A stretch of DNA of 64,000 nt, from positions 64,001-128,000 of IMG/VR virus record IMGVR_UViG_3300015171_000001; one strand, written 5' to 3'. Within the stretch, counting starts at the first letter, position 1, and every line of letters begins with the position of its first letter. Positions 1 through 64,000 of this stretch are shown piece after piece. The position numbers and the translations under genes are program-made. This stretch comes from a virus. The notes under the pieces are model-generated. The model had not been told where the DNA came from. It was given only the letters and a program-made list of their open reading frames with translations, and ran no database searches.

Positions 1-1
1 T

Positions 2-454
2 AGATTAACAAACAAAGATATTTTCAAATATTCTTCTTTAAATGATCTTACCTCGGCATTAAATAATACTGAATCAACTATTAGTAAAACACAAAGCAAA
101 ATAAATATTTCAAAAAATGAAGTTGAAAAAATATTTGATAATGAAGAATGTTTAGTTATTAAACCATTAACTCATAACGCAATTATGAAATATGGAAGTG
201 GGACAAAATGGTGCATTACTAGTGAAGATGGTGAGCATTATAAACAATATTTGGATCTTGGAATCACTTTTTATTTTATATTATGCAAAAAACTTCTGAC
301 CACTGATCATTTATATAAAATATGCGTTATTGTTTATCCAAATGATATGCGTAAATATAGAAATTCCTTGGATCAAATTATTGATTTTAATAAAATTTCT
401 TTTCTAAATTTATCAGAATCAATTTTTAAATCAACTCCACATAAATTACAATAA
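2..454 (+). CDS. Hypothetical phage protein, 5'-truncated by the window edge
   Basis: Frame is open from base 2 (RLTNKDIFKYSS...IKPLTHNAIMKYGSGTKWCITS), so the ORF-track start at 185 is internal; KYGxGTKWCI motif recalled from large-phage proteins. Confidence 0.6.
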   Translation, partial: RLTNKDIFKYSSLNDLTSALNNTESTISKTQSKINISKNEVEKIFDNEECLVIKPLTHNAIMKYGSGTKWCITSEDGEHYKQYLDLGITFYFILCKKLLTTDHLYKICVIVYPNDMRKYRNSLDQIIDFNKISFLNLSESIFKSTPHKLQ

Positions 455-492
455 TGCATTTTATTATAATTTCGTATTGATATATAATCTAT

Positions 493-1104
493 ATGTCGAT
501 TAAATATAAAGATTTCTTAAAAGTTGCCGCCAATGATTTTTCTTGTTTTGCACCAAAAGTAGGATGGACTCCAAAAAAAGGAAAAAGAAAAGTTGGAGAT
601 ATTTGGGAAGATAGAGGTGGAAGAAAGTGGATTCAAAAAAATGGATATGTCGCATCTTATAATGAACAAGCAGACTCTATAAGAGAACAATTAAAAAAAC
701 TGTGCGGTGTATGTAAAAAAAATATAGATTATGGTTCTAGAAATGATGTCGCAATTTATAAAAGTACTGGTAATTGTTTTGATTGTCAAATTGAATATGA
801 AACAAAATTGAGATTTGAAGGGAAATATCCATATTATGAGAAAAAAAAGATGACCCAAAATGAATTATCTGAATATTCTGAATTTAAACAAAAAATTAGA
901 GAAGGATATTATTCCATAAAAAAGAAAGAAGAAAATGTTTTTTATGATATTACCGGCCTAGATAATACATTGTTAAATGAAGACAAATGGTCAACTGTTG
1001 ATTCACAAGCATTAAAAAAGAGTTACATAGAAGATTATAAAATTGTTTGTAAACATATGTATAAATTAAAGAAATACATAAAAGAGTTAGATAAACATTT
1101 GTAA
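493..1104 (+). CDS. Zn-finger hypothetical protein directly upstream of terL (positional candidate for a packaging accessory)
   Basis: CGVC...CFDC cysteine pairs; stop is 1 nt before the terL ATG. Confidence 0.55.
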   Translation: MSIKYKDFLKVAANDFSCFAPKVGWTPKKGKRKVGDIWEDRGGRKWIQKNGYVASYNEQADSIREQLKKLCGVCKKNIDYGSRNDVAIYKSTGNCFDCQIEYETKLRFEGKYPYYEKKKMTQNELSEYSEFKQKIREGYYSIKKKEENVFYDITGLDNTLLNEDKWSTVDSQALKKSYIEDYKIVCKHMYKLKKYIKELDKHL

Positions 1105-1105
1105 T

Positions 1106-4100
1106 ATGAGTTCACATGAACAAGCAATTAAAAATAAAATTAAGGAAGAGTATAGACTGTGTGCTCAAGATCCAATTTATTTCATAAAAAAATACGTTAA
1201 AATAGAACATCCTGGAAAAGGTGTTATCCCATTTGAACTTTTCCCATTTCAAGAAGATGTCCTAAATCAATTTAGAGGTCATAATAAAAATATCGTCTTA
1301 AAAGCAAGACAAATGGGTATATCCACAGTTACTGCCGCTTATTGTTTGTGGTTGATGGTTTTCTTTGATAATAAAAAAATTGTTTGTTTGGCTACAAAAC
1401 AAGATACCGCTAAAGAAATTGTTACCCGTTGTAAATTTGGTTATGAACATTTGCCAAGTTGGTTGAGACCACTTGCTATTGAAAATAATAAACTTTCATT
1501 GGAATTAAAAACTGGTGGGAGAATTGCTGCTGAAACTGCTGCTATTGACTCTGCCAGAGGTAAGGCTCTATCTTTATTAATATTAGATGAAGTTGCATCT
1601 ATGAAGGATGCTGATGAAATATGGACTGCTGCGCAGAGTGCAACGACCCATGGTGGAGGCAGAGCAATATTAATTTCTTGTGTTACCAAAGATACATATG
1701 TTTTTACAAACCAAGGAATAAAACAAGTTAATGATTTTATAAAACACAAAAATATTGGAGGATATAATATTGAAAATTATTCAATATTGGGAAAATCTAA
1801 ACAAAGGACCGGAAATTTGTTCAAAAATAATGGAATTTGCGATACTATAAAAATAAAAACAAAATTTTCTGAGTTAGAAGGAAGTTCTGAGCATAAATTA
1901 TGGGCTTATAAAAAATCGGAACTTAAATTTGGGTGGTATAAATTAAAAGATTTGTCTTTAGAGGATTTTGTTTCAATACAATATGGAATGAACATTTGGG
2001 GGGGGAATGATTTATTAGATTATAAAACAACAAACAGAATTTATAATAAAAATAATTATCATTTCGACAAAATTACTCCCGCTTTAGCATATTTTTTTGG
2101 ATTATATATCTCAGAAGGATATATTAGTAAATCTTGCAATAAGGAAGGAAAATCAACAAGTGCTCGTATACACATATCTTGTGGAGATCCAGAAATTAAA
2201 TGGTGTTTTGAAAAATTAAATATAAAATACCACGTTAGAAATAATTTACAATATACTATAAACTCGAAAAATTTATTAGAATTATTTGAATATGTAGGAT
2301 TTGATATATCAAGAAGAGCGCAAAATAAAATAATTCCCAAAAGATTATTAGAAATGAGCAGAGAAAATATGATATATTTGTTACGAGGGATTTTTGATGG
2401 TGATGGAACTGCTTCAAAAGGTAATGTGTCGATTACATCAACATCTTCTATATTAATTGATCAATTACGAATAATTTTAAATAATTTTGGAATATTATCC
2501 TCCAGATATGTCCAAGACATAACTAAAAAAAATTTAGTTAATAAAAAAAATATTAATCCAAGTAATTTGCACATTAAAGGAAATTATGATAGTCATATAT
2601 TAGAAATTTATGGAAAAAATGCTTTGCAATATTTTAATGAAATTGGTTTTTGTCTAACAAGAAAACAGAATAAAAAAGAATTATTATTAGCACATAATTT
2701 AAATAGATCTTCTACTTCCGACATTATTCCAAATTCTGTTAAACTTGTTAAAGAATTAGTGAGAGTTTCTAATAAAACTACCACTTTTATTTATAAAAAT
2801 AACGATATATTTTTAAATTGTATATGCAACAATATAACAAAATATAAAACAAACAATGTATCAAGAGAACTTGTTTTGAAATTATACGACTTATTTGGAA
2901 AAAATTTATCTATAGAAAATAAAATCGAATATGATAAAATATTGTCCAGTAATTTGTGTTGGGTTAAAATAGATAAAATATTATATGATAGAAAAGAAAC
3001 ATATGATTTTTCTTTGCCGGAAAATGATGACGATTTTTGGTGTCACTCAATAATATATAATGGATTTTTAGGACATCAAACTCCAAAAGGTATAGGCAAT
3101 TTTTATCACAAAATGTGGGTAGACGCAGAAAATGGGGAAAATGGTTTTAATGCAATTAGATTACATTGGAGATTGCATCCAGAATATGATCAGACTTGGA
3201 GAGATGAACAAACAAAAACTCTTGGAGAAAAGGCGGCAAATCAGGAGTGCGAAGGAATATTTTTAGGAACTGGACATACTGTTATAGATGAACAATTTTT
3301 AAAACATTATAGAGAAAATGTAGTAAAAGAACCTATTTCCAAAACACAAGTTGGAGAATCTTTATGGACTTGGAAATATGCAAATTATAGTAAACAATAT
3401 TTAGTATCTGCTGACGTGGCAAGAGGAGATGGAAACGATTTTTCGGCAGCACAAATAATAGATTTAGATAATTTGGAACAAGTTGCTGAATTTAAAGGAA
3501 AAATGCCACCAAAAGAATTTGGAGCATTTTGTATAGGATTGGCAAGTCAATATAATAATGCGGTATTGGTAATAGAAAATAATAGCTTCGGCCATACAAC
3601 AATACAAGAATGCATAGACAGAGAATATCCTAATTTATTTTATTCAACAAATGATTTGCAATTTGTGGATGTTGAAAGAAATATATCAAATAAATTAAAT
3701 AGAGATGATAAAAGATTAATTCCAGGACATACTACAACATCTAAAAATAGAGTTCCAATGATTTCTAAATTGGAAATGGCAATGAGAGAAAAATCAATCA
3801 TAATAAATTCTCAGAGAACTATAGATGAATTGACTACTTTTATTTGGAATAATGGAAAACCAGAAGCTATGCGCTCTTATAATGACGACTTAATCATGTC
3901 ATTGTGTATAGCACTATGGATTAGAGACACAGCGATAAGACTTAAAGTAGAAAAAATTTCCCTTCAAAAAGAATTATTATTACATATGGGGAAAACTAAA
4001 CTTAATAACGAAAGACCTAGACAAGATAATTATAGTACCGCAGATAAAACTACTTCGGGAACACAAATATATAGTATCGGCGTTATGAATAAAAAAGAAA

Positions 4101-4159
4101 ATCCATATATCTATAAAATGGGAAATGGACATACAGAAGATTTTAAGTGGTTATTATAA
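1106..4159 (+). CDS. terL: Terminase large subunit (T4 gp17-like), intein-containing
   Basis: LKARQMGIST Walker A, LLILDE Walker B, ILIS/TP coupling motif split by an intein, nuclease motifs VSADVARGDGNDFS and NDDLIMSL. Confidence 0.95.
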   Translation: MSSHEQAIKNKIKEEYRLCAQDPIYFIKKYVKIEHPGKGVIPFELFPFQEDVLNQFRGHNKNIVLKARQMGISTVTAAYCLWLMVFFDNKKIVCLATKQDTAKEIVTRCKFGYEHLPSWLRPLAIENNKLSLELKTGGRIAAETAAIDSARGKALSLLILDEVASMKDADEIWTAAQSATTHGGGRAILISCVTKDTYVFTNQGIKQVNDFIKHKNIGGYNIENYSILGKSKQRTGNLFKNNGICDTIKIKTKFSELEGSSEHKLWAYKKSELKFGWYKLKDLSLEDFVSIQYGMNIWGGNDLLDYKTTNRIYNKNNYHFDKITPALAYFFGLYISEGYISKSCNKEGKSTSARIHISCGDPEIKWCFEKLNIKYHVRNNLQYTINSKNLLELFEYVGFDISRRAQNKIIPKRLLEMSRENMIYLLRGIFDGDGTASKGNVSITSTSSILIDQLRIILNNFGILSSRYVQDITKKNLVNKKNINPSNLHIKGNYDSHILEIYGKNALQYFNEIGFCLTRKQNKKELLLAHNLNRSSTSDIIPNSVKLVKELVRVSNKTTTFIYKNNDIFLNCICNNITKYKTNNVSRELVLKLYDLFGKNLSIENKIEYDKILSSNLCWVKIDKILYDRKETYDFSLPENDDDFWCHSIIYNGFLGHQTPKGIGNFYHKMWVDAENGENGFNAIRLHWRLHPEYDQTWRDEQTKTLGEKAANQECEGIFLGTGHTVIDEQFLKHYRENVVKEPISKTQVGESLWTWKYANYSKQYLVSADVARGDGNDFSAAQIIDLDNLEQVAEFKGKMPPKEFGAFCIGLASQYNNAVLVIENNSFGHTTIQECIDREYPNLFYSTNDLQFVDVERNISNKLNRDDKRLIPGHTTTSKNRVPMISKLEMAMREKSIIINSQRTIDELTTFIWNNGKPEAMRSYNDDLIMSLCIALWIRDTAIRLKVEKISLQKELLLHMGKTKLNNERPRQDNYSTADKTTSGTQIYSIGVMNKKENPYIYKMGNGHTEDFKWLL
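1679..3079 (+). mobile_element. Intein (467 aa) with LAGLIDADG endonuclease in TerL; C-terminal Gln
   Basis: Starts CVTKDTYV, ends YNGFLGHQ followed by T; LAGLIDADG-like blocks FFGLYISEG and LRGIFDGDG; removal restores GRAILIS-TPKG. Confidence 0.9.
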
Positions 4160-4194
4160 AGGTTTTACAAAAAATTTCTCGATATATATACTAC

Positions 4195-4584
4195 ATGTCT
4201 ATTTTTCAATTAAAAAAACTAATTAATGAACAACTTTCCCTCTTATCTGAGGACTTTGATCCAAATACCTACGCAGCTAATGAAAAATCTGCATCAGATC
4301 AAAAAACACAAAGAGCATCAGATATAAATAAAAAATTGGCAACTGAAAAAGATCCTCTAAATAAATTAAAATTACAAAAGGCTTACGCTCTTGCGATGAG
4401 TGATAAGTCAGAAGCAGATTCTAAATTTAATAAAAAATTGTCAGAAGGTTATAAAAAATCAGCATCAGATACAGATAATCAAATAAAAATGTATAATATC
4501 AAATTGCAACAACAAAAAAATAATCCCCAAAATAATAGCCCCGATAATCAACCAAATCAAAATAATAACAATCCAAATTCATAA
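4195..4584 (+). CDS. Hypothetical protein with (L/I)xE leader, putative internal head protein
   Basis: ATG 4195 gives MSIFQLKKLINEQLSLLSE; the ORF-track GTG start at 4147 overlaps terL. Confidence 0.55.
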   Translation: MSIFQLKKLINEQLSLLSEDFDPNTYAANEKSASDQKTQRASDINKKLATEKDPLNKLKLQKAYALAMSDKSEADSKFNKKLSEGYKKSASDTDNQIKMYNIKLQQQKNNPQNNSPDNQPNQNNNNPNS

Positions 4585-4587
4585 GTT

Positions 4588-7500
4588 ATGGCAGAAAAAT
4601 CAATATTCGCAGCACTTAAAAAAATATTCTCAAATGATGTCATCGTTCGTAATGTCGGTGGTAAAAAATTAAAAATAGTAGATCCTTCTAATGTTCAATA
4701 TGCTCCAGATGCTAATTCATTAAAAGATCGTTTTAATAGATTAAGATCTTCTAATTACGGAATATATTCTAGAGATATGATCATGTCATATCAATCAGCT
4801 AGAATTGAACTTTTTCGTGATTATGATTGTGTTTCTGGAGATACAATTATTCCTCTTCCTGATGGAACTAAACCAACTATAAAGGAACTGGCGGAGAAAT
4901 ATAAATATTTGCCACAAGAAAAATTTTATGTGTATTCATATGATCACGAAACAGATTCTATTAAATTAGGAAATGCTTTTCATCCCAGATCTAAAGGAAT
5001 TAAGCCAACATTCAAAGTAATATTAGATAATGATGAACATATTATTGGAACAGAAGATCATTTATTTCTTTGTAAAAATGGAGAATATAAAAAATTAAAA
5101 GAGTTAACAACAGGAGAATCTTTAATGCCATTTTATCAAAAAGATTTTTATGATAAAGGATATAGACATTTATACAATTTTTCTAAAGGATGGCAACCAG
5201 AACATAATGTTGTAGCAGAACAATTTTATAATAGACCCGTTTCAGAAAATGAAGTTGTACATCACAAAAATTTTAAACCATTTTGTAATTTTCCAGAAAA
5301 TTTGCAAATAATGGATAAAAAAGCTCATAGACAATTTCACATGGATCTAAATAATAAAAAAATATGGAGCCCAGAAAATTATGAAAAGCAATGCGAAATT
5401 ATAAGAGAAGCTGTTAAAAAAAGACCCATTTATTCTTGGAATGGAAAAAGAAAAGGAGAAAATAATCCCTTTTTTGGCAAAAAACATTCCGAAAATAGTA
5501 ATTTGATTAGATCTAAAAAATTAAAAGAATTTTCAAAAACCAGAAATTATACTTCAGAAAAAAATCCAAATTTTAATTCTAATATAACATTTGATTTAAT
5601 AAAAAACTTTTGTATTGATTTTTATAAAAATAACGGGGAATTTATAACAAGAAAAGAAATTAGAAAAGAATTGTCTTGCGATGAATCTATCATAACAAAT
5701 AGATTGAAAAATAACAATTATGATTGGAACAAATTTAAAAAAGAAATAATTTATACATTAAATCACAAAGTAAAATCAATTGAATATTATGGAGAAATTG
5801 AAGTATTTGATATTTCTGTTGAAAAGTATAACAACTTCGCTACCAACAACTTATTCTTACATAATTGTATGGACCTCGATCCAATCTTGGCGGCGGCACT
5901 AGATATATTTTCGGACGAAAGTCTAACAGAAAATGAATTTGGAAAAATTCTTTCTATTAAATCAGATGATGAGAATATTAAAGATATTCTTCATAATTTA
6001 TTTTATGATATTTTAAATATTGAATTTAATTTGTGGAGTTGGGTTAGAAATATGGTTAAGATGGGAGATTTTTTCTTAAAACTTGATATATCGAGTGAAT
6101 ATGGTGTCTTCATGGTTCACCCATTAAGTTCATATGAAGTTAGCCGAATAGAAACTATTGATGATAACGGAAATATCGTTTATAAGTTTAGACATGATGG
6201 TTCTAGAGGTCAGGGTGAGTTGGAAAATTATGAAGTGGCACATTTTAGATTACTTTCTGACACAAATTTTTTGCCTTATGGACGATCTATGTTAGAGGGC
6301 GCAAGAAGAACATGGAAACAACTTTGTTTACATTCTAATTCAAACATATGGACATCCAATGGATATAAAAAGATAAAAGACATAGAAATTGGAGATATTG
6401 TTTATTCATATGATTATAAAACATGCAAAACAATTCCAACTAAAGTCAAAAATTGTTTAAAAACAGGAAACAAAAAAACATACAAATTAAAAACAAGAAC
6501 TAGAGAATTAATATTAACAGGAGAACATCCGGTTTTAGTTAAGGATGTAGAAAATAATTATTCTTATAAAAAAGCAAAAGAATTAACAAAAAAAGACTAT
6601 ATTATTATTCCTACTATTGAAGATAATTTTGAGGAAAATAAAAAAATATTAATAAATAATACAAATTATTGTGTTAAATTAAATGATTTGGGAATAAATT
6701 ATGTTAAAAATACTATAAATTCCGTAGGAATTATTAAAAGAATTAAAGATTTAAATGTAAACCACAACTTTAAACAAATCCATGCATTTTTACAAGGAGA
6801 TAAAACATTACCTATAATTATTTTTAATAAAATAAAAGAAGAATTTAAAATAAATTATTCTCATATAAATTATCATATTGTTGGAAGTAAAAGAAATAGT
6901 ATATTAAATAAAGATTTTAATTTCGTCTTAACTAAAGAATTTGTTAGATTTTTTGGATTTATGTTAGGAGATGGTTGGACAAAAAATAATAATGTTTCAT
7001 TTGCAAGAGGAATTTATGATAATAAAAATGATTTTTATACAAATATATTAAAAAACTATTGTGAATCGGTCACAGTAAAAATCGGAACAAAGACAAGACC
7101 AAATTATCCAGGAAGTGTTAATGGATATTCAAAAGAATTATCTCATATATTTAATGAACTAGGATTCAAAACTGGATTTCAAAATAAAGAAATTCCTAAT
7201 TGGGTTTGGAATTTAAGCAAAGAACACAAAAAAGAATTTATAAAAGGGTTATTTGATGCCGATGGTTCTTGGAAGTGGGGTATTATTGGATTATCAAATG
7301 AAAAATTAATAACTCAATATAAAATATTATGTCAACAAACAGGCATAATGTGTAATGAAGTTAAATTGTGTGGCAATCGATCCGAACCAAAAACAGACAA
7401 ATTTGGGGTGACTAGGCAACCAACTTATAAATTATATGTTAATTTTAATAATGAATTTAATTTAGATTTTCAAAAAGTTTGTAGTGTGGATGAGTTTGAA

Positions 7501-8808
7501 GAAAATTCGGAAGTGTGGGATTTGGAAGTGGATAATGAATTACATAATTTCATAGCAAATGGAATTGTTGTACATAATTGTTTATTAGAAGATGCTATGT
7601 TAATTCATAGAATCATGAGAGCACCTGAAAAAAGAATTTTCAAAATAGATATTGGCAATATTCCGGCTTCAGAAATTGATGGATTTATGGAAAAAATTGT
7701 TAATCAAATGAAAAAGGTTCCATATATGGACCCAAATACAGGTGATTATAATTTAAAATTCAATATTAATAACATGATCGAGGATTTCTTTTTGCCAGTT
7801 CGTGGTGGGGATAGTGGAACGTCTATTGACACACTTCCTGGTATGGAATTTACTGGAATTGAAGATGTAGAATATGTGAAAAATAAAATGATGGCTGCTC
7901 TTAAAATTCCAAAAACATTTTTGGGTTATGGAGAAGCTGTGGGTGGGAAGTCAACACTTGCTCAAGAAGATATTCGCTTTGCTAGAACAATTACCAGAAT
8001 TCAAAAAATAATTGTTTCTGAACTAACAAAAATCGCCATATTACATTTATATGTACAAGGATATAGGGACGCATCATTGGTTAATTTTGAATTATCATTA
8101 AGTAATCCGTCTACCATATTTGAGCAAGAAAAAATTGCTATTTGGTCTGATAAGATTTCTTTAGCTAAAGACATGATGGAATCTCAACTTATTTCCAAGA
8201 ATTGGATTTACAAATACATATTTGAACTTTCTGATGATGTTATTGAAGAAATGAAAGAAGATATTGTTAAAGATTCCCAAGAAGTTTTTAGATATAAGAA
8301 AATAGCTGAAGATGGTGAAGATCCTGCAAAAGACTTTACAAAACTTGGAAAAGAAAATAATGATGATGGGGATACTTCGGGAGGTGCCTCTACTGAACCA
8401 CCAAGTGACTTAGGTGGAGGAGAAGGATCAAATCAAGGTGAAGAGCCACCAACTCCAAACGAACCTACCACATCTAATTCTACGCCTCCTCCGCCTCCCT
8501 CCAATCCAGCAGGAGGAACGGGTGCGCCATTACAAGAAGAAAAAGATCCTAGGAATGGATTTCGATTAAGCAAAGACACTACTAGAAAGAATCATTCTGG
8601 TTTGGGAGAAGATCCATTAGGAAAATTACAAAAAGTTAGAGATACTAAACTAAAAAAGGATCAATCTAAGAATAGATATAAGAATAAATCTCCATTAGCC
8701 CTTGAGACATTAACCAACAGAAAAGTACTTAAATATAATACTATCTTAAAAGAAAAGATGAAAAGATTATCATTATTAGATGAAAATAACATTTTATCTA
8801 ACGATTAA
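4588..8808 (+). CDS. Portal protein (T4 gp20-like) with two inteins
   Basis: MDLDPILAAALDIFSDE, EVAHFRL, PYGRSMLE, EDAMLIHRIMRAPEKRIFKIDIGN, IDTLPG, AALKIPK; about 642 aa after removing both inteins. Confidence 0.95.
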   Translation: MAEKSIFAALKKIFSNDVIVRNVGGKKLKIVDPSNVQYAPDANSLKDRFNRLRSSNYGIYSRDMIMSYQSARIELFRDYDCVSGDTIIPLPDGTKPTIKELAEKYKYLPQEKFYVYSYDHETDSIKLGNAFHPRSKGIKPTFKVILDNDEHIIGTEDHLFLCKNGEYKKLKELTTGESLMPFYQKDFYDKGYRHLYNFSKGWQPEHNVVAEQFYNRPVSENEVVHHKNFKPFCNFPENLQIMDKKAHRQFHMDLNNKKIWSPENYEKQCEIIREAVKKRPIYSWNGKRKGENNPFFGKKHSENSNLIRSKKLKEFSKTRNYTSEKNPNFNSNITFDLIKNFCIDFYKNNGEFITRKEIRKELSCDESIITNRLKNNNYDWNKFKKEIIYTLNHKVKSIEYYGEIEVFDISVEKYNNFATNNLFLHNCMDLDPILAAALDIFSDESLTENEFGKILSIKSDDENIKDILHNLFYDILNIEFNLWSWVRNMVKMGDFFLKLDISSEYGVFMVHPLSSYEVSRIETIDDNGNIVYKFRHDGSRGQGELENYEVAHFRLLSDTNFLPYGRSMLEGARRTWKQLCLHSNSNIWTSNGYKKIKDIEIGDIVYSYDYKTCKTIPTKVKNCLKTGNKKTYKLKTRTRELILTGEHPVLVKDVENNYSYKKAKELTKKDYIIIPTIEDNFEENKKILINNTNYCVKLNDLGINYVKNTINSVGIIKRIKDLNVNHNFKQIHAFLQGDKTLPIIIFNKIKEEFKINYSHINYHIVGSKRNSILNKDFNFVLTKEFVRFFGFMLGDGWTKNNNVSFARGIYDNKNDFYTNILKNYCESVTVKIGTKTRPNYPGSVNGYSKELSHIFNELGFKTGFQNKEIPNWVWNLSKEHKKEFIKGLFDADGSWKWGIIGLSNEKLITQYKILCQQTGIMCNEVKLCGNRSEPKTDKFGVTRQPTYKLYVNFNNEFNLDFQKVCSVDEFEENSEVWDLEVDNELHNFIANGIVVHNCLLEDAMLIHRIMRAPEKRIFKIDIGNIPASEIDGFMEKIVNQMKKVPYMDPNTGDYNLKFNINNMIEDFFLPVRGGDSGTSIDTLPGMEFTGIEDVEYVKNKMMAALKIPKTFLGYGEAVGGKSTLAQEDIRFARTITRIQKIIVSELTKIAILHLYVQGYRDASLVNFELSLSNPSTIFEQEKIAIWSDKISLAKDMMESQLISKNWIYKYIFELSDDVIEEMKEDIVKDSQEVFRYKKIAEDGEDPAKDFTKLGKENNDDGDTSGGASTEPPSDLGGGEGSNQGEEPPTPNEPTTSNSTPPPPPSNPAGGTGAPLQEEKDPRNGFRLSKDTTRKNHSGLGEDPLGKLQKVRDTKLKKDQSKNRYKNKSPLALETLTNRKVLKYNTILKEKMKRLSLLDENNILSND
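4828..5865 (+). mobile_element. Portal intein 1 (346 aa) with HNH endonuclease and NUMOD3-like motif
   Basis: CVSGDTII...FATNNLFLHN then C; VVHHKNF...NFPENLQIM...HRQFH; GENNPFFGKKHS. Confidence 0.9.
6325..7578 (+). mobile_element. Portal intein 2 (418 aa) with LAGLIDADG endonuclease
   Basis: CLHSNSNI...FIANGIVVHN then C; FFGFMLGDG and IKGLFDADG. Confidence 0.9.
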
Positions 8809-8836
8809 CAAATAAGTATATATTTATTTTAATAAT

Positions 8837-9718
8837 ATGCAAAAGATTAAACATTCCAAATTCCGTAACACAGGGATTCTATTTGAACTTCTAGTCAGAC
8901 AAGTTACTGCTGACATTTTAAATGGAAATGAAAATTCGAAAGCAAATTATTTTTTGCAAAAATATTTCAAAGAAAGCTACGAACTTGGGAAAGAACTTAA
9001 TTTATATCAATTAATATTAAAAGAGAACACGAAATCCGAAAACTTAGCAAATTGTTTTGTTGATATTATTTTGAAAGAAAGAAAGAAATTAAATAACGTT
9101 AAACTTTCGGAACAAAAATATAATTTAATAAAAGAAATAAAAGAGAATTATCCAATCGAAGATTTTTTAAATGGTAAGATTTCGAATTATAGACTTTTGG
9201 CGAGTGTATATAAAATATTTGAAGAATGTACATCAAATAAAAATTTTGATCCTAAAGAGTTATATGAATCAAAAATATATATTATTGAGTCTTTATACCG
9301 CAAACCTAGTAAGAAGATTGCATTAGATGAATTTAAAGAGAATTCAGAATTAATGGAAATTTATAAAAATCAAGATGAAGATTCAAAATTTCTCATTTAT
9401 AAATTATTAGTAGATTCATTTAATAAAAAATACAATACTGCATTTGATAATAATCAAAAAGCATTATTGAAGGAATATATTTATAATATTTCAAACACAA
9501 ATTCTCTCAGGGAATATGTTAATAAAGAAGTAAATTCTGTAAAGATAAAACTTCAAGAAAAATGTAATGAAAGTAAAGATAATACTTTAAAAATAAAATT
9601 AACTGAAGTTAATAAACAATTAGACAATTTAAAAGTCGGGTCAATAGTTAAAGATAATCAAATTATTTCATTATTAAATACTTACGAATTGATTAAAGAA
9701 TTAGAATTAAAAAAGTAA
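8837..9718 (+). CDS. Head-module hypothetical protein between portal and protease
   Basis: 293-aa helical ORF starting KIKHSKFRNTGILFELLVRQ; synteny; TATTTAT at 8821. Confidence 0.6.
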   Translation: MQKIKHSKFRNTGILFELLVRQVTADILNGNENSKANYFLQKYFKESYELGKELNLYQLILKENTKSENLANCFVDIILKERKKLNNVKLSEQKYNLIKEIKENYPIEDFLNGKISNYRLLASVYKIFEECTSNKNFDPKELYESKIYIIESLYRKPSKKIALDEFKENSELMEIYKNQDEDSKFLIYKLLVDSFNKKYNTAFDNNQKALLKEYIYNISNTNSLREYVNKEVNSVKIKLQEKCNESKDNTLKIKLTEVNKQLDNLKVGSIVKDNQIISLLNTYELIKELELKK

Positions 9719-10191
9719 TGAAAAAATATTCTTTAAAACATTTACTTGAGTCGGAAAATCTTGCTGAAGAACTGGAAGAAATTTCTGGAGCTTCTGCTGC
9801 GGGTGCATATAATACACCATTTGCATTTTCAAAAAATAAAAAAGGAAATGTTAAGGCGGCTGAATCTGAGGGATATACATTAGCAAAGAATGATAATAGA
9901 AATCAGATTAAATATGAAAGTACTTCAAAATTAATAGAAGGAAGATCTAGATATTTGAATTTCAAAGAGAGCGAAACTTATAAGAAACCTAGTGCAAAAA
10001 TTAGTTTTTGTATTAGAGAGATAAAGAAGATGATTAAAGAAGTAAATTATTTAACAAAAATTGGTACTAAACTAAAAGAAGAAACTAATAGTACTCCAGA
10101 TTTATATTGGAAAAGATCATTACAGGATTTACAAGAATTTGATTCATTGATTGAAGAATTAAAAAGAAATTTAGTTAGTTTCAGAAAATAA
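9718..10191 (+). CDS. Hypothetical protein with (L/I)xE leader
   Basis: MKKYSLKHLLE; stop/start overlap with both neighbours. Confidence 0.6.
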   Translation: MKKYSLKHLLESENLAEELEEISGASAAGAYNTPFAFSKNKKGNVKAAESEGYTLAKNDNRNQIKYESTSKLIEGRSRYLNFKESETYKKPSAKISFCIREIKKMIKEVNYLTKIGTKLKEETNSTPDLYWKRSLQDLQEFDSLIEELKRNLVSFRK

Positions 10192-10592
10192 TGAGTGGAA
10201 TTAATTTACATAGTATAGTAAAAGAGATTCTTGATTCTCCCGTGGGTAATTCTGAAAAGAATGTAGATTTGTTAAATGCATATTCTGCTTTTATAAAAAA
10301 AATAAATGAATCCAAATCGGTTATTATTAATAATTTTCAAAACGGACTTAAAAAAACATTCATTAATAAAAGAATAAAAATTAGAGCGAAAAAATCTAAT
10401 CAATATAGTGTTGAACAAGAATATACTATATTAGTAAAAACTATCACTGTTTCTCCTTTTGAGAAAGAATATATTATTATTTTTAAAGATGATAAGAATG
10501 TCCCATATTACCTTTCTAATGATTTTAATCCAAAAATTATAGAAAGTTCTGTAAATTCTGCCCCAAATGTAACTTCTGGAGAAAATATTTAA
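10191..10592 (+). CDS. Hypothetical protein with leader motif
   Basis: MSGINLHSIVKEIL; coupled to the upstream gene. Confidence 0.55.
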   Translation: MSGINLHSIVKEILDSPVGNSEKNVDLLNAYSAFIKKINESKSVIINNFQNGLKKTFINKRIKIRAKKSNQYSVEQEYTILVKTITVSPFEKEYIIIFKDDKNVPYYLSNDFNPKIIESSVNSAPNVTSGENI

Positions 10593-10604
10593 TATTTATA
10601 ATTT

Positions 10605-12284
10605 ATGTCTAAATCATTATTAATCGAAGTCAGAGATTCAAAATTTACTTCTAAAAAAGAAGGAGATAAATTCTTTGTAGAGGGTATTCTTACTCATAAA
10701 GATGAAAAAAGAAATCAAAATGGACGAATTTATCCCGAAGAAACTCTTTTCAGAGAAGTTGAAAAATACAAGAATAATGTTATTAAAGAGAATAGAGCTA
10801 TGGGTGAACTAGACCATCCGGATTGTGTCGCAAGTGGTTCATTAATAATGACTTATGAAGGATGGAAGCCTCTAGAAAATATCAAAAATGATGAAATTAT
10901 TGCTACATTAAATATTGAAACTAATAAAATTGAATATCAAAAAATCACAGAAAAAATAGATCAAGAATATAAAGGAACGATGTATCGTGTAAAAGGAAGA
11001 AATATTAATATTTTAGTTACTCCAAATCACAGATTTGTTGTTAGAGATAGAAAAGGAAAATTGGGGTTTGATTGTGCTGAGAATCTTTATAATAGATTGC
11101 AAAATAATGAATATCCCCATTTATCAATTCCATCAAATTCATTTGGGTGGGACAAAGAGTCTCCAGAAAAATTTTTATTAAAAAGAGCCGAGAATGTTAG
11201 AAATGATTTAAGAGACAAATATAGTGAAGATATAGAAATAGATTTTTCTGTATGGATGGGATTTATTGGAATTTATTTAGCAGAAGGATATTTTAAAGGA
11301 TGTAGAAGAAGACAAGAATCTGTTAAAAAATCTGGATATTCTATTACTATTTCTCAAAATGAGGGAATTAAAAAAGATAAAATTAGAGAATTATTAAATA
11401 AATTTCCCGAAGAATTAAAGTGGAAAGAAGTAAAATGTGGATTTACCATCACAGATGCTAGATTACACAATTATGTTTCCAAATTAGGATCTTGTTATGA
11501 CAAATATATTCCACAAGAATTAAAAGAACAATCCATACCTTTATTAGAAGAATTATTAGAATTTTATTTTATTGGAGATGGAAGAGCACCAATTTATAAA
11601 GGACGTTCTTCTAAGGATGTATTTTCAACTTCTAAAAAATTAATAGAAGATTTACACGAAATTCTAACAAAAACCGGATGTTCTGGAAGTATTGCTGTGG
11701 AATATCCAAAAAAAGATTATAAATTTGCTGGGAGAATTATAAAAGCAAAAAATAAATCTCCATTATGGTTGTTGACTTTTAAAACAACTGGAGCAATTCA
11801 TATAGATCCAAGATTTTTAAAAATTGAAAAGGTTGATTATGATGGAAGAGTTTATTGTGTTAAAGTTCCAAATCAAACTTTTTATGCAATGAATGAAGGA
11901 AAATGTTTTTGGAGCGGCAATTCATCTGTAATTAATTTAAAAAATGTATCTCATAATATTGTTAGTTGTTGGTGGGAAGGTGATAGTTTAATTGGAAAAT
12001 TAGAAATTTTAGGAACTCCTTGTGGAAATATTGCAAAGGCTTTATTTGAGGCAGGTATTCCTGTAGGAATTTCTTCCAGAGCACTTGGAAGTGTTAAGAC
12101 TATCGGAGAAAATACTGTGGAGGTACAAGATGATTTAGAGCTTCTAGCATTTGATTTGGTCAGCACTCCATCTGCCAATGGAGCATATTTACAACCTCTC
12201 CACGAAGCAAAAGGAAACATAATAATTTTAGATAACAACGACAGAATAAATGAAATTATCAGAGAAATTTTAACAACAATATAA
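10605..12284 (+). CDS. Prohead protease (T4 gp21-like), intein-containing
   Basis: NQNGRIYP, AMGELDHP (catalytic His), VSH, GISSRALGS (catalytic Ser), FDLVSTPS; about 193 aa after splicing. Confidence 0.93.
   Translation: MSKSLLIEVRDSKFTSKKEGDKFFVEGILTHKDEKRNQNGRIYPEETLFREVEKYKNNVIKENRAMGELDHPDCVASGSLIMTYEGWKPLENIKNDEIIATLNIETNKIEYQKITEKIDQEYKGTMYRVKGRNINILVTPNHRFVVRDRKGKLGFDCAENLYNRLQNNEYPHLSIPSNSFGWDKESPEKFLLKRAENVRNDLRDKYSEDIEIDFSVWMGFIGIYLAEGYFKGCRRRQESVKKSGYSITISQNEGIKKDKIRELLNKFPEELKWKEVKCGFTITDARLHNYVSKLGSCYDKYIPQELKEQSIPLLEELLEFYFIGDGRAPIYKGRSSKDVFSTSKKLIEDLHEILTKTGCSGSIAVEYPKKDYKFAGRIIKAKNKSPLWLLTFKTTGAIHIDPRFLKIEKVDYDGRVYCVKVPNQTFYAMNEGKCFWSGNSSVINLKNVSHNIVSCWWEGDSLIGKLEILGTPCGNIAKALFEAGIPVGISSRALGSVKTIGENTVEVQDDLELLAFDLVSTPSANGAYLQPLHEAKGNIIILDNNDRINEIIREILTTI
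10824..11921 (+). mobile_element. Intein (366 aa) with LAGLIDADG endonuclease in the prohead protease
   Basis: CVASGSLI...VYCVKVPNQTFYAMNEGKCFWSGN then S; GIYLAEG and FYFIGDG; removal restores ELDHPD-SSVINL. Confidence 0.88.
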
Positions 12285-12285
12285 T

Positions 12286-13536
12286 ATGAACGAAAATTTA
12301 AGAAAAATACTTAGCGAAATATCTTCCGGGACAACAGATGGAAGACTTGTAACAGACATTCCAGTTGTTAAAGAATATGCTTCTGTAAAAAGCAAAGATG
12401 GATTAACATTTTTATTGGGAACACAAATCAAAGATGCTTTAAAGAGCAATGAATTAGATTCATTATCAAATAGTTTAATTAATTCATTACAAATCAAGAG
12501 TGAGCAAGATTTAAAGAATTTTGCAGTAGAGACTAATTTCTTACAATCTAATGCTGGGTATAAAGAATTACTTGATAGTATGTCCACAATTTTATCTGGA
12601 AAAACAGAACAACCTGTAAATGAAGTTAAAGTAAAAAGAAATTTTGTTATTAACGAGAATTGGGATTCTGGCGAAGAAAAGAAAAAGGTTATTTCTAAAG
12701 AAGACCGTGGACAAATCTTAGAAACTATTAAGAAATTAAATTTTCATGGTAAGGATTTAAAACATGAATGTGATTATAAGGGATTATCAAAAACTTTAAA
12801 AAACATTTCTGCTGCAAATGAAACATTACTTGGAGAACAAGTTGATGGAGATTGGTTTGATGGACTTACAGTAAAAAGAAATTGTGTAAACTTAAATAAG
12901 CTTGTGGATGAATTTGAAAAAACTGCTAGAGAGTGTGATGTTTATCAACAAAGATTATTAGCTCTTTGGGATGAAGTAGGAACAATTCTTAGTCGTTATT
13001 ATGAAATTGAAGATTATTCCGAAACACCAGGAAATGAATCCATTCAATCTTTAAAAAGACCAGAAACAGTAGAAATTGATGAAGAATCAAATGATATTGA
13101 TGGTAATAGAGAAGATGATTGTAATACAGAAGATATTACTGCCACAAATTTTCGTGAAACTGGTAAGGATGAAGATGGTGATAATATCGAAGAAACTGTT
13201 GAAGATTCTGCCGGAATGGAATATCAAGATGCAGACGAAGATGAGGACAAATCATCTAGTTTATTTGAGACTATATTAAAGAAAATTCACAATAAATCAA
13301 TATTTAATGAGATTGCCGAAAAACAAAAAGCAAAGACAAAACCTACAGAAAAAGTTGCCAATAAACATAAAGAAAAAACTTCATTACATGTTTTAAAAAC
13401 CGCAAAAAATAATACCCATATTGTTTCTGGTATGACAAGACTGTCTGCTAGAAAACATTTAAAGACTATTGGATATAAGGACAAACAGTTAAAAGCAATT
13501 GAAGATAAGTCTAAGGCTAAATCTTCTTCAAAATAA
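12286..13536 (+). CDS. Acidic/basic head-module protein, putative internal or core protein
   Basis: MNENLRKILSE leader, long D/E-rich tract then Lys-rich tail; lies between protease and scaffold. Confidence 0.55.
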   Translation: MNENLRKILSEISSGTTDGRLVTDIPVVKEYASVKSKDGLTFLLGTQIKDALKSNELDSLSNSLINSLQIKSEQDLKNFAVETNFLQSNAGYKELLDSMSTILSGKTEQPVNEVKVKRNFVINENWDSGEEKKKVISKEDRGQILETIKKLNFHGKDLKHECDYKGLSKTLKNISAANETLLGEQVDGDWFDGLTVKRNCVNLNKLVDEFEKTARECDVYQQRLLALWDEVGTILSRYYEIEDYSETPGNESIQSLKRPETVEIDEESNDIDGNREDDCNTEDITATNFRETGKDEDGDNIEETVEDSAGMEYQDADEDEDKSSSLFETILKKIHNKSIFNEIAEKQKAKTKPTEKVANKHKEKTSLHVLKTAKNNTHIVSGMTRLSARKHLKTIGYKDKQLKAIEDKSKAKSSSK

Positions 13537-13548
13537 GAAAAATAATTT

Positions 13549-13932
13549 ATGGAAATTACTAAGTCTCAATTAAAATCATTAATTCTTGAATGTTTAAAAG
13601 AAGATTGGGATTTGGTGGACAAAAAAGAAAAAATAGAGACAAAATCTATAATTCCTTCAGAATTTTCAATACCTTTATCTAAACAAGAAATTGATCAATT
13701 TGGCGAATATTTTAGAAAATCATTAATATGTGCTGCTGGATATAATCCAAGAACAAATATATTTGGAAAAGCTTTAAATATAAAAAAAGATATTACAACT
13801 AAAGATCCAGAGGATGCACAAGAAGAATATGCTAGAAAAATAGAAAAAGCTGTGTCGGAATTATCTTCAAGTGGGTTAATAAAATTAATGTTAACTACAT
13901 GCACTGAAGAAGATTTTGATCATATGTTTTAA
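13549..13932 (+). CDS. Hypothetical protein with leader motif
   Basis: MEITKSQLKSLILECLKE. Confidence 0.6.
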   Translation: MEITKSQLKSLILECLKEDWDLVDKKEKIETKSIIPSEFSIPLSKQEIDQFGEYFRKSLICAAGYNPRTNIFGKALNIKKDITTKDPEDAQEEYARKIEKAVSELSSSGLIKLMLTTCTEEDFDHMF

Positions 13933-13953
13933 TTAAATTACAAAAACACAACT

Positions 13954-14550
13954 ATGAAACTAACAAAAACACAACTTAAAAATTTAATAGCAGAATGTTT
14001 AAGAGAAACAACTGAAGAAATTCCTACATGGAAAGATGGTAATTATCAAGGAATGAAAGGAACTTCTTCAATAGAAGCAAAAAATAATGTTCCTACAAAT
14101 ATCAAAGAAGATTATGATTCTGTTAGAGTTAATGATGAAGTAGAAATAAAAGGAAAAGATATTGAGGGGAGTACTCGTTTTAATGGAATGGTTGGTATTG
14201 TGACAAGAGTTAATTCTGAATATATCGGAGTTATGTTTGGTAAAGAAATTCATCTTTTTCCTAAAAATAATGTCCAAAAAACTTCTCTTTTAGAAGGCGA
14301 ACCAACATGGAAAGATGGTAATTTTAAAGGAATGAATAGTAAAGAAGATAAAGTAGCTAAAAGTTGTGTTCCAAATAAAATTAAAGAAGGAAGTTTTGTT
14401 CCTACTTTAGAAACTGTTAGAGAAGATTTAATATATTTAAAAAGATCTATTGAAAAACGCGATAACCAAGAATCTCTGCATTTAGTCAATATGATATTAA
14501 AATATTTAGATAACGTGTCGTTTGTAAAAAATAATTTATATTTCTCATAA
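13954..14550 (+). CDS. Hypothetical protein with leader motif and internal duplicated peptide
   Basis: MKLTKTQLKNLIAECLRE; PTWKDGNYQGMK and PTWKDGNFKGMN. Confidence 0.6.
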   Translation: MKLTKTQLKNLIAECLRETTEEIPTWKDGNYQGMKGTSSIEAKNNVPTNIKEDYDSVRVNDEVEIKGKDIEGSTRFNGMVGIVTRVNSEYIGVMFGKEIHLFPKNNVQKTSLLEGEPTWKDGNFKGMNSKEDKVAKSCVPNKIKEGSFVPTLETVREDLIYLKRSIEKRDNQESLHLVNMILKYLDNVSFVKNNLYFS

Positions 14551-14626
14551 CATTAGTTAGAAATCAAATCATCTCTCTACATATTTGTTTTCTTTGGCTT
14601 GTTTTTATTATTCTTGTGGCAGTTAT

Positions 14627-14649
14627 TTGACAAATTATTAATTTGTCAA
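14627..14649. promoter_or_regulatory. Perfect inverted repeat upstream of the scaffold-capsid operon (operator-like)
   Basis: TTGACAAATT-ATT-AATTTGTCAA; carries TTGACA on both strands. Confidence 0.4.
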
Positions 14650-14780
14650 CATTTTTTAAATATATTAATGTTTTTGTTATTCATTAATATATTTATAATT
14701 CAATAACATGAAGTATTCATGTTCAAAATAAAATAAAATTTTAGAAATTCTAATAATTTCTTATAAAAAGAATAAACAAT

Positions 14781-15992
14781 ATGAGTAAATCAAATTTATT
14801 AGCAGAAGCAATGGCCGACATCAAAGCATTGAGAGCCGTTGCATATGCTAATGCAAAAAGCGTTCTTGAAGAAGCATTCACACCAAAAGTGACTGAGATG
14901 CTTACAAAGAAATTAAAAGAAGAAGCAGAAATGGAAGAAGATGATAAAGATAAAAATCTCGATGAATCTTCTGACCAAGATGATGCTGATTACAAGAAAA
15001 AATCAAAGGGTCATTCCACAAAGAAAGAATTTTCTGATTCAGTTAAGACTGTTTCGGTTAATGAAACTTCCGATCAAGATGATGCTGATTATAAAAAGAA
15101 ATCAAAAGGACATTCTACTAAAAAAGAATTTTCTGATGGTGTAAAAACTGTAGTTGTTGAAAATGAAGAAGAAATTGCTTCAGATGATACAGAAACTCTT
15201 GATGACAAATCAGAAGTATCAACTGACGAAAATGAAGAAGGTTTACACAAAGATGTCAATGCTGAAATTGACGAAATTTTAAGAGAATTCGAAGGTTCAA
15301 CTGAAGAGGAATCTTCCGAAGAAGCTCCTGATGCTCTTGCTCAAGCCCCATCTGCTGAAAAGACTGATGTTTCTGCTCCTTCCGACGAAGAAGTTGAAAT
15401 TGATGTTACTCCAGAAGAAGGCGAATCCGAACACGTTGCTGAAGTGCCTGCTGAGGGTGATGGTGATAATGATGAGGAAAAACATAGTGAAGTTAATATC
15501 GACGAAATTCTTGCTGAGTTGGAAAATGAAAAAGAATATGCTCATCACAGAGGAATCGATGGTTCCGAAGAGAATTTGGAAGAACTTAATTCACTTAAGA
15601 CCGAAAATAAAAAACTAAAAACTGCTCTTTTAGAAATGAAAAAGCAAGTAAATGAAGTTAATTTACTAAACAGTAGATTGTTATATGTTGGGAAATTATT
15701 TAAGGAAAATTCCTTGAATATTAAACAAAAAGAACAAATCGTTGAAGCATTTGATTCTGCAAATACTTTGAAGGAGATTACATTGACCTTCAAACTTCTT
15801 TCAGAAACTTTCAAAGGTCATGTTCCTAAATCACCAACAATTAAAAGTTCAAAACAAACTATTGTCGAAGGTTTAGCTTCTAAAGTTATTACATCAACAA
15901 AACCAAATTTGATTACAGAATCTAAAGCTAATGCTGAAGATGTCTCACTTTCTCAACGTTTGCAAAAACTTGCGGGAATTAAAATCAAATAA
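14781..15992 (+). CDS. Prohead scaffold/core protein (T4 gp22-like position)
   Basis: Very acidic with coiled coil, EVNLLNSRLLY, C-terminal RLQKLAGIK; directly upstream of the major capsid gene. Confidence 0.8.
   Translation: MSKSNLLAEAMADIKALRAVAYANAKSVLEEAFTPKVTEMLTKKLKEEAEMEEDDKDKNLDESSDQDDADYKKKSKGHSTKKEFSDSVKTVSVNETSDQDDADYKKKSKGHSTKKEFSDGVKTVVVENEEEIASDDTETLDDKSEVSTDENEEGLHKDVNAEIDEILREFEGSTEEESSEEAPDALAQAPSAEKTDVSAPSDEEVEIDVTPEEGESEHVAEVPAEGDGDNDEEKHSEVNIDEILAELENEKEYAHHRGIDGSEENLEELNSLKTENKKLKTALLEMKKQVNEVNLLNSRLLYVGKLFKENSLNIKQKEQIVEAFDSANTLKEITLTFKLLSETFKGHVPKSPTIKSSKQTIVEGLASKVITSTKPNLITESKANAEDVSLSQRLQKLAGIKIK
14964..15161 (+). repeat. Tandem 99-bp (33-aa) duplication inside the scaffold gene
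   Basis: E(S/T)SDQDDADYKKKSKGHSTKKEFSD(S/G)VKTV twice, with many synonymous differences. Confidence 0.9.
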
Positions 15993-16019
15993 TTAAACAA
16001 CAAAACAAACAACAAAAAT

Positions 16020-17645
16020 ATGAGTATTAAGTCCTTATTAACAAACTCTAATTCTGCTCAAGATCGCTTGACTACAGAAACAAGAGCGTTACAATCAAAA
16101 TGGGCAAAGACTGGATTATTAGAAGGTTTATCAGAAATTGATAGATCTAATATGTCCGTGATCCTTGAAAATCAAGCTAAACAATTATTAGACGAAGCAA
16201 CCAGAACTGGTACTTCTGCAAATTCTGAACAATGGGCTGGCGTTGCTCTTCCATTAGTAAGACGTTTGTTCTCAGAAATCGCTTCTAAAGAATTCGTTTC
16301 AGTACAACCAATGAACCTTCCTTCGGGATTGGTATTCTATTTGGATTTCAAATATGGTACAAATCAAGCTGGTAATCCTGCTTTCTTGGGACAAAGCTTA
16401 TTCGGTGGAACAGGTATTAAACTTGGATCTACAGATTCAGCAGTAAATGGTCTTTATGGAACAGCACGTTATGGTTATTCAATGAATGATTATGTGAGTG
16501 CATCATTGTCATTAACAAGTGGTTCAGTATCATTTGATGATGTCGATTATAACTCTGCTTATAGTGCTTCAGCCATTGCTGGTCAATTAAGTAAAGTAAC
16601 TGTTGCTATCGGTGGAGACGCTGATCTTAATGGTGTTAGAGCATTTACTGTGTCTGGATCTGGTTTCTCAACCTATCTTCCACAATTCACAAAGGCTTCT
16701 AACGGTTTCGTAACATTCATTGTGTCAGGTTCTCCTTCCACAACCGCTACTGTTACTTATCAAGTTCAACCTGCTGACTTGTCAAGAGGTGACTTCGAAG
16801 ATAAAGCAACTGCTGCTGGTCCTGTTGGAAACAACTCTGGTGTTTATGCTGATATCGGCATTCCTGAAATTAACTTAGAAGTTAAGAGTGAAGCAATTGT
16901 TGCTAGGACACGTAAATTAAAAGCTGTTTGGACACCTGAACTTGCTCAAGATTTAAATGCTTATCACAGTATTGATGCTGAAGCTGAATTAACTGCTCTT
17001 CTTTCTGAGTATGTTGCTATGGAAGTTGACTTGGAAATTATTGACATGTTAGTTACTGCTGCTCCTGGACAAAACACAGAAGCTTGGAGTGCTATTATTG
17101 GTAATGAAATCATAAAGCAAGGCTACAATACAGATGGTAGTGCTACTTTCCAATATCAAGCTAACACAGCCACAAATCGTACTGCTTATGTAAAGTCCAC
17201 TTGGTATCAAACACTTGGTAACAAGATTCAAAAGGTATCTAACAATATTCACAAATTGACATTAAGAGGTGGTGCTAACTTCATCGTTTGTTCACCAGAT
17301 GTTGCTACTATTATCGAAAGTATTCCTGGATTCGTTCCTGATACTGATGGTGATAAGAGTAAATTTGCTATGGGCGTTGCTAAAGTTGGTGGTCTTTCAA
17401 ATCGTTGGACTATCTACAAGAATCCTTACATGACCGAGAACACCATGTTACTAGGATTCAGAGGAAACAACTTCTTTGAGTGTGGTGCTGTTTATAGCCC
17501 ATATATTCCATTGATTCAAACTCCATTAGTGTATGATCCTGTGAACTTTACACCTCGTAGAGGCGTGATGACTCGTTATGCAAAAAAGATGCTTAGACCG
17601 GAGTTCTTCGGCAAAATCTATGTAGGAGATTTAAATTATATCTAA
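16020..17645 (+). CDS. Major capsid protein (T4 gp23-like)
   Basis: ILENQ, LPLVRR, VSVQPMNLPSGLVFYL, ARTRKLKAVWTPELAQDLNAYHSIDAEAEL, YSPYIPL, FTPRRGVMTRYA. Confidence 0.96.
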   Translation: MSIKSLLTNSNSAQDRLTTETRALQSKWAKTGLLEGLSEIDRSNMSVILENQAKQLLDEATRTGTSANSEQWAGVALPLVRRLFSEIASKEFVSVQPMNLPSGLVFYLDFKYGTNQAGNPAFLGQSLFGGTGIKLGSTDSAVNGLYGTARYGYSMNDYVSASLSLTSGSVSFDDVDYNSAYSASAIAGQLSKVTVAIGGDADLNGVRAFTVSGSGFSTYLPQFTKASNGFVTFIVSGSPSTTATVTYQVQPADLSRGDFEDKATAAGPVGNNSGVYADIGIPEINLEVKSEAIVARTRKLKAVWTPELAQDLNAYHSIDAEAELTALLSEYVAMEVDLEIIDMLVTAAPGQNTEAWSAIIGNEIIKQGYNTDGSATFQYQANTATNRTAYVKSTWYQTLGNKIQKVSNNIHKLTLRGGANFIVCSPDVATIIESIPGFVPDTDGDKSKFAMGVAKVGGLSNRWTIYKNPYMTENTMLLGFRGNNFFECGAVYSPYIPLIQTPLVYDPVNFTPRRGVMTRYAKKMLRPEFFGKIYVGDLNYI

Positions 17646-17650
17646 TTGAT

Positions 17651-17667
17651 TATCAATTACTTATAAA
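17651..17667 (+). promoter_or_regulatory. Conserved 17-bp motif after the capsid gene (matches IHF consensus WATCAANNNNTTR)
   Basis: TATCAATTACTTATAAA; near-identical copies at 30908 and 50148. Confidence 0.55.
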
Positions 17668-17676
17668 CTGTTTTAT

Positions 17677-17709
17677 AAAAAAGAGCGATAGAAATATCGC
17701 TCTTTTTTT
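17677..17709 (+). terminator. Intrinsic terminator after the capsid gene
   Basis: AAAAAAGAGCGATA-GAAA-TATCGCTCTTTTTTT. Confidence 0.9.
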
Positions 17710-17738
17710 ATTTTTAACCACTTTCTAGGAATTTGTTA

Positions 17739-17767
17739 TTGACAAATTTTTTATATATTGATATAAT
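17739..17767 (+). promoter_or_regulatory. Consensus sigma70-type promoter; probably a leaderless transcript
   Basis: TTGACA-17 nt-TATAAT with extended TG; ATG 17773 follows 5 nt later. Confidence 0.85.
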
Positions 17768-17772
17768 AATAT

Positions 17773-19773
17773 ATGATTAAAAATAATAATGAAATTGTTA
17801 TATCAGAAGAAGAATCTAAAATTTGTTTAATTGATAATAAAAAATTTGATTCTAGTAGAAAAATGATATGGTATGTTAGAAAAACATATAATTTATCCTT
17901 CGAAGATTATATTATTAAATATTATTATAATAATAACATTCCTACTTGTTTAAAAACAGGAAAACTTTTAACATTTAAAGCACATAAAACCGGTCCGTGG
18001 TTTTCTAATTATTCAAAAAACAATTTTCCAAGAAAAGAACATACTTTAGAAAGCAAAGAAAAAATAAAAAATTCTCTTAAGAAGAATACAATGATAAAAT
18101 ACGGAGTTGAGAATATTTTTCAATTGGATTGGTGTAAAGAAAAAATTAAAAATACTAATTTACAAAAATATAATGTAGACAATCCTGCGAAAAATAAAGA
18201 AATTTATGATAAAGTAAAAAATACTAATTTAGAAAAATATGGAGTAGATAATCCTAGAAAAAACAAAGAAATTAACAAAAAAATAGAAGATACAAATTTA
18301 AAAAAGTATGGGAAGCCTACAGTGTGGGGGACAGATCATTTTATTAAAGTTTTTAAAAAGAATTTTTTAAAAAAATATGGGGTAGATAATCCTATGCATG
18401 TTAAAGAATTTAGAGATAAATGTGCTGAAAAAATTAAAAAATACATGCTAGAAAATTTCTTAAAAAATAGAAATAATAGATCAAATACTAAACCAGAAAA
18501 ACAATTCATAGAATTTTTGAAACAAATTAATGAACCATATGTGCATCAATTTAAAACAAAGCATGGCATTATAGACTTTTACCTGCCTTCAAAAAAATTA
18601 TTTATAGAAATTGATGGAGATTATTGGCACAGAGAAATAAAAGAAAATTTGAATTATACTCAATTGTATAACTCCATTAGAGATTTTAATAAAAATAAAA
18701 ATATTAAAAAGCTAATAAGAATAAAAGCCTCTGCCGTTAAAAATTTAAAAACGATGGATGACATTTATAATAATCAATATTATCAACAAACTTCTTTAAA
18801 TTTTGATCAAAAGATATTAAATAAAGATTATAATATATGGAGCATTATAAATAAAGGAAAAGAAAAAGTTGAAAAAAGACTATATACATTAGTAAAATTT
18901 ATAAAATTATTTAGTCCGAACTTTCCAAAATATGTTTCTTTGGAAACCGATATTTTAAAAATATCTGAATATATTAAAAAATATATAATAGATGAAAATA
19001 ATATAGATTACTTTCATTGGAAAATACCTTCTATCGGGAATGGTTATTTAAAAAACATATTTGATTCATATTGGAAATCGTCATATAATAAGAGTATTTC
19101 GCCAAAAGATTTGTGGGAAAATGAAAAAATATTATATTCTATTATAAAATATAGAATAGGGTGTAATAATAGTGGAGAAGTATTTGATTTTTCTTTAAAA
19201 GAAATTCTTAAAGGAATGTCTGCACAAAGATATACAATATCTTTTTTTAAACCTTGTTTGGCTGCTCTTATTTATAAAAAATATTTGGGAAACAAAATAA
19301 CTCCTATAGTCTTAGATCCTTGTTGTGGATTTGGTGGAAGACTCCTTGGGTTTAAAAGTGTTTATTCTAATGGAATATATATTGGCTGCGAACCAAATAC
19401 AGAAACATATAATGAATTAATTATTCTTAGAAATAATATGGGATATGATGAGAGTACTGTAAAATTATTTAATTGTAAATTTGAAGACTTTCAATATCCA
19501 TTAGATAATATTGATTTTACATTTACAAGTATTCCATATTATGATTTAGAAATATATTCGGAAAAAATAGAATATTTGGATTTTAATGAATGGAAAAATA
19601 CTTTTATATATTCTATAGAAAATAAAACAAAAAATTGCTATATAAACGCACCTATAGATATTTGCGAAAAATTGGGATGGACAAATTGTGTGTCAAAAAT
19701 ATTTATAAATTCTTCTCATTTTTCTAAAGACAAAGAAAACAAAAAATTTGAAAACATTGTTAAATTAAATTAA
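17773..19773 (+). CDS. KYGVDN-repeat PD-(D/E)XK (Vsr/DUF559-like) endonuclease fused to a SAM-dependent DNA methyltransferase-like domain
   Basis: About five KY(G/N)xxN-type repeats; IDFYLPSKKLFIEIDGDYWH; VLDPCCGFGGRLLG (motif I) and FTSIPYY (motif IV variant). Confidence 0.75.
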   Translation: MIKNNNEIVISEEESKICLIDNKKFDSSRKMIWYVRKTYNLSFEDYIIKYYYNNNIPTCLKTGKLLTFKAHKTGPWFSNYSKNNFPRKEHTLESKEKIKNSLKKNTMIKYGVENIFQLDWCKEKIKNTNLQKYNVDNPAKNKEIYDKVKNTNLEKYGVDNPRKNKEINKKIEDTNLKKYGKPTVWGTDHFIKVFKKNFLKKYGVDNPMHVKEFRDKCAEKIKKYMLENFLKNRNNRSNTKPEKQFIEFLKQINEPYVHQFKTKHGIIDFYLPSKKLFIEIDGDYWHREIKENLNYTQLYNSIRDFNKNKNIKKLIRIKASAVKNLKTMDDIYNNQYYQQTSLNFDQKILNKDYNIWSIINKGKEKVEKRLYTLVKFIKLFSPNFPKYVSLETDILKISEYIKKYIIDENNIDYFHWKIPSIGNGYLKNIFDSYWKSSYNKSISPKDLWENEKILYSIIKYRIGCNNSGEVFDFSLKEILKGMSAQRYTISFFKPCLAALIYKKYLGNKITPIVLDPCCGFGGRLLGFKSVYSNGIYIGCEPNTETYNELIILRNNMGYDESTVKLFNCKFEDFQYPLDNIDFTFTSIPYYDLEIYSEKIEYLDFNEWKNTFIYSIENKTKNCYINAPIDICEKLGWTNCVSKIFINSSHFSKDKENKKFENIVKLN

Positions 19774-20058
19774 TGCATTTAATTTAACAATTCCTTCTTC
19801 ATCAACATACTCCAAAACCTTTCCACTAGTAGAATTATAAATATTCAATAACACGACAGATTCCCTAGATTTTTTAGAATGTATTCCTTTATTAGATTCT
19901 GGGATATATATTTTCCTATGACAATTTGGGCATAACCAGATTCTATTCCAATCATCATTTTGTCCTTTTAACTCTCTAGGAACAATATGATGATAATCAA
20001 TTTTAGTTCTATCGTTGGTCGTGTAAGAACATTTAGGAAATTGACATTTATAACGCAT
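19765..20058 (-). CDS. Small HNH endonuclease
   Basis: CQFPKC...DYHHIVPRELKG...NRIWLCPNCH. Confidence 0.8.
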   Translation of the reverse strand: MRYKCQFPKCSYTTNDRTKIDYHHIVPRELKGQNDDWNRIWLCPNCHRKIYIPESNKGIHSKKSRESVVLLNIYNSTSGKVLEYVDEEGIVKLNALI

Positions 20059-20078
20059 TTGATTATATATATTAAATT

Positions 20079-20816
20079 ATGGTTGAAAAATGTGATTTAG
20101 TAAAGGTTCTCAGTGAAAGTGATTTATCCGAAGCGGATATTGATAAAATAAATTCTTATATTAATAGTTTACCCGCCTTCCAAAAAGAAGAAAAGATTCA
20201 TAGAGAAAGTAGTTATACATCAAAAGATCCTGAAGTAACTGTTATTTCAAAAAATTTAGAAGAATCTATAAAAATAATAAAAGGGTTTAAAAATGATTTA
20301 TGTAGACCACTTGACAATTATCAACAAAAGTATTCTAAAGAAATTGACGAAGGAGATAATAAAATTGCTTTATTATTAGAAGAAGGTAAGAAAGAAGGAT
20401 ATGATGTCAATAATCCAAAAATAAGAGAACAATTATTAGAACAAGCTTTTACTGGAAAAGAATTGTTTGTTCCTACTTCAGAAACACCCATTCTAAATTT
20501 TCTATATTTTTCAATGAAGGAAACGGAAAATATTGATAGTGGTTATAGATTATTAAATGAAAGAAAAAAGAATGAAGACGATGAACATGCTATAAAGTTC
20601 TATAATAAGGATGATAAGCATGGAGAAGAATCTTTGCCAGACATGACAAAGATGGCATTTAAAACTGTTGATGTAGAAACATTTAAGAAAATTTCAAAAT
20701 TAAAATCATTAGCTACTAGTTTAAATACCCACGAAGCAGAAGCGTCTTTGAAAAAATGTAAAATATTGTGTGAAAAATATTATTTAGATTTTGATAAAAT
20801 TCCCGCGATTAAATGA
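20079..20816 (+). CDS. Hypothetical protein with C-terminal DUF2786-like segment
   Basis: KKISKLKSLATSLNTHEAEASLKKCKILCEKY. Confidence 0.55.
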   Translation: MVEKCDLVKVLSESDLSEADIDKINSYINSLPAFQKEEKIHRESSYTSKDPEVTVISKNLEESIKIIKGFKNDLCRPLDNYQQKYSKEIDEGDNKIALLLEEGKKEGYDVNNPKIREQLLEQAFTGKELFVPTSETPILNFLYFSMKETENIDSGYRLLNERKKNEDDEHAIKFYNKDDKHGEESLPDMTKMAFKTVDVETFKKISKLKSLATSLNTHEAEASLKKCKILCEKYYLDFDKIPAIK

Positions 20817-21076
20817 ATATAAAGAGAAATATAGATTCTTTAGAGTTCTTTTGTAAGACAATTAAATGGCTTAGAGAAAACTACGAAAATTCTATAGAAG
20901 AAGCAGATTGCAAAAACATATGGTTATATTCAAATAGATTAGAGAATGAGTTAATATTTTCCCAAGAAATTTGTATGAATATAATCAATGATTTCTTTTT
21001 TGATAAACTCCCGGCGGATTTTCAAGAAGAAATATGGGAGTTTCATGTAGAAATATACAATGAATTAGATTACTAG
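20813..21076 (+). CDS. Hypothetical protein
   Basis: 87-aa ORF, ATGA overlap with the upstream gene. Confidence 0.5.
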   Translation: MNIKRNIDSLEFFCKTIKWLRENYENSIEEADCKNIWLYSNRLENELIFSQEICMNIINDFFFDKLPADFQEEIWEFHVEIYNELDY

Positions 21077-21093
21077 TTCATATTTATTTTATT

Positions 21094-21381
21094 ATGGATA
21101 AAAAAGTATTAAATGAAAGAATGTTAGGTTTGGCAGGAGTAGTCCCTATGAGTTCTATGGGATTTCTTAGAACCCGTGATTTACCATCTTGTGATTTAAC
21201 TGGAATTTATAAAAAAGAAACACTTTATGAAGTAACAAAGGTTGGTCAAAAAGTAATTTCTCCTATTGGGAAATTATATGAAGTTGCTAATATTTTTGAA
21301 GGATTTATATCTTTAGAAACAAATACTTACGAAAAATTACATCAACAAAATCCATTACCTAAAGGTTGGAAATTAGAATAA
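21094..21381 (+). CDS. Hypothetical protein with scaffold-like RxxxLAG motif
   Basis: VLNERMLGLAGV resembles the scaffold C-terminus RLQKLAGI; TATTTAT at 21081. Confidence 0.55.
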   Translation: MDKKVLNERMLGLAGVVPMSSMGFLRTRDLPSCDLTGIYKKETLYEVTKVGQKVISPIGKLYEVANIFEGFISLETNTYEKLHQQNPLPKGWKLE

Positions 21382-21385
21382 AATT

Positions 21386-21967
21386 ATGAAAAAAGAAGAC
21401 TTAAAAAAACAAATTAAATCAATTATAAAAGAGCATTTTTCCATTGGAGGAGGTGTTATTTGTTTAAAACCAATTGGAACAGGAGGAAATCCATTTCCAA
21501 CAAGTAGATTGCCTGTATTAAAAAGAGATTTTGCAACTACAGAATTTTTGAAAAGTGGTCTTACTAAAGATTCGGTATGTGAATCAAACATTAAAAATGT
21601 AAAATTATTAGAAGCTATTTCAAAGATTGCAAAAACAGTTTCCAAGAAAGAATTAGTTAAAGAAGATATTGAAGAGATTGCATATAAAATTATCAAGTCT
21701 TATAAGAATGAAAATTATGCCAGTATTATTTCCGAATTAAAAAGAGAAATAGTTAAAAATGGATATAAAATTCTTAATGAAGGAAATCCGAAATCAGAAA
21801 AATTAATTAAAGAGGATGTTCTTCCTACAAATTCAACTACAGATATTAAAAATGTGAAAGACATTTTTTCGGCAGTTAAAAACAATCCAACAGAATGGTT
21901 AGATAATCAATCACAGGATATTAAAGATTCATTTGAAAGACTATATAATGTAAGTATTTCGCAATAA
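21386..21967 (+). CDS. Hypothetical protein with leader motif
   Basis: MKKEDLKKQIKSIIKE; several internal (L/I)xE sites. Confidence 0.55.
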   Translation: MKKEDLKKQIKSIIKEHFSIGGGVICLKPIGTGGNPFPTSRLPVLKRDFATTEFLKSGLTKDSVCESNIKNVKLLEAISKIAKTVSKKELVKEDIEEIAYKIIKSYKNENYASIISELKREIVKNGYKILNEGNPKSEKLIKEDVLPTNSTTDIKNVKDIFSAVKNNPTEWLDNQSQDIKDSFERLYNVSISQ

Positions 21968-21972
21968 TAGAT

Positions 21973-22302
21973 ATGTTAAAATCAGAACTTATTACTTTAA
22001 TTAAAGAATGTATTTCTGAATCATATAATTTAAATTCATATGGAACACAGGTTATTGAGAATTCTGATATTGATAAAAAATTAAAAAAATTGGGATTTAA
22101 ATGGCATGAAGGAAGTCATGAATATATTTTGGATGTAAATAAGAATTTGAGATATACCTTTGAATTTTTTCAAGAAGAAACCAGTGCTTATAGAATTTCC
22201 CGCTTAACAAAAAATTCAGATTATAAGTATAATGTTCTAGTTCCTGACTCCGAAAGTTTTGAGAATTATGACGATGCTTTAAATTGGATGTCAAAGAAAT
22301 AA
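21973..22302 (+). CDS. Hypothetical protein with leader motif
   Basis: MLKSELITLIKECISE. Confidence 0.55.
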   Translation: MLKSELITLIKECISESYNLNSYGTQVIENSDIDKKLKKLGFKWHEGSHEYILDVNKNLRYTFEFFQEETSAYRISRLTKNSDYKYNVLVPDSESFENYDDALNWMSKK

Positions 22303-22306
22303 AATT

Positions 22307-23608
22307 ATGCCACAAGATCCAACACCATATCCAGCAGACTTAAGGGTAAGATGGCCAGGAAGTGGCTCAAATCCTTCAGGATCGACTCCATTTGGATTTT
22401 ATGATGCTGATACTCAATTCCAATATTTAGCACCAAGGGCGGCATCCTGGGCAGCAAAAATGTTAGGTTATCCAATCATTGATGTTGAAATGTTAGATGT
22501 TAATTTCTATGCTTGTTTAGAAGGAGCTATTAATGAATATGGAAATCAAGTAAATCAATTTAATATTATTAATAATATTTCATTGTTACAAGGACTTCCC
22601 ACTACCACAACAGTTTCTGGTCAAAATATTCAAGGGATGGGATTGTCTCAACAAATACAATTAGCACAAGGTTATGGAACTGAGGCTGGTGTTGGTGGAT
22701 ATGTTAGTTGGAAAACTGGAAGTATTAGATTATATCATGGAATACAACAATATGATTTACAATCTTTATGGGGGGATGTAATAGAAAGTGGAAGTAGAAT
22801 AGAAATTAAAAGAATTTTCCATTATGCTCCACCAGCTTCTGCTAGAATTTATGATCCATTTTCTATGACCGGAATGAGTTATAGTAATATTATGAATGAG
22901 ATGGGATTTGCTGGATTCTCGCCAGCCACTCAATTCTTAATGACTCCAATATTCGAGGATTTATTAAGAATACAAGCTATTGAATTTAATGATACTGTTA
23001 GAAAAAGTGCATATTCTTTTGAATTAGTAAATAATAAAGTTAGAATATTTCCCATTCCTACATTTGGAGATGGTGCTGCTTATTGTCATCCGTCAAGTGG
23101 AAGTTGTGATGGTGGTTATGGCGAGTTTGGAGATGGATTTGATGATTTTGCTGATTATAATGATTGGTATTATGGAAAAAGACTTCATTTTGAATATATT
23201 GTTGTAAATGATAGAAATCTCGCTGATGCAAATTTATTTCCATCACAACAATCTAGTGGAAGTGTAATATCCGATTATAGTAATGTCCCATATCAAATAA
23301 TTCCTTTCTCAAATATAAATTCTCCCGGTCAACAATGGATTTACAAATATTTCTTAGCAAACTGCAAAGAAGTTTTGGGAGCCATAAGACAAAAATATCA
23401 AACTATTCCTGTTCCTGGCGCAGAAGTTACTTTAGATGGTGCAGAATTAAGACAAGAAGCATCTGCGGAAAAAGCAGAATTAATTACACAATTAAGAGAA
23501 AATTTAGAGGCCACTACTAGAAAAAGTCAATTATCCACACAATCTGAAGAAGCTGATCAATTACAAAATGTTCTAAAAAAGATTCCAACATTAATATATG
23601 TAGGTTAG
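22307..23608 (+). CDS. Neck / head-tail adaptor protein (T4 gp13-like)
   Basis: LGYPIIDVE, WIYKYFLANCKEVLGAIRQKY, VTLDGAELRQEA; first of three neck-module genes. Confidence 0.8.
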   Translation: MPQDPTPYPADLRVRWPGSGSNPSGSTPFGFYDADTQFQYLAPRAASWAAKMLGYPIIDVEMLDVNFYACLEGAINEYGNQVNQFNIINNISLLQGLPTTTTVSGQNIQGMGLSQQIQLAQGYGTEAGVGGYVSWKTGSIRLYHGIQQYDLQSLWGDVIESGSRIEIKRIFHYAPPASARIYDPFSMTGMSYSNIMNEMGFAGFSPATQFLMTPIFEDLLRIQAIEFNDTVRKSAYSFELVNNKVRIFPIPTFGDGAAYCHPSSGSCDGGYGEFGDGFDDFADYNDWYYGKRLHFEYIVVNDRNLADANLFPSQQSSGSVISDYSNVPYQIIPFSNINSPGQQWIYKYFLANCKEVLGAIRQKYQTIPVPGAEVTLDGAELRQEASAEKAELITQLRENLEATTRKSQLSTQSEEADQLQNVLKKIPTLIYVG

Positions 23609-23641
23609 GTAGGAACTTTTTAATTCTTATATTTATATAAT

Positions 23642-24121
23642 ATGGAAGAATTATTAGGTAGATATTTTTCAAACAGAGACAGAATGTACATAAATTCATT
23701 AAACTATGAATTATTACAAGATATTATTCAAACTGCTCTAGTTGTATATAAATTATTCCCAGAATATTCTAAAACAAATATGTATGGAGAATCCGAACCA
23801 ACTGAAGGAAAGGTATATTATCCTGGTGTTAAAATTGTTTTATTAATCGAACATCCTGATACAACTACAGAAGATGGTGATGCGGGTCCAGATAGAAAGA
23901 AACAAATGACATTTAAGTTCATGGAGCCATTATGTCAAGCAGTTTCATTATATCCAGAAATTGGAGATATTGTTTATTACGATCATCAATATTTTGAATT
24001 GAATAGTGTGACTCAGGAGCAACATCTTGCTGGAAATCCAGACAAGTCTTTTAGTATTATTACTACTGCACACCAAACAAAATATACAAAATTAAACGTG
24101 CAAGATAGACCAATGCAATAA
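23642..24121 (+). CDS. Head closure / neck protein (T4 gp14-like)
   Basis: TNMYGES, PEIGDIVYY..QYFELNSV; synteny. Confidence 0.65.
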   Translation: MEELLGRYFSNRDRMYINSLNYELLQDIIQTALVVYKLFPEYSKTNMYGESEPTEGKVYYPGVKIVLLIEHPDTTTEDGDAGPDRKKQMTFKFMEPLCQAVSLYPEIGDIVYYDHQYFELNSVTQEQHLAGNPDKSFSIITTAHQTKYTKLNVQDRPMQ

Positions 24122-24124
24122 TTT

Positions 24125-25351
24125 ATGAGTTGGCGTCCTAATTTAGATTCAGAATATGTTCCTTCTTTTCCATCAGAAAAAGAACATTCTCCTTCAGCAC
24201 CATTGACTCAGCCAAATGAGGTTCAATATGATAAAAATTTATCTAACAAAGAAGAATTTTATGAGAGAGAACATACAGTAAGAAGAGATACTGATAAGCA
24301 AAAAGATTTTTCTATCTCTATATTAGATATTGATACTACTATTTTGGAACATCTAGAAAGTAGACTAAATATTTCTGTCGATGATTCTGAGCAAAAAATA
24401 AAAGTTCCTATAATTTATGCCTCTCCCGAAAGATGGAAATCAATTAGAAAAGACGGATATATCAGAGATAAATTAGGCCAAATTCAAAGTCCATTAATTA
24501 CATTTAAAAGGACTACTATAGAAAGAAATGATCAATTAATTACTTTTAATAAATTTTTATCATATCCTGTTATAAAAAAGTTTTCTGAAAAAAATAGATA
24601 TGATACATTTTTTGTTGCTAATAACCAACAAATTCCGGTTAAAGAAATTTATAATGTAACAATGGCAGATCATGTTATAGTCACTTATGAATTTATAGCT
24701 TGGACAGACTATGTTATCCATATGAATAAAATTATTGAGATAATAAATTTCGCCACAGAAGATTATTGGGGAGACAAAAAAAGATTTAGATTTAGAACAT
24801 CTATTCAAAATTATTCATTTGAGACTGATTTGGTTAATGATACTGATAGAATTGTAAAATCAACATTTAGTATGATTGTGTATGCATATTTACTCCCAGA
24901 ACAAAGAGAAAATTTAAAATCAACAACACAAAAAGGATTTACAAATAGAAAAATTATTATTAATGCAGAATTAGATTCCAATTGTAATAAACCAAAGCAA
25001 CATAGAATTATAAAAGATGGAATTGAGTTTGTTTCTCCTATAAATGGATATGTGGGAAATATTGTTCCAACTTATGATTTTACTATATCTGATAAAGTTT
25101 TTAATGGGCAATATATTTCCGAAGATTCTAGTACATATACTTTAAAAATACCAGCAGCCACATTAATCAAATTTGAAAATTATTATTTAAACCCGTTTAA
25201 TTTAATTGTGGATGGGAAATTAGTAGAAAAATCATTTATAACCAGTTATGAACAAAGTGGTCAAGATTTTTATATTATAATAAATAAACAGATTTATACT
25301 GAAATTATTAATTCCGAATCAAAAATTGTGATTGCGGGAAAATTTGAGTAA
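24125..25351 (+). CDS. Tail terminator / sheath stabiliser (T4 gp15-like)
   Basis: KVPIIYASPERW, PLITFKRT, VTYEFIAWT, MNKIIE; synteny. Confidence 0.7.
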   Translation: MSWRPNLDSEYVPSFPSEKEHSPSAPLTQPNEVQYDKNLSNKEEFYEREHTVRRDTDKQKDFSISILDIDTTILEHLESRLNISVDDSEQKIKVPIIYASPERWKSIRKDGYIRDKLGQIQSPLITFKRTTIERNDQLITFNKFLSYPVIKKFSEKNRYDTFFVANNQQIPVKEIYNVTMADHVIVTYEFIAWTDYVIHMNKIIEIINFATEDYWGDKKRFRFRTSIQNYSFETDLVNDTDRIVKSTFSMIVYAYLLPEQRENLKSTTQKGFTNRKIIINAELDSNCNKPKQHRIIKDGIEFVSPINGYVGNIVPTYDFTISDKVFNGQYISEDSSTYTLKIPAATLIKFENYYLNPFNLIVDGKLVEKSFITSYEQSGQDFYIIINKQIYTEIINSESKIVIAGKFE

Positions 25352-25444
25352 ATATTTATTAATGTTATTCATTTGAAATCATTAATTAACATTTAATATT
25401 TAATTTTATATTTATAACATACAACTTGAAAAAATTTATATAAT

Positions 25445-27019
25445 ATGATTCCTAATAGTAAATTAAAGATTTCACAATTACCATTTGCCAGTGGAAGCGA
25501 AATTACTTTTAGTGATTCTATACATTTAATAAAATATCCTCAAAAAGAAGGTAAGCAAGCCTATCTATCAGATGTTCAATCTTTATTTGGAAGTAATTTC
25601 ACAGCATCTTATTGTATTACCGCCGCTTATGCATTAAATGGTGGAAGTGGAGGAACTAATGCTTCTTATGTTATAACTGCTTCTGGAGCTAACAGCAATC
25701 TTACAGCATCGTATGCATTGACGGCAAGTCATTTTAGTGGATTGTCCCCATCAGGAAATTATTCAACAACTATTGGAGATGGTGTTCACAATACATATAC
25801 TATAATTCATGGATTGAGAACAGTTGATATATTATATTCTGTATTTGATACCGGCACTTTGCAATTTGTGATTCCAAATGTTTCTATTATTGACACAAAC
25901 ACAATCTCTGTTCATTTTTTTAATATTCCTACTACAAATCAATTTAATATTACTGTTACTGCCGGAAACATAGTATTAAATAATAGTGGAAGTGGAAATT
26001 CTGTTTCAGCTTCTTATGCAACAACAGCATCTTATGCATTAAATGGTGGGGGAGGAACTAATGCTTCTTATGTTATAACTGCCTCTGGAGCTAATAGCAA
26101 TCTTACAGCATCCTACGCTTTAACAGCTAGTTTCTTTTCTGGAATGCTTTTAACAGGATCTTTTACAAAATTAATTGGAGATGGAATAAATAATACATTT
26201 ACAGTAGTTCATAATTTAAATACTACTAATTTATTATTTTCTATGTATGATGTAGGAACACTACAAATTGTTTACCCCAATATAAGTATTTTAAATGTTA
26301 ATAGTGTAATAGTAAAGTTTTTTTCAGTTCCGACCACAAACGAATTTAGTTTAACAATTTCAGCAGGAAACACAACTTTCGGTTCTGGAGCAGTAACAGC
26401 TTCTTATGCAACAACAGCATCTTATGCATTAAATGGTGGGGGAGGAACAACAAATACTGGATCGTTTGTTGTGACTGCATCTGGAACTTCTGGTAATTTA
26501 ACAGCATCATATGCATTAAATTCAGTAACCGCATCATATAGTTTAAATGGAAATATTAATACTGGTTCATTTGTTGTTACTGCGTCTGGTACTACAGGAA
26601 ACCTTACATCAAGTTATGCATTGACTGCTAGTTATTTTTCTGGAAATTTTTCGGGTTCATACACAACATTAATTGGTGATGGGGTTCACAATTCATATAC
26701 AATTACACATAATTTAGGAACAAAAAATTTATTATTTGCAATGTATGACACAGGAACTAATCAATTAATTACTCCAGATGTAACATTTATAGATAACAAT
26801 AATATATTAGTTTCTTTTGGTACTGTACCATCTACTAATGAATATAGTTTAACAATTTCTATAGGAAATGAAATTTTTATTACTAGCACATCTACATCTA
26901 GTTATCTTGCGCCATTTAATGGTTCTGGTTCTTTGACTGGAAGTGCTGGGTCAATTGCAACATTTCTATTTGTGAATATAAACGGAACTAATTATAAAAT
27001 GGCACTATATAATTTATAA
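25445..27019 (+). CDS. Repetitive virion fibre/decoration protein
   Basis: Three IGDG..H(G/N)L.T..(D)..T.Q...P domains separated by TASYAL repeats; KISQLP N-terminus. Confidence 0.7.
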   Translation: MIPNSKLKISQLPFASGSEITFSDSIHLIKYPQKEGKQAYLSDVQSLFGSNFTASYCITAAYALNGGSGGTNASYVITASGANSNLTASYALTASHFSGLSPSGNYSTTIGDGVHNTYTIIHGLRTVDILYSVFDTGTLQFVIPNVSIIDTNTISVHFFNIPTTNQFNITVTAGNIVLNNSGSGNSVSASYATTASYALNGGGGTNASYVITASGANSNLTASYALTASFFSGMLLTGSFTKLIGDGINNTFTVVHNLNTTNLLFSMYDVGTLQIVYPNISILNVNSVIVKFFSVPTTNEFSLTISAGNTTFGSGAVTASYATTASYALNGGGGTTNTGSFVVTASGTSGNLTASYALNSVTASYSLNGNINTGSFVVTASGTTGNLTSSYALTASYFSGNFSGSYTTLIGDGVHNSYTITHNLGTKNLLFAMYDTGTNQLITPDVTFIDNNNILVSFGTVPSTNEYSLTISIGNEIFITSTSTSSYLAPFNGSGSLTGSAGSIATFLFVNINGTNYKMALYNL

Positions 27020-27055
27020 GGTTTTTACAATATTTTAATTCTATATATTAAAAAT

Positions 27056-27334
27056 ATGAATACAATTAAATTTACAGAAGAAGAATTAAATAATTTAAAA
27101 GATATAGCAAATAAAACACAAAATTGTGTATTTAAATTTGGCCAAGTGTATATCGAAAGAGAAAAAATTCAAATTTCAATAAATGAATTGAAAAAATATG
27201 AAGATACTTTAAAAAAAGAATATGCACAAGTCCAAAAAGAAGAAGAATCTTTTCTAGAAAAAATAACCCAAAAATATGGAGAAGGTAATATTGATATAAA
27301 TACTGGAGAATTTATTCCAAATATAAAAAATTAA
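27056..27334 (+). CDS. Small coiled-coil hypothetical protein
   Basis: KFTEEEL...KYGEGNIDINTGEFIP. Confidence 0.6.
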   Translation: MNTIKFTEEELNNLKDIANKTQNCVFKFGQVYIEREKIQISINELKKYEDTLKKEYAQVQKEEESFLEKITQKYGEGNIDINTGEFIPNIKN

Positions 27335-27338
27335 AAAT

Positions 27339-27828
27339 ATGACAAATAAAAATGATTTTCAAATTAAATGGACGGGAGGTGGCTCAAATCCATCAGGGTC
27401 CACTCCATTTGGATTTTATGATACTGATGCTCAATTCCAATATTTAGCACCAAGGGCAGCATCCTGGGGCAGCAAAAATGTTAGGTTATCCAATCATTGA
27501 TGTTGAGTTAACAGATGTTCATTTTTATACTTGTTTTGAAGATGCAATAAATGAATATAACGAACAAATAAATCTAAACATAACAATATTTTCCAATAAT
27601 CCTATTCAAATTATTCCATTTAAAGACATAAATTTTGTTGGAAAAAGATGGATCTATAAATATTTCTTAGCAAATTGCAAAGAAATTTTGGGAATAATTC
27701 GCAGAAAATATCAAACTATTCCAGTTTCTTTTGCAGAAATAACATTAGATGGTAAAGAATTAATACGAGAGGCATCTGCTGAGAAAGAAAGATTAATTAT
27801 GAAATTTAAAGAAAATTGTAAGTTATAA
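27339..27828 (+). pseudogene. Frameshifted, internally deleted paralog of the neck gene
   Basis: ATG 27339 gives ...GSNPSGSTPFGFYDTDAQFQYLAPRAASW; extra G (GGGG at 27466-27469 vs GGG in the parent) shifts the frame; ORF 27478 continues the neck match but lacks the middle ~260 aa. Confidence 0.8.
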
Positions 27829-27930
27829 TTTATAAAAATTGATAAAATATTTGTAATATTAAAAATTAATACATTTTGAAAATTAAAAAATATATTTATA
27901 AATATTAACTTATAAAACAACAACAAAAAT

Positions 27931-30906
27931 ATGGCAACATCTCAAGACTTATCCTACAAACCAATTTCAAGACTAGTTTCTCCAATAGTGGCAACTAGAG
28001 AAATTGACCAATCTTTCCTTGCACAAGGGGTAGCAAATATTGGAGGTGCAATTGTTGGTCCTTTTGCTCAAGGACCTGGATTTACTCCAGTAACTGTAAC
28101 ATCTATTGCAGATTTTGAGGCACTTTTTGGTGTTCCAGATGGCACATATTATACACCATATACAGTTGAGCAATATTTGGCTCAAAGCAATATTGTTACT
28201 ATTGTGAGAACTGGTCAATTGGGTGGATATATTCAACAAAATCCAATATTGCTTCTTGCTCAAAGTGGTTCAACATCAAGACAGGCTGGATTGGGAATAT
28301 TTACTTCGTCTATTGGATATTGCACAATTACTACTGCTGGTGTGACTGGAAGTGTTACTGGCTCGGTTACTAGCACTTTCTTAAATGGTCCTCTTTCTGG
28401 AAGTTTATTCTCAATTCCAATTACTGCTTCTTTTGTTAGTGGAAGTGTTGGATATATAAGCGGAAGTTCAAAATTCTCATCTGGATCTATTCTTTATACA
28501 TTGCCAGCATCTACTGGAAATTTTGCAGGTAGCGTGTTTACTGCTTTTGTAAGTTCATCAACAGTTGGAAGTTCTATTAAATATAATATTCAAGGAAATA
28601 TTTCTGGAAGTTATGGTGCATTTATTCCAAATACATTCGTGGCTAATGGATCTACACCATTATTACTTGCAACATTAGCAAATTCTGCTTATGACTCCGC
28701 ACAAAATTTAAATGGATTTACGGGAAGTATATTAACTGCCGTAAATACTGGATCAATTGGTTCAGATTATTTCTTGTCACTAGCTGATTTAAATCCTATT
28801 ACATTAACTACATCAAGTTATGGAACTTATAGATTCTCATTAGATTCTACAAGTCCATCATGGTTAACTAATGTATTTAGCACAGATCCAACAGCAGGTG
28901 CAGTTGCGGTTGCTGCTGGTCAAAAAATAGATGCTGCTTATATTTATAATTATTTTGAAAATACAATTGATCAAGTTTTAGGATCGATGTTAACTAATGG
29001 AAATTATCAAGTAAAAATAGCAAATGCCGATGGTGTTTATTTTGATCCAGTTTCTTCACAATATTTACCAAATCAATCACTTAAATTTAGCGATGGTGTT
29101 CCCGGTGGTGGTGGTGGAGTAAATAATGTTGCTTGGAGTGCATATGACTTACGAGAAGCTGAAACCCCATGGATTAATTCTCAAAAAATCTCATCTTGGA
29201 GTGGCAGTGTTAGTCAATCATCTACAAGATATAATTTATTCAAAGTTCACACTCTTTCTGATGGAACTTCAACAAATACAAATTATAAAATACAAATTCA
29301 AAATGTTAAATTGGCTGGTCAAGTTCCAGGAAGTGATTATGGATTATTTGATCTTGTTGTGCGATCTTTTACAGATACAGACAGAAGACCATATGTACTT
29401 GAAAGATATTCTAATTTATCATTAGATCCATCTTCAGTAAATTATATCGCAAGAAGAATTGGAGATTCTTATAGTTCAATTGACTATAATGGAAAAATTT
29501 TACAATTTGGTACATATAATAATCAAAGTAAATATGTGAGAGTTGAAATGACTGTTTCTCCAATTCCAGTAACAGCAGTTCCTTATGGATTCGATTCTTA
29601 TGCAAGTCCTATTGGTGGTCAATATGCACATTCAATTCCATTGATGACATATACAAGTGCAAGTATTTATTCTAAACAACCAGGAAAATATTCAAGTGGT
29701 ATTGTTTTTCAACCTGCACCTGCTGGTGCTGATGCAGAATTATCCGCATTATATCCTGATGGTACTTCTCAAGGGGCTGAATTAGATAACTTACAATATT
29801 TTGCACCAATTCCAGAAAATTCAGTAACAGGAAATAATTATTTTGATTTAAATGATTTCTGTGGAATTCCTGCTGTATATAGTCCGTCTAATGAAAGTAC
29901 TAATATATTGATGAGAAATTTCACATTAGGATTTCAACAAGGATTTGACGGGGGTTCTCCTTCTATTCCTAAATTATTAGGAAATGATATTCTTCCTTCA
30001 AATACACAAGGATTAGACTGTACCTCAATTGTTTCCAGTGGAAGCGTTGCTTATAAAAATTGTTTAGATGCATTGTCAAATGCAGATGAATTTGATATTA
30101 ACTTATTAGCTACACCAGGAATTCTTTATAACTTACATCCGCATGTTGTAAACTTGGGGGTTAACATTTGTGAAAATCGTGGAGATGCATTTTATATCTT
30201 TGATATTTATGCAAATCAAACTGCTGGTGGAAACTCAATTGATAATGTTGTTTCTACTGCGGCTGAATTTGATACTAATTATGCAGCTACTTATTATCCT
30301 TGGATTAAAATAGTTGATACAAACACAAACCAAATAATAACAGTTCCTCCTTCAGTTGTGATGCCTTCTATTTACGCACAAAATGATAAAGTTGCTAATG
30401 AATGGAATGCACCTGCTGGTTTAAATCGTGGTGGAATTACTCAGGCTGTTGGTGTTGTTGATAGATTGACACAAACAGATCGTGATACATTATATGATGG
30501 CAGAGTTAATCCAATTGCTTCTTTTCCAGGAACTGGAATTGTTGCGTGGGGTCAAAAAACTCTTCAAGTATTGCCAAGTGCTCTTGATAGAGTAAATGTA
30601 AGAAGATTGTTGATTGCTCTTAAAAAGTTCATTGCAAGTTCTTCAAAGTATTTGTTATTTGAACAAAATGTCGCAACTACAAGAAATAAATTCTTAAGTA
30701 TTGTTAATCCTTATCTTGAAAGTGTTGTGCAACGTAATGGTTTATACGCATTCAGAGTTCAAATGGATGCCAATAATAATACGGCTGCATTAATAGATCA
30801 AAATATATTATATGGTAACATATTTTTACAGCCAACCAAATCCATAGAAATAATTTTACTTGATTTCCGTGTACTTCCTAGTGGAGCCGTGTTCCCAAAT
30901 GACTAA
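27931..30906 (+). CDS. Contractile tail sheath protein (T4 gp18-like)
   Basis: REIDQSF, GAIVGPFAQGP, YAATYYPWIKI, WNAPAGLNRG, RVNPIASF, WGQKTLQ, LDRVNVRRLL. Confidence 0.95.
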   Translation: MATSQDLSYKPISRLVSPIVATREIDQSFLAQGVANIGGAIVGPFAQGPGFTPVTVTSIADFEALFGVPDGTYYTPYTVEQYLAQSNIVTIVRTGQLGGYIQQNPILLLAQSGSTSRQAGLGIFTSSIGYCTITTAGVTGSVTGSVTSTFLNGPLSGSLFSIPITASFVSGSVGYISGSSKFSSGSILYTLPASTGNFAGSVFTAFVSSSTVGSSIKYNIQGNISGSYGAFIPNTFVANGSTPLLLATLANSAYDSAQNLNGFTGSILTAVNTGSIGSDYFLSLADLNPITLTTSSYGTYRFSLDSTSPSWLTNVFSTDPTAGAVAVAAGQKIDAAYIYNYFENTIDQVLGSMLTNGNYQVKIANADGVYFDPVSSQYLPNQSLKFSDGVPGGGGGVNNVAWSAYDLREAETPWINSQKISSWSGSVSQSSTRYNLFKVHTLSDGTSTNTNYKIQIQNVKLAGQVPGSDYGLFDLVVRSFTDTDRRPYVLERYSNLSLDPSSVNYIARRIGDSYSSIDYNGKILQFGTYNNQSKYVRVEMTVSPIPVTAVPYGFDSYASPIGGQYAHSIPLMTYTSASIYSKQPGKYSSGIVFQPAPAGADAELSALYPDGTSQGAELDNLQYFAPIPENSVTGNNYFDLNDFCGIPAVYSPSNESTNILMRNFTLGFQQGFDGGSPSIPKLLGNDILPSNTQGLDCTSIVSSGSVAYKNCLDALSNADEFDINLLATPGILYNLHPHVVNLGVNICENRGDAFYIFDIYANQTAGGNSIDNVVSTAAEFDTNYAATYYPWIKIVDTNTNQIITVPPSVVMPSIYAQNDKVANEWNAPAGLNRGGITQAVGVVDRLTQTDRDTLYDGRVNPIASFPGTGIVAWGQKTLQVLPSALDRVNVRRLLIALKKFIASSSKYLLFEQNVATTRNKFLSIVNPYLESVVQRNGLYAFRVQMDANNNTAALIDQNILYGNIFLQPTKSIEIILLDFRVLPSGAVFPND

Positions 30907-30907
30907 T

Positions 30908-30924
30908 AATCAATAACTTATAAA
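30908..30924 (+). promoter_or_regulatory. Conserved 17-bp motif after the sheath gene
   Basis: AATCAATAACTTATAAA (15/17 identical to the 17651 copy). Confidence 0.55.
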
Positions 30925-30958
30925 CAAAAATGGAAACTGTAAAAAGTTTCCATTTTTG
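30925..30958 (+). terminator. Terminator hairpin after the sheath gene
   Basis: CAAAAATGGAAACT-GTAAAA-AGTTTCCATTTTTG. Confidence 0.85.
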
Positions 30959-31002
30959 TATATTAGTGGATATATTACAAATTTATCCATATATGTAAAT
31001 GT

Positions 31003-31856
31003 GTGGACAAATTACATATATTAAAAGAAGTTTTAGAAAAAAATAAAGAATGTTTTTGGATTGTGTTAAAATCTCACCATCCTTTATTATTTAATGAAAT
31101 CAACGATTTGTCTGGAAAAAATTTTTCGGAAAAAGTATATAAATTTTTAAATAATAATATCATTCCAAAATGTGAGTGTTGTGGCGGTAATTCTTCTTTT
31201 TTAAGTTTATATAAAGGATATTTAAAATATTGTTCTAATAAATGTAGAGGAAAGACGCAAACACAAAATGCGCAAAAAACATTAAATTGTGTTTTTTGTG
31301 GTAAAGAATTTTCAAAATTAAATTCAAGAAAAAACATAACTTGTTCTATTGAGTGTGCTAAAAATCATAGTGCTTCTAAATCAGTTAGAGATGTGTGTGT
31401 AATTAAACAAAAAGAAACAGTATTACAAAAGTATGGGGTTGATCATTTTTCAAAAACAAAAATGTTTTCAGAAAAATTAAAAAATACAAAATTAATAAGA
31501 TATGACGACGAAAACTATGTAAATTTTGTTAAAGCAAAAGAAACAAAATTGATTAAATATGGAAATGCTAATTTTAATAATAGAGAAAAATCAAATAAGA
31601 CCTGTTTAAAAAAATATAATGTTGACAGTGTTAGTAAAATTCCAGAAGTAAGAAAAAAAGCAGAAACAACAATGATGCTTAAATATGGAATTCATTGTGG
31701 ATTATGCTTACTAATGCAGTTGTTCATTTAACTTCCAAGGAAATTTGGGCTAAAGATAAAAATCGTGTGAAATTATTAGAATCCAAAGGATATAATGTAA
31801 ATATTATATGGGAGGATCATAATAATGAAAGTTTAAGACAATTTGATTTAATTTGA
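31003..31856 (+). pseudogene. Decayed KYGVD-repeat / Zn-ribbon endonuclease with the catalytic core deleted
   Basis: CxxC pairs and KY(G/N) repeats in 31003-31731; another frame (about 31704-31856) encodes TSKEIWAKDKNRVKLLESKGYNVNIIWE, a Vsr/DUF559-type C-terminus; no D..IE..G.YWH core between them. Confidence 0.7.
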
Positions 31857-31902
31857 TCTAATATAAAATTAAAATATATTTATATACTAATTACAAAAAA
31901 CA

Positions 31903-32448
31903 ATGATTACTTCGAACAATCCAATAGACACATCAGTTTCCAGTTTCAAAATGATTGCAAGTCCACTTGGTGGGGATTTGTTTCCTATTTTGAGTCAAAT
32001 TACTGGGAGCGATTGGCAAAATTATAGTATTAGATATATTGATTTACATGATGCAATATTATCATCTGTTACATCTTCTATTGTTACTGGTTCTATTCAA
32101 AATGCTGTCAGTGCGAGTTATGCGGTTTTTTCAAGGACATCAAATTCTTCTAGTTTTTCTACAAATTCACAAACAGCATCAATTTCAATTACATCGAGTT
32201 ATGCATTGACTGCGAGTGGTTTTACAAATAGATCATATAATGCTTCTATTGGTGATGGTACAAGTCAAACATTTGTATTGGGTCATAATTTAGGGACAAA
32301 TAGTTTATTATATTCTATGTATGATGTAACTTCTTCACAAGCTGTAATACCGAGTTTAACATTTACAGACAATAATAATGCTTCTTTACATTTTTCTAGT
32401 GTCCCCGCCGCAAATCAATACAGCATTGTTTTATTTAAACCAATTTAA
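31903..32448 (+). CDS. Virion protein with SASYA repeats and one IGDG/HNLGT domain
   Basis: C-terminal domain matches the triplicated domain of 25445..27019. Confidence 0.65.
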   Translation: MITSNNPIDTSVSSFKMIASPLGGDLFPILSQITGSDWQNYSIRYIDLHDAILSSVTSSIVTGSIQNAVSASYAVFSRTSNSSSFSTNSQTASISITSSYALTASGFTNRSYNASIGDGTSQTFVLGHNLGTNSLLYSMYDVTSSQAVIPSLTFTDNNNASLHFSSVPAANQYSIVLFKPI

Positions 32449-32450
32449 TT

Positions 32451-33551
32451 ATGTTATTAGAATCTTTATCAGAATATAATAAAAATTGTATTTCTAGATT
32501 TTGTTCATATTGTTTTAAAACTTTAAAGATTGAAAATCCTTGTAAAGTAATAATGTGTTCAGAAACTCCTAGTAAAACTAGTTTTGCATATTATGACCCG
32601 AACAACAAATCTTTAAAAGTTTCTTATAAAAATAGAAATTTGGCAGATGTTTTAAGAAGTATTGCCCACGAAATTGTTCATTATAAACAAGATTTATTGG
32701 GAATATTACATGAGAAGAGTGGAATTACAGGAAGTAAACACGAGAATCAAGCAAATTCTCTTGCCGGAATTTTAATGAGAAATTGGGCTAAAAAAGATCC
32801 TACTATATTTAAAACATTATTATCTGAATCAAATTCTGGTATTCAATCTAATGAAAAATATTCCAAAATAAAAGAATTAATAAAGCAAGAAGTAATTCAA
32901 GTATTAAAAATTCTTCCACAGAACGAATCATTTTACAATTTAAAAAAAAAGAATAAACAATATTCAGATATAATAGATGGGGAAGTTGGGTTAAAAGTAA
33001 AAGTTATTGATAGAGTTGTAAATTTTTATATTGTCGTTGAATTTGTTGATAATTTAAAATTGACCGACGATAATTTTATTTCTGGAATGTATTATGGAAA
33101 AGGAAATTCTATTTATTTAAAAATAAAAGCATATAATCCAGAAAGTAAAATATTTAAAGATGATATGTCTGCGATGGTTATTGGTGGGAAAAATTATTCT
33201 AAGTTTTTAAATTTAACTCCAAGAGATGTTATTTCCTCAAAAACATTGGAAAAAGTAACAGATCACGAAACAGTACATTATTTTAATGATAAAATAAATA
33301 AAGTGGATCATTCTAATGTTAAACCCCAAGACATAAATTCAAAATACAAATATCTTTCTGAACCAGAAGAAATTCTTGCATATACTGCACAATTGGTAAA
33401 TGATATTAAAAATTCACACGAGAAAACATTAGAAGATTTTCTTAAAAAATCCTCGTGGTGGTTAGAATATGAAAAAGAAGTTTTTCCAAAAAATCCAAAA
33501 ATTAGAAGTAAAATGTTATCAAAATTAGCAAATGCATGGAATGCTAAATAA
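32451..33551 (+). CDS. Tandem HExxH metallopeptidase-like protein
   Basis: IAHEIVHYKQ...ENQAN and DHETVHYFN...EEILAY; linker LLSE...IKELIKQE. Confidence 0.6.
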   Translation: MLLESLSEYNKNCISRFCSYCFKTLKIENPCKVIMCSETPSKTSFAYYDPNNKSLKVSYKNRNLADVLRSIAHEIVHYKQDLLGILHEKSGITGSKHENQANSLAGILMRNWAKKDPTIFKTLLSESNSGIQSNEKYSKIKELIKQEVIQVLKILPQNESFYNLKKKNKQYSDIIDGEVGLKVKVIDRVVNFYIVVEFVDNLKLTDDNFISGMYYGKGNSIYLKIKAYNPESKIFKDDMSAMVIGGKNYSKFLNLTPRDVISSKTLEKVTDHETVHYFNDKINKVDHSNVKPQDINSKYKYLSEPEEILAYTAQLVNDIKNSHEKTLEDFLKKSSWWLEYEKEVFPKNPKIRSKMLSKLANAWNAK

Positions 33552-33588
33552 ATCAATTTCTAAATAATATTTCATTATATTTATAGTT

Positions 33589-36500
33589 ATGTCGATTTAT
33601 ATTCCAAATCAAACAACTATTGCTGGAAACCTTACTGTACAAGGAAGTATTACTGCCTCATATATTCAAGGCACAGCTTCTTATGTACAAGGAACATCTT
33701 CATATTCAACTATTGCTAATTCAGCATCATACGCATCCAGTAGTACATTGTCACAGACATCATCATATGCTTTAAATGCTGTTGGTTTAAATTCAGGAAG
33801 TTTTACAGGATCATTTACAGGATCAATATTAGGAACATCGAGTTTTTCAAATTCTTCTAGTTATGCTTTCAATTCAAATTTATCACAAACTTCTAGTTAT
33901 AATTTAAATTCTATTTCGTCAAGTTATTCACTAAATTCAACGACTGCATCTTATGCATTAAATGCAGTAGGTTTAAATAGTGGATCATTCACTGGAAGTT
34001 TTTCGGGTAGTTTATTAGGAACATCTAGTTATTCATTATTATCTTTAAGTAGCAGCTATGCTTCTAGTTCTACTATTTCCCAAACGGCTTCTTATGTTTT
34101 AAATTCAATAAGTGCATCTTATTCACAAAATGCATTAACAGCTTCATACGCTCTTAATGCCATTGGATTAAATTCAGGCTCATTTACTGGTTCTTTCATA
34201 GGATCATTATTGGGAACATCTTCTTACTCAACTATTGCCAATTCTTCGTCTTATGCATCTAGTTCCACATTATCGCAAACTTCTAGTTATGCATTAAATG
34301 CTATTGGGCTAAATACTGGGAGTTTTACAGGATCGTTTACTGGAAGTTTATTAGGATCTAGTTCATATGCATTAAATTCCAATAATAGCATAACTGCATC
34401 ATATGCATCTAGTTCTATTTCTTCATCATTTTCGCAAACATCTTCATATACTAATGGAGGGGCAACGACAGGAAGTAATTCGTTTGTTGGAAATCAAACA
34501 ATAACAGGAAATTTAAATGTTATTGGGACGGCATCTATATCTGTAATTTATACAAATTATATAACAGCGTCTACTGAGTACAGTACGGGTTCAAATATTT
34601 TTGGAAATAGTCAAGCAAATACACATCAATTTACTGGAAGTGTATACATCACTGGAAGTTTAACTTCACCAAATATTACCGGATCTTTATTAGGAACATC
34701 TAGTTATGCAACTTTTTCAAATTCTTCAAGTTATGCTTCCAGTTCTACATTATCACAAACTTCTAGTTATAATTTAAATTCAGTAAGTTCATCATTTTCT
34801 ACAACGGCATCTTATGCATTAAATGCTGTGGGTTTAAATTCAGGAAGTTTTACGGGATCATTTACAGGAAGTATTAATGGTTCAAGCTCTTATTCATCAA
34901 ATTCTAACAATAGCATAAGTTCGTCGTTTGCATCGAGTTCTATATCTTCGTCATATACAGCAACCGCCTCAATTTCTTATAATGTTAGTGGTAGTGGAAC
35001 TGGTTCATTTACAGGATCGTTTTCTGGAACGCATACGGGGTCATATACTGGTTCTTATACAGGCTCATTTACGGGAAGTTTCACAGGATCTTTATCCGGC
35101 ACTTCTTCATATTCTATTACATCTTCTTATGCATTAAATGCTGTGGGTTTAAATTCAGGAAGTTTTACTGGTAGTTTTACTGGTTCTCACACAGGAAGTT
35201 TTAATGGATCAATGACGGGAAGTCATACAGGATCATTTACCGGATCTTATACTGGATCTTTTATTGGAAATCACACTGGATCATATACAGGAAGTTTTAA
35301 TGGATTAATGTCTGGAAGTTCAACTGGTTCTTTTACGGGATCTTATACTGGTAGTTTTACGGGAAGTTTTCTAGGAACCTCTTCATTTTCTTTAGTTGCC
35401 GGTAATTCAACAACATCATCCTATGCTTTAAATGCTGTCGGTTTAAATACTGGAAGTTTTACTGGGTCATTTACTGGATCTTTATTAGGATCTAGTTCTT
35501 ATTCATTAAATTCTAATAATAGCATAAGTTCAAGTTATGCATCGAGTTCAGTATCTTCTTCATTTTCACAAACCTCGTCTATTGGTTATAATGTTAGTGG
35601 AAGTGGAACGGGGTCATTTACAGGAAGTTTTACTGGAAGCTTTACTGGTATTATTACCGGATCATTACAAGGAACTTCATCATTTTCATTTAATTCAGTT
35701 ACTGCCTCTTATATATTAGGGGGAGCTACAGTTTCTTCTGCTTCTTATGCAACTTTCGCATCTAACGGAAGTGGCTCTTTTACTGGGTCTTTTTCTGGTT
35801 CTTTAACAGGAACATCTAGTTATGCAACGTTTGCAAATTCTGCATCATATGCATCTAGTTCTACATTGTCACAAACTTCCAGTTATAATTTAAATTCTGT
35901 AAGTTCGTCATATTCACAAACTTCTTCAACTTCTTCTTATGCATTAAATGCATTGAATTTAAATACAGGATCATTTACAGGAAGTTTCACCGGATCATTA
36001 TTAGGAACATCTAGTTATTCAATAATATCTTTGAGTGGTAGTTATGCTTCCAGTAGTACATTATCACAAACTTCTAGTTATAATTTAAATTCAGTATCAA
36101 GTTCTTTCTCAAATAATTCTATAAATAGCTTAACTTCTAGTTATGCATCAAGTTCAATATCTTCTTCATTTTCACAAACATCATCAATTTCTTATAATGT
36201 TAGTGGAAGTGGATCGGGGTCGTTTACCGGAAGTTTTACAGGATCACTATTAGGAACTTCTTCTTATGCATTAAATTCTTTAACTTCTAGTTATTCAATT
36301 AATTCAACAACTGCGTCATATGCCTTAAATGGTGGCTCTAGTTCAACTGGAAGTTTTACTGGTTCATTTACTGGAAGTTTATTAGGAACATCAAGTTATT
36401 CGTTAATATCTTTAAGTAGTAGTTACGCATCTAGTAGTACATTATCACAGACATCGTCATATGCTCTTAATGCAGTGGGATTAAATAGTGGATCGTTTAC

Positions 36501-37782
36501 TGGTTCATTTACTGGATCATTATTAGGATCTTCATCATATTCCATAACTTCTAGTTATTCTTCTACAAGCAATATATCAAATACTGCCAGTTATAATTTA
36601 AATTCAATTAGTGCATCTTATTCACAAAATTCAGACACATCATCTTTTTCAAATAATTTATTTGTCTCTGGAAATTTATTTATATTAAATTCTTCTTCAT
36701 TTGATAGCGGGTCGTTTATAACTGATGGAAGGGGAAATGTTTCAGGATCTTCATTTACAGGATCATTTAATGGAGTATTTACTGGAAGTTTATTTGGCAC
36801 ATCCTCAAATTCAATTAGTGCATCATATTGTGTTAATTCTATAACAGCTTCTTATGCATTAAATTCTAATAATAGCATAACTTCTAGCTATGCATCGAGT
36901 TCAATATCATCTTCTTTTTCACAAACAGCATCATATGTACTGAATGCAGTAGGTTTAAATAGTGGTTCTTTTACAGGAAGTTTTACTGGATCATTATTAG
37001 GTTCTTCAAGTTATTCAATAACAAGCGCATATTCATTAACTTCGAGCTATTTAAATACAACAATAATAGGAATTCAAGATTTTATTGATTTATTAAGTAC
37101 AGGATCTATTCTTGGTAATAACAATCAAATTATATCAAGTTCCTTATCAAATATTATTGGTTATAATAATTATATTTTATTGTCTCCATCTAGTTCCACT
37201 ATTGGATTTAATAATTCAATGAGTTTTGCGAGTAGGTCCTTCATAGTAGGAAATGGTAATAATATAAGTTCTGGAAGTAGTATTCATATATTTGGAAGTT
37301 CAAATAACATAACAACCGCAAGTAATTCTTATGTATTTGGACATAATATAACATTAACAAATATATCTAATTTAAATTATTTTACTGGAAGTACGCGGTT
37401 GGATGGTGGAATGGTTAAAACCGATGGATTTGGAAATGTATCGGGATCATCTTTTACAGGTTCATTTAATGGAAATTTAATAGGAACTGCCTCATATTCT
37501 AATTCATCAAGTTATGCATTCACATCTTCTTATGCATTAAATGCAGTGGGATTAAATACTGGCAGTTTTACTGGCAGTTTTACTGGATTAATGACTGGAA
37601 GTTATACAGGATCATTTACTGGATCATTCACGGGGTCTTTCACCGGAAGTTTATTGGGAACGGCTTCTTATGCATTAAACTCTAATAATAGTACATCTTC
37701 TTCTTTTTCACAAACATCTAGTTATTTTATTAGTCAATCTATACTAAACAATAATGCAATGTATTACGCAATAGCCCTTTAA
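33589..37782 (+). CDS. Giant Ser/Thr/Gly-rich repetitive fibre-like virion protein
   Basis: Dozens of GSFTGS and T(A/S)SYALN repeats; GSNIFG...THQFTGS domain. Confidence 0.75.
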   Translation: MSIYIPNQTTIAGNLTVQGSITASYIQGTASYVQGTSSYSTIANSASYASSSTLSQTSSYALNAVGLNSGSFTGSFTGSILGTSSFSNSSSYAFNSNLSQTSSYNLNSISSSYSLNSTTASYALNAVGLNSGSFTGSFSGSLLGTSSYSLLSLSSSYASSSTISQTASYVLNSISASYSQNALTASYALNAIGLNSGSFTGSFIGSLLGTSSYSTIANSSSYASSSTLSQTSSYALNAIGLNTGSFTGSFTGSLLGSSSYALNSNNSITASYASSSISSSFSQTSSYTNGGATTGSNSFVGNQTITGNLNVIGTASISVIYTNYITASTEYSTGSNIFGNSQANTHQFTGSVYITGSLTSPNITGSLLGTSSYATFSNSSSYASSSTLSQTSSYNLNSVSSSFSTTASYALNAVGLNSGSFTGSFTGSINGSSSYSSNSNNSISSSFASSSISSSYTATASISYNVSGSGTGSFTGSFSGTHTGSYTGSYTGSFTGSFTGSLSGTSSYSITSSYALNAVGLNSGSFTGSFTGSHTGSFNGSMTGSHTGSFTGSYTGSFIGNHTGSYTGSFNGLMSGSSTGSFTGSYTGSFTGSFLGTSSFSLVAGNSTTSSYALNAVGLNTGSFTGSFTGSLLGSSSYSLNSNNSISSSYASSSVSSSFSQTSSIGYNVSGSGTGSFTGSFTGSFTGIITGSLQGTSSFSFNSVTASYILGGATVSSASYATFASNGSGSFTGSFSGSLTGTSSYATFANSASYASSSTLSQTSSYNLNSVSSSYSQTSSTSSYALNALNLNTGSFTGSFTGSLLGTSSYSIISLSGSYASSSTLSQTSSYNLNSVSSSFSNNSINSLTSSYASSSISSSFSQTSSISYNVSGSGSGSFTGSFTGSLLGTSSYALNSLTSSYSINSTTASYALNGGSSSTGSFTGSFTGSLLGTSSYSLISLSSSYASSSTLSQTSSYALNAVGLNSGSFTGSFTGSLLGSSSYSITSSYSSTSNISNTASYNLNSISASYSQNSDTSSFSNNLFVSGNLFILNSSSFDSGSFITDGRGNVSGSSFTGSFNGVFTGSLFGTSSNSISASYCVNSITASYALNSNNSITSSYASSSISSSFSQTASYVLNAVGLNSGSFTGSFTGSLLGSSSYSITSAYSLTSSYLNTTIIGIQDFIDLLSTGSILGNNNQIISSSLSNIIGYNNYILLSPSSSTIGFNNSMSFASRSFIVGNGNNISSGSSIHIFGSSNNITTASNSYVFGHNITLTNISNLNYFTGSTRLDGGMVKTDGFGNVSGSSFTGSFNGNLIGTASYSNSSSYAFTSSYALNAVGLNTGSFTGSFTGLMTGSYTGSFTGSFTGSFTGSLLGTASYALNSNNSTSSSFSQTSSYFISQSILNNNAMYYAIAL

Positions 37783-37792
37783 AAATAAAAAT

Positions 37793-39217
37793 ATGAGAAT
37801 CGTCATCAAAGATTATACCTTTAACAAAACATCAGGAACTATAACTTTCTCTGATTATACAACAATAACACAAGAAAATATATTCTTAATTGTTGATGCT
37901 ACAAATAATACAATAATATATCAAACTAATGCTAGTGGATTTGGTGGTACTGTTTCTGGTAATGTATTAACATTAATATATAATACAAATACATCTGCAT
38001 TCAATAACACAGACAAATTACAAATTTTTTATGAAGACACCACACCAGTGCAGCTTGTTAGTGGATCTTCGAGTGTTGTAATAAAAAACACTCAGCCAGA
38101 TGGCACGGAAAATGGGTTGCTTGTCAGACCTACAGGAAATACAAGGACTGTTACAGGGTCTTTAACAAATGGACAATTTTTGCAAATTGCTACTGCGGAT
38201 TTGGGTGGATTGGGAATAAATGTCAACGGATTGACTGGGTCTCTTTCTGTTTCAGCATCGGTAGACAGTATTAATTTTTCTTCACTTGGATTATTTTCTT
38301 TTTCTGGAGGAACGGGATCAGCTATAATATCGTTAAATGGAAATTACGAATGTTCCATTGGAAATACAAAAGTTGTACAAATTACAGCAGATAATGTTAC
38401 CGGATCTGTCAACTTAACAATGGTTGATACTCTATGGTCAAGACTTACAAAAGTATATCAATCCACTGCTGCTAATTTACAAACTGTTTCTTGGTTGTCT
38501 GATAGCTCTGGGAAGGGGATTACTAGTAATAGTGGATCATTAAATGTTTTTGTCAGCGGATCTATATTAGCAGCAAATGCTGCACAAGAAAATGGAAATT
38601 TGGCACTTATATTATCCGCATCAAATCAAAGTACTTCTTCTTTATTTCAAATATCATCTTCATTATCTAGTCTTGTTGGATTAAATAATATATATGGACA
38701 AAAACAAATGGTTAGTAGCAGTGCTGTCGTTATTGCTTCTGATCAAACCCCAATATCTATATCAACAGTATCTACGGCGTCGTCATTTACTCCGTTAATA
38801 ACTAGTGGATCTGCATACACTGCCAATCAATTATGTGGATCGGGATCTATGTTATTCACAAATGTCATAAGAAATAATTCCGGTCTATTAGAATCTATTT
38901 ATATTAATTGCAAATCTGTACAAACCACCGGACTTAAATTTTATGCATTTAATTCAAATCCGTCCAGCACAACCTGGAATGATAAAAGTGCGCCTTCAAT
39001 TAATGCGGCAGATTTTAATAAATTAATAGGGGTTTATTCTTTAAGTAGTCCAGATAGCGGATTAGGAACTCATACAAATTATTGTTTAGACGGTATTGGA
39101 AAATCTTTTTATATTTCAGGAAGTACATCATTATATGGTGTTTTAGTTGTGACAGGAACTCCTACATTTTTTAGTACATCAGATTTAATAATAACTCTAA
39201 ATATAGTAGAAGATTGA
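37793..39217 (+). CDS. Putative tail/fibre-associated structural protein
   Basis: N-terminal YTF...LTLIYNT...DKLQIFYE domain; S/T/G rich; within the fibre cluster. Confidence 0.6.
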   Translation: MRIVIKDYTFNKTSGTITFSDYTTITQENIFLIVDATNNTIIYQTNASGFGGTVSGNVLTLIYNTNTSAFNNTDKLQIFYEDTTPVQLVSGSSSVVIKNTQPDGTENGLLVRPTGNTRTVTGSLTNGQFLQIATADLGGLGINVNGLTGSLSVSASVDSINFSSLGLFSFSGGTGSAIISLNGNYECSIGNTKVVQITADNVTGSVNLTMVDTLWSRLTKVYQSTAANLQTVSWLSDSSGKGITSNSGSLNVFVSGSILAANAAQENGNLALILSASNQSTSSLFQISSSLSSLVGLNNIYGQKQMVSSSAVVIASDQTPISISTVSTASSFTPLITSGSAYTANQLCGSGSMLFTNVIRNNSGLLESIYINCKSVQTTGLKFYAFNSNPSSTTWNDKSAPSINAADFNKLIGVYSLSSPDSGLGTHTNYCLDGIGKSFYISGSTSLYGVLVVTGTPTFFSTSDLIITLNIVED

Positions 39218-39220
39218 TTT

Positions 39221-41863
39221 ATGTTATTTTCGGCACTCAGAAGATCATTGCTGATAGGCAAAGTGAATATTTTGTCTGGACTTTACGCACTAAATAGTGC
39301 TGTTACTCCATTTACCATGTCTTCGGTAATATCTGGAAATAACGTATTAACAAAATCGGGAATCGGAGCCATATCTTTAACTAATAACAATAATTCTTTT
39401 TCAAAAGGAATTGCTGTTTCATCGGGAATATTGGGAGGAACAAATTCTAATTGTTTGGGAAGTGGAACTGCTAGTATCTCAAAAAATGCACAGATACAGT
39501 TAGATTGTGGACAAGGTTCTTATACCTCAAGCATTCCGGCGTTTAATGGAAGTGGATCGTTGTTAATTACTGGGAATAACCAAATTCAAATCCAAAACAC
39601 AATAAATGGATTTTCGGGGGGAACTTTTGTTCTGGGGGGTGCAACATTAAATACTCCTCCCAATACATCAATTGCGTCTATTTTAGGGACAGGACAACTT
39701 TTTATAGATTCTGGGTCTGTTGTGAATATTAATTCACAAAATAACGGATTAAATGCAGGAAACACTCTTCTGTTCAGCGGAGTGTCTGGTTCTGGTACTA
39801 TTAATTTTAATGGAACCACAGGTGGGAATACTATACAAACCAAGCAAGTGAGTTCTAGTTTATTTGTCGGTACTATAAATATTAATCCTTCGGGGACTTC
39901 TGGTGTTGGAAAAACACAATTAAATTTTACATTAAATCCTTCCGCGTCTATTAATGTAGGAACTAATGGAACTTTATATGTCGTGAATGGAAATAATTTC
40001 CCAGGAAATATTATTTTAAATGGCGGAACTACTGGGGAGACATTGGGACAATTAAGGATAGAAACTTCTGGATCAAATATAACGGGAAATGTCATTCTTA
40101 GTGGAAGTGTGTCTACGGGAACAATTGGAAATAATGTTACCGGGGTAACGGTGATGATAAGCGGGCCTATTGTTGGAAATTTTAGATTAATCAAGACTGG
40201 CCCTGGGACAATTATATTTGGAGGCGGAAATACATATACTGGCGGAAGTAATGCAGCAAATCAAGGAACACTTATAAATCAAGGAGTTATAGTGGCAACT
40301 ACATTAAATAGTGTGACTGGAAGTGTTTCCTCTTCTAGTTTTGGAGTACCTACTTCGCCATCTGCAGGAACTATAAATTTGGGAAATGCTACATTGACAG
40401 GAAATTTAATAGTTATTAGTCCAGGAGAAACTACCGATAGAATTGTGAATTTGGGAGGATCTACTGGTGGTGGGGCTATATATAATAGCGGATCTGGATA
40501 TTTGAAATTTACAAGCGATCTTTCAATCACAGGAAACGGGACAAAAAGTTTTACTATGGGCGGTACGGGTCCTATGGAATTTGTGGGGGCGATAAGTGAT
40601 AATAGCCCTACAAACAAAACATATGTTACGAAATCAAATGCAAATACGGTAACACTTTCTGGGAATAATACATATACAGGAAATACACAACTATTAGGAG
40701 GGACATTAATGTTGGGAAGTGGAACTGCACTAGGTTCTGCTTCAAACAGTTGTTCTATAAATTTAAGTTCTTCTTTAGATTTAAATGGCCAAACAATATT
40801 GAATAATATTTTTACAACAGGAGCAACTCCAACAATAACAAATTCAAGTTCTTCAACGGCAACCATAAATTCAACAATTACTAATGGAAATGCCCCAATT
40901 TTTATTAGTGGTAGTAGTGGTAATATAGTATTACAAACAGTTACAGGAACTAGTGGATTAACTATTACAAAAAATGGAACAAATACTTTAATATTATCCG
41001 GTTCTTCAGATAATGCATTTTGTGCATTAAAAATAAATAACGGACTTGTTGTGTTAAATAAATCTGGATCAGGACATTCTTCTAACAATTTAACCTTGAT
41101 AAGTGGGACGGTGCAGTTTGGATCTAATAATGTTTCATTGTTAACAGGAACTGGTCAGTTGGCCACAACAACTATACATGGCGGAACATTTGATTTAAGT
41201 GGATCTACTGGAAACAATACCACATTAGGGTCTTTGAGTGGAAGTGGTGGTATTATAACAAATAATGGGTCTGTATCTTCTACACTGACTATTGGAGGAA
41301 ATAATGGTGGCGGAGCTAATTATGCAGGAACTCTTCAGAATGGAACAAATACATTATTTTTAACAAAAATAGGAACTGCGGCAATAACTATGTCTGGAAA
41401 TAGTACCCATACAGGATCGACTAGTATAACAGGAGGAGAACTACAAATTAACGGTTCTTTTAGTGGATCTACTATATTAATAAATGGAGGAAGATTGAGT
41501 GGGACGGGTTCGGTGGGTAGTGTAATTTTATCAAATACCGCAAATTCAGTAATTGTTGGGGGTCTTGGTACTGGAAGTTTTGGGTCATTACTTATGACTG
41601 GGTCTTTATATTTTTCAGGGTCTACTTGTGCGTTGGATGTGTATGGAAATGGGTCAACGGCGGCATCTTCAATAGCTGTTAGTGGATCTACTACATTGAA
41701 CAGTGCCACTATTAATTTTTTACAAACATTAAACACTGGGACTTATAATTTAATAACAAATACAGTATCGTGCGCGGGGCTAACTACAATAGGAACTAAT
41801 AATACTGGACATACCCCATCATGTTCAATAGTTGGGAATAATTTAATTGCTACGATAACATAA
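39221..41863 (+). CDS. Beta-helical protein with autotransporter passenger-associated (PATR-like) repeats
   Basis: LIKTGPGTIIFGGGNTYTGG, TKSNANTVTLSGNNTYTGNTQLLGGTL, LTKIGTAAITMSGNSTHTGSTSITGGEL; no beta-barrel. Confidence 0.75.
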   Translation: MLFSALRRSLLIGKVNILSGLYALNSAVTPFTMSSVISGNNVLTKSGIGAISLTNNNNSFSKGIAVSSGILGGTNSNCLGSGTASISKNAQIQLDCGQGSYTSSIPAFNGSGSLLITGNNQIQIQNTINGFSGGTFVLGGATLNTPPNTSIASILGTGQLFIDSGSVVNINSQNNGLNAGNTLLFSGVSGSGTINFNGTTGGNTIQTKQVSSSLFVGTININPSGTSGVGKTQLNFTLNPSASINVGTNGTLYVVNGNNFPGNIILNGGTTGETLGQLRIETSGSNITGNVILSGSVSTGTIGNNVTGVTVMISGPIVGNFRLIKTGPGTIIFGGGNTYTGGSNAANQGTLINQGVIVATTLNSVTGSVSSSSFGVPTSPSAGTINLGNATLTGNLIVISPGETTDRIVNLGGSTGGGAIYNSGSGYLKFTSDLSITGNGTKSFTMGGTGPMEFVGAISDNSPTNKTYVTKSNANTVTLSGNNTYTGNTQLLGGTLMLGSGTALGSASNSCSINLSSSLDLNGQTILNNIFTTGATPTITNSSSSTATINSTITNGNAPIFISGSSGNIVLQTVTGTSGLTITKNGTNTLILSGSSDNAFCALKINNGLVVLNKSGSGHSSNNLTLISGTVQFGSNNVSLLTGTGQLATTTIHGGTFDLSGSTGNNTTLGSLSGSGGIITNNGSVSSTLTIGGNNGGGANYAGTLQNGTNTLFLTKIGTAAITMSGNSTHTGSTSITGGELQINGSFSGSTILINGGRLSGTGSVGSVILSNTANSVIVGGLGTGSFGSLLMTGSLYFSGSTCALDVYGNGSTAASSIAVSGSTTLNSATINFLQTLNTGTYNLITNTVSCAGLTTIGTNNTGHTPSCSIVGNNLIATIT

Positions 41864-41873
41864 CCCAAAAACA

Positions 41874-42092
41874 ATGACAACAATAACAACATCCGCTATA
41901 TTTACTATAGGACCAATAACAGACAATATGATAGACACTGTATCAGCCACAATATATTTATCTGGAACAAACATGACTTCTTTGAATATGACATTATGGT
42001 CTGGTCAAGATTATATTAATATTGGAAACTGGACAAATGACCAAGCTATTTCAAGAATTACTTCTTTATTAAATTCTGGCGCGGGTTCTTAA
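41874..42092 (+). CDS. Small hypothetical protein at the end of the fibre cluster
   Basis: 72 aa, LWSGQDYINIGNWTNDQ. Confidence 0.55.
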   Translation: MTTITTSAIFTIGPITDNMIDTVSATIYLSGTNMTSLNMTLWSGQDYINIGNWTNDQAISRITSLLNSGAGS

Positions 42093-42322
42093 TTATAATT
42101 AAAATAATTCTAAAATCGGTTTTAAGCGTTATAATTAATGAAATGGTGTCTTCATATTGAATTCTGTTAAAAATGTCACCTTGGTACATCCTGAGCCAAA
42201 TAAACGGCAGTTGACAACTGATATTAAATTGCAAAACAATGACACCTTGAAAAATGAATTATTTAATTTAAATAAATTTTTGTTTTTTATAAATTATTTA
42301 TTACTAATTATAAGAATATTAT

Positions 42323-42462
42323 TAATTTATTATTATTAATTTATTATTATTAATTTATTAATTTATTAATTTATTAATTTATTAATTTATTAATTTATTA
42401 ATTTATTAATTTATTAATTTATTAATTTATTAATTTATTAATTTATTAATTTATTAATTTAT
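42323..42462. repeat. AT-only tandem repeat in a ~525-bp intergenic region
   Basis: 2 x TAATTTATTATTAT then 14 x TAATTTAT (42351-42462); no G or C from 42315 to 42473. Confidence 0.95.
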
Positions 42463-42601
42463 TATTATTAATACAAATAATTGTAAAATATAATAATTAA
42501 CGAGTCAAGTTAAAATAAATATTTATTGTGTTTTTTCTGAAAATTCCAGATTGAATTTTCCATATTTGAATTCCCAATCGTTGTTAATTAATTTAGAGTT
42601 A

Positions 42602-42609
42602 TATTTATA
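42602..42609 (+). promoter_or_regulatory. TATTTATA motif, putative phage late promoter (representative copy)
   Basis: Same octamer upstream of starts at 10593, 14690, 23630, 25409, 27893, 31877, 33578, 49598, 50682, 53551, 62477. Confidence 0.6.
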
Positions 42610-42618
42610 ACATACGAT

Positions 42619-43899
42619 ATGATCAGAGAAAATACATTTAAAATATATGGGAATAATCTAAATCCAAAAATTTGGAAATCTGATGGGACTATAAAAACAG
42701 AAATTAGAGAAAAATTATTAGAAATTGCTGATAATTTTTATAAAGATTTAGAATTCAATTTTCCTTATTCAGATATTTTATTATTAGGATCTAATGCAAA
42801 TTATGATTGGAATGAATTTTCAGACATAGATTTGCATATTTTAATTGATAGTAAAAAACTAGGTATTAATGATAAATATATACAACCATTCTTGGATGGA
42901 TTGAAAGATAAATGGAATATTAAACACAAAATAACTTTACACGATATTCCTGTCGAAATGTATATTCAAAATATTGATGATAAAAATGCTGCTCTTGGAA
43001 TATTTTCTTTATTGAATAATAAATGGATTAAATTTCCAAAAAAACAAAAAATTTCATTTAATAAAGAAAAAGTAAAAGAAGATTTTAAAAATATAACTGG
43101 GATCATCAATCATATTATAAATAATAATGAATTAGAAAAAGGAAAAAAATTAGAAGATAAAATTTGGGAAATTAGAAAACAAGGATTGGGAAATAGAGGA
43201 GAATTTTCTGATGGAAATATTTTATTTAAATTATTAAGAAGTTCTGGTTATATTAAAAAACTTATAGATTTTACAAATAAGTCATATGATGAGAAAGAAT
43301 CTTTAAAAGAAAAAATTATTGGAGAAGGACTTAATGATCCACATATATTTAAAGCTATATTTATGGCAGGAATTCCTGGTGCCGGAAAAACAGAAGTATC
43401 AAAATATATTAAAGGTGGAACTGGATTGAAAGTAGTAAATATTGATATTTTTAATGAATGGTATTTGAAAAATAAAAAAGCAATTGATTTTGATAAATTT
43501 GATCAATTAATTAATTCTCAATTAAGTACATATATTCAAGGACATTTAGGACTTATTATAGATAAAACTTCCAGTGATTTTGATATGACATTAAAAACCA
43601 AAGAATCTCTTGAATTATTTGGATATGATACCGCTATGATATTTGTCACTGCTGATTTAGAAATAGCAAAACAAAGAGTAATTAATAGACAAAAAGAAAA
43701 TGGGAGAGAGGTAGATACTGATTATATTGATAAAGTCCACACAGCTTTGCAAAAAAGTATAGAGAAGTATACAAAAATTTTTAAAAATAATTTATTTATT
43801 ATAGATAATACAGAAAATATTGATTTTGGTAGATTAAATAAACAAGTTAATAAATTTATTAATTCCCCTGTTAAAAATCCTCTGAGCAAAATTAATTAA
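42619..43899 (+). CDS. Pol-beta-family nucleotidyltransferase fused to a P-loop kinase (AAA_33/zeta-toxin-like)
   Basis: LLGSNANYDWNEFSDIDLHI and VEMY; then KAIFMAGIPGAGKT, LIIDKT, RVINR..ENGREV. Confidence 0.75.
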   Translation: MIRENTFKIYGNNLNPKIWKSDGTIKTEIREKLLEIADNFYKDLEFNFPYSDILLLGSNANYDWNEFSDIDLHILIDSKKLGINDKYIQPFLDGLKDKWNIKHKITLHDIPVEMYIQNIDDKNAALGIFSLLNNKWIKFPKKQKISFNKEKVKEDFKNITGIINHIINNNELEKGKKLEDKIWEIRKQGLGNRGEFSDGNILFKLLRSSGYIKKLIDFTNKSYDEKESLKEKIIGEGLNDPHIFKAIFMAGIPGAGKTEVSKYIKGGTGLKVVNIDIFNEWYLKNKKAIDFDKFDQLINSQLSTYIQGHLGLIIDKTSSDFDMTLKTKESLELFGYDTAMIFVTADLEIAKQRVINRQKENGREVDTDYIDKVHTALQKSIEKYTKIFKNNLFIIDNTENIDFGRLNKQVNKFINSPVKNPLSKIN

Positions 43900-43900
43900 T

Positions 43901-44665
43901 ATGAAATTAAAAACACTTTTAACCGAAATTGAGTCTGAACAAGATCAAATATCAATTCTAAAAAAAGAATGCCCATTTGCTATTGAAATATATAAAAAAT
44001 TTAATTATTTGTTTTTTAGAGGATCAAAAAATGTTTCTGTATTTGAAAAAATAAAACCTCTAGTTAATAGATTATCAAGAGATTCTTCTAATGTTGCTAA
44101 TTTATTATTTGATAATAATAAAGACAATTCTTCCTATCAAAAAAGATCGAGTTCTATTATTTTTTCTGGAATTAAAAGAGTTGCTGAAATTTATGGGAAT
44201 GTACATGTGTTTTTTCCAAAAGGAAATGCAAAAATAACATTTTCTAAAAGTGATTTTATATATACAAAATTAATAAATGTTCCTATGATATTAGATACAT
44301 TTGGAAATGAGACTTTTAATTTTTTGTTTGATATTATAGCACCAGAACAAACAAAAGCAACTAGTTTTGAACAACTTGTTAAATATTTTAAAATAATAGA
44401 CACGATGGACAAAAAACATTTATCCGAAATGACTTTCTCCAATACTAAATTTCAAGAATTTGTGTATAAGCCGTTTATAAAAAATAATGTTAAAAATTCA
44501 TATGATTATTTTTCTAGTTTTGTTTCTAATAAAAATTTGAATTTCGTGGGGAATATATTAATGTCTGAATTGAATAATATAAAACATCCCGAATTGTGGA
44601 CACAAGAAGAAGGATATATGATAGATTTTAAACATTTTTATGATAATTTGAGAAATAAATTATGA
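43901..44665 (+). CDS. Putative ADP-ribosyltransferase-fold protein, paralog 1
   Basis: FFRG, NLLFDNN, KRSSSIIFS, YG, ELWTQE; leader MKLKTLLTE. Confidence 0.5.
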   Translation: MKLKTLLTEIESEQDQISILKKECPFAIEIYKKFNYLFFRGSKNVSVFEKIKPLVNRLSRDSSNVANLLFDNNKDNSSYQKRSSSIIFSGIKRVAEIYGNVHVFFPKGNAKITFSKSDFIYTKLINVPMILDTFGNETFNFLFDIIAPEQTKATSFEQLVKYFKIIDTMDKKHLSEMTFSNTKFQEFVYKPFIKNNVKNSYDYFSSFVSNKNLNFVGNILMSELNNIKHPELWTQEEGYMIDFKHFYDNLRNKL

Positions 44666-45447
44666 TTAAGTTAAAAAATATACTCAGAGAAATTCAAGAA
44701 GTAGATCAACATGTTGCCTTGTTACAAAGGGATTGTGGATTAGCAATTCAAAAAATTGTAAATGAACATTTGGTATTTTATAGAGGAGAAAAGGGTTCTG
44801 AATTTTTTATAGAAAGGACCGCAAGACCTAGAGTTAGTTTGGATGGGCCCAATATAGCCAATTTATTATTTGATAACAATCCCGATAATGTACATTATAC
44901 AAAAAGAGGGAAGTGTTTGATTTTTAGTTCTAACCAAGAGACTGCTAAACAATTTGGTCATTTACATGTTTTTATTCCAAAAGGAAATCCTTCTATATCA
45001 TATATAAAAAGAGATTTTGTTGACTGTTATTTAATAAATCCTCCTCTAACAATATCCTATTTGGATAATATTAGCTATATTTTTCGTAAAATACTTGATA
45101 CTCCTGTAAAAATAAGGACAGTTGATTTCATAAAGAATGCTTGTAAATTTATAGATGATCATCCATTATTTAATGAAGAAGAAGAGGCTCTATCAATGTT
45201 AAAACGTTTGTATATGACCGAGGTGCATTTTACTGAGTGGATACTTCCTGTTTTATTGGGAGACGTAAAAAATTCTTATGAATATTTTTTGGAAAGCGCG
45301 TCTTATGAAAATATTTCAGACACAAATGGAAATAAAAATTTATCAGAATTTCGCAAAACTGATATATTTGACGAATTTTGGTCAGATTGTTCTGGTTATC
45401 TTATAAACAACGATTATTTTGTAAATTCTATTTTTCCAAAATTATGA
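44662..45447 (+). CDS. Putative ADP-ribosyltransferase-fold protein, paralog 2
   Basis: FYRG, NLLFDNN, KRGKCLIFS, FG, EFWSD; leader MIKLKNILRE. Confidence 0.5.
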   Translation: MIKLKNILREIQEVDQHVALLQRDCGLAIQKIVNEHLVFYRGEKGSEFFIERTARPRVSLDGPNIANLLFDNNPDNVHYTKRGKCLIFSSNQETAKQFGHLHVFIPKGNPSISYIKRDFVDCYLINPPLTISYLDNISYIFRKILDTPVKIRTVDFIKNACKFIDDHPLFNEEEEALSMLKRLYMTEVHFTEWILPVLLGDVKNSYEYFLESASYENISDTNGNKNLSEFRKTDIFDEFWSDCSGYLINNDYFVNSIFPKL

Positions 45448-46217
45448 AATTAATGTCCATTTTAAATAATATTAGATTAGTGGAATCTTATCAGCATATT
45501 GATATAAAGGATAAGTCAAATCATGATAATTTTATAAATGAATTTCATTCAAAATGTCAAGTGGCCATAAACAAATATAAAGAAGGTGTTAGATTTTATA
45601 GAGGATTTCCGGCTCCAGAAAAAGATATTGTATATTATATAGATCCCACAAATTATACGAGAAAAGCATCAGAAACGCATAATTATATAAATTTATTATT
45701 TGATAATAATGCAGAATTGGGTCATGTTGGTAAAAGAAGCAAATCTGTAATAACTTGTACAGATTTTGGACAATCAGATAGATATGGAAAATCATACATT
45801 ATTTTTCCAATAGGAGATCCATATATGTCATATGGAAAATCTCCAGACTTTTGGTATAACTTTGAGAACACAATTGGCCACGTCGATGTAGTAAATTCCG
45901 AAATTAAGAGTATTTTAACCGACGCGCATCAAGATACAAATGATTCGGATATTAATATATTAAAAAAATCATTGAGAAAAGCACAAGAAATTTTGAAATA
46001 TAGAGGGGAAGATGAAGAAGTTCAGTATTCTACAGAAGATTATTTTACCGAAGATAAAGATATAGTTGAGAATTTTTTTGATAGATTAAATCCACAAAAA
46101 AATGGAATAGAATCAAAAAAATTATCGACAATGGGAAGAATGACTAGAAAAGAAATTTGGACAGAAGTACCGTGTTATGCAATAGATTATTATAAAATAT
46201 ATCAAATATTACCATGA
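45444..46217 (+). CDS. Putative ADP-ribosyltransferase-fold protein, paralog 3
   Basis: Start moved to the ATGA overlap at 45444 (MKLMSILNNIRLVE); FYRG, NLLFDNN, KRSKSVITCT, YG, EIWTE. Confidence 0.5.
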   Translation: MKLMSILNNIRLVESYQHIDIKDKSNHDNFINEFHSKCQVAINKYKEGVRFYRGFPAPEKDIVYYIDPTNYTRKASETHNYINLLFDNNAELGHVGKRSKSVITCTDFGQSDRYGKSYIIFPIGDPYMSYGKSPDFWYNFENTIGHVDVVNSEIKSILTDAHQDTNDSDINILKKSLRKAQEILKYRGEDEEVQYSTEDYFTEDKDIVENFFDRLNPQKNGIESKKLSTMGRMTRKEIWTEVPCYAIDYYKIYQILP

Positions 46218-46987
46218 AACTAAAATCTATATTAAAAGAAGTTATATCAAAACAAGAAGTTGAACAACAAAGTTCTTTAGCAATTCAAAAGGCTAGGGAA
46301 GGAGTTTTATTATTTCGTGGGGACAAATCAGAAGAAAAATTTTTCTATAGAGATCCATCAACTAGAGTTAGAAAATCATTGTCTGGTTATAATATTGTAA
46401 ATTTATTATTTGATAATAATCCACATTTAGAACATGCTCAAAAAAGAAGTAAGTCTATTATATTTTCAAGACAACAGGACATTGCTAATTATTATGGAAA
46501 TAAATACATTGTTCTTCCAACACAAGATCCTTATATTTCTTTTATTAATGAAGACTTTGTTTATATAAAACCAAAAATAAGTGGAAGCACTATGAATAAT
46601 AGTGCATTTGAATTACATTTATTATCTATAGCAAATATTTGTGGACATGATAATAGATTGTTTGATACATTTGATGAGGTTAGAGCATGTATTCAAAGTA
46701 TTGATAAAAATATAAAACCAATGAAATTTGATCGCACACAGAATTATTCAATACTTTGGAATTTTTGTTTAAAAAATAAAGGACATTTATTGCAATCTAT
46801 TTTTGAAGTATTTTCTCCAAAAGGACTTGGGGTAACAACAAAAAAATTATCTCAATTAACAAAGTCTGATAATTTCTTAGAAGGTTGGACTGAACAATCA
46901 TGTTGGTTTATTAATAATGTTGAATTAAAAAATGAGTTTGGGGTAAAATTTAAAGATAATAAAAAAACCTCGTCAAAATATGTTTGA
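46214..46987 (+). CDS. Putative ADP-ribosyltransferase-fold protein, paralog 4
   Basis: LFRG, NLLFDNN, KRSKSIIFS, YG, EGWTE; leader MKLKSILKE. Confidence 0.5.
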   Translation: MKLKSILKEVISKQEVEQQSSLAIQKAREGVLLFRGDKSEEKFFYRDPSTRVRKSLSGYNIVNLLFDNNPHLEHAQKRSKSIIFSRQQDIANYYGNKYIVLPTQDPYISFINEDFVYIKPKISGSTMNNSAFELHLLSIANICGHDNRLFDTFDEVRACIQSIDKNIKPMKFDRTQNYSILWNFCLKNKGHLLQSIFEVFSPKGLGVTTKKLSQLTKSDNFLEGWTEQSCWFINNVELKNEFGVKFKDNKKTSSKYV

Positions 46988-47011
46988 CAAGAAGTATCAA
47001 TTGGTTATAAT
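46984..47011 (+). promoter_or_regulatory. sigma70-type promoter, leaderless spacing
   Basis: TTGACA-16 nt-TATAAT; ATG 47018 follows 6 nt later. Confidence 0.75.
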
Positions 47012-47017
47012 ATTTTA

Positions 47018-47182
47018 ATGAAATTTTATACGGGAATAGGTAGTAGAAAAACGCCTATTGATATTAAGACGTTAATTATTAATATTACTAAAACACTTGC
47101 CAATAATTCTTATATTTTAAGAAGTGGAGGTGCCGATGGAGCAAATTTGTTTTTTGAAGAAACTAGAAAAAAGTTTATGTGA
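47018..47182 (+). pseudogene. Truncated SLOG/DprA-like gene (54 codons, below the ORF-track cutoff)
   Basis: MKFYTGIGSRKTP...LANNSYILRSGGADGANLFFE then early stop overlapping the next GTG. Confidence 0.65.
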
Positions 47183-47811
47183 AAGAGAATTTAAAAAAAG
47201 TTAAATTTCTTAGATTTGGTGGATTATCTCCAGTTATCCAATATGGATATGGAAATAATACTTTTCATGCACCACCAGCAAAAAAAGGTATTTATGCTTT
47301 CCCATATCCATTTATAGAATGGTTTTTGCTCGGGGGTAATTATGCAGATCCAAAAAAATCTATTGTAAAAAATCCAACAAATAGAATTCAATATCTTAGA
47401 GATAAAAAAGGAAATTTAATTGATACTAATCATCCCGATTATGAAAAACATTCTGCCTGTGACAAAAATTGGACGGCAGATAGAAGAAAAACAGAAGAAG
47501 ATGATTTTTATGGTGTTTTATATCGTCCAAGTTCTAGAAAAATTTTCGAGTATAAAGGCGACATTTGGCATCACTTAGAATGTAAAAATAATTTTGTGGT
47601 CAATAGACATAATGACTGGATTTTAACTAATTATAAAAACTATACAGATTGTTTATCAAAGCATATTCATAAACAAAAGTTTGATAGAATGCATGGCAAG
47701 TTTATGTGGTTAGATTCTAAAACTTGTTTTGGAGGAAATACAGTATTAAAAGCTCCACAATCTTTTTTTAATAAAGATGACATTGAGGTTTTTATTGAAA
47801 GAATAAAATAA
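47179..47811 (+). CDS. Hypothetical protein
   Basis: 210 aa, RFGGLSP...FHAPPAKKGIYAFP...IEVFIE. Confidence 0.55.
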   Translation: MKENLKKVKFLRFGGLSPVIQYGYGNNTFHAPPAKKGIYAFPYPFIEWFLLGGNYADPKKSIVKNPTNRIQYLRDKKGNLIDTNHPDYEKHSACDKNWTADRRKTEEDDFYGVLYRPSSRKIFEYKGDIWHHLECKNNFVVNRHNDWILTNYKNYTDCLSKHIHKQKFDRMHGKFMWLDSKTCFGGNTVLKAPQSFFNKDDIEVFIERIK

Positions 47812-47814
47812 ATG

Positions 47815-47842
47815 TTGACTTTTTGTGAATTTATATTATAAT
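47815..47842 (+). promoter_or_regulatory. sigma70-type promoter, leaderless spacing
   Basis: TTGACT-16 nt-TATAAT; ATG 47850 follows 7 nt later. Confidence 0.65.
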
Positions 47843-47849
47843 AAATAAT

Positions 47850-48038
47850 ATGAATTATTTAAATGAAAGATTGTTGAGAATGTTTGTAGAAGATAGATTT
47901 TTAGAAGATATGAAGAAATTTAATATAATTTCTAAAGATATTATAAATTCTTTAAAGAATAAAATTATACACCACGAAGGTAATAGACGGTTGGTAGTTA
48001 ATAATAGAATAATCGAAGCATATCCAGAACTATTGTGA
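47850..48038 (+). CDS. Small hypothetical protein
   Basis: 62-aa ORF behind its own promoter. Confidence 0.45.
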   Translation: MNYLNERLLRMFVEDRFLEDMKKFNIISKDIINSLKNKIIHHEGNRRLVVNNRIIEAYPELL

Positions 48039-49523
48039 AATTGGATTGTTCCATATCCATTTAGAATCTCCACAATCCCATATTCTATCCCAATTGTTAT
48101 TTCTCATATTTTCCCATTCGGATAAATTTTCATCAAAATTATTGACAATATCTTTTAATTTGTTTTTTGTAAAATACATTTTTGGATATGCTTCTTTGTA
48201 ATCATCTGTGTAATAATATCTTGGAAGTGTATTGTCAAAAAATACAAATCCTAATTTTGAATAAACTTCCCCAGTAAAAAATCGGCGGTCACTAAAAGAT
48301 ACTACACTATTTGGATTATAATTTTTAATAAAATGTTTGAATATTTTACTAATCCCACCAATAATAATTGTATTTAATTTACAACAATACCTACTAACTT
48401 CCCATTCTATTTGTTGATTAAATTTGCTCTTACAAAGTGTCATTAAACTAACTAACTCGTCTTTATAATATAATCCCAACTTAACTCCACTCTTATCTTC
48501 ACCATTTAAATCATTGTTTTCTAGAAATGTACTACTATCAATATTATCCACTTCTTTAATTACACATTTTCTAGCACCTATTTTATTTGATATGTTGCCC
48601 AATTTATTATTTATAATAGATTTTATTATTTCTGTTTTGTTTTGCCAATCGTCACTCTGAATCTGTAATAAGGTAATTCCATTGATAATACATTTTTTTA
48701 ATTTGTTTAAATGATATACCTTATTCTTTTTTCCGCCAATTTCACTGTGCCAATATATTCCATTATATTCTAATGCAATTTTTTTTGTGGGTATATAGAA
48801 ATCTAATTCTTTTCCAGATAATATTTCTCTATCTCTTCTTGCAATAATTTCTTTTGTTGCCTCAGATAAAAATAAAAATAATTCATTCTCGGCTTTCATT
48901 CTATATGGATTGCATTTTTCACAAAATATGTTGTTTGTGTTGTATGCTGTAATATAAAAAGTCAAGTCGCATACATTACATTTAACTGGATATTTATTCT
49001 TCCAGTTATATCCTTTGTAGTCAGATATTTGAAAAAGTTCTGTCAGTTTTTCTTTTTTTAAAATAGATATTATTTTGTGATAATTATTATCTCTTCTAGT
49101 TTGATTTTCTTTTTTTTTAAAAGCCTCTACTTTTGCAGCATTATCTACTCCATATCTTTCCAATAAAGTAGATTCACATTTTTCTAGATTATTATAATTC
49201 TCGTCTCCATATCTTTCTAATTTGGTGGATTTTACTTTATTAATATAATCTGGATGTTTGCTATAATGGTCCACCCCATATTTTTCCAATAAAGATTTTT
49301 TTAAACTTTCTTTTCCGACATTACATTGCATGTGATGTCCACCATAATTTTTCAATAAAGTTTTTTTAACACCATCTCTATTTTTTTGTTTTATAATAGG
49401 ATTTGAACTAGAACACTTTTTAGAGCAAAATACTCTTTTTCTAATTTTTGGACTCTCAAAATTTATTCCACATGTTAAACATGGTTTAGTTTCATTGGTG
49501 TTTGGATCTTTTTTTCTAGGCAT
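48030..49523 (-). CDS. KYGVD-repeat PD-(D/E)XK endonuclease (Hef-like) with C-terminal GNAT/Mom-like domain
   Basis: Likely start MPRKKDP at 49523; CxxC fingers, (K/R)YG repeats, ELDFYIPTKKIALEYNGIYWH; C-domain IGARKC...ELVSLMT...EVSRYC...GGISK...SFSDRR...YSKLGF...RIWDCG. Confidence 0.75.
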   Translation of the reverse strand: MPRKKDPNTNETKPCLTCGINFESPKIRKRVFCSKKCSSSNPIIKQKNRDGVKKTLLKNYGGHHMQCNVGKESLKKSLLEKYGVDHYSKHPDYINKVKSTKLERYGDENYNNLEKCESTLLERYGVDNAAKVEAFKKKENQTRRDNNYHKIISILKKEKLTELFQISDYKGYNWKNKYPVKCNVCDLTFYITAYNTNNIFCEKCNPYRMKAENELFLFLSEATKEIIARRDREILSGKELDFYIPTKKIALEYNGIYWHSEIGGKKNKVYHLNKLKKCIINGITLLQIQSDDWQNKTEIIKSIINNKLGNISNKIGARKCVIKEVDNIDSSTFLENNDLNGEDKSGVKLGLYYKDELVSLMTLCKSKFNQQIEWEVSRYCCKLNTIIIGGISKIFKHFIKNYNPNSVVSFSDRRFFTGEVYSKLGFVFFDNTLPRYYYTDDYKEAYPKMYFTKNKLKDIVNNFDENLSEWENMRNNNWDRIWDCGDSKWIWNNPISQ

Positions 49524-49639
49524 ATATGTGTTTAGTTCTAATATAGCCAATATATTACTCTATTTTTCAAAACATGTCTATTTATTTTAATAATTATTAT
49601 TTATAATAGAACAAACAACTAAATTAACTTGACAAATAT

Positions 49640-50128
49640 ATGGCACAACTGATAGAATCCAATGAAATATTCTTTACGGCATTCGAGCCAAAAGTGAGTA
49701 ACCGCTTTATCATGTACATTGATGGAGTACCTGCTTTCTTGATCAAAGGCGTAAAAAGACCCTCAATCAATCTTAACACAATAAAACTAGACCACATCAA
49801 CATTTATCGTAAATTAAAAGGTAAAGCAGAGTGGGAAGATGTGTCTTTAACTTTGTACGATCCCGTATCACCATCTGGCGCACAAACAGTAATGGAATGG
49901 ATTAGATTATCACACGAATCGGTGTCGGGCCGAGATGGGTATGGGGACTTCTATAAAAAGGATGTATCTATTCAAGTATTAGGTCCCGTGGGAGATGTTG
50001 TAGAAGAATGGACCCTTAAGGGGGCCTTTGTGTCTGCTGCTGAATTTGGAGAACTTAATTGGGAAACCGGCGATCCAATCATGATTAATGTAACGCTCTC
50101 GATGGATTATTGCATACTTCAATTCTAG
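49640..50128 (+). CDS. Tail tube protein (T4 gp19-like)
   Basis: FEPKVSNRF, GKAEWEDVSLTLYDP, VMEW, YKKD, GDVVEEWTLKGAF. Confidence 0.92.
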   Translation: MAQLIESNEIFFTAFEPKVSNRFIMYIDGVPAFLIKGVKRPSINLNTIKLDHINIYRKLKGKAEWEDVSLTLYDPVSPSGAQTVMEWIRLSHESVSGRDGYGDFYKKDVSIQVLGPVGDVVEEWTLKGAFVSAAEFGELNWETGDPIMINVTLSMDYCILQF

Positions 50129-50147
50129 TTTTTTATGTGAGTTTTAT

Positions 50148-50164
50148 AATCAATTACTTACAAA
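50148..50164 (+). promoter_or_regulatory. Conserved 17-bp motif after the tube gene
   Basis: AATCAATTACTTACAAA. Confidence 0.55.
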
Positions 50165-50166
50165 AT

Positions 50167-50201
50167 AAAAAGACCAAATTTTAATTAATTTGGTCTTTTT
50201 T
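50167..50201 (+). terminator. Intrinsic terminator after the tube gene
   Basis: AAAAAGACCAAATT-TTAATT-AATTTGGTCTTTTTT. Confidence 0.85.
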
Positions 50202-50491
50202 ATTAATTACTTGAATAGATTGCCGCGAGAGTGTCTTACAACATTTCACAAAATAAATAGAAAATTATTGTTTTTATAAGAAATTTGATCTATATATTTC
50301 CGAAAGTTTCAAGATTAAAACAAAAGGTTTTTGGATTTGATCACAAAAAATTTCAATTTTTTGCTCGTGTTAAAATTTGAGATGATCTTTTTAACAGATT
50401 TGATCGCAAGATCAAATCGGAGAGGAGCCTAGAGTCCCTCTTGTCCAAAGAAGTAGAATAAATTTCTATGAAATTTTCAACTCTGTGCTAG

Positions 50492-50692
50492 AGATGGTTA
50501 TCCAAATTTATATACTCCGAAATTTATTTTAGAAAACAAATATTAAAACAAAAATTATCCATATTTGATAAAGATCTTACTGAATGGGGAAACATGAAAT
50601 TGAATGGATATGATAGAATTTTGGACTGTGGCAATATTAAATACGAAATGATTTTTAATAGATTAATTCTATACTCTCATATATTTATATGA
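50492..50692 (+). pseudogene. C-terminal remnant of a Hef-like endonuclease
   Basis: Frame with no upstream start reading FRKQILKQKLSIFDKDLTEWGNMKLNGYDRILDCGN, matching FDENLSEWENMRNNNWDRIWDCGD of 48030..49523. Confidence 0.75.
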
Positions 50693-50696
50693 ACAT

Positions 50697-51950
50697 ATGC
50701 CATTATTATCGTATTATTCTATATTGTCTGGAGGAAAAATAATTTCAATTATATCTGGTGGAGGAAATGGGGTGACATTTAGCCCAACCAACTCTGGAGC
50801 CAATATTACACTTCATAACGGCAATATCACTGCCACCGACACAGTTAACTCAACTAATAGGGCGATGTCGTATCTTACAAGTACAATAACTAACTTACAA
50901 AAGGTGTACCTAGAGTTTACTGTAAATATAGCAGGGTCCACAGTTGGTTCTCCTTATATTCCTCCAATTATAGGTGTATCAGATAACATCACACTCAACA
51001 ATACAGCATATCCAGGAGGTTTCTCAAATGGTTTTGGCATAGAAGGAGGGAATGGAGGTCAATTTAGTGGCACTGTATCAGAACCATCCGGTAATCCGAC
51101 AATAACAATGGCAAATGGAGATGTGATAGGATTGGCTATTAACGGTGTGACTGGAAATATATGGCTTAGTAAAAATGGCACGTATGTTTTATCAGGAAAT
51201 CCAGCAACAGCGACCAGTCCATCTTTTAATTTCTCGCCACCTCCGTCAAATTATTATCCATGTGTGGGGTTAATATCAGACGGCACCAACGCAGGTAATA
51301 TAAGTTTGAATTCAATATTAATTTACACCCCTCCTAGTGGATTTGTTTCTTTGACAGCAGCAACTCCCGTAATAGCTTTTGATGGAGCACACACTAATAT
51401 ACAAGGCATATTGACAAGTTCAGAATCGGTATTTGCAATGCAATCAGTTGGTGGATATATAAATTCCTTTATAAACTATGGAGCATCTAGTGGCAAAAGG
51501 TACATAGAATTTAAGATTCTATGTACTAATAGCGTCACTTGCGCAGTGGGAGCATCTACTTCCAGAAATTTAACCACTCAAATTGGGAATGTTGCCAATG
51601 GGTTTGCGGTTTATAATGCAGGCAGTGGAATAGGACAAACTGGACTTACTAACGACAATAACGCACCTTCCTACACTACTAATGACGTAGCAATGATAGC
51701 AGTTGATTTCTCATTAGGATACGCTTGGTACGGAAAAAATGGAACTTGGTTAACAAATACTGGAGGTGTTGGCAATCCAGTTTCTGGAACAAACCCATCA
51801 TTTAATGGGGCGAATTTACAATCTGGTACTTGGTATCCTGGTGCAACTGTATCTGCCGGGACATCTACTCCTATAGTCCAAGTATACGCCCCTGCTTCTT
51901 CCTGGAATTATACTCGCCCCACAGGATTCTTAGGTTGGGACGGAAGTTAA
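50697..51950 (+). CDS. Tandem SPRY/ConA-like domain protein, putative receptor-binding or decoration protein
   Basis: KVYLEF...GDVIGLAIN..GNIWLSKNGT and GKRYIEF...DVAMIAVDF..GYAWYGKNGTW; visibly more GC-rich than its neighbours. Confidence 0.7.
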   Translation: MPLLSYYSILSGGKIISIISGGGNGVTFSPTNSGANITLHNGNITATDTVNSTNRAMSYLTSTITNLQKVYLEFTVNIAGSTVGSPYIPPIIGVSDNITLNNTAYPGGFSNGFGIEGGNGGQFSGTVSEPSGNPTITMANGDVIGLAINGVTGNIWLSKNGTYVLSGNPATATSPSFNFSPPPSNYYPCVGLISDGTNAGNISLNSILIYTPPSGFVSLTAATPVIAFDGAHTNIQGILTSSESVFAMQSVGGYINSFINYGASSGKRYIEFKILCTNSVTCAVGASTSRNLTTQIGNVANGFAVYNAGSGIGQTGLTNDNNAPSYTTNDVAMIAVDFSLGYAWYGKNGTWLTNTGGVGNPVSGTNPSFNGANLQSGTWYPGATVSAGTSTPIVQVYAPASSWNYTRPTGFLGWDGS

Positions 51951-52016
51951 TAAATTAAATTAAATTGGAAAAATTTTTATATTTAAAATTTAATTAGTAT
52001 TCTATTTATTTAGATA

Positions 52017-53078
52017 ATGATAAAGAAAAAGGTTTTATTTATTTTAAAAAGTAGAGAAGAGCCATTTTCAAAGAACGAAGAAATAACTTCGAAAAAGCAA
52101 TTAAGTAGTGGATTATTTAATTCTGCTAATTTTGTTAATACATTTTTACAATCCTCCGAAGAATTTGAAAGTAAATTAGTACATGTTAATGACAATAATT
52201 GCATTGATAGAGAAGTTTATTTATATAGACCCGACATTGTTATTATTGAGGCATATTGGGTAGTGCCGGAAAAATTCGAAATTCTCCAAAAGCTACATCC
52301 AAAGGTAAAATGGATAATTAGAAATCATAGTGAGGTAGCTTTTTTAGCAAATGAGGGAATTGCATTTGATTGGAGCATTCGGTATGTAAATTATGATAAT
52401 GTATATTTGTCTTGTAATGCAAAACAGACATATTTAGATTTTGTAAATATTTTAGAGAATGTTTATGTAGATAAAAAAGATATTAAGAATAAAGTTTTAT
52501 ATCTTCCTAATACATACCCGATTGATTTTTGTGGTATAAGTACTAAACAGAAAGAATCGTTGGATATAAGCTGTTTTGGAGCGATTAGACCATTAAAGAA
52601 TCACATGGTTCAAGTTATTGCCGCAATTAGATTTGCAAACATGTTAAATATGTCTTTAAATTTTCATATTAATGATGGAAGAATTGAAATGAAGGGGGAT
52701 AATATATTAAAAAATATTAAATCTGTATTTAATAAATGTTCACGGCATAAATTAATAGAACATGATTGGATGGATCATTCTAAATTTAAAAAGGTTATAA
52801 AAAATATAGATATTGGATTACAGGTATCCTATACAGAGACATTTAATATTGTTGCGGCAGACCATGTTTCCTCTGGAGTTCCTGTTGTTGCAAGTAATAA
52901 TGTTCCTTGGTTATTAGGAGATTTTCCATATTACGAGAATGACTCGACATTAATTGCTGATAAATTATTTGATGTTTATAATAATAAAGAGTCATATTTA
53001 ATTCACCAACAAAATAGATTAAAAGGTTGGAATGATAATAGTGAAAATATTTGGAAACAAATATTATCTAATATATAA
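52017..53078 (+). CDS. Glycosyltransferase (GT-B, GT4-like)
   Basis: PDIVIIE, IIRNHSE, CFGAIRPLKN, QVSYTETFNIVAADHVSSGVPVV. Confidence 0.75.
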   Translation: MIKKKVLFILKSREEPFSKNEEITSKKQLSSGLFNSANFVNTFLQSSEEFESKLVHVNDNNCIDREVYLYRPDIVIIEAYWVVPEKFEILQKLHPKVKWIIRNHSEVAFLANEGIAFDWSIRYVNYDNVYLSCNAKQTYLDFVNILENVYVDKKDIKNKVLYLPNTYPIDFCGISTKQKESLDISCFGAIRPLKNHMVQVIAAIRFANMLNMSLNFHINDGRIEMKGDNILKNIKSVFNKCSRHKLIEHDWMDHSKFKKVIKNIDIGLQVSYTETFNIVAADHVSSGVPVVASNNVPWLLGDFPYYENDSTLIADKLFDVYNNKESYLIHQQNRLKGWNDNSENIWKQILSNI

Positions 53079-53109
53079 GTGGGAAGTTAATATTATTTTA
53101 ACTTCCCAC
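53079..53109. terminator. Hairpin between convergent genes
   Basis: GTGGGAAGTTAA-TATTATT-TTAACTTCCCAC. Confidence 0.7.
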
Positions 53110-53121
53110 ATAAATAACTAA

Positions 53122-53361
53122 TTATTTATTATCATGATGTTCGTGATGTTCTCTATCATGTTTTTCTTCTCTATCTTTTTCTCTTTGTCGTTCTTTTTCT
53201 CGTTCATGCTCGCGATCTTTATCATATGATCTATGATGACATCCTCTATCATGATGGTGTTGTGTGTAATAGTCTCCAAAATCAAGATCGACAGATTGTG
53301 ACCAACTGCCAATTGTTGATAATGCGAGCATCATCGTACTTATTATTAATATATTTCTCAT
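53122..53361 (-). CDS. Small signal-peptide protein with His/Arg/Glu-rich tail
   Basis: MRNILIISTMMLALSTIGSWS then HHHDRGCHH...EHEREKERQREKDREEKHDREHHEHH. Confidence 0.55.
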   Translation of the reverse strand: MRNILIISTMMLALSTIGSWSQSVDLDFGDYYTQHHHDRGCHHRSYDKDREHEREKERQREKDREEKHDREHHEHHDNK

Positions 53362-53563
53362 ATTTTTATATTTCGTTACCCAAACCATTTATTTGATTTG
53401 TTGATAAAATCCTATCATGGTTTGTTTATTTTTGATATGGGGTATAGTACCCATATTGGATTAACCGGACACAATTTGTCCATTTTTTCTAATTTAAGAT
53501 CCAATTATTGAAAAAAATTGATAAAAATCATTTTTATGATATAATTTTTATATTTATATTTAT

Positions 53564-53986
53564 ATGTTATTTTTTAATGAAGAAACTGATGTTGCTATAT
53601 TTAAGTCCAAATGGCGTAAACCATTTTCTATTCTTAATAAGATAAATCCTATATGGTGGTTTTTAAATGAAGACGATCCTACGCCAACACCAGATTATGC
53701 ACCAACCAATCCACAATGGTTAAGAAATACACAGTGGAACTTAAGAAATCCTCTTCACAATTTTACTTTTTATGTAATAGGAGTCAGTGATAGAGACAAT
53801 GTTCGTTTTGGAAATTCTCCAACAAATGTTTTTGATAAAAAATTAAAGTGGACATGGAGCGTAACTTATGTAAAATATTTATATCTTCCATTTATAAGTT
53901 ATGTTGGATCTTCGATGGCATGGTATATTGGGTGGAGAGATGGTGGTAATTTTGGATTAAAAATAACAAGTGCCAGCAATGTTTAA
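53564..53986 (+). CDS. Trp-rich hypothetical protein
   Basis: WWFLNEDDP, WNLRNPLHNF, YIGWR; preceded by TTGATA-16-TATAAT and TATTTATA. Confidence 0.55.
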   Translation: MLFFNEETDVAIFKSKWRKPFSILNKINPIWWFLNEDDPTPTPDYAPTNPQWLRNTQWNLRNPLHNFTFYVIGVSDRDNVRFGNSPTNVFDKKLKWTWSVTYVKYLYLPFISYVGSSMAWYIGWRDGGNFGLKITSASNV

Positions 53987-53991
53987 AATTT

Positions 53992-54645
53992 ATGCCGAAG
54001 AATATAATTAAAAAATTTGAAAAGGAATATGGTAAAGATAAGGGGAAATCTATTTATTATGCCACGGCCAACAAATTAAAAAGAAATCCAGAAACATTTA
54101 AGAAAGATATTTCAGAAAGCAATAGCTCAATGGAAGTTCCTCAGATTTCTGGAGATGTGGTAAAGTTTATTACAGGAAAATCAAAAGAAGAATCTCAAGA
54201 TATTTACATGAAATATATTCTTCCAAGGTCTGTCGAGATTGAAAAAGAAATTAAAAACGCAACGGGAGCAGATGAAAAACATGATATTATGCATAAAATA
54301 GTTAAGAAAATATTGTTAGATAAAGGTGTTATTAAAGATAATTCCCTTAAAGAATCAGAGTTAAAAAAGCACATTAAAACAATTATTAAAGAAGTTTTAT
54401 TAGAAACTGATGTGAATAATGCAGAAGAAAAAGAGGAAGTTAAAATTGGAAAAGATATTTTAATAAGATGTGGTAATATTCTTAAATATAATGATTTGGA
54501 TGAAGTTGAGGATGTAGAAAAAATACAGGAGTTAGCTAAAAAATTAATAGAAATACATGGTGAAAAAGTAAAACAAGATTTTGATCCAACTGGAAGACTT
54601 AAAAATTATCATCTTGGATTTAAAAAAGGAAACAATCAATTATAA
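53992..54645 (+). CDS. Hypothetical protein, putative internal head protein
   Basis: FEKEYGKDKGKSIYYATANK; internal LKESELKKHIKTIIKEVLLE. Confidence 0.55.
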   Translation: MPKNIIKKFEKEYGKDKGKSIYYATANKLKRNPETFKKDISESNSSMEVPQISGDVVKFITGKSKEESQDIYMKYILPRSVEIEKEIKNATGADEKHDIMHKIVKKILLDKGVIKDNSLKESELKKHIKTIIKEVLLETDVNNAEEKEEVKIGKDILIRCGNILKYNDLDEVEDVEKIQELAKKLIEIHGEKVKQDFDPTGRLKNYHLGFKKGNNQL

Positions 54646-54673
54646 AAATTTTTAAAATATACTTATACATAAT

Positions 54674-55948
54674 ATGAAACGATCAGAATTAAAAGAATTA
54701 GTAAAACAGGTAATTTCGGAGCAAAAATTTAAAGATGCTCCAAAGGATAAAAAAGTAAAACCAGAACCAACAATTTCAAAAAATGATATTGGACAGGAAA
54801 AAGCTGTCAGAGAATTTCTATCATCAAGAAAGAATTATACATCACATTGTGAGCAATTGGAAGATGTTGCTAAATCATTAAAAATAAATGTTAAAGATAA
54901 GACTGGAAAGAAATTATCAGATGCTATTATAGATGAATTAAATAAGGATAAAAAGAATGTATCAAAGGTTTTCAAAGCTCTTAAGAGTAAGAAATTAATA
55001 ACAGAATCTATAGATCAATTGATAGTTAATAAACATTTGAGATTGATTAAAGTGGTATTATTTAAAATGGGCGCAGTCAAAAATCCTATGGAAGTGGATG
55101 TTAAAAAGGACATTTCTTATTATGTTGAACCAGAAGATTTTACTGAATTTTGTGAAAAATTAAAACTCACTCCTCCAATGTATGATGATTCATTATCAAT
55201 TGACGAATATGCTAATTTGTGGGCCGAAGAAGATGAAGAAAAAAACACACCAGAATCAACTTTAAAAACTCCAGAAATTAGCCCAGAAGAAAGAGAAGTA
55301 AGAAGATTTTTATCTACAAGAAAAGATACAAATAATCATATTGAACAACTGTTGCAAATATCTCATTTACTTGGAATAAGTGTAAAGGGAAGTGATATTG
55401 ATGATTTATTTAAAGTTATTTCGGATAAATTAGATCAAGATCCAATTTCTATTGAAAAAGTATTTGATTTTTTAAAGCAAACAAAATTGATTAAAGAAAT
55501 TAAAAAAATATCTTTAATAGATTTAAGAAATATTATTAAAGAAGTGATTTCTTCTGAAATGGAAGAATCCACGATTAGGAAACCTAATAAACCATACCCA
55601 AGGATTGCTGTTGGACACGAGGCACACGAAACTTCCACAACTAGAAGTTCTTTGGAAAAAGCTAAAAAATTAAATAAAATATATGGGAAACCTACAGAAA
55701 TTTATTTACAATCTATGCCGCCAGAAGAAAAAGGACCTTTATTTTTAGTCACTGCGACATATGGTGATAAACAACACTCTTTTGAAGGATTTTCTTGGGG
55801 ATATAAAGGAGAAGGTTCGTTAGGATTAAAAGAATATTTGTTAAGTGTTGGAATTCCAGAAGGTATTGATAAAATTTATGAGTTTGATCAGAAATCAAAT
55901 TATTTATATACCAATGAAGATGGATCATGGCATCTAGAAAGAGAATAA
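54674..55948 (+). CDS. Modular hypothetical protein with repeated leader motifs
   Basis: MKRSELKELVKQVISE; duplicated VR(E/R)FLS(S/T)RK..H.EQL domain; internal LRNIIKEVISSE; FSWGYKGEG. Confidence 0.55.
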   Translation: MKRSELKELVKQVISEQKFKDAPKDKKVKPEPTISKNDIGQEKAVREFLSSRKNYTSHCEQLEDVAKSLKINVKDKTGKKLSDAIIDELNKDKKNVSKVFKALKSKKLITESIDQLIVNKHLRLIKVVLFKMGAVKNPMEVDVKKDISYYVEPEDFTEFCEKLKLTPPMYDDSLSIDEYANLWAEEDEEKNTPESTLKTPEISPEEREVRRFLSTRKDTNNHIEQLLQISHLLGISVKGSDIDDLFKVISDKLDQDPISIEKVFDFLKQTKLIKEIKKISLIDLRNIIKEVISSEMEESTIRKPNKPYPRIAVGHEAHETSTTRSSLEKAKKLNKIYGKPTEIYLQSMPPEEKGPLFLVTATYGDKQHSFEGFSWGYKGEGSLGLKEYLLSVGIPEGIDKIYEFDQKSNYLYTNEDGSWHLERE

Positions 55949-56301
55949 TGAAAATTGGTATTAAAGAATTAAAGCAAATTATTAAAGAAGTTATTTCTGA
56001 AAATAATTTGGGAGAAATGGTTCATAATTCAAGAACTGGTGTTGATTGGATTGGAGAAATGGAAAAGGCGGTCAATGCCGCACCACAACTTAATAATAAT
56101 CAAGAATTAAAAAAAGTCTTGTTAAAAGCAATTGATGAACTTCATATTGGATCATTAAGAGGAAAATCAGACAAACTTCAAAATTGGTTAAATCTATTAA
56201 AGAAAACATTATCTTCTCCAAATTTTCAAAAAAACTGGAGAGTTTATAATTCAGAATTGACTAATTTTGCCGCCGCCATCACAAAATTTGCTCGTTCTTG
56301 A
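55948..56301 (+). CDS. Hypothetical protein with leader motif
   Basis: Start at the TAATG overlap: MKIGIKELKQIIKEVISE. Confidence 0.55.
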   Translation: MKIGIKELKQIIKEVISENNLGEMVHNSRTGVDWIGEMEKAVNAAPQLNNNQELKKVLLKAIDELHIGSLRGKSDKLQNWLNLLKKTLSSPNFQKNWRVYNSELTNFAAAITKFARS

Positions 56302-56991
56302 AAGCCTTTGTTTCTTTAAGAGATATTGTATCCTAAATTTTTCACTATTTATTAGTGGAGATTGTAGTTTAAAACACTTGTTGCAATAGTTATCGTATTG
56401 TCGCATAGAAAACTTAAAATCGTCGCTTAGAATAGGCACTGTGCATGAATATGCGTTAATCTCATCTAGATAGTTATCCTCACACACAAAAAAATAATCA
56501 GATTCTTTCATGTGAGTTAATATTTGGTTTGTAACATGTTTATATGTTTTGGAAAACATGTGTTTCATAATTCTTTTTTTGTAACACGGATAAATATTAT
56601 ATATCGCATGAACATATTCGTGTTCTAAAACCAGATAATTTCCAGCACCAATATCAAATACCCCTATCAAATAACATCCTTCTTTGTAGATTCTTTTTAT
56701 ATATTTTTCTTTTGTGGTCAATTCATTATCATTAAATAATTCAAAAAATTCTTTCATGCACGATGCTGGAATATTATAACCCAATACTCTGGTTTTCCAG
56801 TTTTTGATATTTTCGTATTTTTTGAATCCTTTCTTGAAGAATTCTTTTATAGTGAATTTGTGATGCAATAATTCTGCATTGTGGGATTCATAAAAAGCAG
56901 ATATTCTAAATAACGATTGATTCATATCTTCTGGATTATAAAAATCAAGAACTTGAATCTTTTCATCATGAATCATTGTTAAAACTCGCAT
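56251..56991 (-). CDS. HExxH-containing hypothetical protein (metallopeptidase-like)
   Basis: LEHEYVHAIY...DEINAY; 3' end overlaps the convergent gene by 51 nt. Confidence 0.55.
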   Translation of the reverse strand: MRVLTMIHDEKIQVLDFYNPEDMNQSLFRISAFYESHNAELLHHKFTIKEFFKKGFKKYENIKNWKTRVLGYNIPASCMKEFFELFNDNELTTKEKYIKRIYKEGCYLIGVFDIGAGNYLVLEHEYVHAIYNIYPCYKKRIMKHMFSKTYKHVTNQILTHMKESDYFFVCEDNYLDEINAYSCTVPILSDDFKFSMRQYDNYCNKCFKLQSPLINSEKFRIQYLLKKQRLSRTSKFCDGGGKISQF

Positions 56992-56997
56992 AAATTC

Positions 56998-57026
56998 AAA
57001 ATATCACATTTTATAAAAAATGTAAA
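56998..57026 (-). promoter_or_regulatory. sigma70-type promoter, leaderless spacing
   Basis: Minus strand TTTACA-17 nt (ending TGA)-TATTTT; ATG 56991 follows 6 nt later. Confidence 0.5.
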
Positions 57027-57076
57027 GAACTTTATTTTTGAATTATTTTATTAAATAATTCGTATATATTAGAATC

Positions 57077-57925
57077 ATGAGCACACAACCAACGATAGTT
57101 CCAATTCAGTCTCCAAGTAAAAACGCACCTTCTTATATTCCTAATCAACCAAAGCAAGAGGAGAAAAAGAAAAATACTAAAGTTTTTAAATTACCAAGTC
57201 AAGGATATTTTTATCCAGAAGAATCACCATTAGCAAGTGGAGAAATTGAACTAAAATTTGTCACTGCAAAACACGAAGATATTTTGTCAAGTCAAAATTT
57301 TATTAAAAAGGGAATTGTTATTGACGAATTTTTGAAATCTGTTATTTTTGATCCAAAAATTAAACTGGAAGATCTTTTGGTCGGTGATAAGAATGCTATA
57401 TTTGTATTTGCCAGAATTCTTGCATATGGAAAGGATTATGAAATTAAACAAAAATGTCCTGCGTGCGGAGAAGAAAATCAAGTTGTGGTAGATTTGGATA
57501 AATTATCTGTCAAGGAAATTGACTTTGAAAAATTTAAAAAGAATGTTAATTTATTTCAATACACTTTTCCTAATTGTCAAAGAGAAATTTTATTTAAATT
57601 ATCGACCCACAAAGATGAGCAAGATGTTGATGTTGAACTAAAGAGTTTGGCTAAAGTAACTAAAAATAGTTCTTCACCAACAGTTACTACAACATTGAAG
57701 AAAATGATCGTTTCTGTTGATGGAAAAGAAGATAAGGGATATATTAAATCTTTTATTGAAAAGGAACTCCCATCGGTTGATAGTGCTGAGTTTCGAAAAT
57801 ATCTTAAGACTTTTATGCCAGACGTTGATATGACATATGATTTTACTTGTGATTCGTGTGGTCATACTCAAAAACTATCCATCCCAATTGGGGTTAATTT
57901 CTTGTGGCCAGATGTTAATAGTTAA
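57077..57925 (+). CDS. Baseplate hub / tail assembly chaperone (T4 gp26-like), copy 1
   Basis: LPSQGYFYP, TAKHEDIL, LLVGDKNAI..ARILAYG, CPACG and CDSCG, ends NFLWP; upstream of tape measure. Confidence 0.75.
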   Translation: MSTQPTIVPIQSPSKNAPSYIPNQPKQEEKKKNTKVFKLPSQGYFYPEESPLASGEIELKFVTAKHEDILSSQNFIKKGIVIDEFLKSVIFDPKIKLEDLLVGDKNAIFVFARILAYGKDYEIKQKCPACGEENQVVVDLDKLSVKEIDFEKFKKNVNLFQYTFPNCQREILFKLSTHKDEQDVDVELKSLAKVTKNSSSPTVTTTLKKMIVSVDGKEDKGYIKSFIEKELPSVDSAEFRKYLKTFMPDVDMTYDFTCDSCGHTQKLSIPIGVNFLWPDVNS

Positions 57926-57927
57926 TT

Positions 57928-58857
57928 GTGGGATATCCGACAGACATAATTTCACTTCCAAGTGAAGGATATTTTTATCCAAAAAAAAATCCATTGTCTA
58001 CAGGTACAGTTGAGGTTAAATATTTGACTGGAAATCATGAGGAAATTTTATCAAATAAAAATTTGATAAAAAAAGGATTATCGGTAGATATTGTTTTAAA
58101 AGATATTATTGTTGATAAAAATATTCCATATGAAGATATTTTGGTCATGGATAAAGAGGCTTTGATATTGGCCTCCAAAATGTTAAGTTATGGTGGGAAT
58201 CAGAAGTATAACATAAGATGTCCCAATTGTGAAAAAGAAATGGAAGTATCAATAAATTTATATTCATTTGAATCTAGTTTGTTTAATTTTTCCTGCTTTG
58301 AGAGAGGGAAAAATTTTAATTATTGTGAATTACCTTCTGGAGATATTATTTTTTATAAATTTCCAACAATTGCAGATGAGAGAAAATATTATGGGAAAGA
58401 AAAGACAGATTTTTTAAAAACAATAATACTTGCGGTCAATGAATCAAAAAATAAAAAAGTAATATCGAAATATATTGATACCGAGTTTCTTTCTAAAGAT
58501 AGTTTATATTTCAGAAAACATTTGGAAGTTAATTCTCCAGAAATAAATTCCAAATTTGGATTTAATTGTTCTGCGTGTGAATATGTTAAAACAATGAAAA
58601 TGCCTTTGGGAGATGTGTTTTTTAATTTAGATGAATATTATAGACTTAACTTACATGAAGAAATTTTTTCTCTGTGTTATTATGGTCAAGGATTTGAAGA
58701 AAAAAGTGTTTATGAAATGCCAGTTTATAAGAGAAAGTTGTATTTGCAGAAGTTGAAAGATACTAAGGATAAAGAAAATGAACAAAATAATTCTTCTGAA
58801 CCAAAGAAAAGTTCACAACCAAGTTCGGTAAATGTACCTAAACATTTTCACAAGTAA
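57928..58857 (+). CDS. Baseplate hub / tail assembly chaperone, copy 2 with C-terminal extension
   Basis: LPSEGYFYP, CPNC, CSAC paralogous to copy 1, plus YRLNLHEEIFSLCYYGQGF...VYEMPVYKRKLYL. Confidence 0.7.
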   Translation: MGYPTDIISLPSEGYFYPKKNPLSTGTVEVKYLTGNHEEILSNKNLIKKGLSVDIVLKDIIVDKNIPYEDILVMDKEALILASKMLSYGGNQKYNIRCPNCEKEMEVSINLYSFESSLFNFSCFERGKNFNYCELPSGDIIFYKFPTIADERKYYGKEKTDFLKTIILAVNESKNKKVISKYIDTEFLSKDSLYFRKHLEVNSPEINSKFGFNCSACEYVKTMKMPLGDVFFNLDEYYRLNLHEEIFSLCYYGQGFEEKSVYEMPVYKRKLYLQKLKDTKDKENEQNNSSEPKKSSQPSSVNVPKHFHK

Positions 58858-58875
58858 ATAATATTAAAAAAAGTA

Positions 58876-58903
58876 TTGACTTTTTTTATTTTTGTCGTAT
58901 ATT
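58876..58903 (+). promoter_or_regulatory. sigma70-type promoter, leaderless spacing
   Basis: TTGACT-16 nt-TATATT; ATG 58910 follows 6 nt later. Confidence 0.5.
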
Positions 58904-58909
58904 ATAATA

Positions 58910-59290
58910 ATGTATATAATATTTCTTATAATTGTTGCTTCCTATCTAATACTTATTCGTGTCCAAGATGGCACATCGCCGAAATTATCTGAGAGATTGT
59001 CAATGACAGATCCAGAACATAGAAAATTGTATTATGAGGCAAAAGAAGCTAAAGATATTGCTGATAATGATGTTAATAATTGTCCAGGAAAAACATATCA
59101 AGAAAGAAAAGATAATCTTCTGAAATATTGTCGGGAAGAATTAAGTCCTGAACGCATGATGGAAATACAAGTTAGAACTATGAGTAAAGATTCGTGGGAA
59201 GCTTACGAAAAAGAACATCCACTTATATTTATTAAATATGCAAATATGTTAAATGAAATTTTAAAAGATAAATCAAAGTGGCTGATATAG
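58910..59290 (+). CDS. Membrane-anchored hypothetical protein inserted before tape measure
   Basis: MYIIFLIIVASYLILIR hydrophobic N-terminus; own promoter. Confidence 0.55.
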   Translation: MYIIFLIIVASYLILIRVQDGTSPKLSERLSMTDPEHRKLYYEAKEAKDIADNDVNNCPGKTYQERKDNLLKYCREELSPERMMEIQVRTMSKDSWEAYEKEHPLIFIKYANMLNEILKDKSKWLI

Positions 59291-62200
59291 ATAATAAAAA
59301 TATAAAAAATGCAAAAGATGTTGCTGATAATATAGATTTATCAAAAAACGCATCTAAAGCCATTGCTAGTTATTGGGAAATTATTTCCAATAAACTAGGA
59401 ATTTCTTCGGACAAATCGTCAGAAATTGCTAAATTGGCAAAAGACCATTCTAATTCTCAAGAAAAATTTAATTTATTAAAAGCTAAAGAAAATGATCTTG
59501 TTGAGAAAATTGGAAAACAATCAAATAAAGAAGAATTAAATATTAAAGAGTTGATTAAACACAAACAAGAACTTTTAAAAAATACACAATCTAATATAGA
59601 ATTTGATAAGAAATCCCACGAAGAAGGAAAATTATCAGAAATTGATCATGAAAAATTGATAAAAGATATTCAAAAAGAAATGGATATAAAGAAAGAAATA
59701 GAAATTTTGCAATTATCAACAAAAGAATCCTTGACTCAACAAATAATAGATACAAAAATTTTATCAAAATCTCAGAAGGATATATCCGATAGGTTACAAA
59801 ATCAATTAAAATCTGTCAAAAAACAAGATGAATTACAAAAAAGTATTATTGGGCATGTTAGTAATATTTCTGGATCTTTTGGAGAAGTTGGAAAGTCTTT
59901 AGAAGCATTGGGTATTATTATAGAAGGAGTTATTGCAAATCCTTTGACTATTATTTTAGTATTATTGGGAATGGCAGTAAAATTATTTGTTGATCTTGAT
60001 GCAGCAGGGGGAGAATTATCAAAGACTACACACCTTCTCCAATCTCAGACAGTAGATTTAAAAAAACAAATACAGGATATAACTGTAGAATATTCTAAAT
60101 ATGGTATAACAGCTTCGGATGTTGCTAAAACTCAGGCAGGTATATTAGAATCAACAAATGATAATAATTTTGCTACATTAAAAACTGCAGCCTCAGTTGC
60201 ATTAATGGATAAAAGATTGGGAGTCTCTGCAGAAAGTTCTACTGATGTATTGTCAATATTTAGAGGAATGAGTGGGATGTCTAGCGATGCCGCACTTAAT
60301 TTGTCTGCACAGACAATACAAATGGCAAAATTGGCACATGTCGCCCCTGGTAAAATATTTGAGGATATTGCAAAATCTTCTGGAAAGGCATTGGTGTATA
60401 TGAAAGGAGATGCTACTGCATTAGTTAAGGCCGCAATAGAAGCCAGACGGTTTGGTTCGTCTTTAGATGCAGTAGCATCCAGTGCAGATAGTTTACTAGA
60501 TTTTGAAACTTCTATTAATTCAGAAATGAATTTGTCTCAAATGTTGGGAAAAAATATAAATCTTCAAAAAATGAGAGAACTTGCATTTAATAAAGATTTG
60601 GGGGGATTAGCAAAAGCACAATCTGAATTTTTAAGAGAACAAGGTGGATTGCAAAATATGAATGTATTTGCACAAAAAGCAGCAGGACAAGCACTAGGAC
60701 TCACTCTTGAACAAATGACAAAAATAAATGACCAAAACGCAATCCAAGATGATTTTGCTAAAGAAATGGCCGAAGCAAAAACGAAAGATCCTGTTCATTA
60801 TGCAGAAATGGATAAGTTTCAAAAGGATCAAATACAATATGAAAAACAAAAGGCTGATTTAGGAAAAAAATCAAAACTTTCTGGATATGAATCCTTAAAA
60901 CAATTAGCCGAACAAGAAAAAACTCAGACTCAATTAGCAGATATGCAGGCAAAATTTAATGGACTGGTGGCGAAGTTAGGTGCAGCATTATTACCAATTG
61001 TATCTAAAATAATACTCCCATTATTACAAAAAATAACTGATGGAATCACATCATGGACTGGATCTACAGAAGATTTTTCTAAAGCACTCGACGACAATAT
61101 TTCCAAATATAAGTGGTTATTAAAACTTATATATGAAATCTCAATTGGTGTATTTAAAATTTCTTCTTTAGTTGTATATTTTGTATTATTAGGAAAAATA
61201 TTGTCTAGAATTGGAGTTTTTGGTGAAGAGTTTACGGAAACAATTTTGAAGTGGGTTGAAAGTATAAAAAATGTATTTTCGTGGTTTTCTAAAATATTTA
61301 AATTTATTCCAATTATTGGAAAATTTGGTGCGGCATTTTTAGAAGCTATTCCTGGGTTGGGAGAAATTATAATAGCCATTCAAACAATTTGGTCTGTTAT
61401 TTCAAATGTTATTAAAAATTGGGACACATTGAAACAACAACTTATGAGTGGGGATATTGCTGGTTTATTCAAAACAATTGGAAAGATTATATTTGATACA
61501 TTAACGGATGTTTTATTTTCTCCATTTGTTAGTTTATTAAATTGGGTCGGAAGTTTTTTTGGTGTTAAACTTGGAGATATTTCCTTGAGTGCAGTTAAAG
61601 GATTATCAAAATTAATTTACGTGTATGCAATAGAACCAATTATAGATATTGGTCAAGCATTTATTGATATGTTCAAAAATATTTACAATGCGTTTAAATC
61701 TGGAATTTGGTCTGGAATTGGAGCACTAATATTAGAACCATTTAAATTTATCGCAAAAGCTTTGTACGATTGGTTTATTTCCCCATTTGTTAATGTATTA
61801 GATTGGATTGGGAGCTTTTTTGGTGCGCATCTAAAAGATTTTATTTTGGATGGATTAAAATCGGCAGGGAATTTAGCATATGATATTTTAATACAACCTT
61901 TTATGGATGTATGGAATTGGTTAAAGAAAACATTTTTTGGCAATTCGCCATCCGAATTAGGATTGTTGATTGTGAATGGCATAGGGGCCATAGGTGGATT
62001 ATTATTGGATGTATTACTATCTCCATATAAAATGGCCTGGACATTGATTACAGACCTTTTTAGTTTTAACAACATAGGAAAGACAATAATGGAAACATTT
62101 GAAAAAATTGCGCCAATGATATTTGGGGCATTAATTTCTCCATTTCAAGATATTATAAAGTATATTCCTGATAATTTACTTCCAAAGGGAGTAAAGAATA

Positions 62201-62436
62201 TATTTACAAATATTCCTGATAAAACATCCAAACCAGAAGATTTTCAATCCACAAACACTCAAGAACAATCAAAGCAATCTGTTAAAGTAGATTCTACTAA
62301 TACAGACTTAAATGATGTTCTTTCTAAGTTAACTGCTGCAATAAACATATTGATGAATAATGGAATTACTGTAGAACTTGATGGTCAAAAAGTAACAAAA
62401 GCAATAACTAGTAGGGTTGCTACACAGAACGTTTAA
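59278..62436 (+). CDS. Tape measure protein
   Basis: 1052 aa, helical/coiled, LLDFETSI..E, hydrophobic segments, periodic PF..W repeats, ends VELDGQKV; follows the chaperone genes. Confidence 0.85.
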   Translation: MADIDNKNIKNAKDVADNIDLSKNASKAIASYWEIISNKLGISSDKSSEIAKLAKDHSNSQEKFNLLKAKENDLVEKIGKQSNKEELNIKELIKHKQELLKNTQSNIEFDKKSHEEGKLSEIDHEKLIKDIQKEMDIKKEIEILQLSTKESLTQQIIDTKILSKSQKDISDRLQNQLKSVKKQDELQKSIIGHVSNISGSFGEVGKSLEALGIIIEGVIANPLTIILVLLGMAVKLFVDLDAAGGELSKTTHLLQSQTVDLKKQIQDITVEYSKYGITASDVAKTQAGILESTNDNNFATLKTAASVALMDKRLGVSAESSTDVLSIFRGMSGMSSDAALNLSAQTIQMAKLAHVAPGKIFEDIAKSSGKALVYMKGDATALVKAAIEARRFGSSLDAVASSADSLLDFETSINSEMNLSQMLGKNINLQKMRELAFNKDLGGLAKAQSEFLREQGGLQNMNVFAQKAAGQALGLTLEQMTKINDQNAIQDDFAKEMAEAKTKDPVHYAEMDKFQKDQIQYEKQKADLGKKSKLSGYESLKQLAEQEKTQTQLADMQAKFNGLVAKLGAALLPIVSKIILPLLQKITDGITSWTGSTEDFSKALDDNISKYKWLLKLIYEISIGVFKISSLVVYFVLLGKILSRIGVFGEEFTETILKWVESIKNVFSWFSKIFKFIPIIGKFGAAFLEAIPGLGEIIIAIQTIWSVISNVIKNWDTLKQQLMSGDIAGLFKTIGKIIFDTLTDVLFSPFVSLLNWVGSFFGVKLGDISLSAVKGLSKLIYVYAIEPIIDIGQAFIDMFKNIYNAFKSGIWSGIGALILEPFKFIAKALYDWFISPFVNVLDWIGSFFGAHLKDFILDGLKSAGNLAYDILIQPFMDVWNWLKKTFFGNSPSELGLLIVNGIGAIGGLLLDVLLSPYKMAWTLITDLFSFNNIGKTIMETFEKIAPMIFGALISPFQDIIKYIPDNLLPKGVKNIFTNIPDKTSKPEDFQSTNTQEQSKQSVKVDSTNTDLNDVLSKLTAAINILMNNGITVELDGQKVTKAITSRVATQNV

Positions 62437-62487
62437 TCATTAGTAAATAAAACAATAGTAGTTTTTTCTTTTTTAATATTTATATTC

Positions 62488-64000
62488 ATGTCCGATGCTT
62501 TTGTAAATAATAATTTATCACAAACGTTTAATAATAATAATTCCACCACAATTTATGGTGTGTCCAATTATTCTGCATTTATAGCAGGTTCTGATCAGGA
62601 AAATAATCCAACTGGAGGACCAGTTCCAACAGAATATTCTATTAATGCAGCAAGATTTAATGACGCTATTAATAATGTTTATGGAGGATCGGATGTATAT
62701 AATTCAGATAATCCCGCGTTGGATGTTGGGTTTAGACAACCATATGTTTATACAAAATTGACTGATTCTGATCTTATTAAATATATTAAGAAATACGACA
62801 CTAGAGCATTTCCAATAGGATCAACTGTTCAAGATACAGAGAGAATAGGTAAATTAATGATTTCTGGAAAGGGAATATTATTCAATGCCACTCAATTTTT
62901 TTTACAAGGATATAATGCATTTAATGAAACTAGTTTATATAATCCATTGATGCCAATAACCGCAGTTGCTTCTTATGTTGGAATGGGATTAGTGCCAAGA
63001 CCAAGAAGGTTTATTAATATTTCTAATTTTTCTATAGGATCTCTATTTGGATTTGGTAATTTAAATAGTCCTCCTCCAACAGGAACTTTAGTATCAGCCG
63101 TTTCTAAGAATAATATTACTGTTAATGCACCAGAGGCATCATATGGAAACGGGACCACATATGCTGGATTACAGAGAGCAAGAACTGCATCGGCAGCATA
63201 CAAAACATTTTCTAATATTTGGGGAACACAAACAAGTGACACTCCAAGTTTTTTAGCAACATTAGCATCAACATTTCTGCCAAGCAATTTGGCTCCAATG
63301 CCAACACAAAATGGAATTTATAAAATAGGAGATACCACAACATATGATATAATGACTGTAGATAAGATTGGAAGATTTACTTCTGGGAAATATGTGAGAA
63401 ATGGATCAATTGCAACATATTCTCCAAATTCTGTTATAGTTGCGGAGGTCATGCCAAATACACCAGATAATGTATATGACGTTTCGGATTCAAATGATTT
63501 AGATGTTCCTATAGACAATAGTACCTCAAATTTGGTAAGTTTAATTTCTTCATTAACAAATACAAACACAAGATTTGGAAAAATAAATTCTTCTTTAACA
63601 AGTAAACAACAATACCAAAATTTACCAAATCCAACCGCACCAGCAAATATACAATCTGGAAATAATTATGAATCTCAAATAAGCATAGCTTCTGGATCAT
63701 ATATCACAAAGTATGGGTTTTCGACACTGGGTATAAATGGTCAGGGGGATCAAATTAATGAATCATTTACCGTAACAAGCAATTCCGATATTAAAGATCT
63801 TGCCAAATTTTATTTTTATGATGTTTATAATAAAAAATATTTGCCATTTAGAAATACAATAACCGATTTGAATTTTTCAACTAATGCAGAATGGGAAGAA
63901 TATTCTTATATTGGTAGAGCAGATAATCTGTATACATATAAAGGATTTTCACGAACTTTGAGTTTTTCCTTTATAGTATATGCAAATAGATTAGATGAAC
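62488..64000 (+). CDS. Baseplate/tube-initiator-like protein, 3'-truncated by the window (absent from the ORF track)
   Basis: ATG 62488 after TATTTATA; the same frame ends with FYFYDV..KYLPFR...AEWEEYSYIGRADNLYTYKGFSRTLSFSF, a tube-fold signature. Confidence 0.7.
   Translation, partial: MSDAFVNNNLSQTFNNNNSTTIYGVSNYSAFIAGSDQENNPTGGPVPTEYSINAARFNDAINNVYGGSDVYNSDNPALDVGFRQPYVYTKLTDSDLIKYIKKYDTRAFPIGSTVQDTERIGKLMISGKGILFNATQFFLQGYNAFNETSLYNPLMPITAVASYVGMGLVPRPRRFINISNFSIGSLFGFGNLNSPPPTGTLVSAVSKNNITVNAPEASYGNGTTYAGLQRARTASAAYKTFSNIWGTQTSDTPSFLATLASTFLPSNLAPMPTQNGIYKIGDTTTYDIMTVDKIGRFTSGKYVRNGSIATYSPNSVIVAEVMPNTPDNVYDVSDSNDLDVPIDNSTSNLVSLISSLTNTNTRFGKINSSLTSKQQYQNLPNPTAPANIQSGNNYESQISIASGSYITKYGFSTLGINGQGDQINESFTVTSNSDIKDLAKFYFYDVYNKKYLPFRNTITDLNFSTNAEWEEYSYIGRADNLYTYKGFSRTLSFSFIVYANRLDE

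Follow-up and report, generated by a model that had tools for sequence, protein, structure and literature searches.

The structural genes of this AT-rich, T4-like phage raise the question of why a single tripeptide pattern, [ST][GA]S, recurs throughout its outer particle proteins, and whether it marks positions at which sugars are attached to the virion. The window, a stretch of 64,000 nucleotides that was analysed as a whole, comes from a contig (G000) that is 67% complete; three complete uncultured relatives are referred to as G001, G002 and G003. The initial annotation had read the pattern as a modification sequon, gained convergently by unrelated surface proteins and served by a glycosyltransferase gene within the same structural module. 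The following eight window proteins carry it:

16020..17645, + strand: major capsid protein of the Gp23 family (Pfam Gp23 at 1.6e-72)
22307..23608, + strand: neck/head-completion-like protein of 433 aa with six copies
25445..27019, + strand: fibre-like protein of 524 aa, its PHROG matches being virion/tail fibre families
27931..30906, + strand: tail sheath of 991 aa, with Pfam sheath domains at 40-93 and 710-980
31903..32448, + strand: small fibre/decoration-like protein of 181 aa, a paralogue of the 25445 C-terminus
33589..37782, + strand: serine-rich fibre of 1397 aa (31% Ser), with a paralogue at genome 27049-28467(-)
37793..39217, + strand: p474, with 13 copies
39221..41863, + strand: PATR (autotransporter-passenger-like beta-helix repeat) protein (Pfam PATR at 3.2e-12)

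These proteins contain 200 copies against a composition-shuffle mean of 52.9, a stronger excess than had been claimed, while the remaining 45 window ORFs contain 15 against 14.2 expected. The terminase, portal, protease, scaffold-region proteins, tail tube and the glycosyltransferase itself have 0-2 copies each, and homologues of the terminase, portal, protease, scaffold and tube carry the pattern at or below expectation, in agreement with the proposed restriction to outer virion proteins, which in G000 and its relatives carry Ser/Thr-Gly/Ala-Ser at about 3 times expectation. The excess persisted when shuffling was confined to blocks of 40, 20 or 10 residues, and neither [GA]S[ST] nor [ST]S[GA] nor other patterns of the same composition were enriched by it. 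An unbiased scan of all tripeptides, with four repetitive fibres left out, placed SGS first (73 versus 23.8, z = 10) and TGS second among over-represented tripeptides. The motif codons draw on all Ser, Gly and Thr codons in near-background proportions, and such a mixture indicates selection at the protein level, excluding a DNA repeat effect. Two further proteins from the tail region are informative by their lack of copies:

49640..50128, + strand: tail tube protein, buried in the particle (PHROG tail tube at 1.4e-29)
50697..51950, + strand: SPRY-domain protein (Pfam SPRY), directly upstream of the glycosyltransferase gene

The tail tube has 0 copies and its eight homologues 0 versus 1.4 expected. 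The SPRY protein is S/G/T-rich yet has 0 copies versus 2.3 expected, making it an internal negative control.

Among the carriers, the neck-like protein holds 6 copies versus 0.7 (p<0.0005) and its 56 homologues 213 versus 40; the label "neck" derives from one weak match, to the PHROG 211 adaptor family over the C-terminus only. The sheath holds 14 versus 3.6, with 11 of the 14 in an inserted region at about residues 110-290, and sheath homologues hold 32 versus 9.6. Counts for the remaining tail and fibre proteins are 24 versus 3.7 for fibre 25445 (mostly in TASYAL-type internal repeats), 5 versus 1.5 for fibre 31903, 111 versus 31.6 for fibre 33589, 22 versus 7.4 for the PATR protein and 13 versus 3.0 for p474, whose excess withstands local shuffles and for which Pfam and PHROG searches gave no match. 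The carriers had been described as non-homologous. This is true of at least 12 families that are mutually unrelated by BLAST, but not of all fibres: the C-terminal domain of 25445 is common to 31903, so that these two are paralogues, as are 33589 and the gene at genome 27049-28467.

The excess is a lineage trait. Genome-wide observed/expected ratios were 3.1 for G000, 2.1 for G001, 2.7 for G002, 2.5 for G003, 2.0 for immuto, 2.1 for Mel-JY01 and 2.2 for RM378, and even in the very divergent RM378 SGS and TGS are among the top 7 tripeptides. It is not present in T4 (0.81), LR756511 (1.15) or LR756508 (1.39), and G011 is likewise motif-poor (1.26). Rather than lacking any glycosyltransferase, the motif-rich relatives all carry a conserved cluster different from the window's gene, comprising a pair of GT4 enzymes of about 460 and 420 aa (GT459+GT421) accompanied by variable sugar-nucleotide genes. 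The pair was found in 6/6 motif-rich relatives and was missing or incomplete in 4/4 motif-poor genomes, an association that holds in 10/10 genomes but corresponds to no more than one or two transitions in evolution, and the order in which RM378, LR756508 and Mel-JY01 branch is not resolved in the capsid tree. A clamp-loader gene precedes the cluster in the relatives, and the pair was not seen on the incomplete G000 contig, which ends about 1 kb past its clamp-loader gene.

When seven genomes grouped as pair-bearing were compared with four pair-less ones, the position specificity turned out to be sharp, as anticipated for a sequon. In the seven pair-bearing genomes, only x=S was enriched in [ST]-G-x (2.7x), only S (3.05x) and T (2.27x) in x-G-S, and G (2.7x) and A (1.9x) in [ST]-x-S, whereas Asn and Asp, equally suited to turns, were flat. 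The four pair-less genomes were flat throughout the same test. The excess is genuine, and from these sequence patterns it looks like an enzyme recognition site.

We tentatively favour, at a little under even likelihood, the explanation that [ST][GA]S is an O-glycosylation acceptor motif served by enzymes of the lineage, both the sugar attachment and the enzyme being inferred. A more specific version, to which we lean somewhat more cautiously, is that [ST]-G-S is a true O-glycosylation sequon read by the lineage-conserved GT4 pair, with virions coated in phage-made glycans. [ST]-G-S, with [ST]-A-S as a weaker form and in most cases with hydrophobic flanks, is a lineage-wide signature under protein-level selection in exposed beta-rich parts of the particle (the insertion domain of the capsid, the neck, the outer domains of the sheath, the baseplate proteins and the fibres). 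Under this model, the motif serines would be acceptors for cytoplasmic O-glycosylation of particle proteins by the GT4 pair and its variable sugar-nucleotide genes, to which Mel-JY01 would have added a TibC-type protein O-heptosyltransferase.

Several observations on the pair bear on this model. It sits in the replication region beside a nuclease gene, outside the late genes, which counts against a role in glycosylating particles; a late-promoter-like motif precedes it in G002 only. Its absence from G000 as far as that contig extends, and the few transitions behind its association with the motif, likewise weigh against the model. The best solved relative of GT459 is the chlorovirus protein B736L (PDB 3OY2, E = 3.9e-9). 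In Mel-JY01, a gene at 4747-8430, immediately following two motif-rich fibre genes, encodes a GT421-like domain fused to a protein whose homology to TibC is demonstrated at the level of sequence (PDB 4RAP, E = 1e-69), with D110, T226, K230, W305 and four Cys retained and R286 not aligned. Searches for TibC/GT9 (PF01075) gave no match in the incomplete G000, in G001-G003, in immuto or in RM378. A role as T4-type DNA glucosyltransferases was considered and is not supported. The thymidylate synthase/hydroxymethylase family PF00303, expected for a hydroxymethyl-pyrimidine pathway, had no match in G002, G003 or G000, the last being weak evidence given the incomplete contig. The DNA of immuto, analysed by LC-MS, consists of dA, dC, dT and fdPreQ1 with no sugars (PMC10516641), indicating that its glycosyltransferase cluster does not glycosylate DNA.

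The rival with the most weight, which we consider a real possibility if a doubtful one, is purely structural: hydrophobic-[ST]-G-S-hydrophobic would be a strand-end or tight-turn element that is inherited, kept by folding and left unmodified. The capsid provides evidence for it. Its five copies (versus 1.5 expected), starting at residues 160, 167, 182, 212 and 236, all lie within the insertion domain, and in 79 homologues every motif column falls at residues 123-276. Site 182 is retained in 67/79 homologues and site 212 in 60/79, with the Gly of site 212 nearly invariant (76/79). In the AF2 model, where the insertion domain is confidently predicted (pLDDT 80-88), site 182 belongs to a helix, and sites 160, 212 and 236 are positioned where strands end or hairpins turn. 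Small residues (AAG, SGD, SAG) still occupy site 212 in the pair-less relatives. Convergent gain, as originally proposed, holds only in part: in the capsid family the excess stems from about six inherited conserved columns and sporadic gains are no commoner than those of control patterns. That the capsid excess resides in a few conserved columns, with Gly 212 near-invariant and sites at strand ends and turns, fits a structural element and argues against glycosylation. The enrichment of V/I/Y/F at position -1 and V/L/A/F at +3 also favours the structural reading, and such hydrophobic flanks suggest that part of the motif sites are partly buried, a further point against glycosylation. In the fibres, the same reading invokes an amphipathic beta repeat of four residues, one of its faces carrying Ser/Thr and the opposite one Gly/Phe, and in fibre 33589, 70/111 copies do fall within tandem runs of the tetrapeptide [ST]GS-x, x being mostly Phe. 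What this explanation fails to account for is the Ser-only third position, from which Thr, Asn and Asp are excluded, and the rank of SGS as the top tripeptide of the proteome. Moreover, the motif is common to about a dozen unrelated families within a single lineage, whereas T4, LR756511 and LR756508 have the same folds without it.

Comparison with known systems places the glycosylation model in context. In mycobacteriophages, according to Freeman et al. 2023 as cited in PMC12619734, phage-encoded glycosyltransferases modify virions, with glycans shown chemically at the C-termini of the subunits that form capsid and tail tube. The likeness lies in phage glycosyltransferases, exposed virion proteins as proposed acceptors and a proposed glycan coat. 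However, the motif here occupies internal positions, within insertion domains and fibres (capsid copies at residues 160-238 of 541), and does not occur in the tail tube. The candidate enzymes are unrelated, belonging to GT4, and the glycans themselves are predicted. TibC O-heptosylates serines on beta-helix adhesins, and the bacterial autotransporter heptosyltransferases TibC/AAH act on TibA and AIDA-I (PMC4358343). What is proposed here resembles this system, in which numerous serines in the loops of PATR-type beta-helical proteins are O-glycosylated in the cytoplasm; the Mel-JY01 homologue lies beside fibre genes and the window encodes a PATR protein rich in the motif. It differs in that the six other genomes named above gave no TibC/GT9 match, and no [ST]GS consensus has been described for TibC. 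In GtfA/GtfB O-GlcNAcylation, similarly, the Ser residues of S-x-S-type repeats are the target of an enzyme with a GT4 fold, the acceptors being serine-rich fibrillar adhesins that recall fibre 33589, but the best solved relative of the lineage pair is B736L and not GtfA/B. Chlorovirus capsid glycosylation also employs virus-encoded glycosyltransferases and sugar-nucleotide genes, among them the GT4 enzyme B736L of NY-2A; it differs in its eukaryotic host, capsid lineage and sequons. We know of no established function for B736L itself.

A less probable explanation, which we regard as unlikely, is that the tripeptide has another function, either a different enzymatic modification or recognition by an assembly factor or ligand, and that the glycosyltransferases of the lineage act on host envelope glycans. 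Sugar clusters like these in aquatic phages are commonly attributed to host surface changes. The specificity of the motif is sharp and enzyme-like; radical SAM/SPASM, amidotransferase and carbamoyltransferase genes lie among the G000 fibre genes, and ART-like paralogues at 42619-46987. However, no candidate enzyme follows the motif across genomes in the way the GT4 pair does, and no tested result favours a specific alternative.

This leaves the gene to which the motif had originally been linked:

52017..53078, + strand: GT-B fold, GT4-like glycosyltransferase (AF2 and Foldseek)

The assignment as a GT-B enzyme in the tail gene region was borne out. The AF2 model (pLDDT 89.8, pTM 0.88) has two Rossmann-like domains in GT-B topology, and Foldseek matched SenB, GtfA, MshA and BshA at E values of 1e-11 to 1e-9, these together with HepE and TarM at probability 1.0 and TM 0.6-0.7. 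The match to the protein O-GlcNAc transferase GtfA (4PQG, E = 3e-10) is generic to GT4, and no GtfB-like partner lies next to the gene. An alignment of 34 homologues shows E274 and D282 to be invariant, with an E-x7-D spacing as against the E-x7-E type motif. The protein scores 17.9 bits against Pfam Glycos_transf_1, below the curated cut-off of 26.4, and some homologues of about 47% identity carry PF00534/PF13692. By its predicted structure it is thus a true GT-B (GT4-like) enzyme. The gene has the tail tube gene (49640) on one side and the baseplate hub genes (57077) on the other and begins 66 nt after the SPRY gene, which has the late-promoter-like motif TATTTATA 15 nt upstream, and it is probably expressed late. 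Its family counts more than 4300 homologues and extends to over 30 unrelated phages, G011 included, whose GC contents span 32-62% and in which there is neither synteny nor a nearby motif excess. Judged by this distribution, the gene is a horizontally mobile accessory among large phages, unlinked to the motif. That this enzyme reads the tripeptide and coats the virion is very improbable despite its fold, conserved residues and position, because its family was not found in motif-rich G001, G002, G003, immuto, Mel-JY01 or RM378 (positive controls being detected) and is present in motif-poor phages, while the adjacent SPRY protein is free of the motif and G000 has at least three further glycosyltransferases (GT2, GT8 and GT32-like) in an island among fibre genes. 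Its role would at most be to extend a glycan or to act on a different acceptor.

To our knowledge, glycosylation of phage particle proteins is established chemically for a few mycobacteriophages only, and it has no known sequence rule. In the lineage studied here, of which three members are in culture and which is common in metagenomes from water, the exposed parts of almost every outer particle protein are marked by a rule of three residues whose sharpness resembles that of an enzyme. Were the serines to remain unmodified, a lineage-specific, proteome-wide preference would still need a structural explanation. If the glycosylation model is true, capsid, neck, sheath, baseplate and fibres would be glycan-coated across a widespread aquatic and thermophilic T4-like lineage comprising immuto, Mel-JY01, RM378 and hundreds of uncultured relatives. 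The tripeptide would then represent the first sequon for phage virion glycosylation, making glycan-coated phages predictable from sequence, and would have consequences for adsorption and stability and for how grazers or immune systems recognise the particles.

We tallied the tripeptide [ST][GA]S, whose core form is [ST]GS, in each ORF of the window against 2000 composition shuffles. The eight proteins named as carriers in the initial annotation (capsid 16020, neck-like protein 22307, fibres 25445, 31903 and 33589, sheath 27931, protein 37793 and the PATR protein 39221, each labelled by its start coordinate in the window) hold 200 copies versus 52.9 expected, while the remaining 45 ORFs hold 15 versus 14.2, confirming the claimed excess beyond composition. 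The excess persists after shuffling within blocks of 40, 20 or 10 residues, and none of the five alternative arrangements of these residue classes shows enrichment, ruling out composition or local low complexity as the cause. Ser, Thr and Gly codons are all used at the motif in proportions near background; this mixed usage indicates that selection is on the protein and not on a DNA word, and rules out an origin by slippage or a repeated oligonucleotide. When all 8000 tripeptides were scanned with four repetitive fibres left out, SGS ranked first (73 versus 23.8) and TGS second (43 versus 17.1). The whole genome under study (G000) contains 350 copies versus 111 expected, the additional carriers beyond the window being baseplate and fibre-like proteins. 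The motif is flanked by hydrophobic residues (V/I/Y/F on the N-terminal side, V/L/A/F on the C-terminal side). Fibre 33589 has 111 copies, of which 70 fall in tandem [ST]GS-x runs.

The motif had also been described as recurring in non-homologous proteins. This holds for the non-fibre carriers, which fall into at least 12 families without BLAST relation to one another, but not for the fibre carriers, which are paralogous and internally repetitive. A common inserted domain behind all carriers is ruled out, since among 18 motif-rich proteins BLAST detected no more than four pairs of paralogues. The SPRY-domain protein adjoining the glycosyltransferase gene 52017 lacks the motif altogether despite a high S, G and T content; it may lie inside the particle or not be a virion protein.

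The window covers positions 64001-128000 of a single viral contig 157,280 bases long (G+C 27.8%; completeness 67% by CheckV), and the source phage is a T4-like myophage with the following genes.

Window 16020-17645, Gp23-family capsid protein
Window 27931-30906, sheath
Window 49640-50128, tail tube
Window 50697-51950, SPRY-domain protein
Window 52017-53078, plus strand, glycosyltransferase 52017
Window 57077-58857, baseplate hub genes
Upstream in the window, terminase and portal genes

The closest named capsid relatives are Flavobacterium phage immuto, Microcystis phage Mel-JY01 and the uncultured LR756508 (51-52% identity), with Rhodothermus phage RM378 next in rank (37%). The portal (1406 aa, 4588-8808), terminase (1017 aa, 1106-4159) and prohead protease (559 aa, 10605-12284) ORFs exceed the usual length by far, and this, together with the HNH-endonuclease, helicase-like or thymidylate-synthase-like segments found in them, suggests inteins or other insertions. 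Three homing/HNH endonuclease genes lie among the structural genes (17773-19773, 31003-31731 and 48030-49550 on the minus strand), one of them immediately 3' of the capsid gene. Window 42619-46987, after the PATR gene and before that of the tail tube, encodes an ATPase/kinase-like protein followed by four divergent PHROG 12810 paralogues.

Among homologues the motif is in excess in capsid (78 from IMG/VR; 359 observed versus 104 expected), neck (n=56; 213 versus 40) and sheath proteins (32 versus 9.6), and is at or under expectation in homologues of terminase, portal, protease, scaffold and tube. Even in RM378, SGS is 3rd and TGS 7th in rank among 4628 tripeptides, and the capsid, neck and sheath proteins of LR756508 carry the motif at the expected level. 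A general trait of T4-like structural proteins is ruled out by T4 itself, which lacks an SGS excess and has a ratio below one; the motif excess is a lineage trait.

Observed/expected [ST][GA]S ratio, whole genome unless stated
G000 (genome under study), 3.1
G001 (complete uncultured relative), 2.1
G002 (complete uncultured relative), 2.7
G003 (complete uncultured relative), 2.5
Immuto, 2.0
Mel-JY01, 2.1
RM378, 2.2
T4, 0.81
LR756511, 1.15 (135 kb sampled)
LR756508, 1.39
G011 (genome carrying the 52017 family), 1.26

All motif columns of the capsid protein lie within its insertion domain (residues 123-276). Established knowledge of gp23 and gp18 would place both this domain and the domains inserted in the sheath on the outer side. 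Site 182 is conserved in 67 of 79 sequences (S74-A69-S76) and site 212 in 60 of 79 ([S46/T23]-G76-[S61/T12]). The capsid-family excess stems from six conserved columns, and sporadic motif columns are at control level (36 versus 34-46 for control patterns); therefore, the convergent gain proposed initially is seen between families and not inside one. The AF2 capsid model is confident in the insertion domain only (pLDDT 80-88); the whole-capsid model is poor (pLDDT 51), and a fold search with it gave no match. In the modelled insertion domain, copies 160, 212 and 236 sit where a strand gives way to a hairpin turn, copy 167 at a strand end, and copy 182 within a helix. The placements of 160, 212 and 236 favour a strong rival reading, that of a purely structural motif for strand ends and turns, which we regard as a real but somewhat doubtful possibility. 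By contrast, Asn and Asp are flat in the seven enriched genomes although they suit tight turns equally well. In these genomes only Ser (3.05x) and Thr (2.27x) are enriched at position 1, Gly (2.7x) then Ala (1.9x) at position 2, and only Ser (2.7x) at position 3, where Thr (1.46x) is at control level; every motif position is flat in the four unenriched genomes.

The initial annotation had proposed the motif as a candidate glycosylation sequon and linked it to the GT-B enzyme 52017. Pfam matches of 52017 were under threshold and its sequence matched no solved structure, but a confident model built from 34 homologues (pLDDT 89.8) matches GT-B-fold GT4 enzymes (SenB, GtfA, MshA, BshA, HepE and TarM), so that its assignment as a GT-B glycosyltransferase stands. 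E274 and D282 are invariant in these 34 homologues. Its role as reader of the motif was not borne out. The same search that recovers the family in G000 and G011 did not find it in T4 or in the motif-rich G001-G003, immuto and Mel-JY01, and RM378 was also negative by tblastn; thus the expected co-occurrence of gene and motif fails. The family has over 4300 members, and 33 of its loci in IMG/VR, from phages of 32-62% G+C, showed neither common neighbours nor nearby motif excess. Elsewhere in the genome, motif-rich fibre genes flank an island of enzyme genes (11757-25358; loci L001 and L002, ~11.7-26 kb) that comprises two radical SAM/SPASM genes, an AsnB-like amidotransferase, a carbamoyltransferase and GT2, GT8 and GT32-like genes.

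The T4 late promoter TATAAATA is not in use in G000. The top enriched upstream word is TATTTATA (extended form ATATTTATA), likely a late-promoter variant of it, which precedes 22 mostly structural genes and likewise stands before mostly structural genes in G001-G003. It lies 38 nt before 27931, 11 nt before 33589 and 15 nt before the SPRY gene 50697. Since 52017 starts 66 nt 3' of the SPRY gene, its late expression is plausible.

A different pair of glycosyltransferases tracks the motif. All complete relatives share a run of a PD-(D/E)XK nuclease, GT459 (~460 aa, GT4) and GT421 (~420 aa, GT4-like), in this order in G001-G003, immuto, Mel-JY01 and RM378 (for example L139:18512 to L140:12711 among these genomes); in RM378 the GT459-GT421 pair is p013 and p014. 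Variable sugar-nucleotide genes follow 3' (epimerase/dehydratase, GT2, Glyco_trans_1_2, HAD-nucleotidyltransferase and C-methyltransferase, with aminotransferases in immuto), and TATTTATA before the pair is inconsistent among genomes. Identity with GtfA/GtfB is ruled out, the best solved relative being chlorovirus B736L. Neither gene was found in T4, LR756511 or G011, and in LR756508 the search yielded an intact GT459-like gene (32% identity) and no GT421. The six pair-bearing genomes are enriched (at least 2.0x) and the four pair-less genomes are not (at most 1.4x). In the capsid tree one clade is supported (97), with the order of RM378, LR756508 and Mel-JY01 unsettled at its base, so that one or two transitions underlie the association. 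Relatives have the cluster downstream of a clamp-loader gene, whose G000 homologue (genome 155347-156297) is ~1 kb from the contig end; the G000 pair may therefore lie just off the contig, and a search for a pair-bearing fragment linkable to it gave no match.

DNA is an unlikely target of these enzymes, because immuto DNA was shown by LC-MS to have canonical dA, dC and dT with fdPreQ1 in place of dG, glycosylated bases not being found (PMC10516641), which rules out DNA glycosylation as the role of the cluster in immuto, and because no thymidylate-synthase-like hydroxymethylase was found in G002, G003 or the incomplete G000. In Mel-JY01, a 1227-aa protein (PP395634.1 4747-8430, locus L188) directly follows two motif-rich fibre genes, one a collagen-repeat fibre. 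It joins an N-terminal GT421-like GT4 domain to a full TibC-type autotransporter heptosyltransferase module: over the C-terminal 377 residues it matches the protein O-heptosyltransferase TibC (4RAP, E = 1e-69), with the four iron-binding Cys, the catalytic Asp and three of the four residues that bind sugar all conserved. In beta-helical autotransporter adhesins, TibC glycosylates serines that lie in loops (PMC4358343). The module was found in none of the remaining genomes, and literature on Mel-JY01 and phiRSL1-type glycosyltransferases was uninformative. Taken together, the initial interpretation is partly supported: the enzyme next door is not the reader of the motif, and a putative modification sequon is, tentatively, the best single reading of it.
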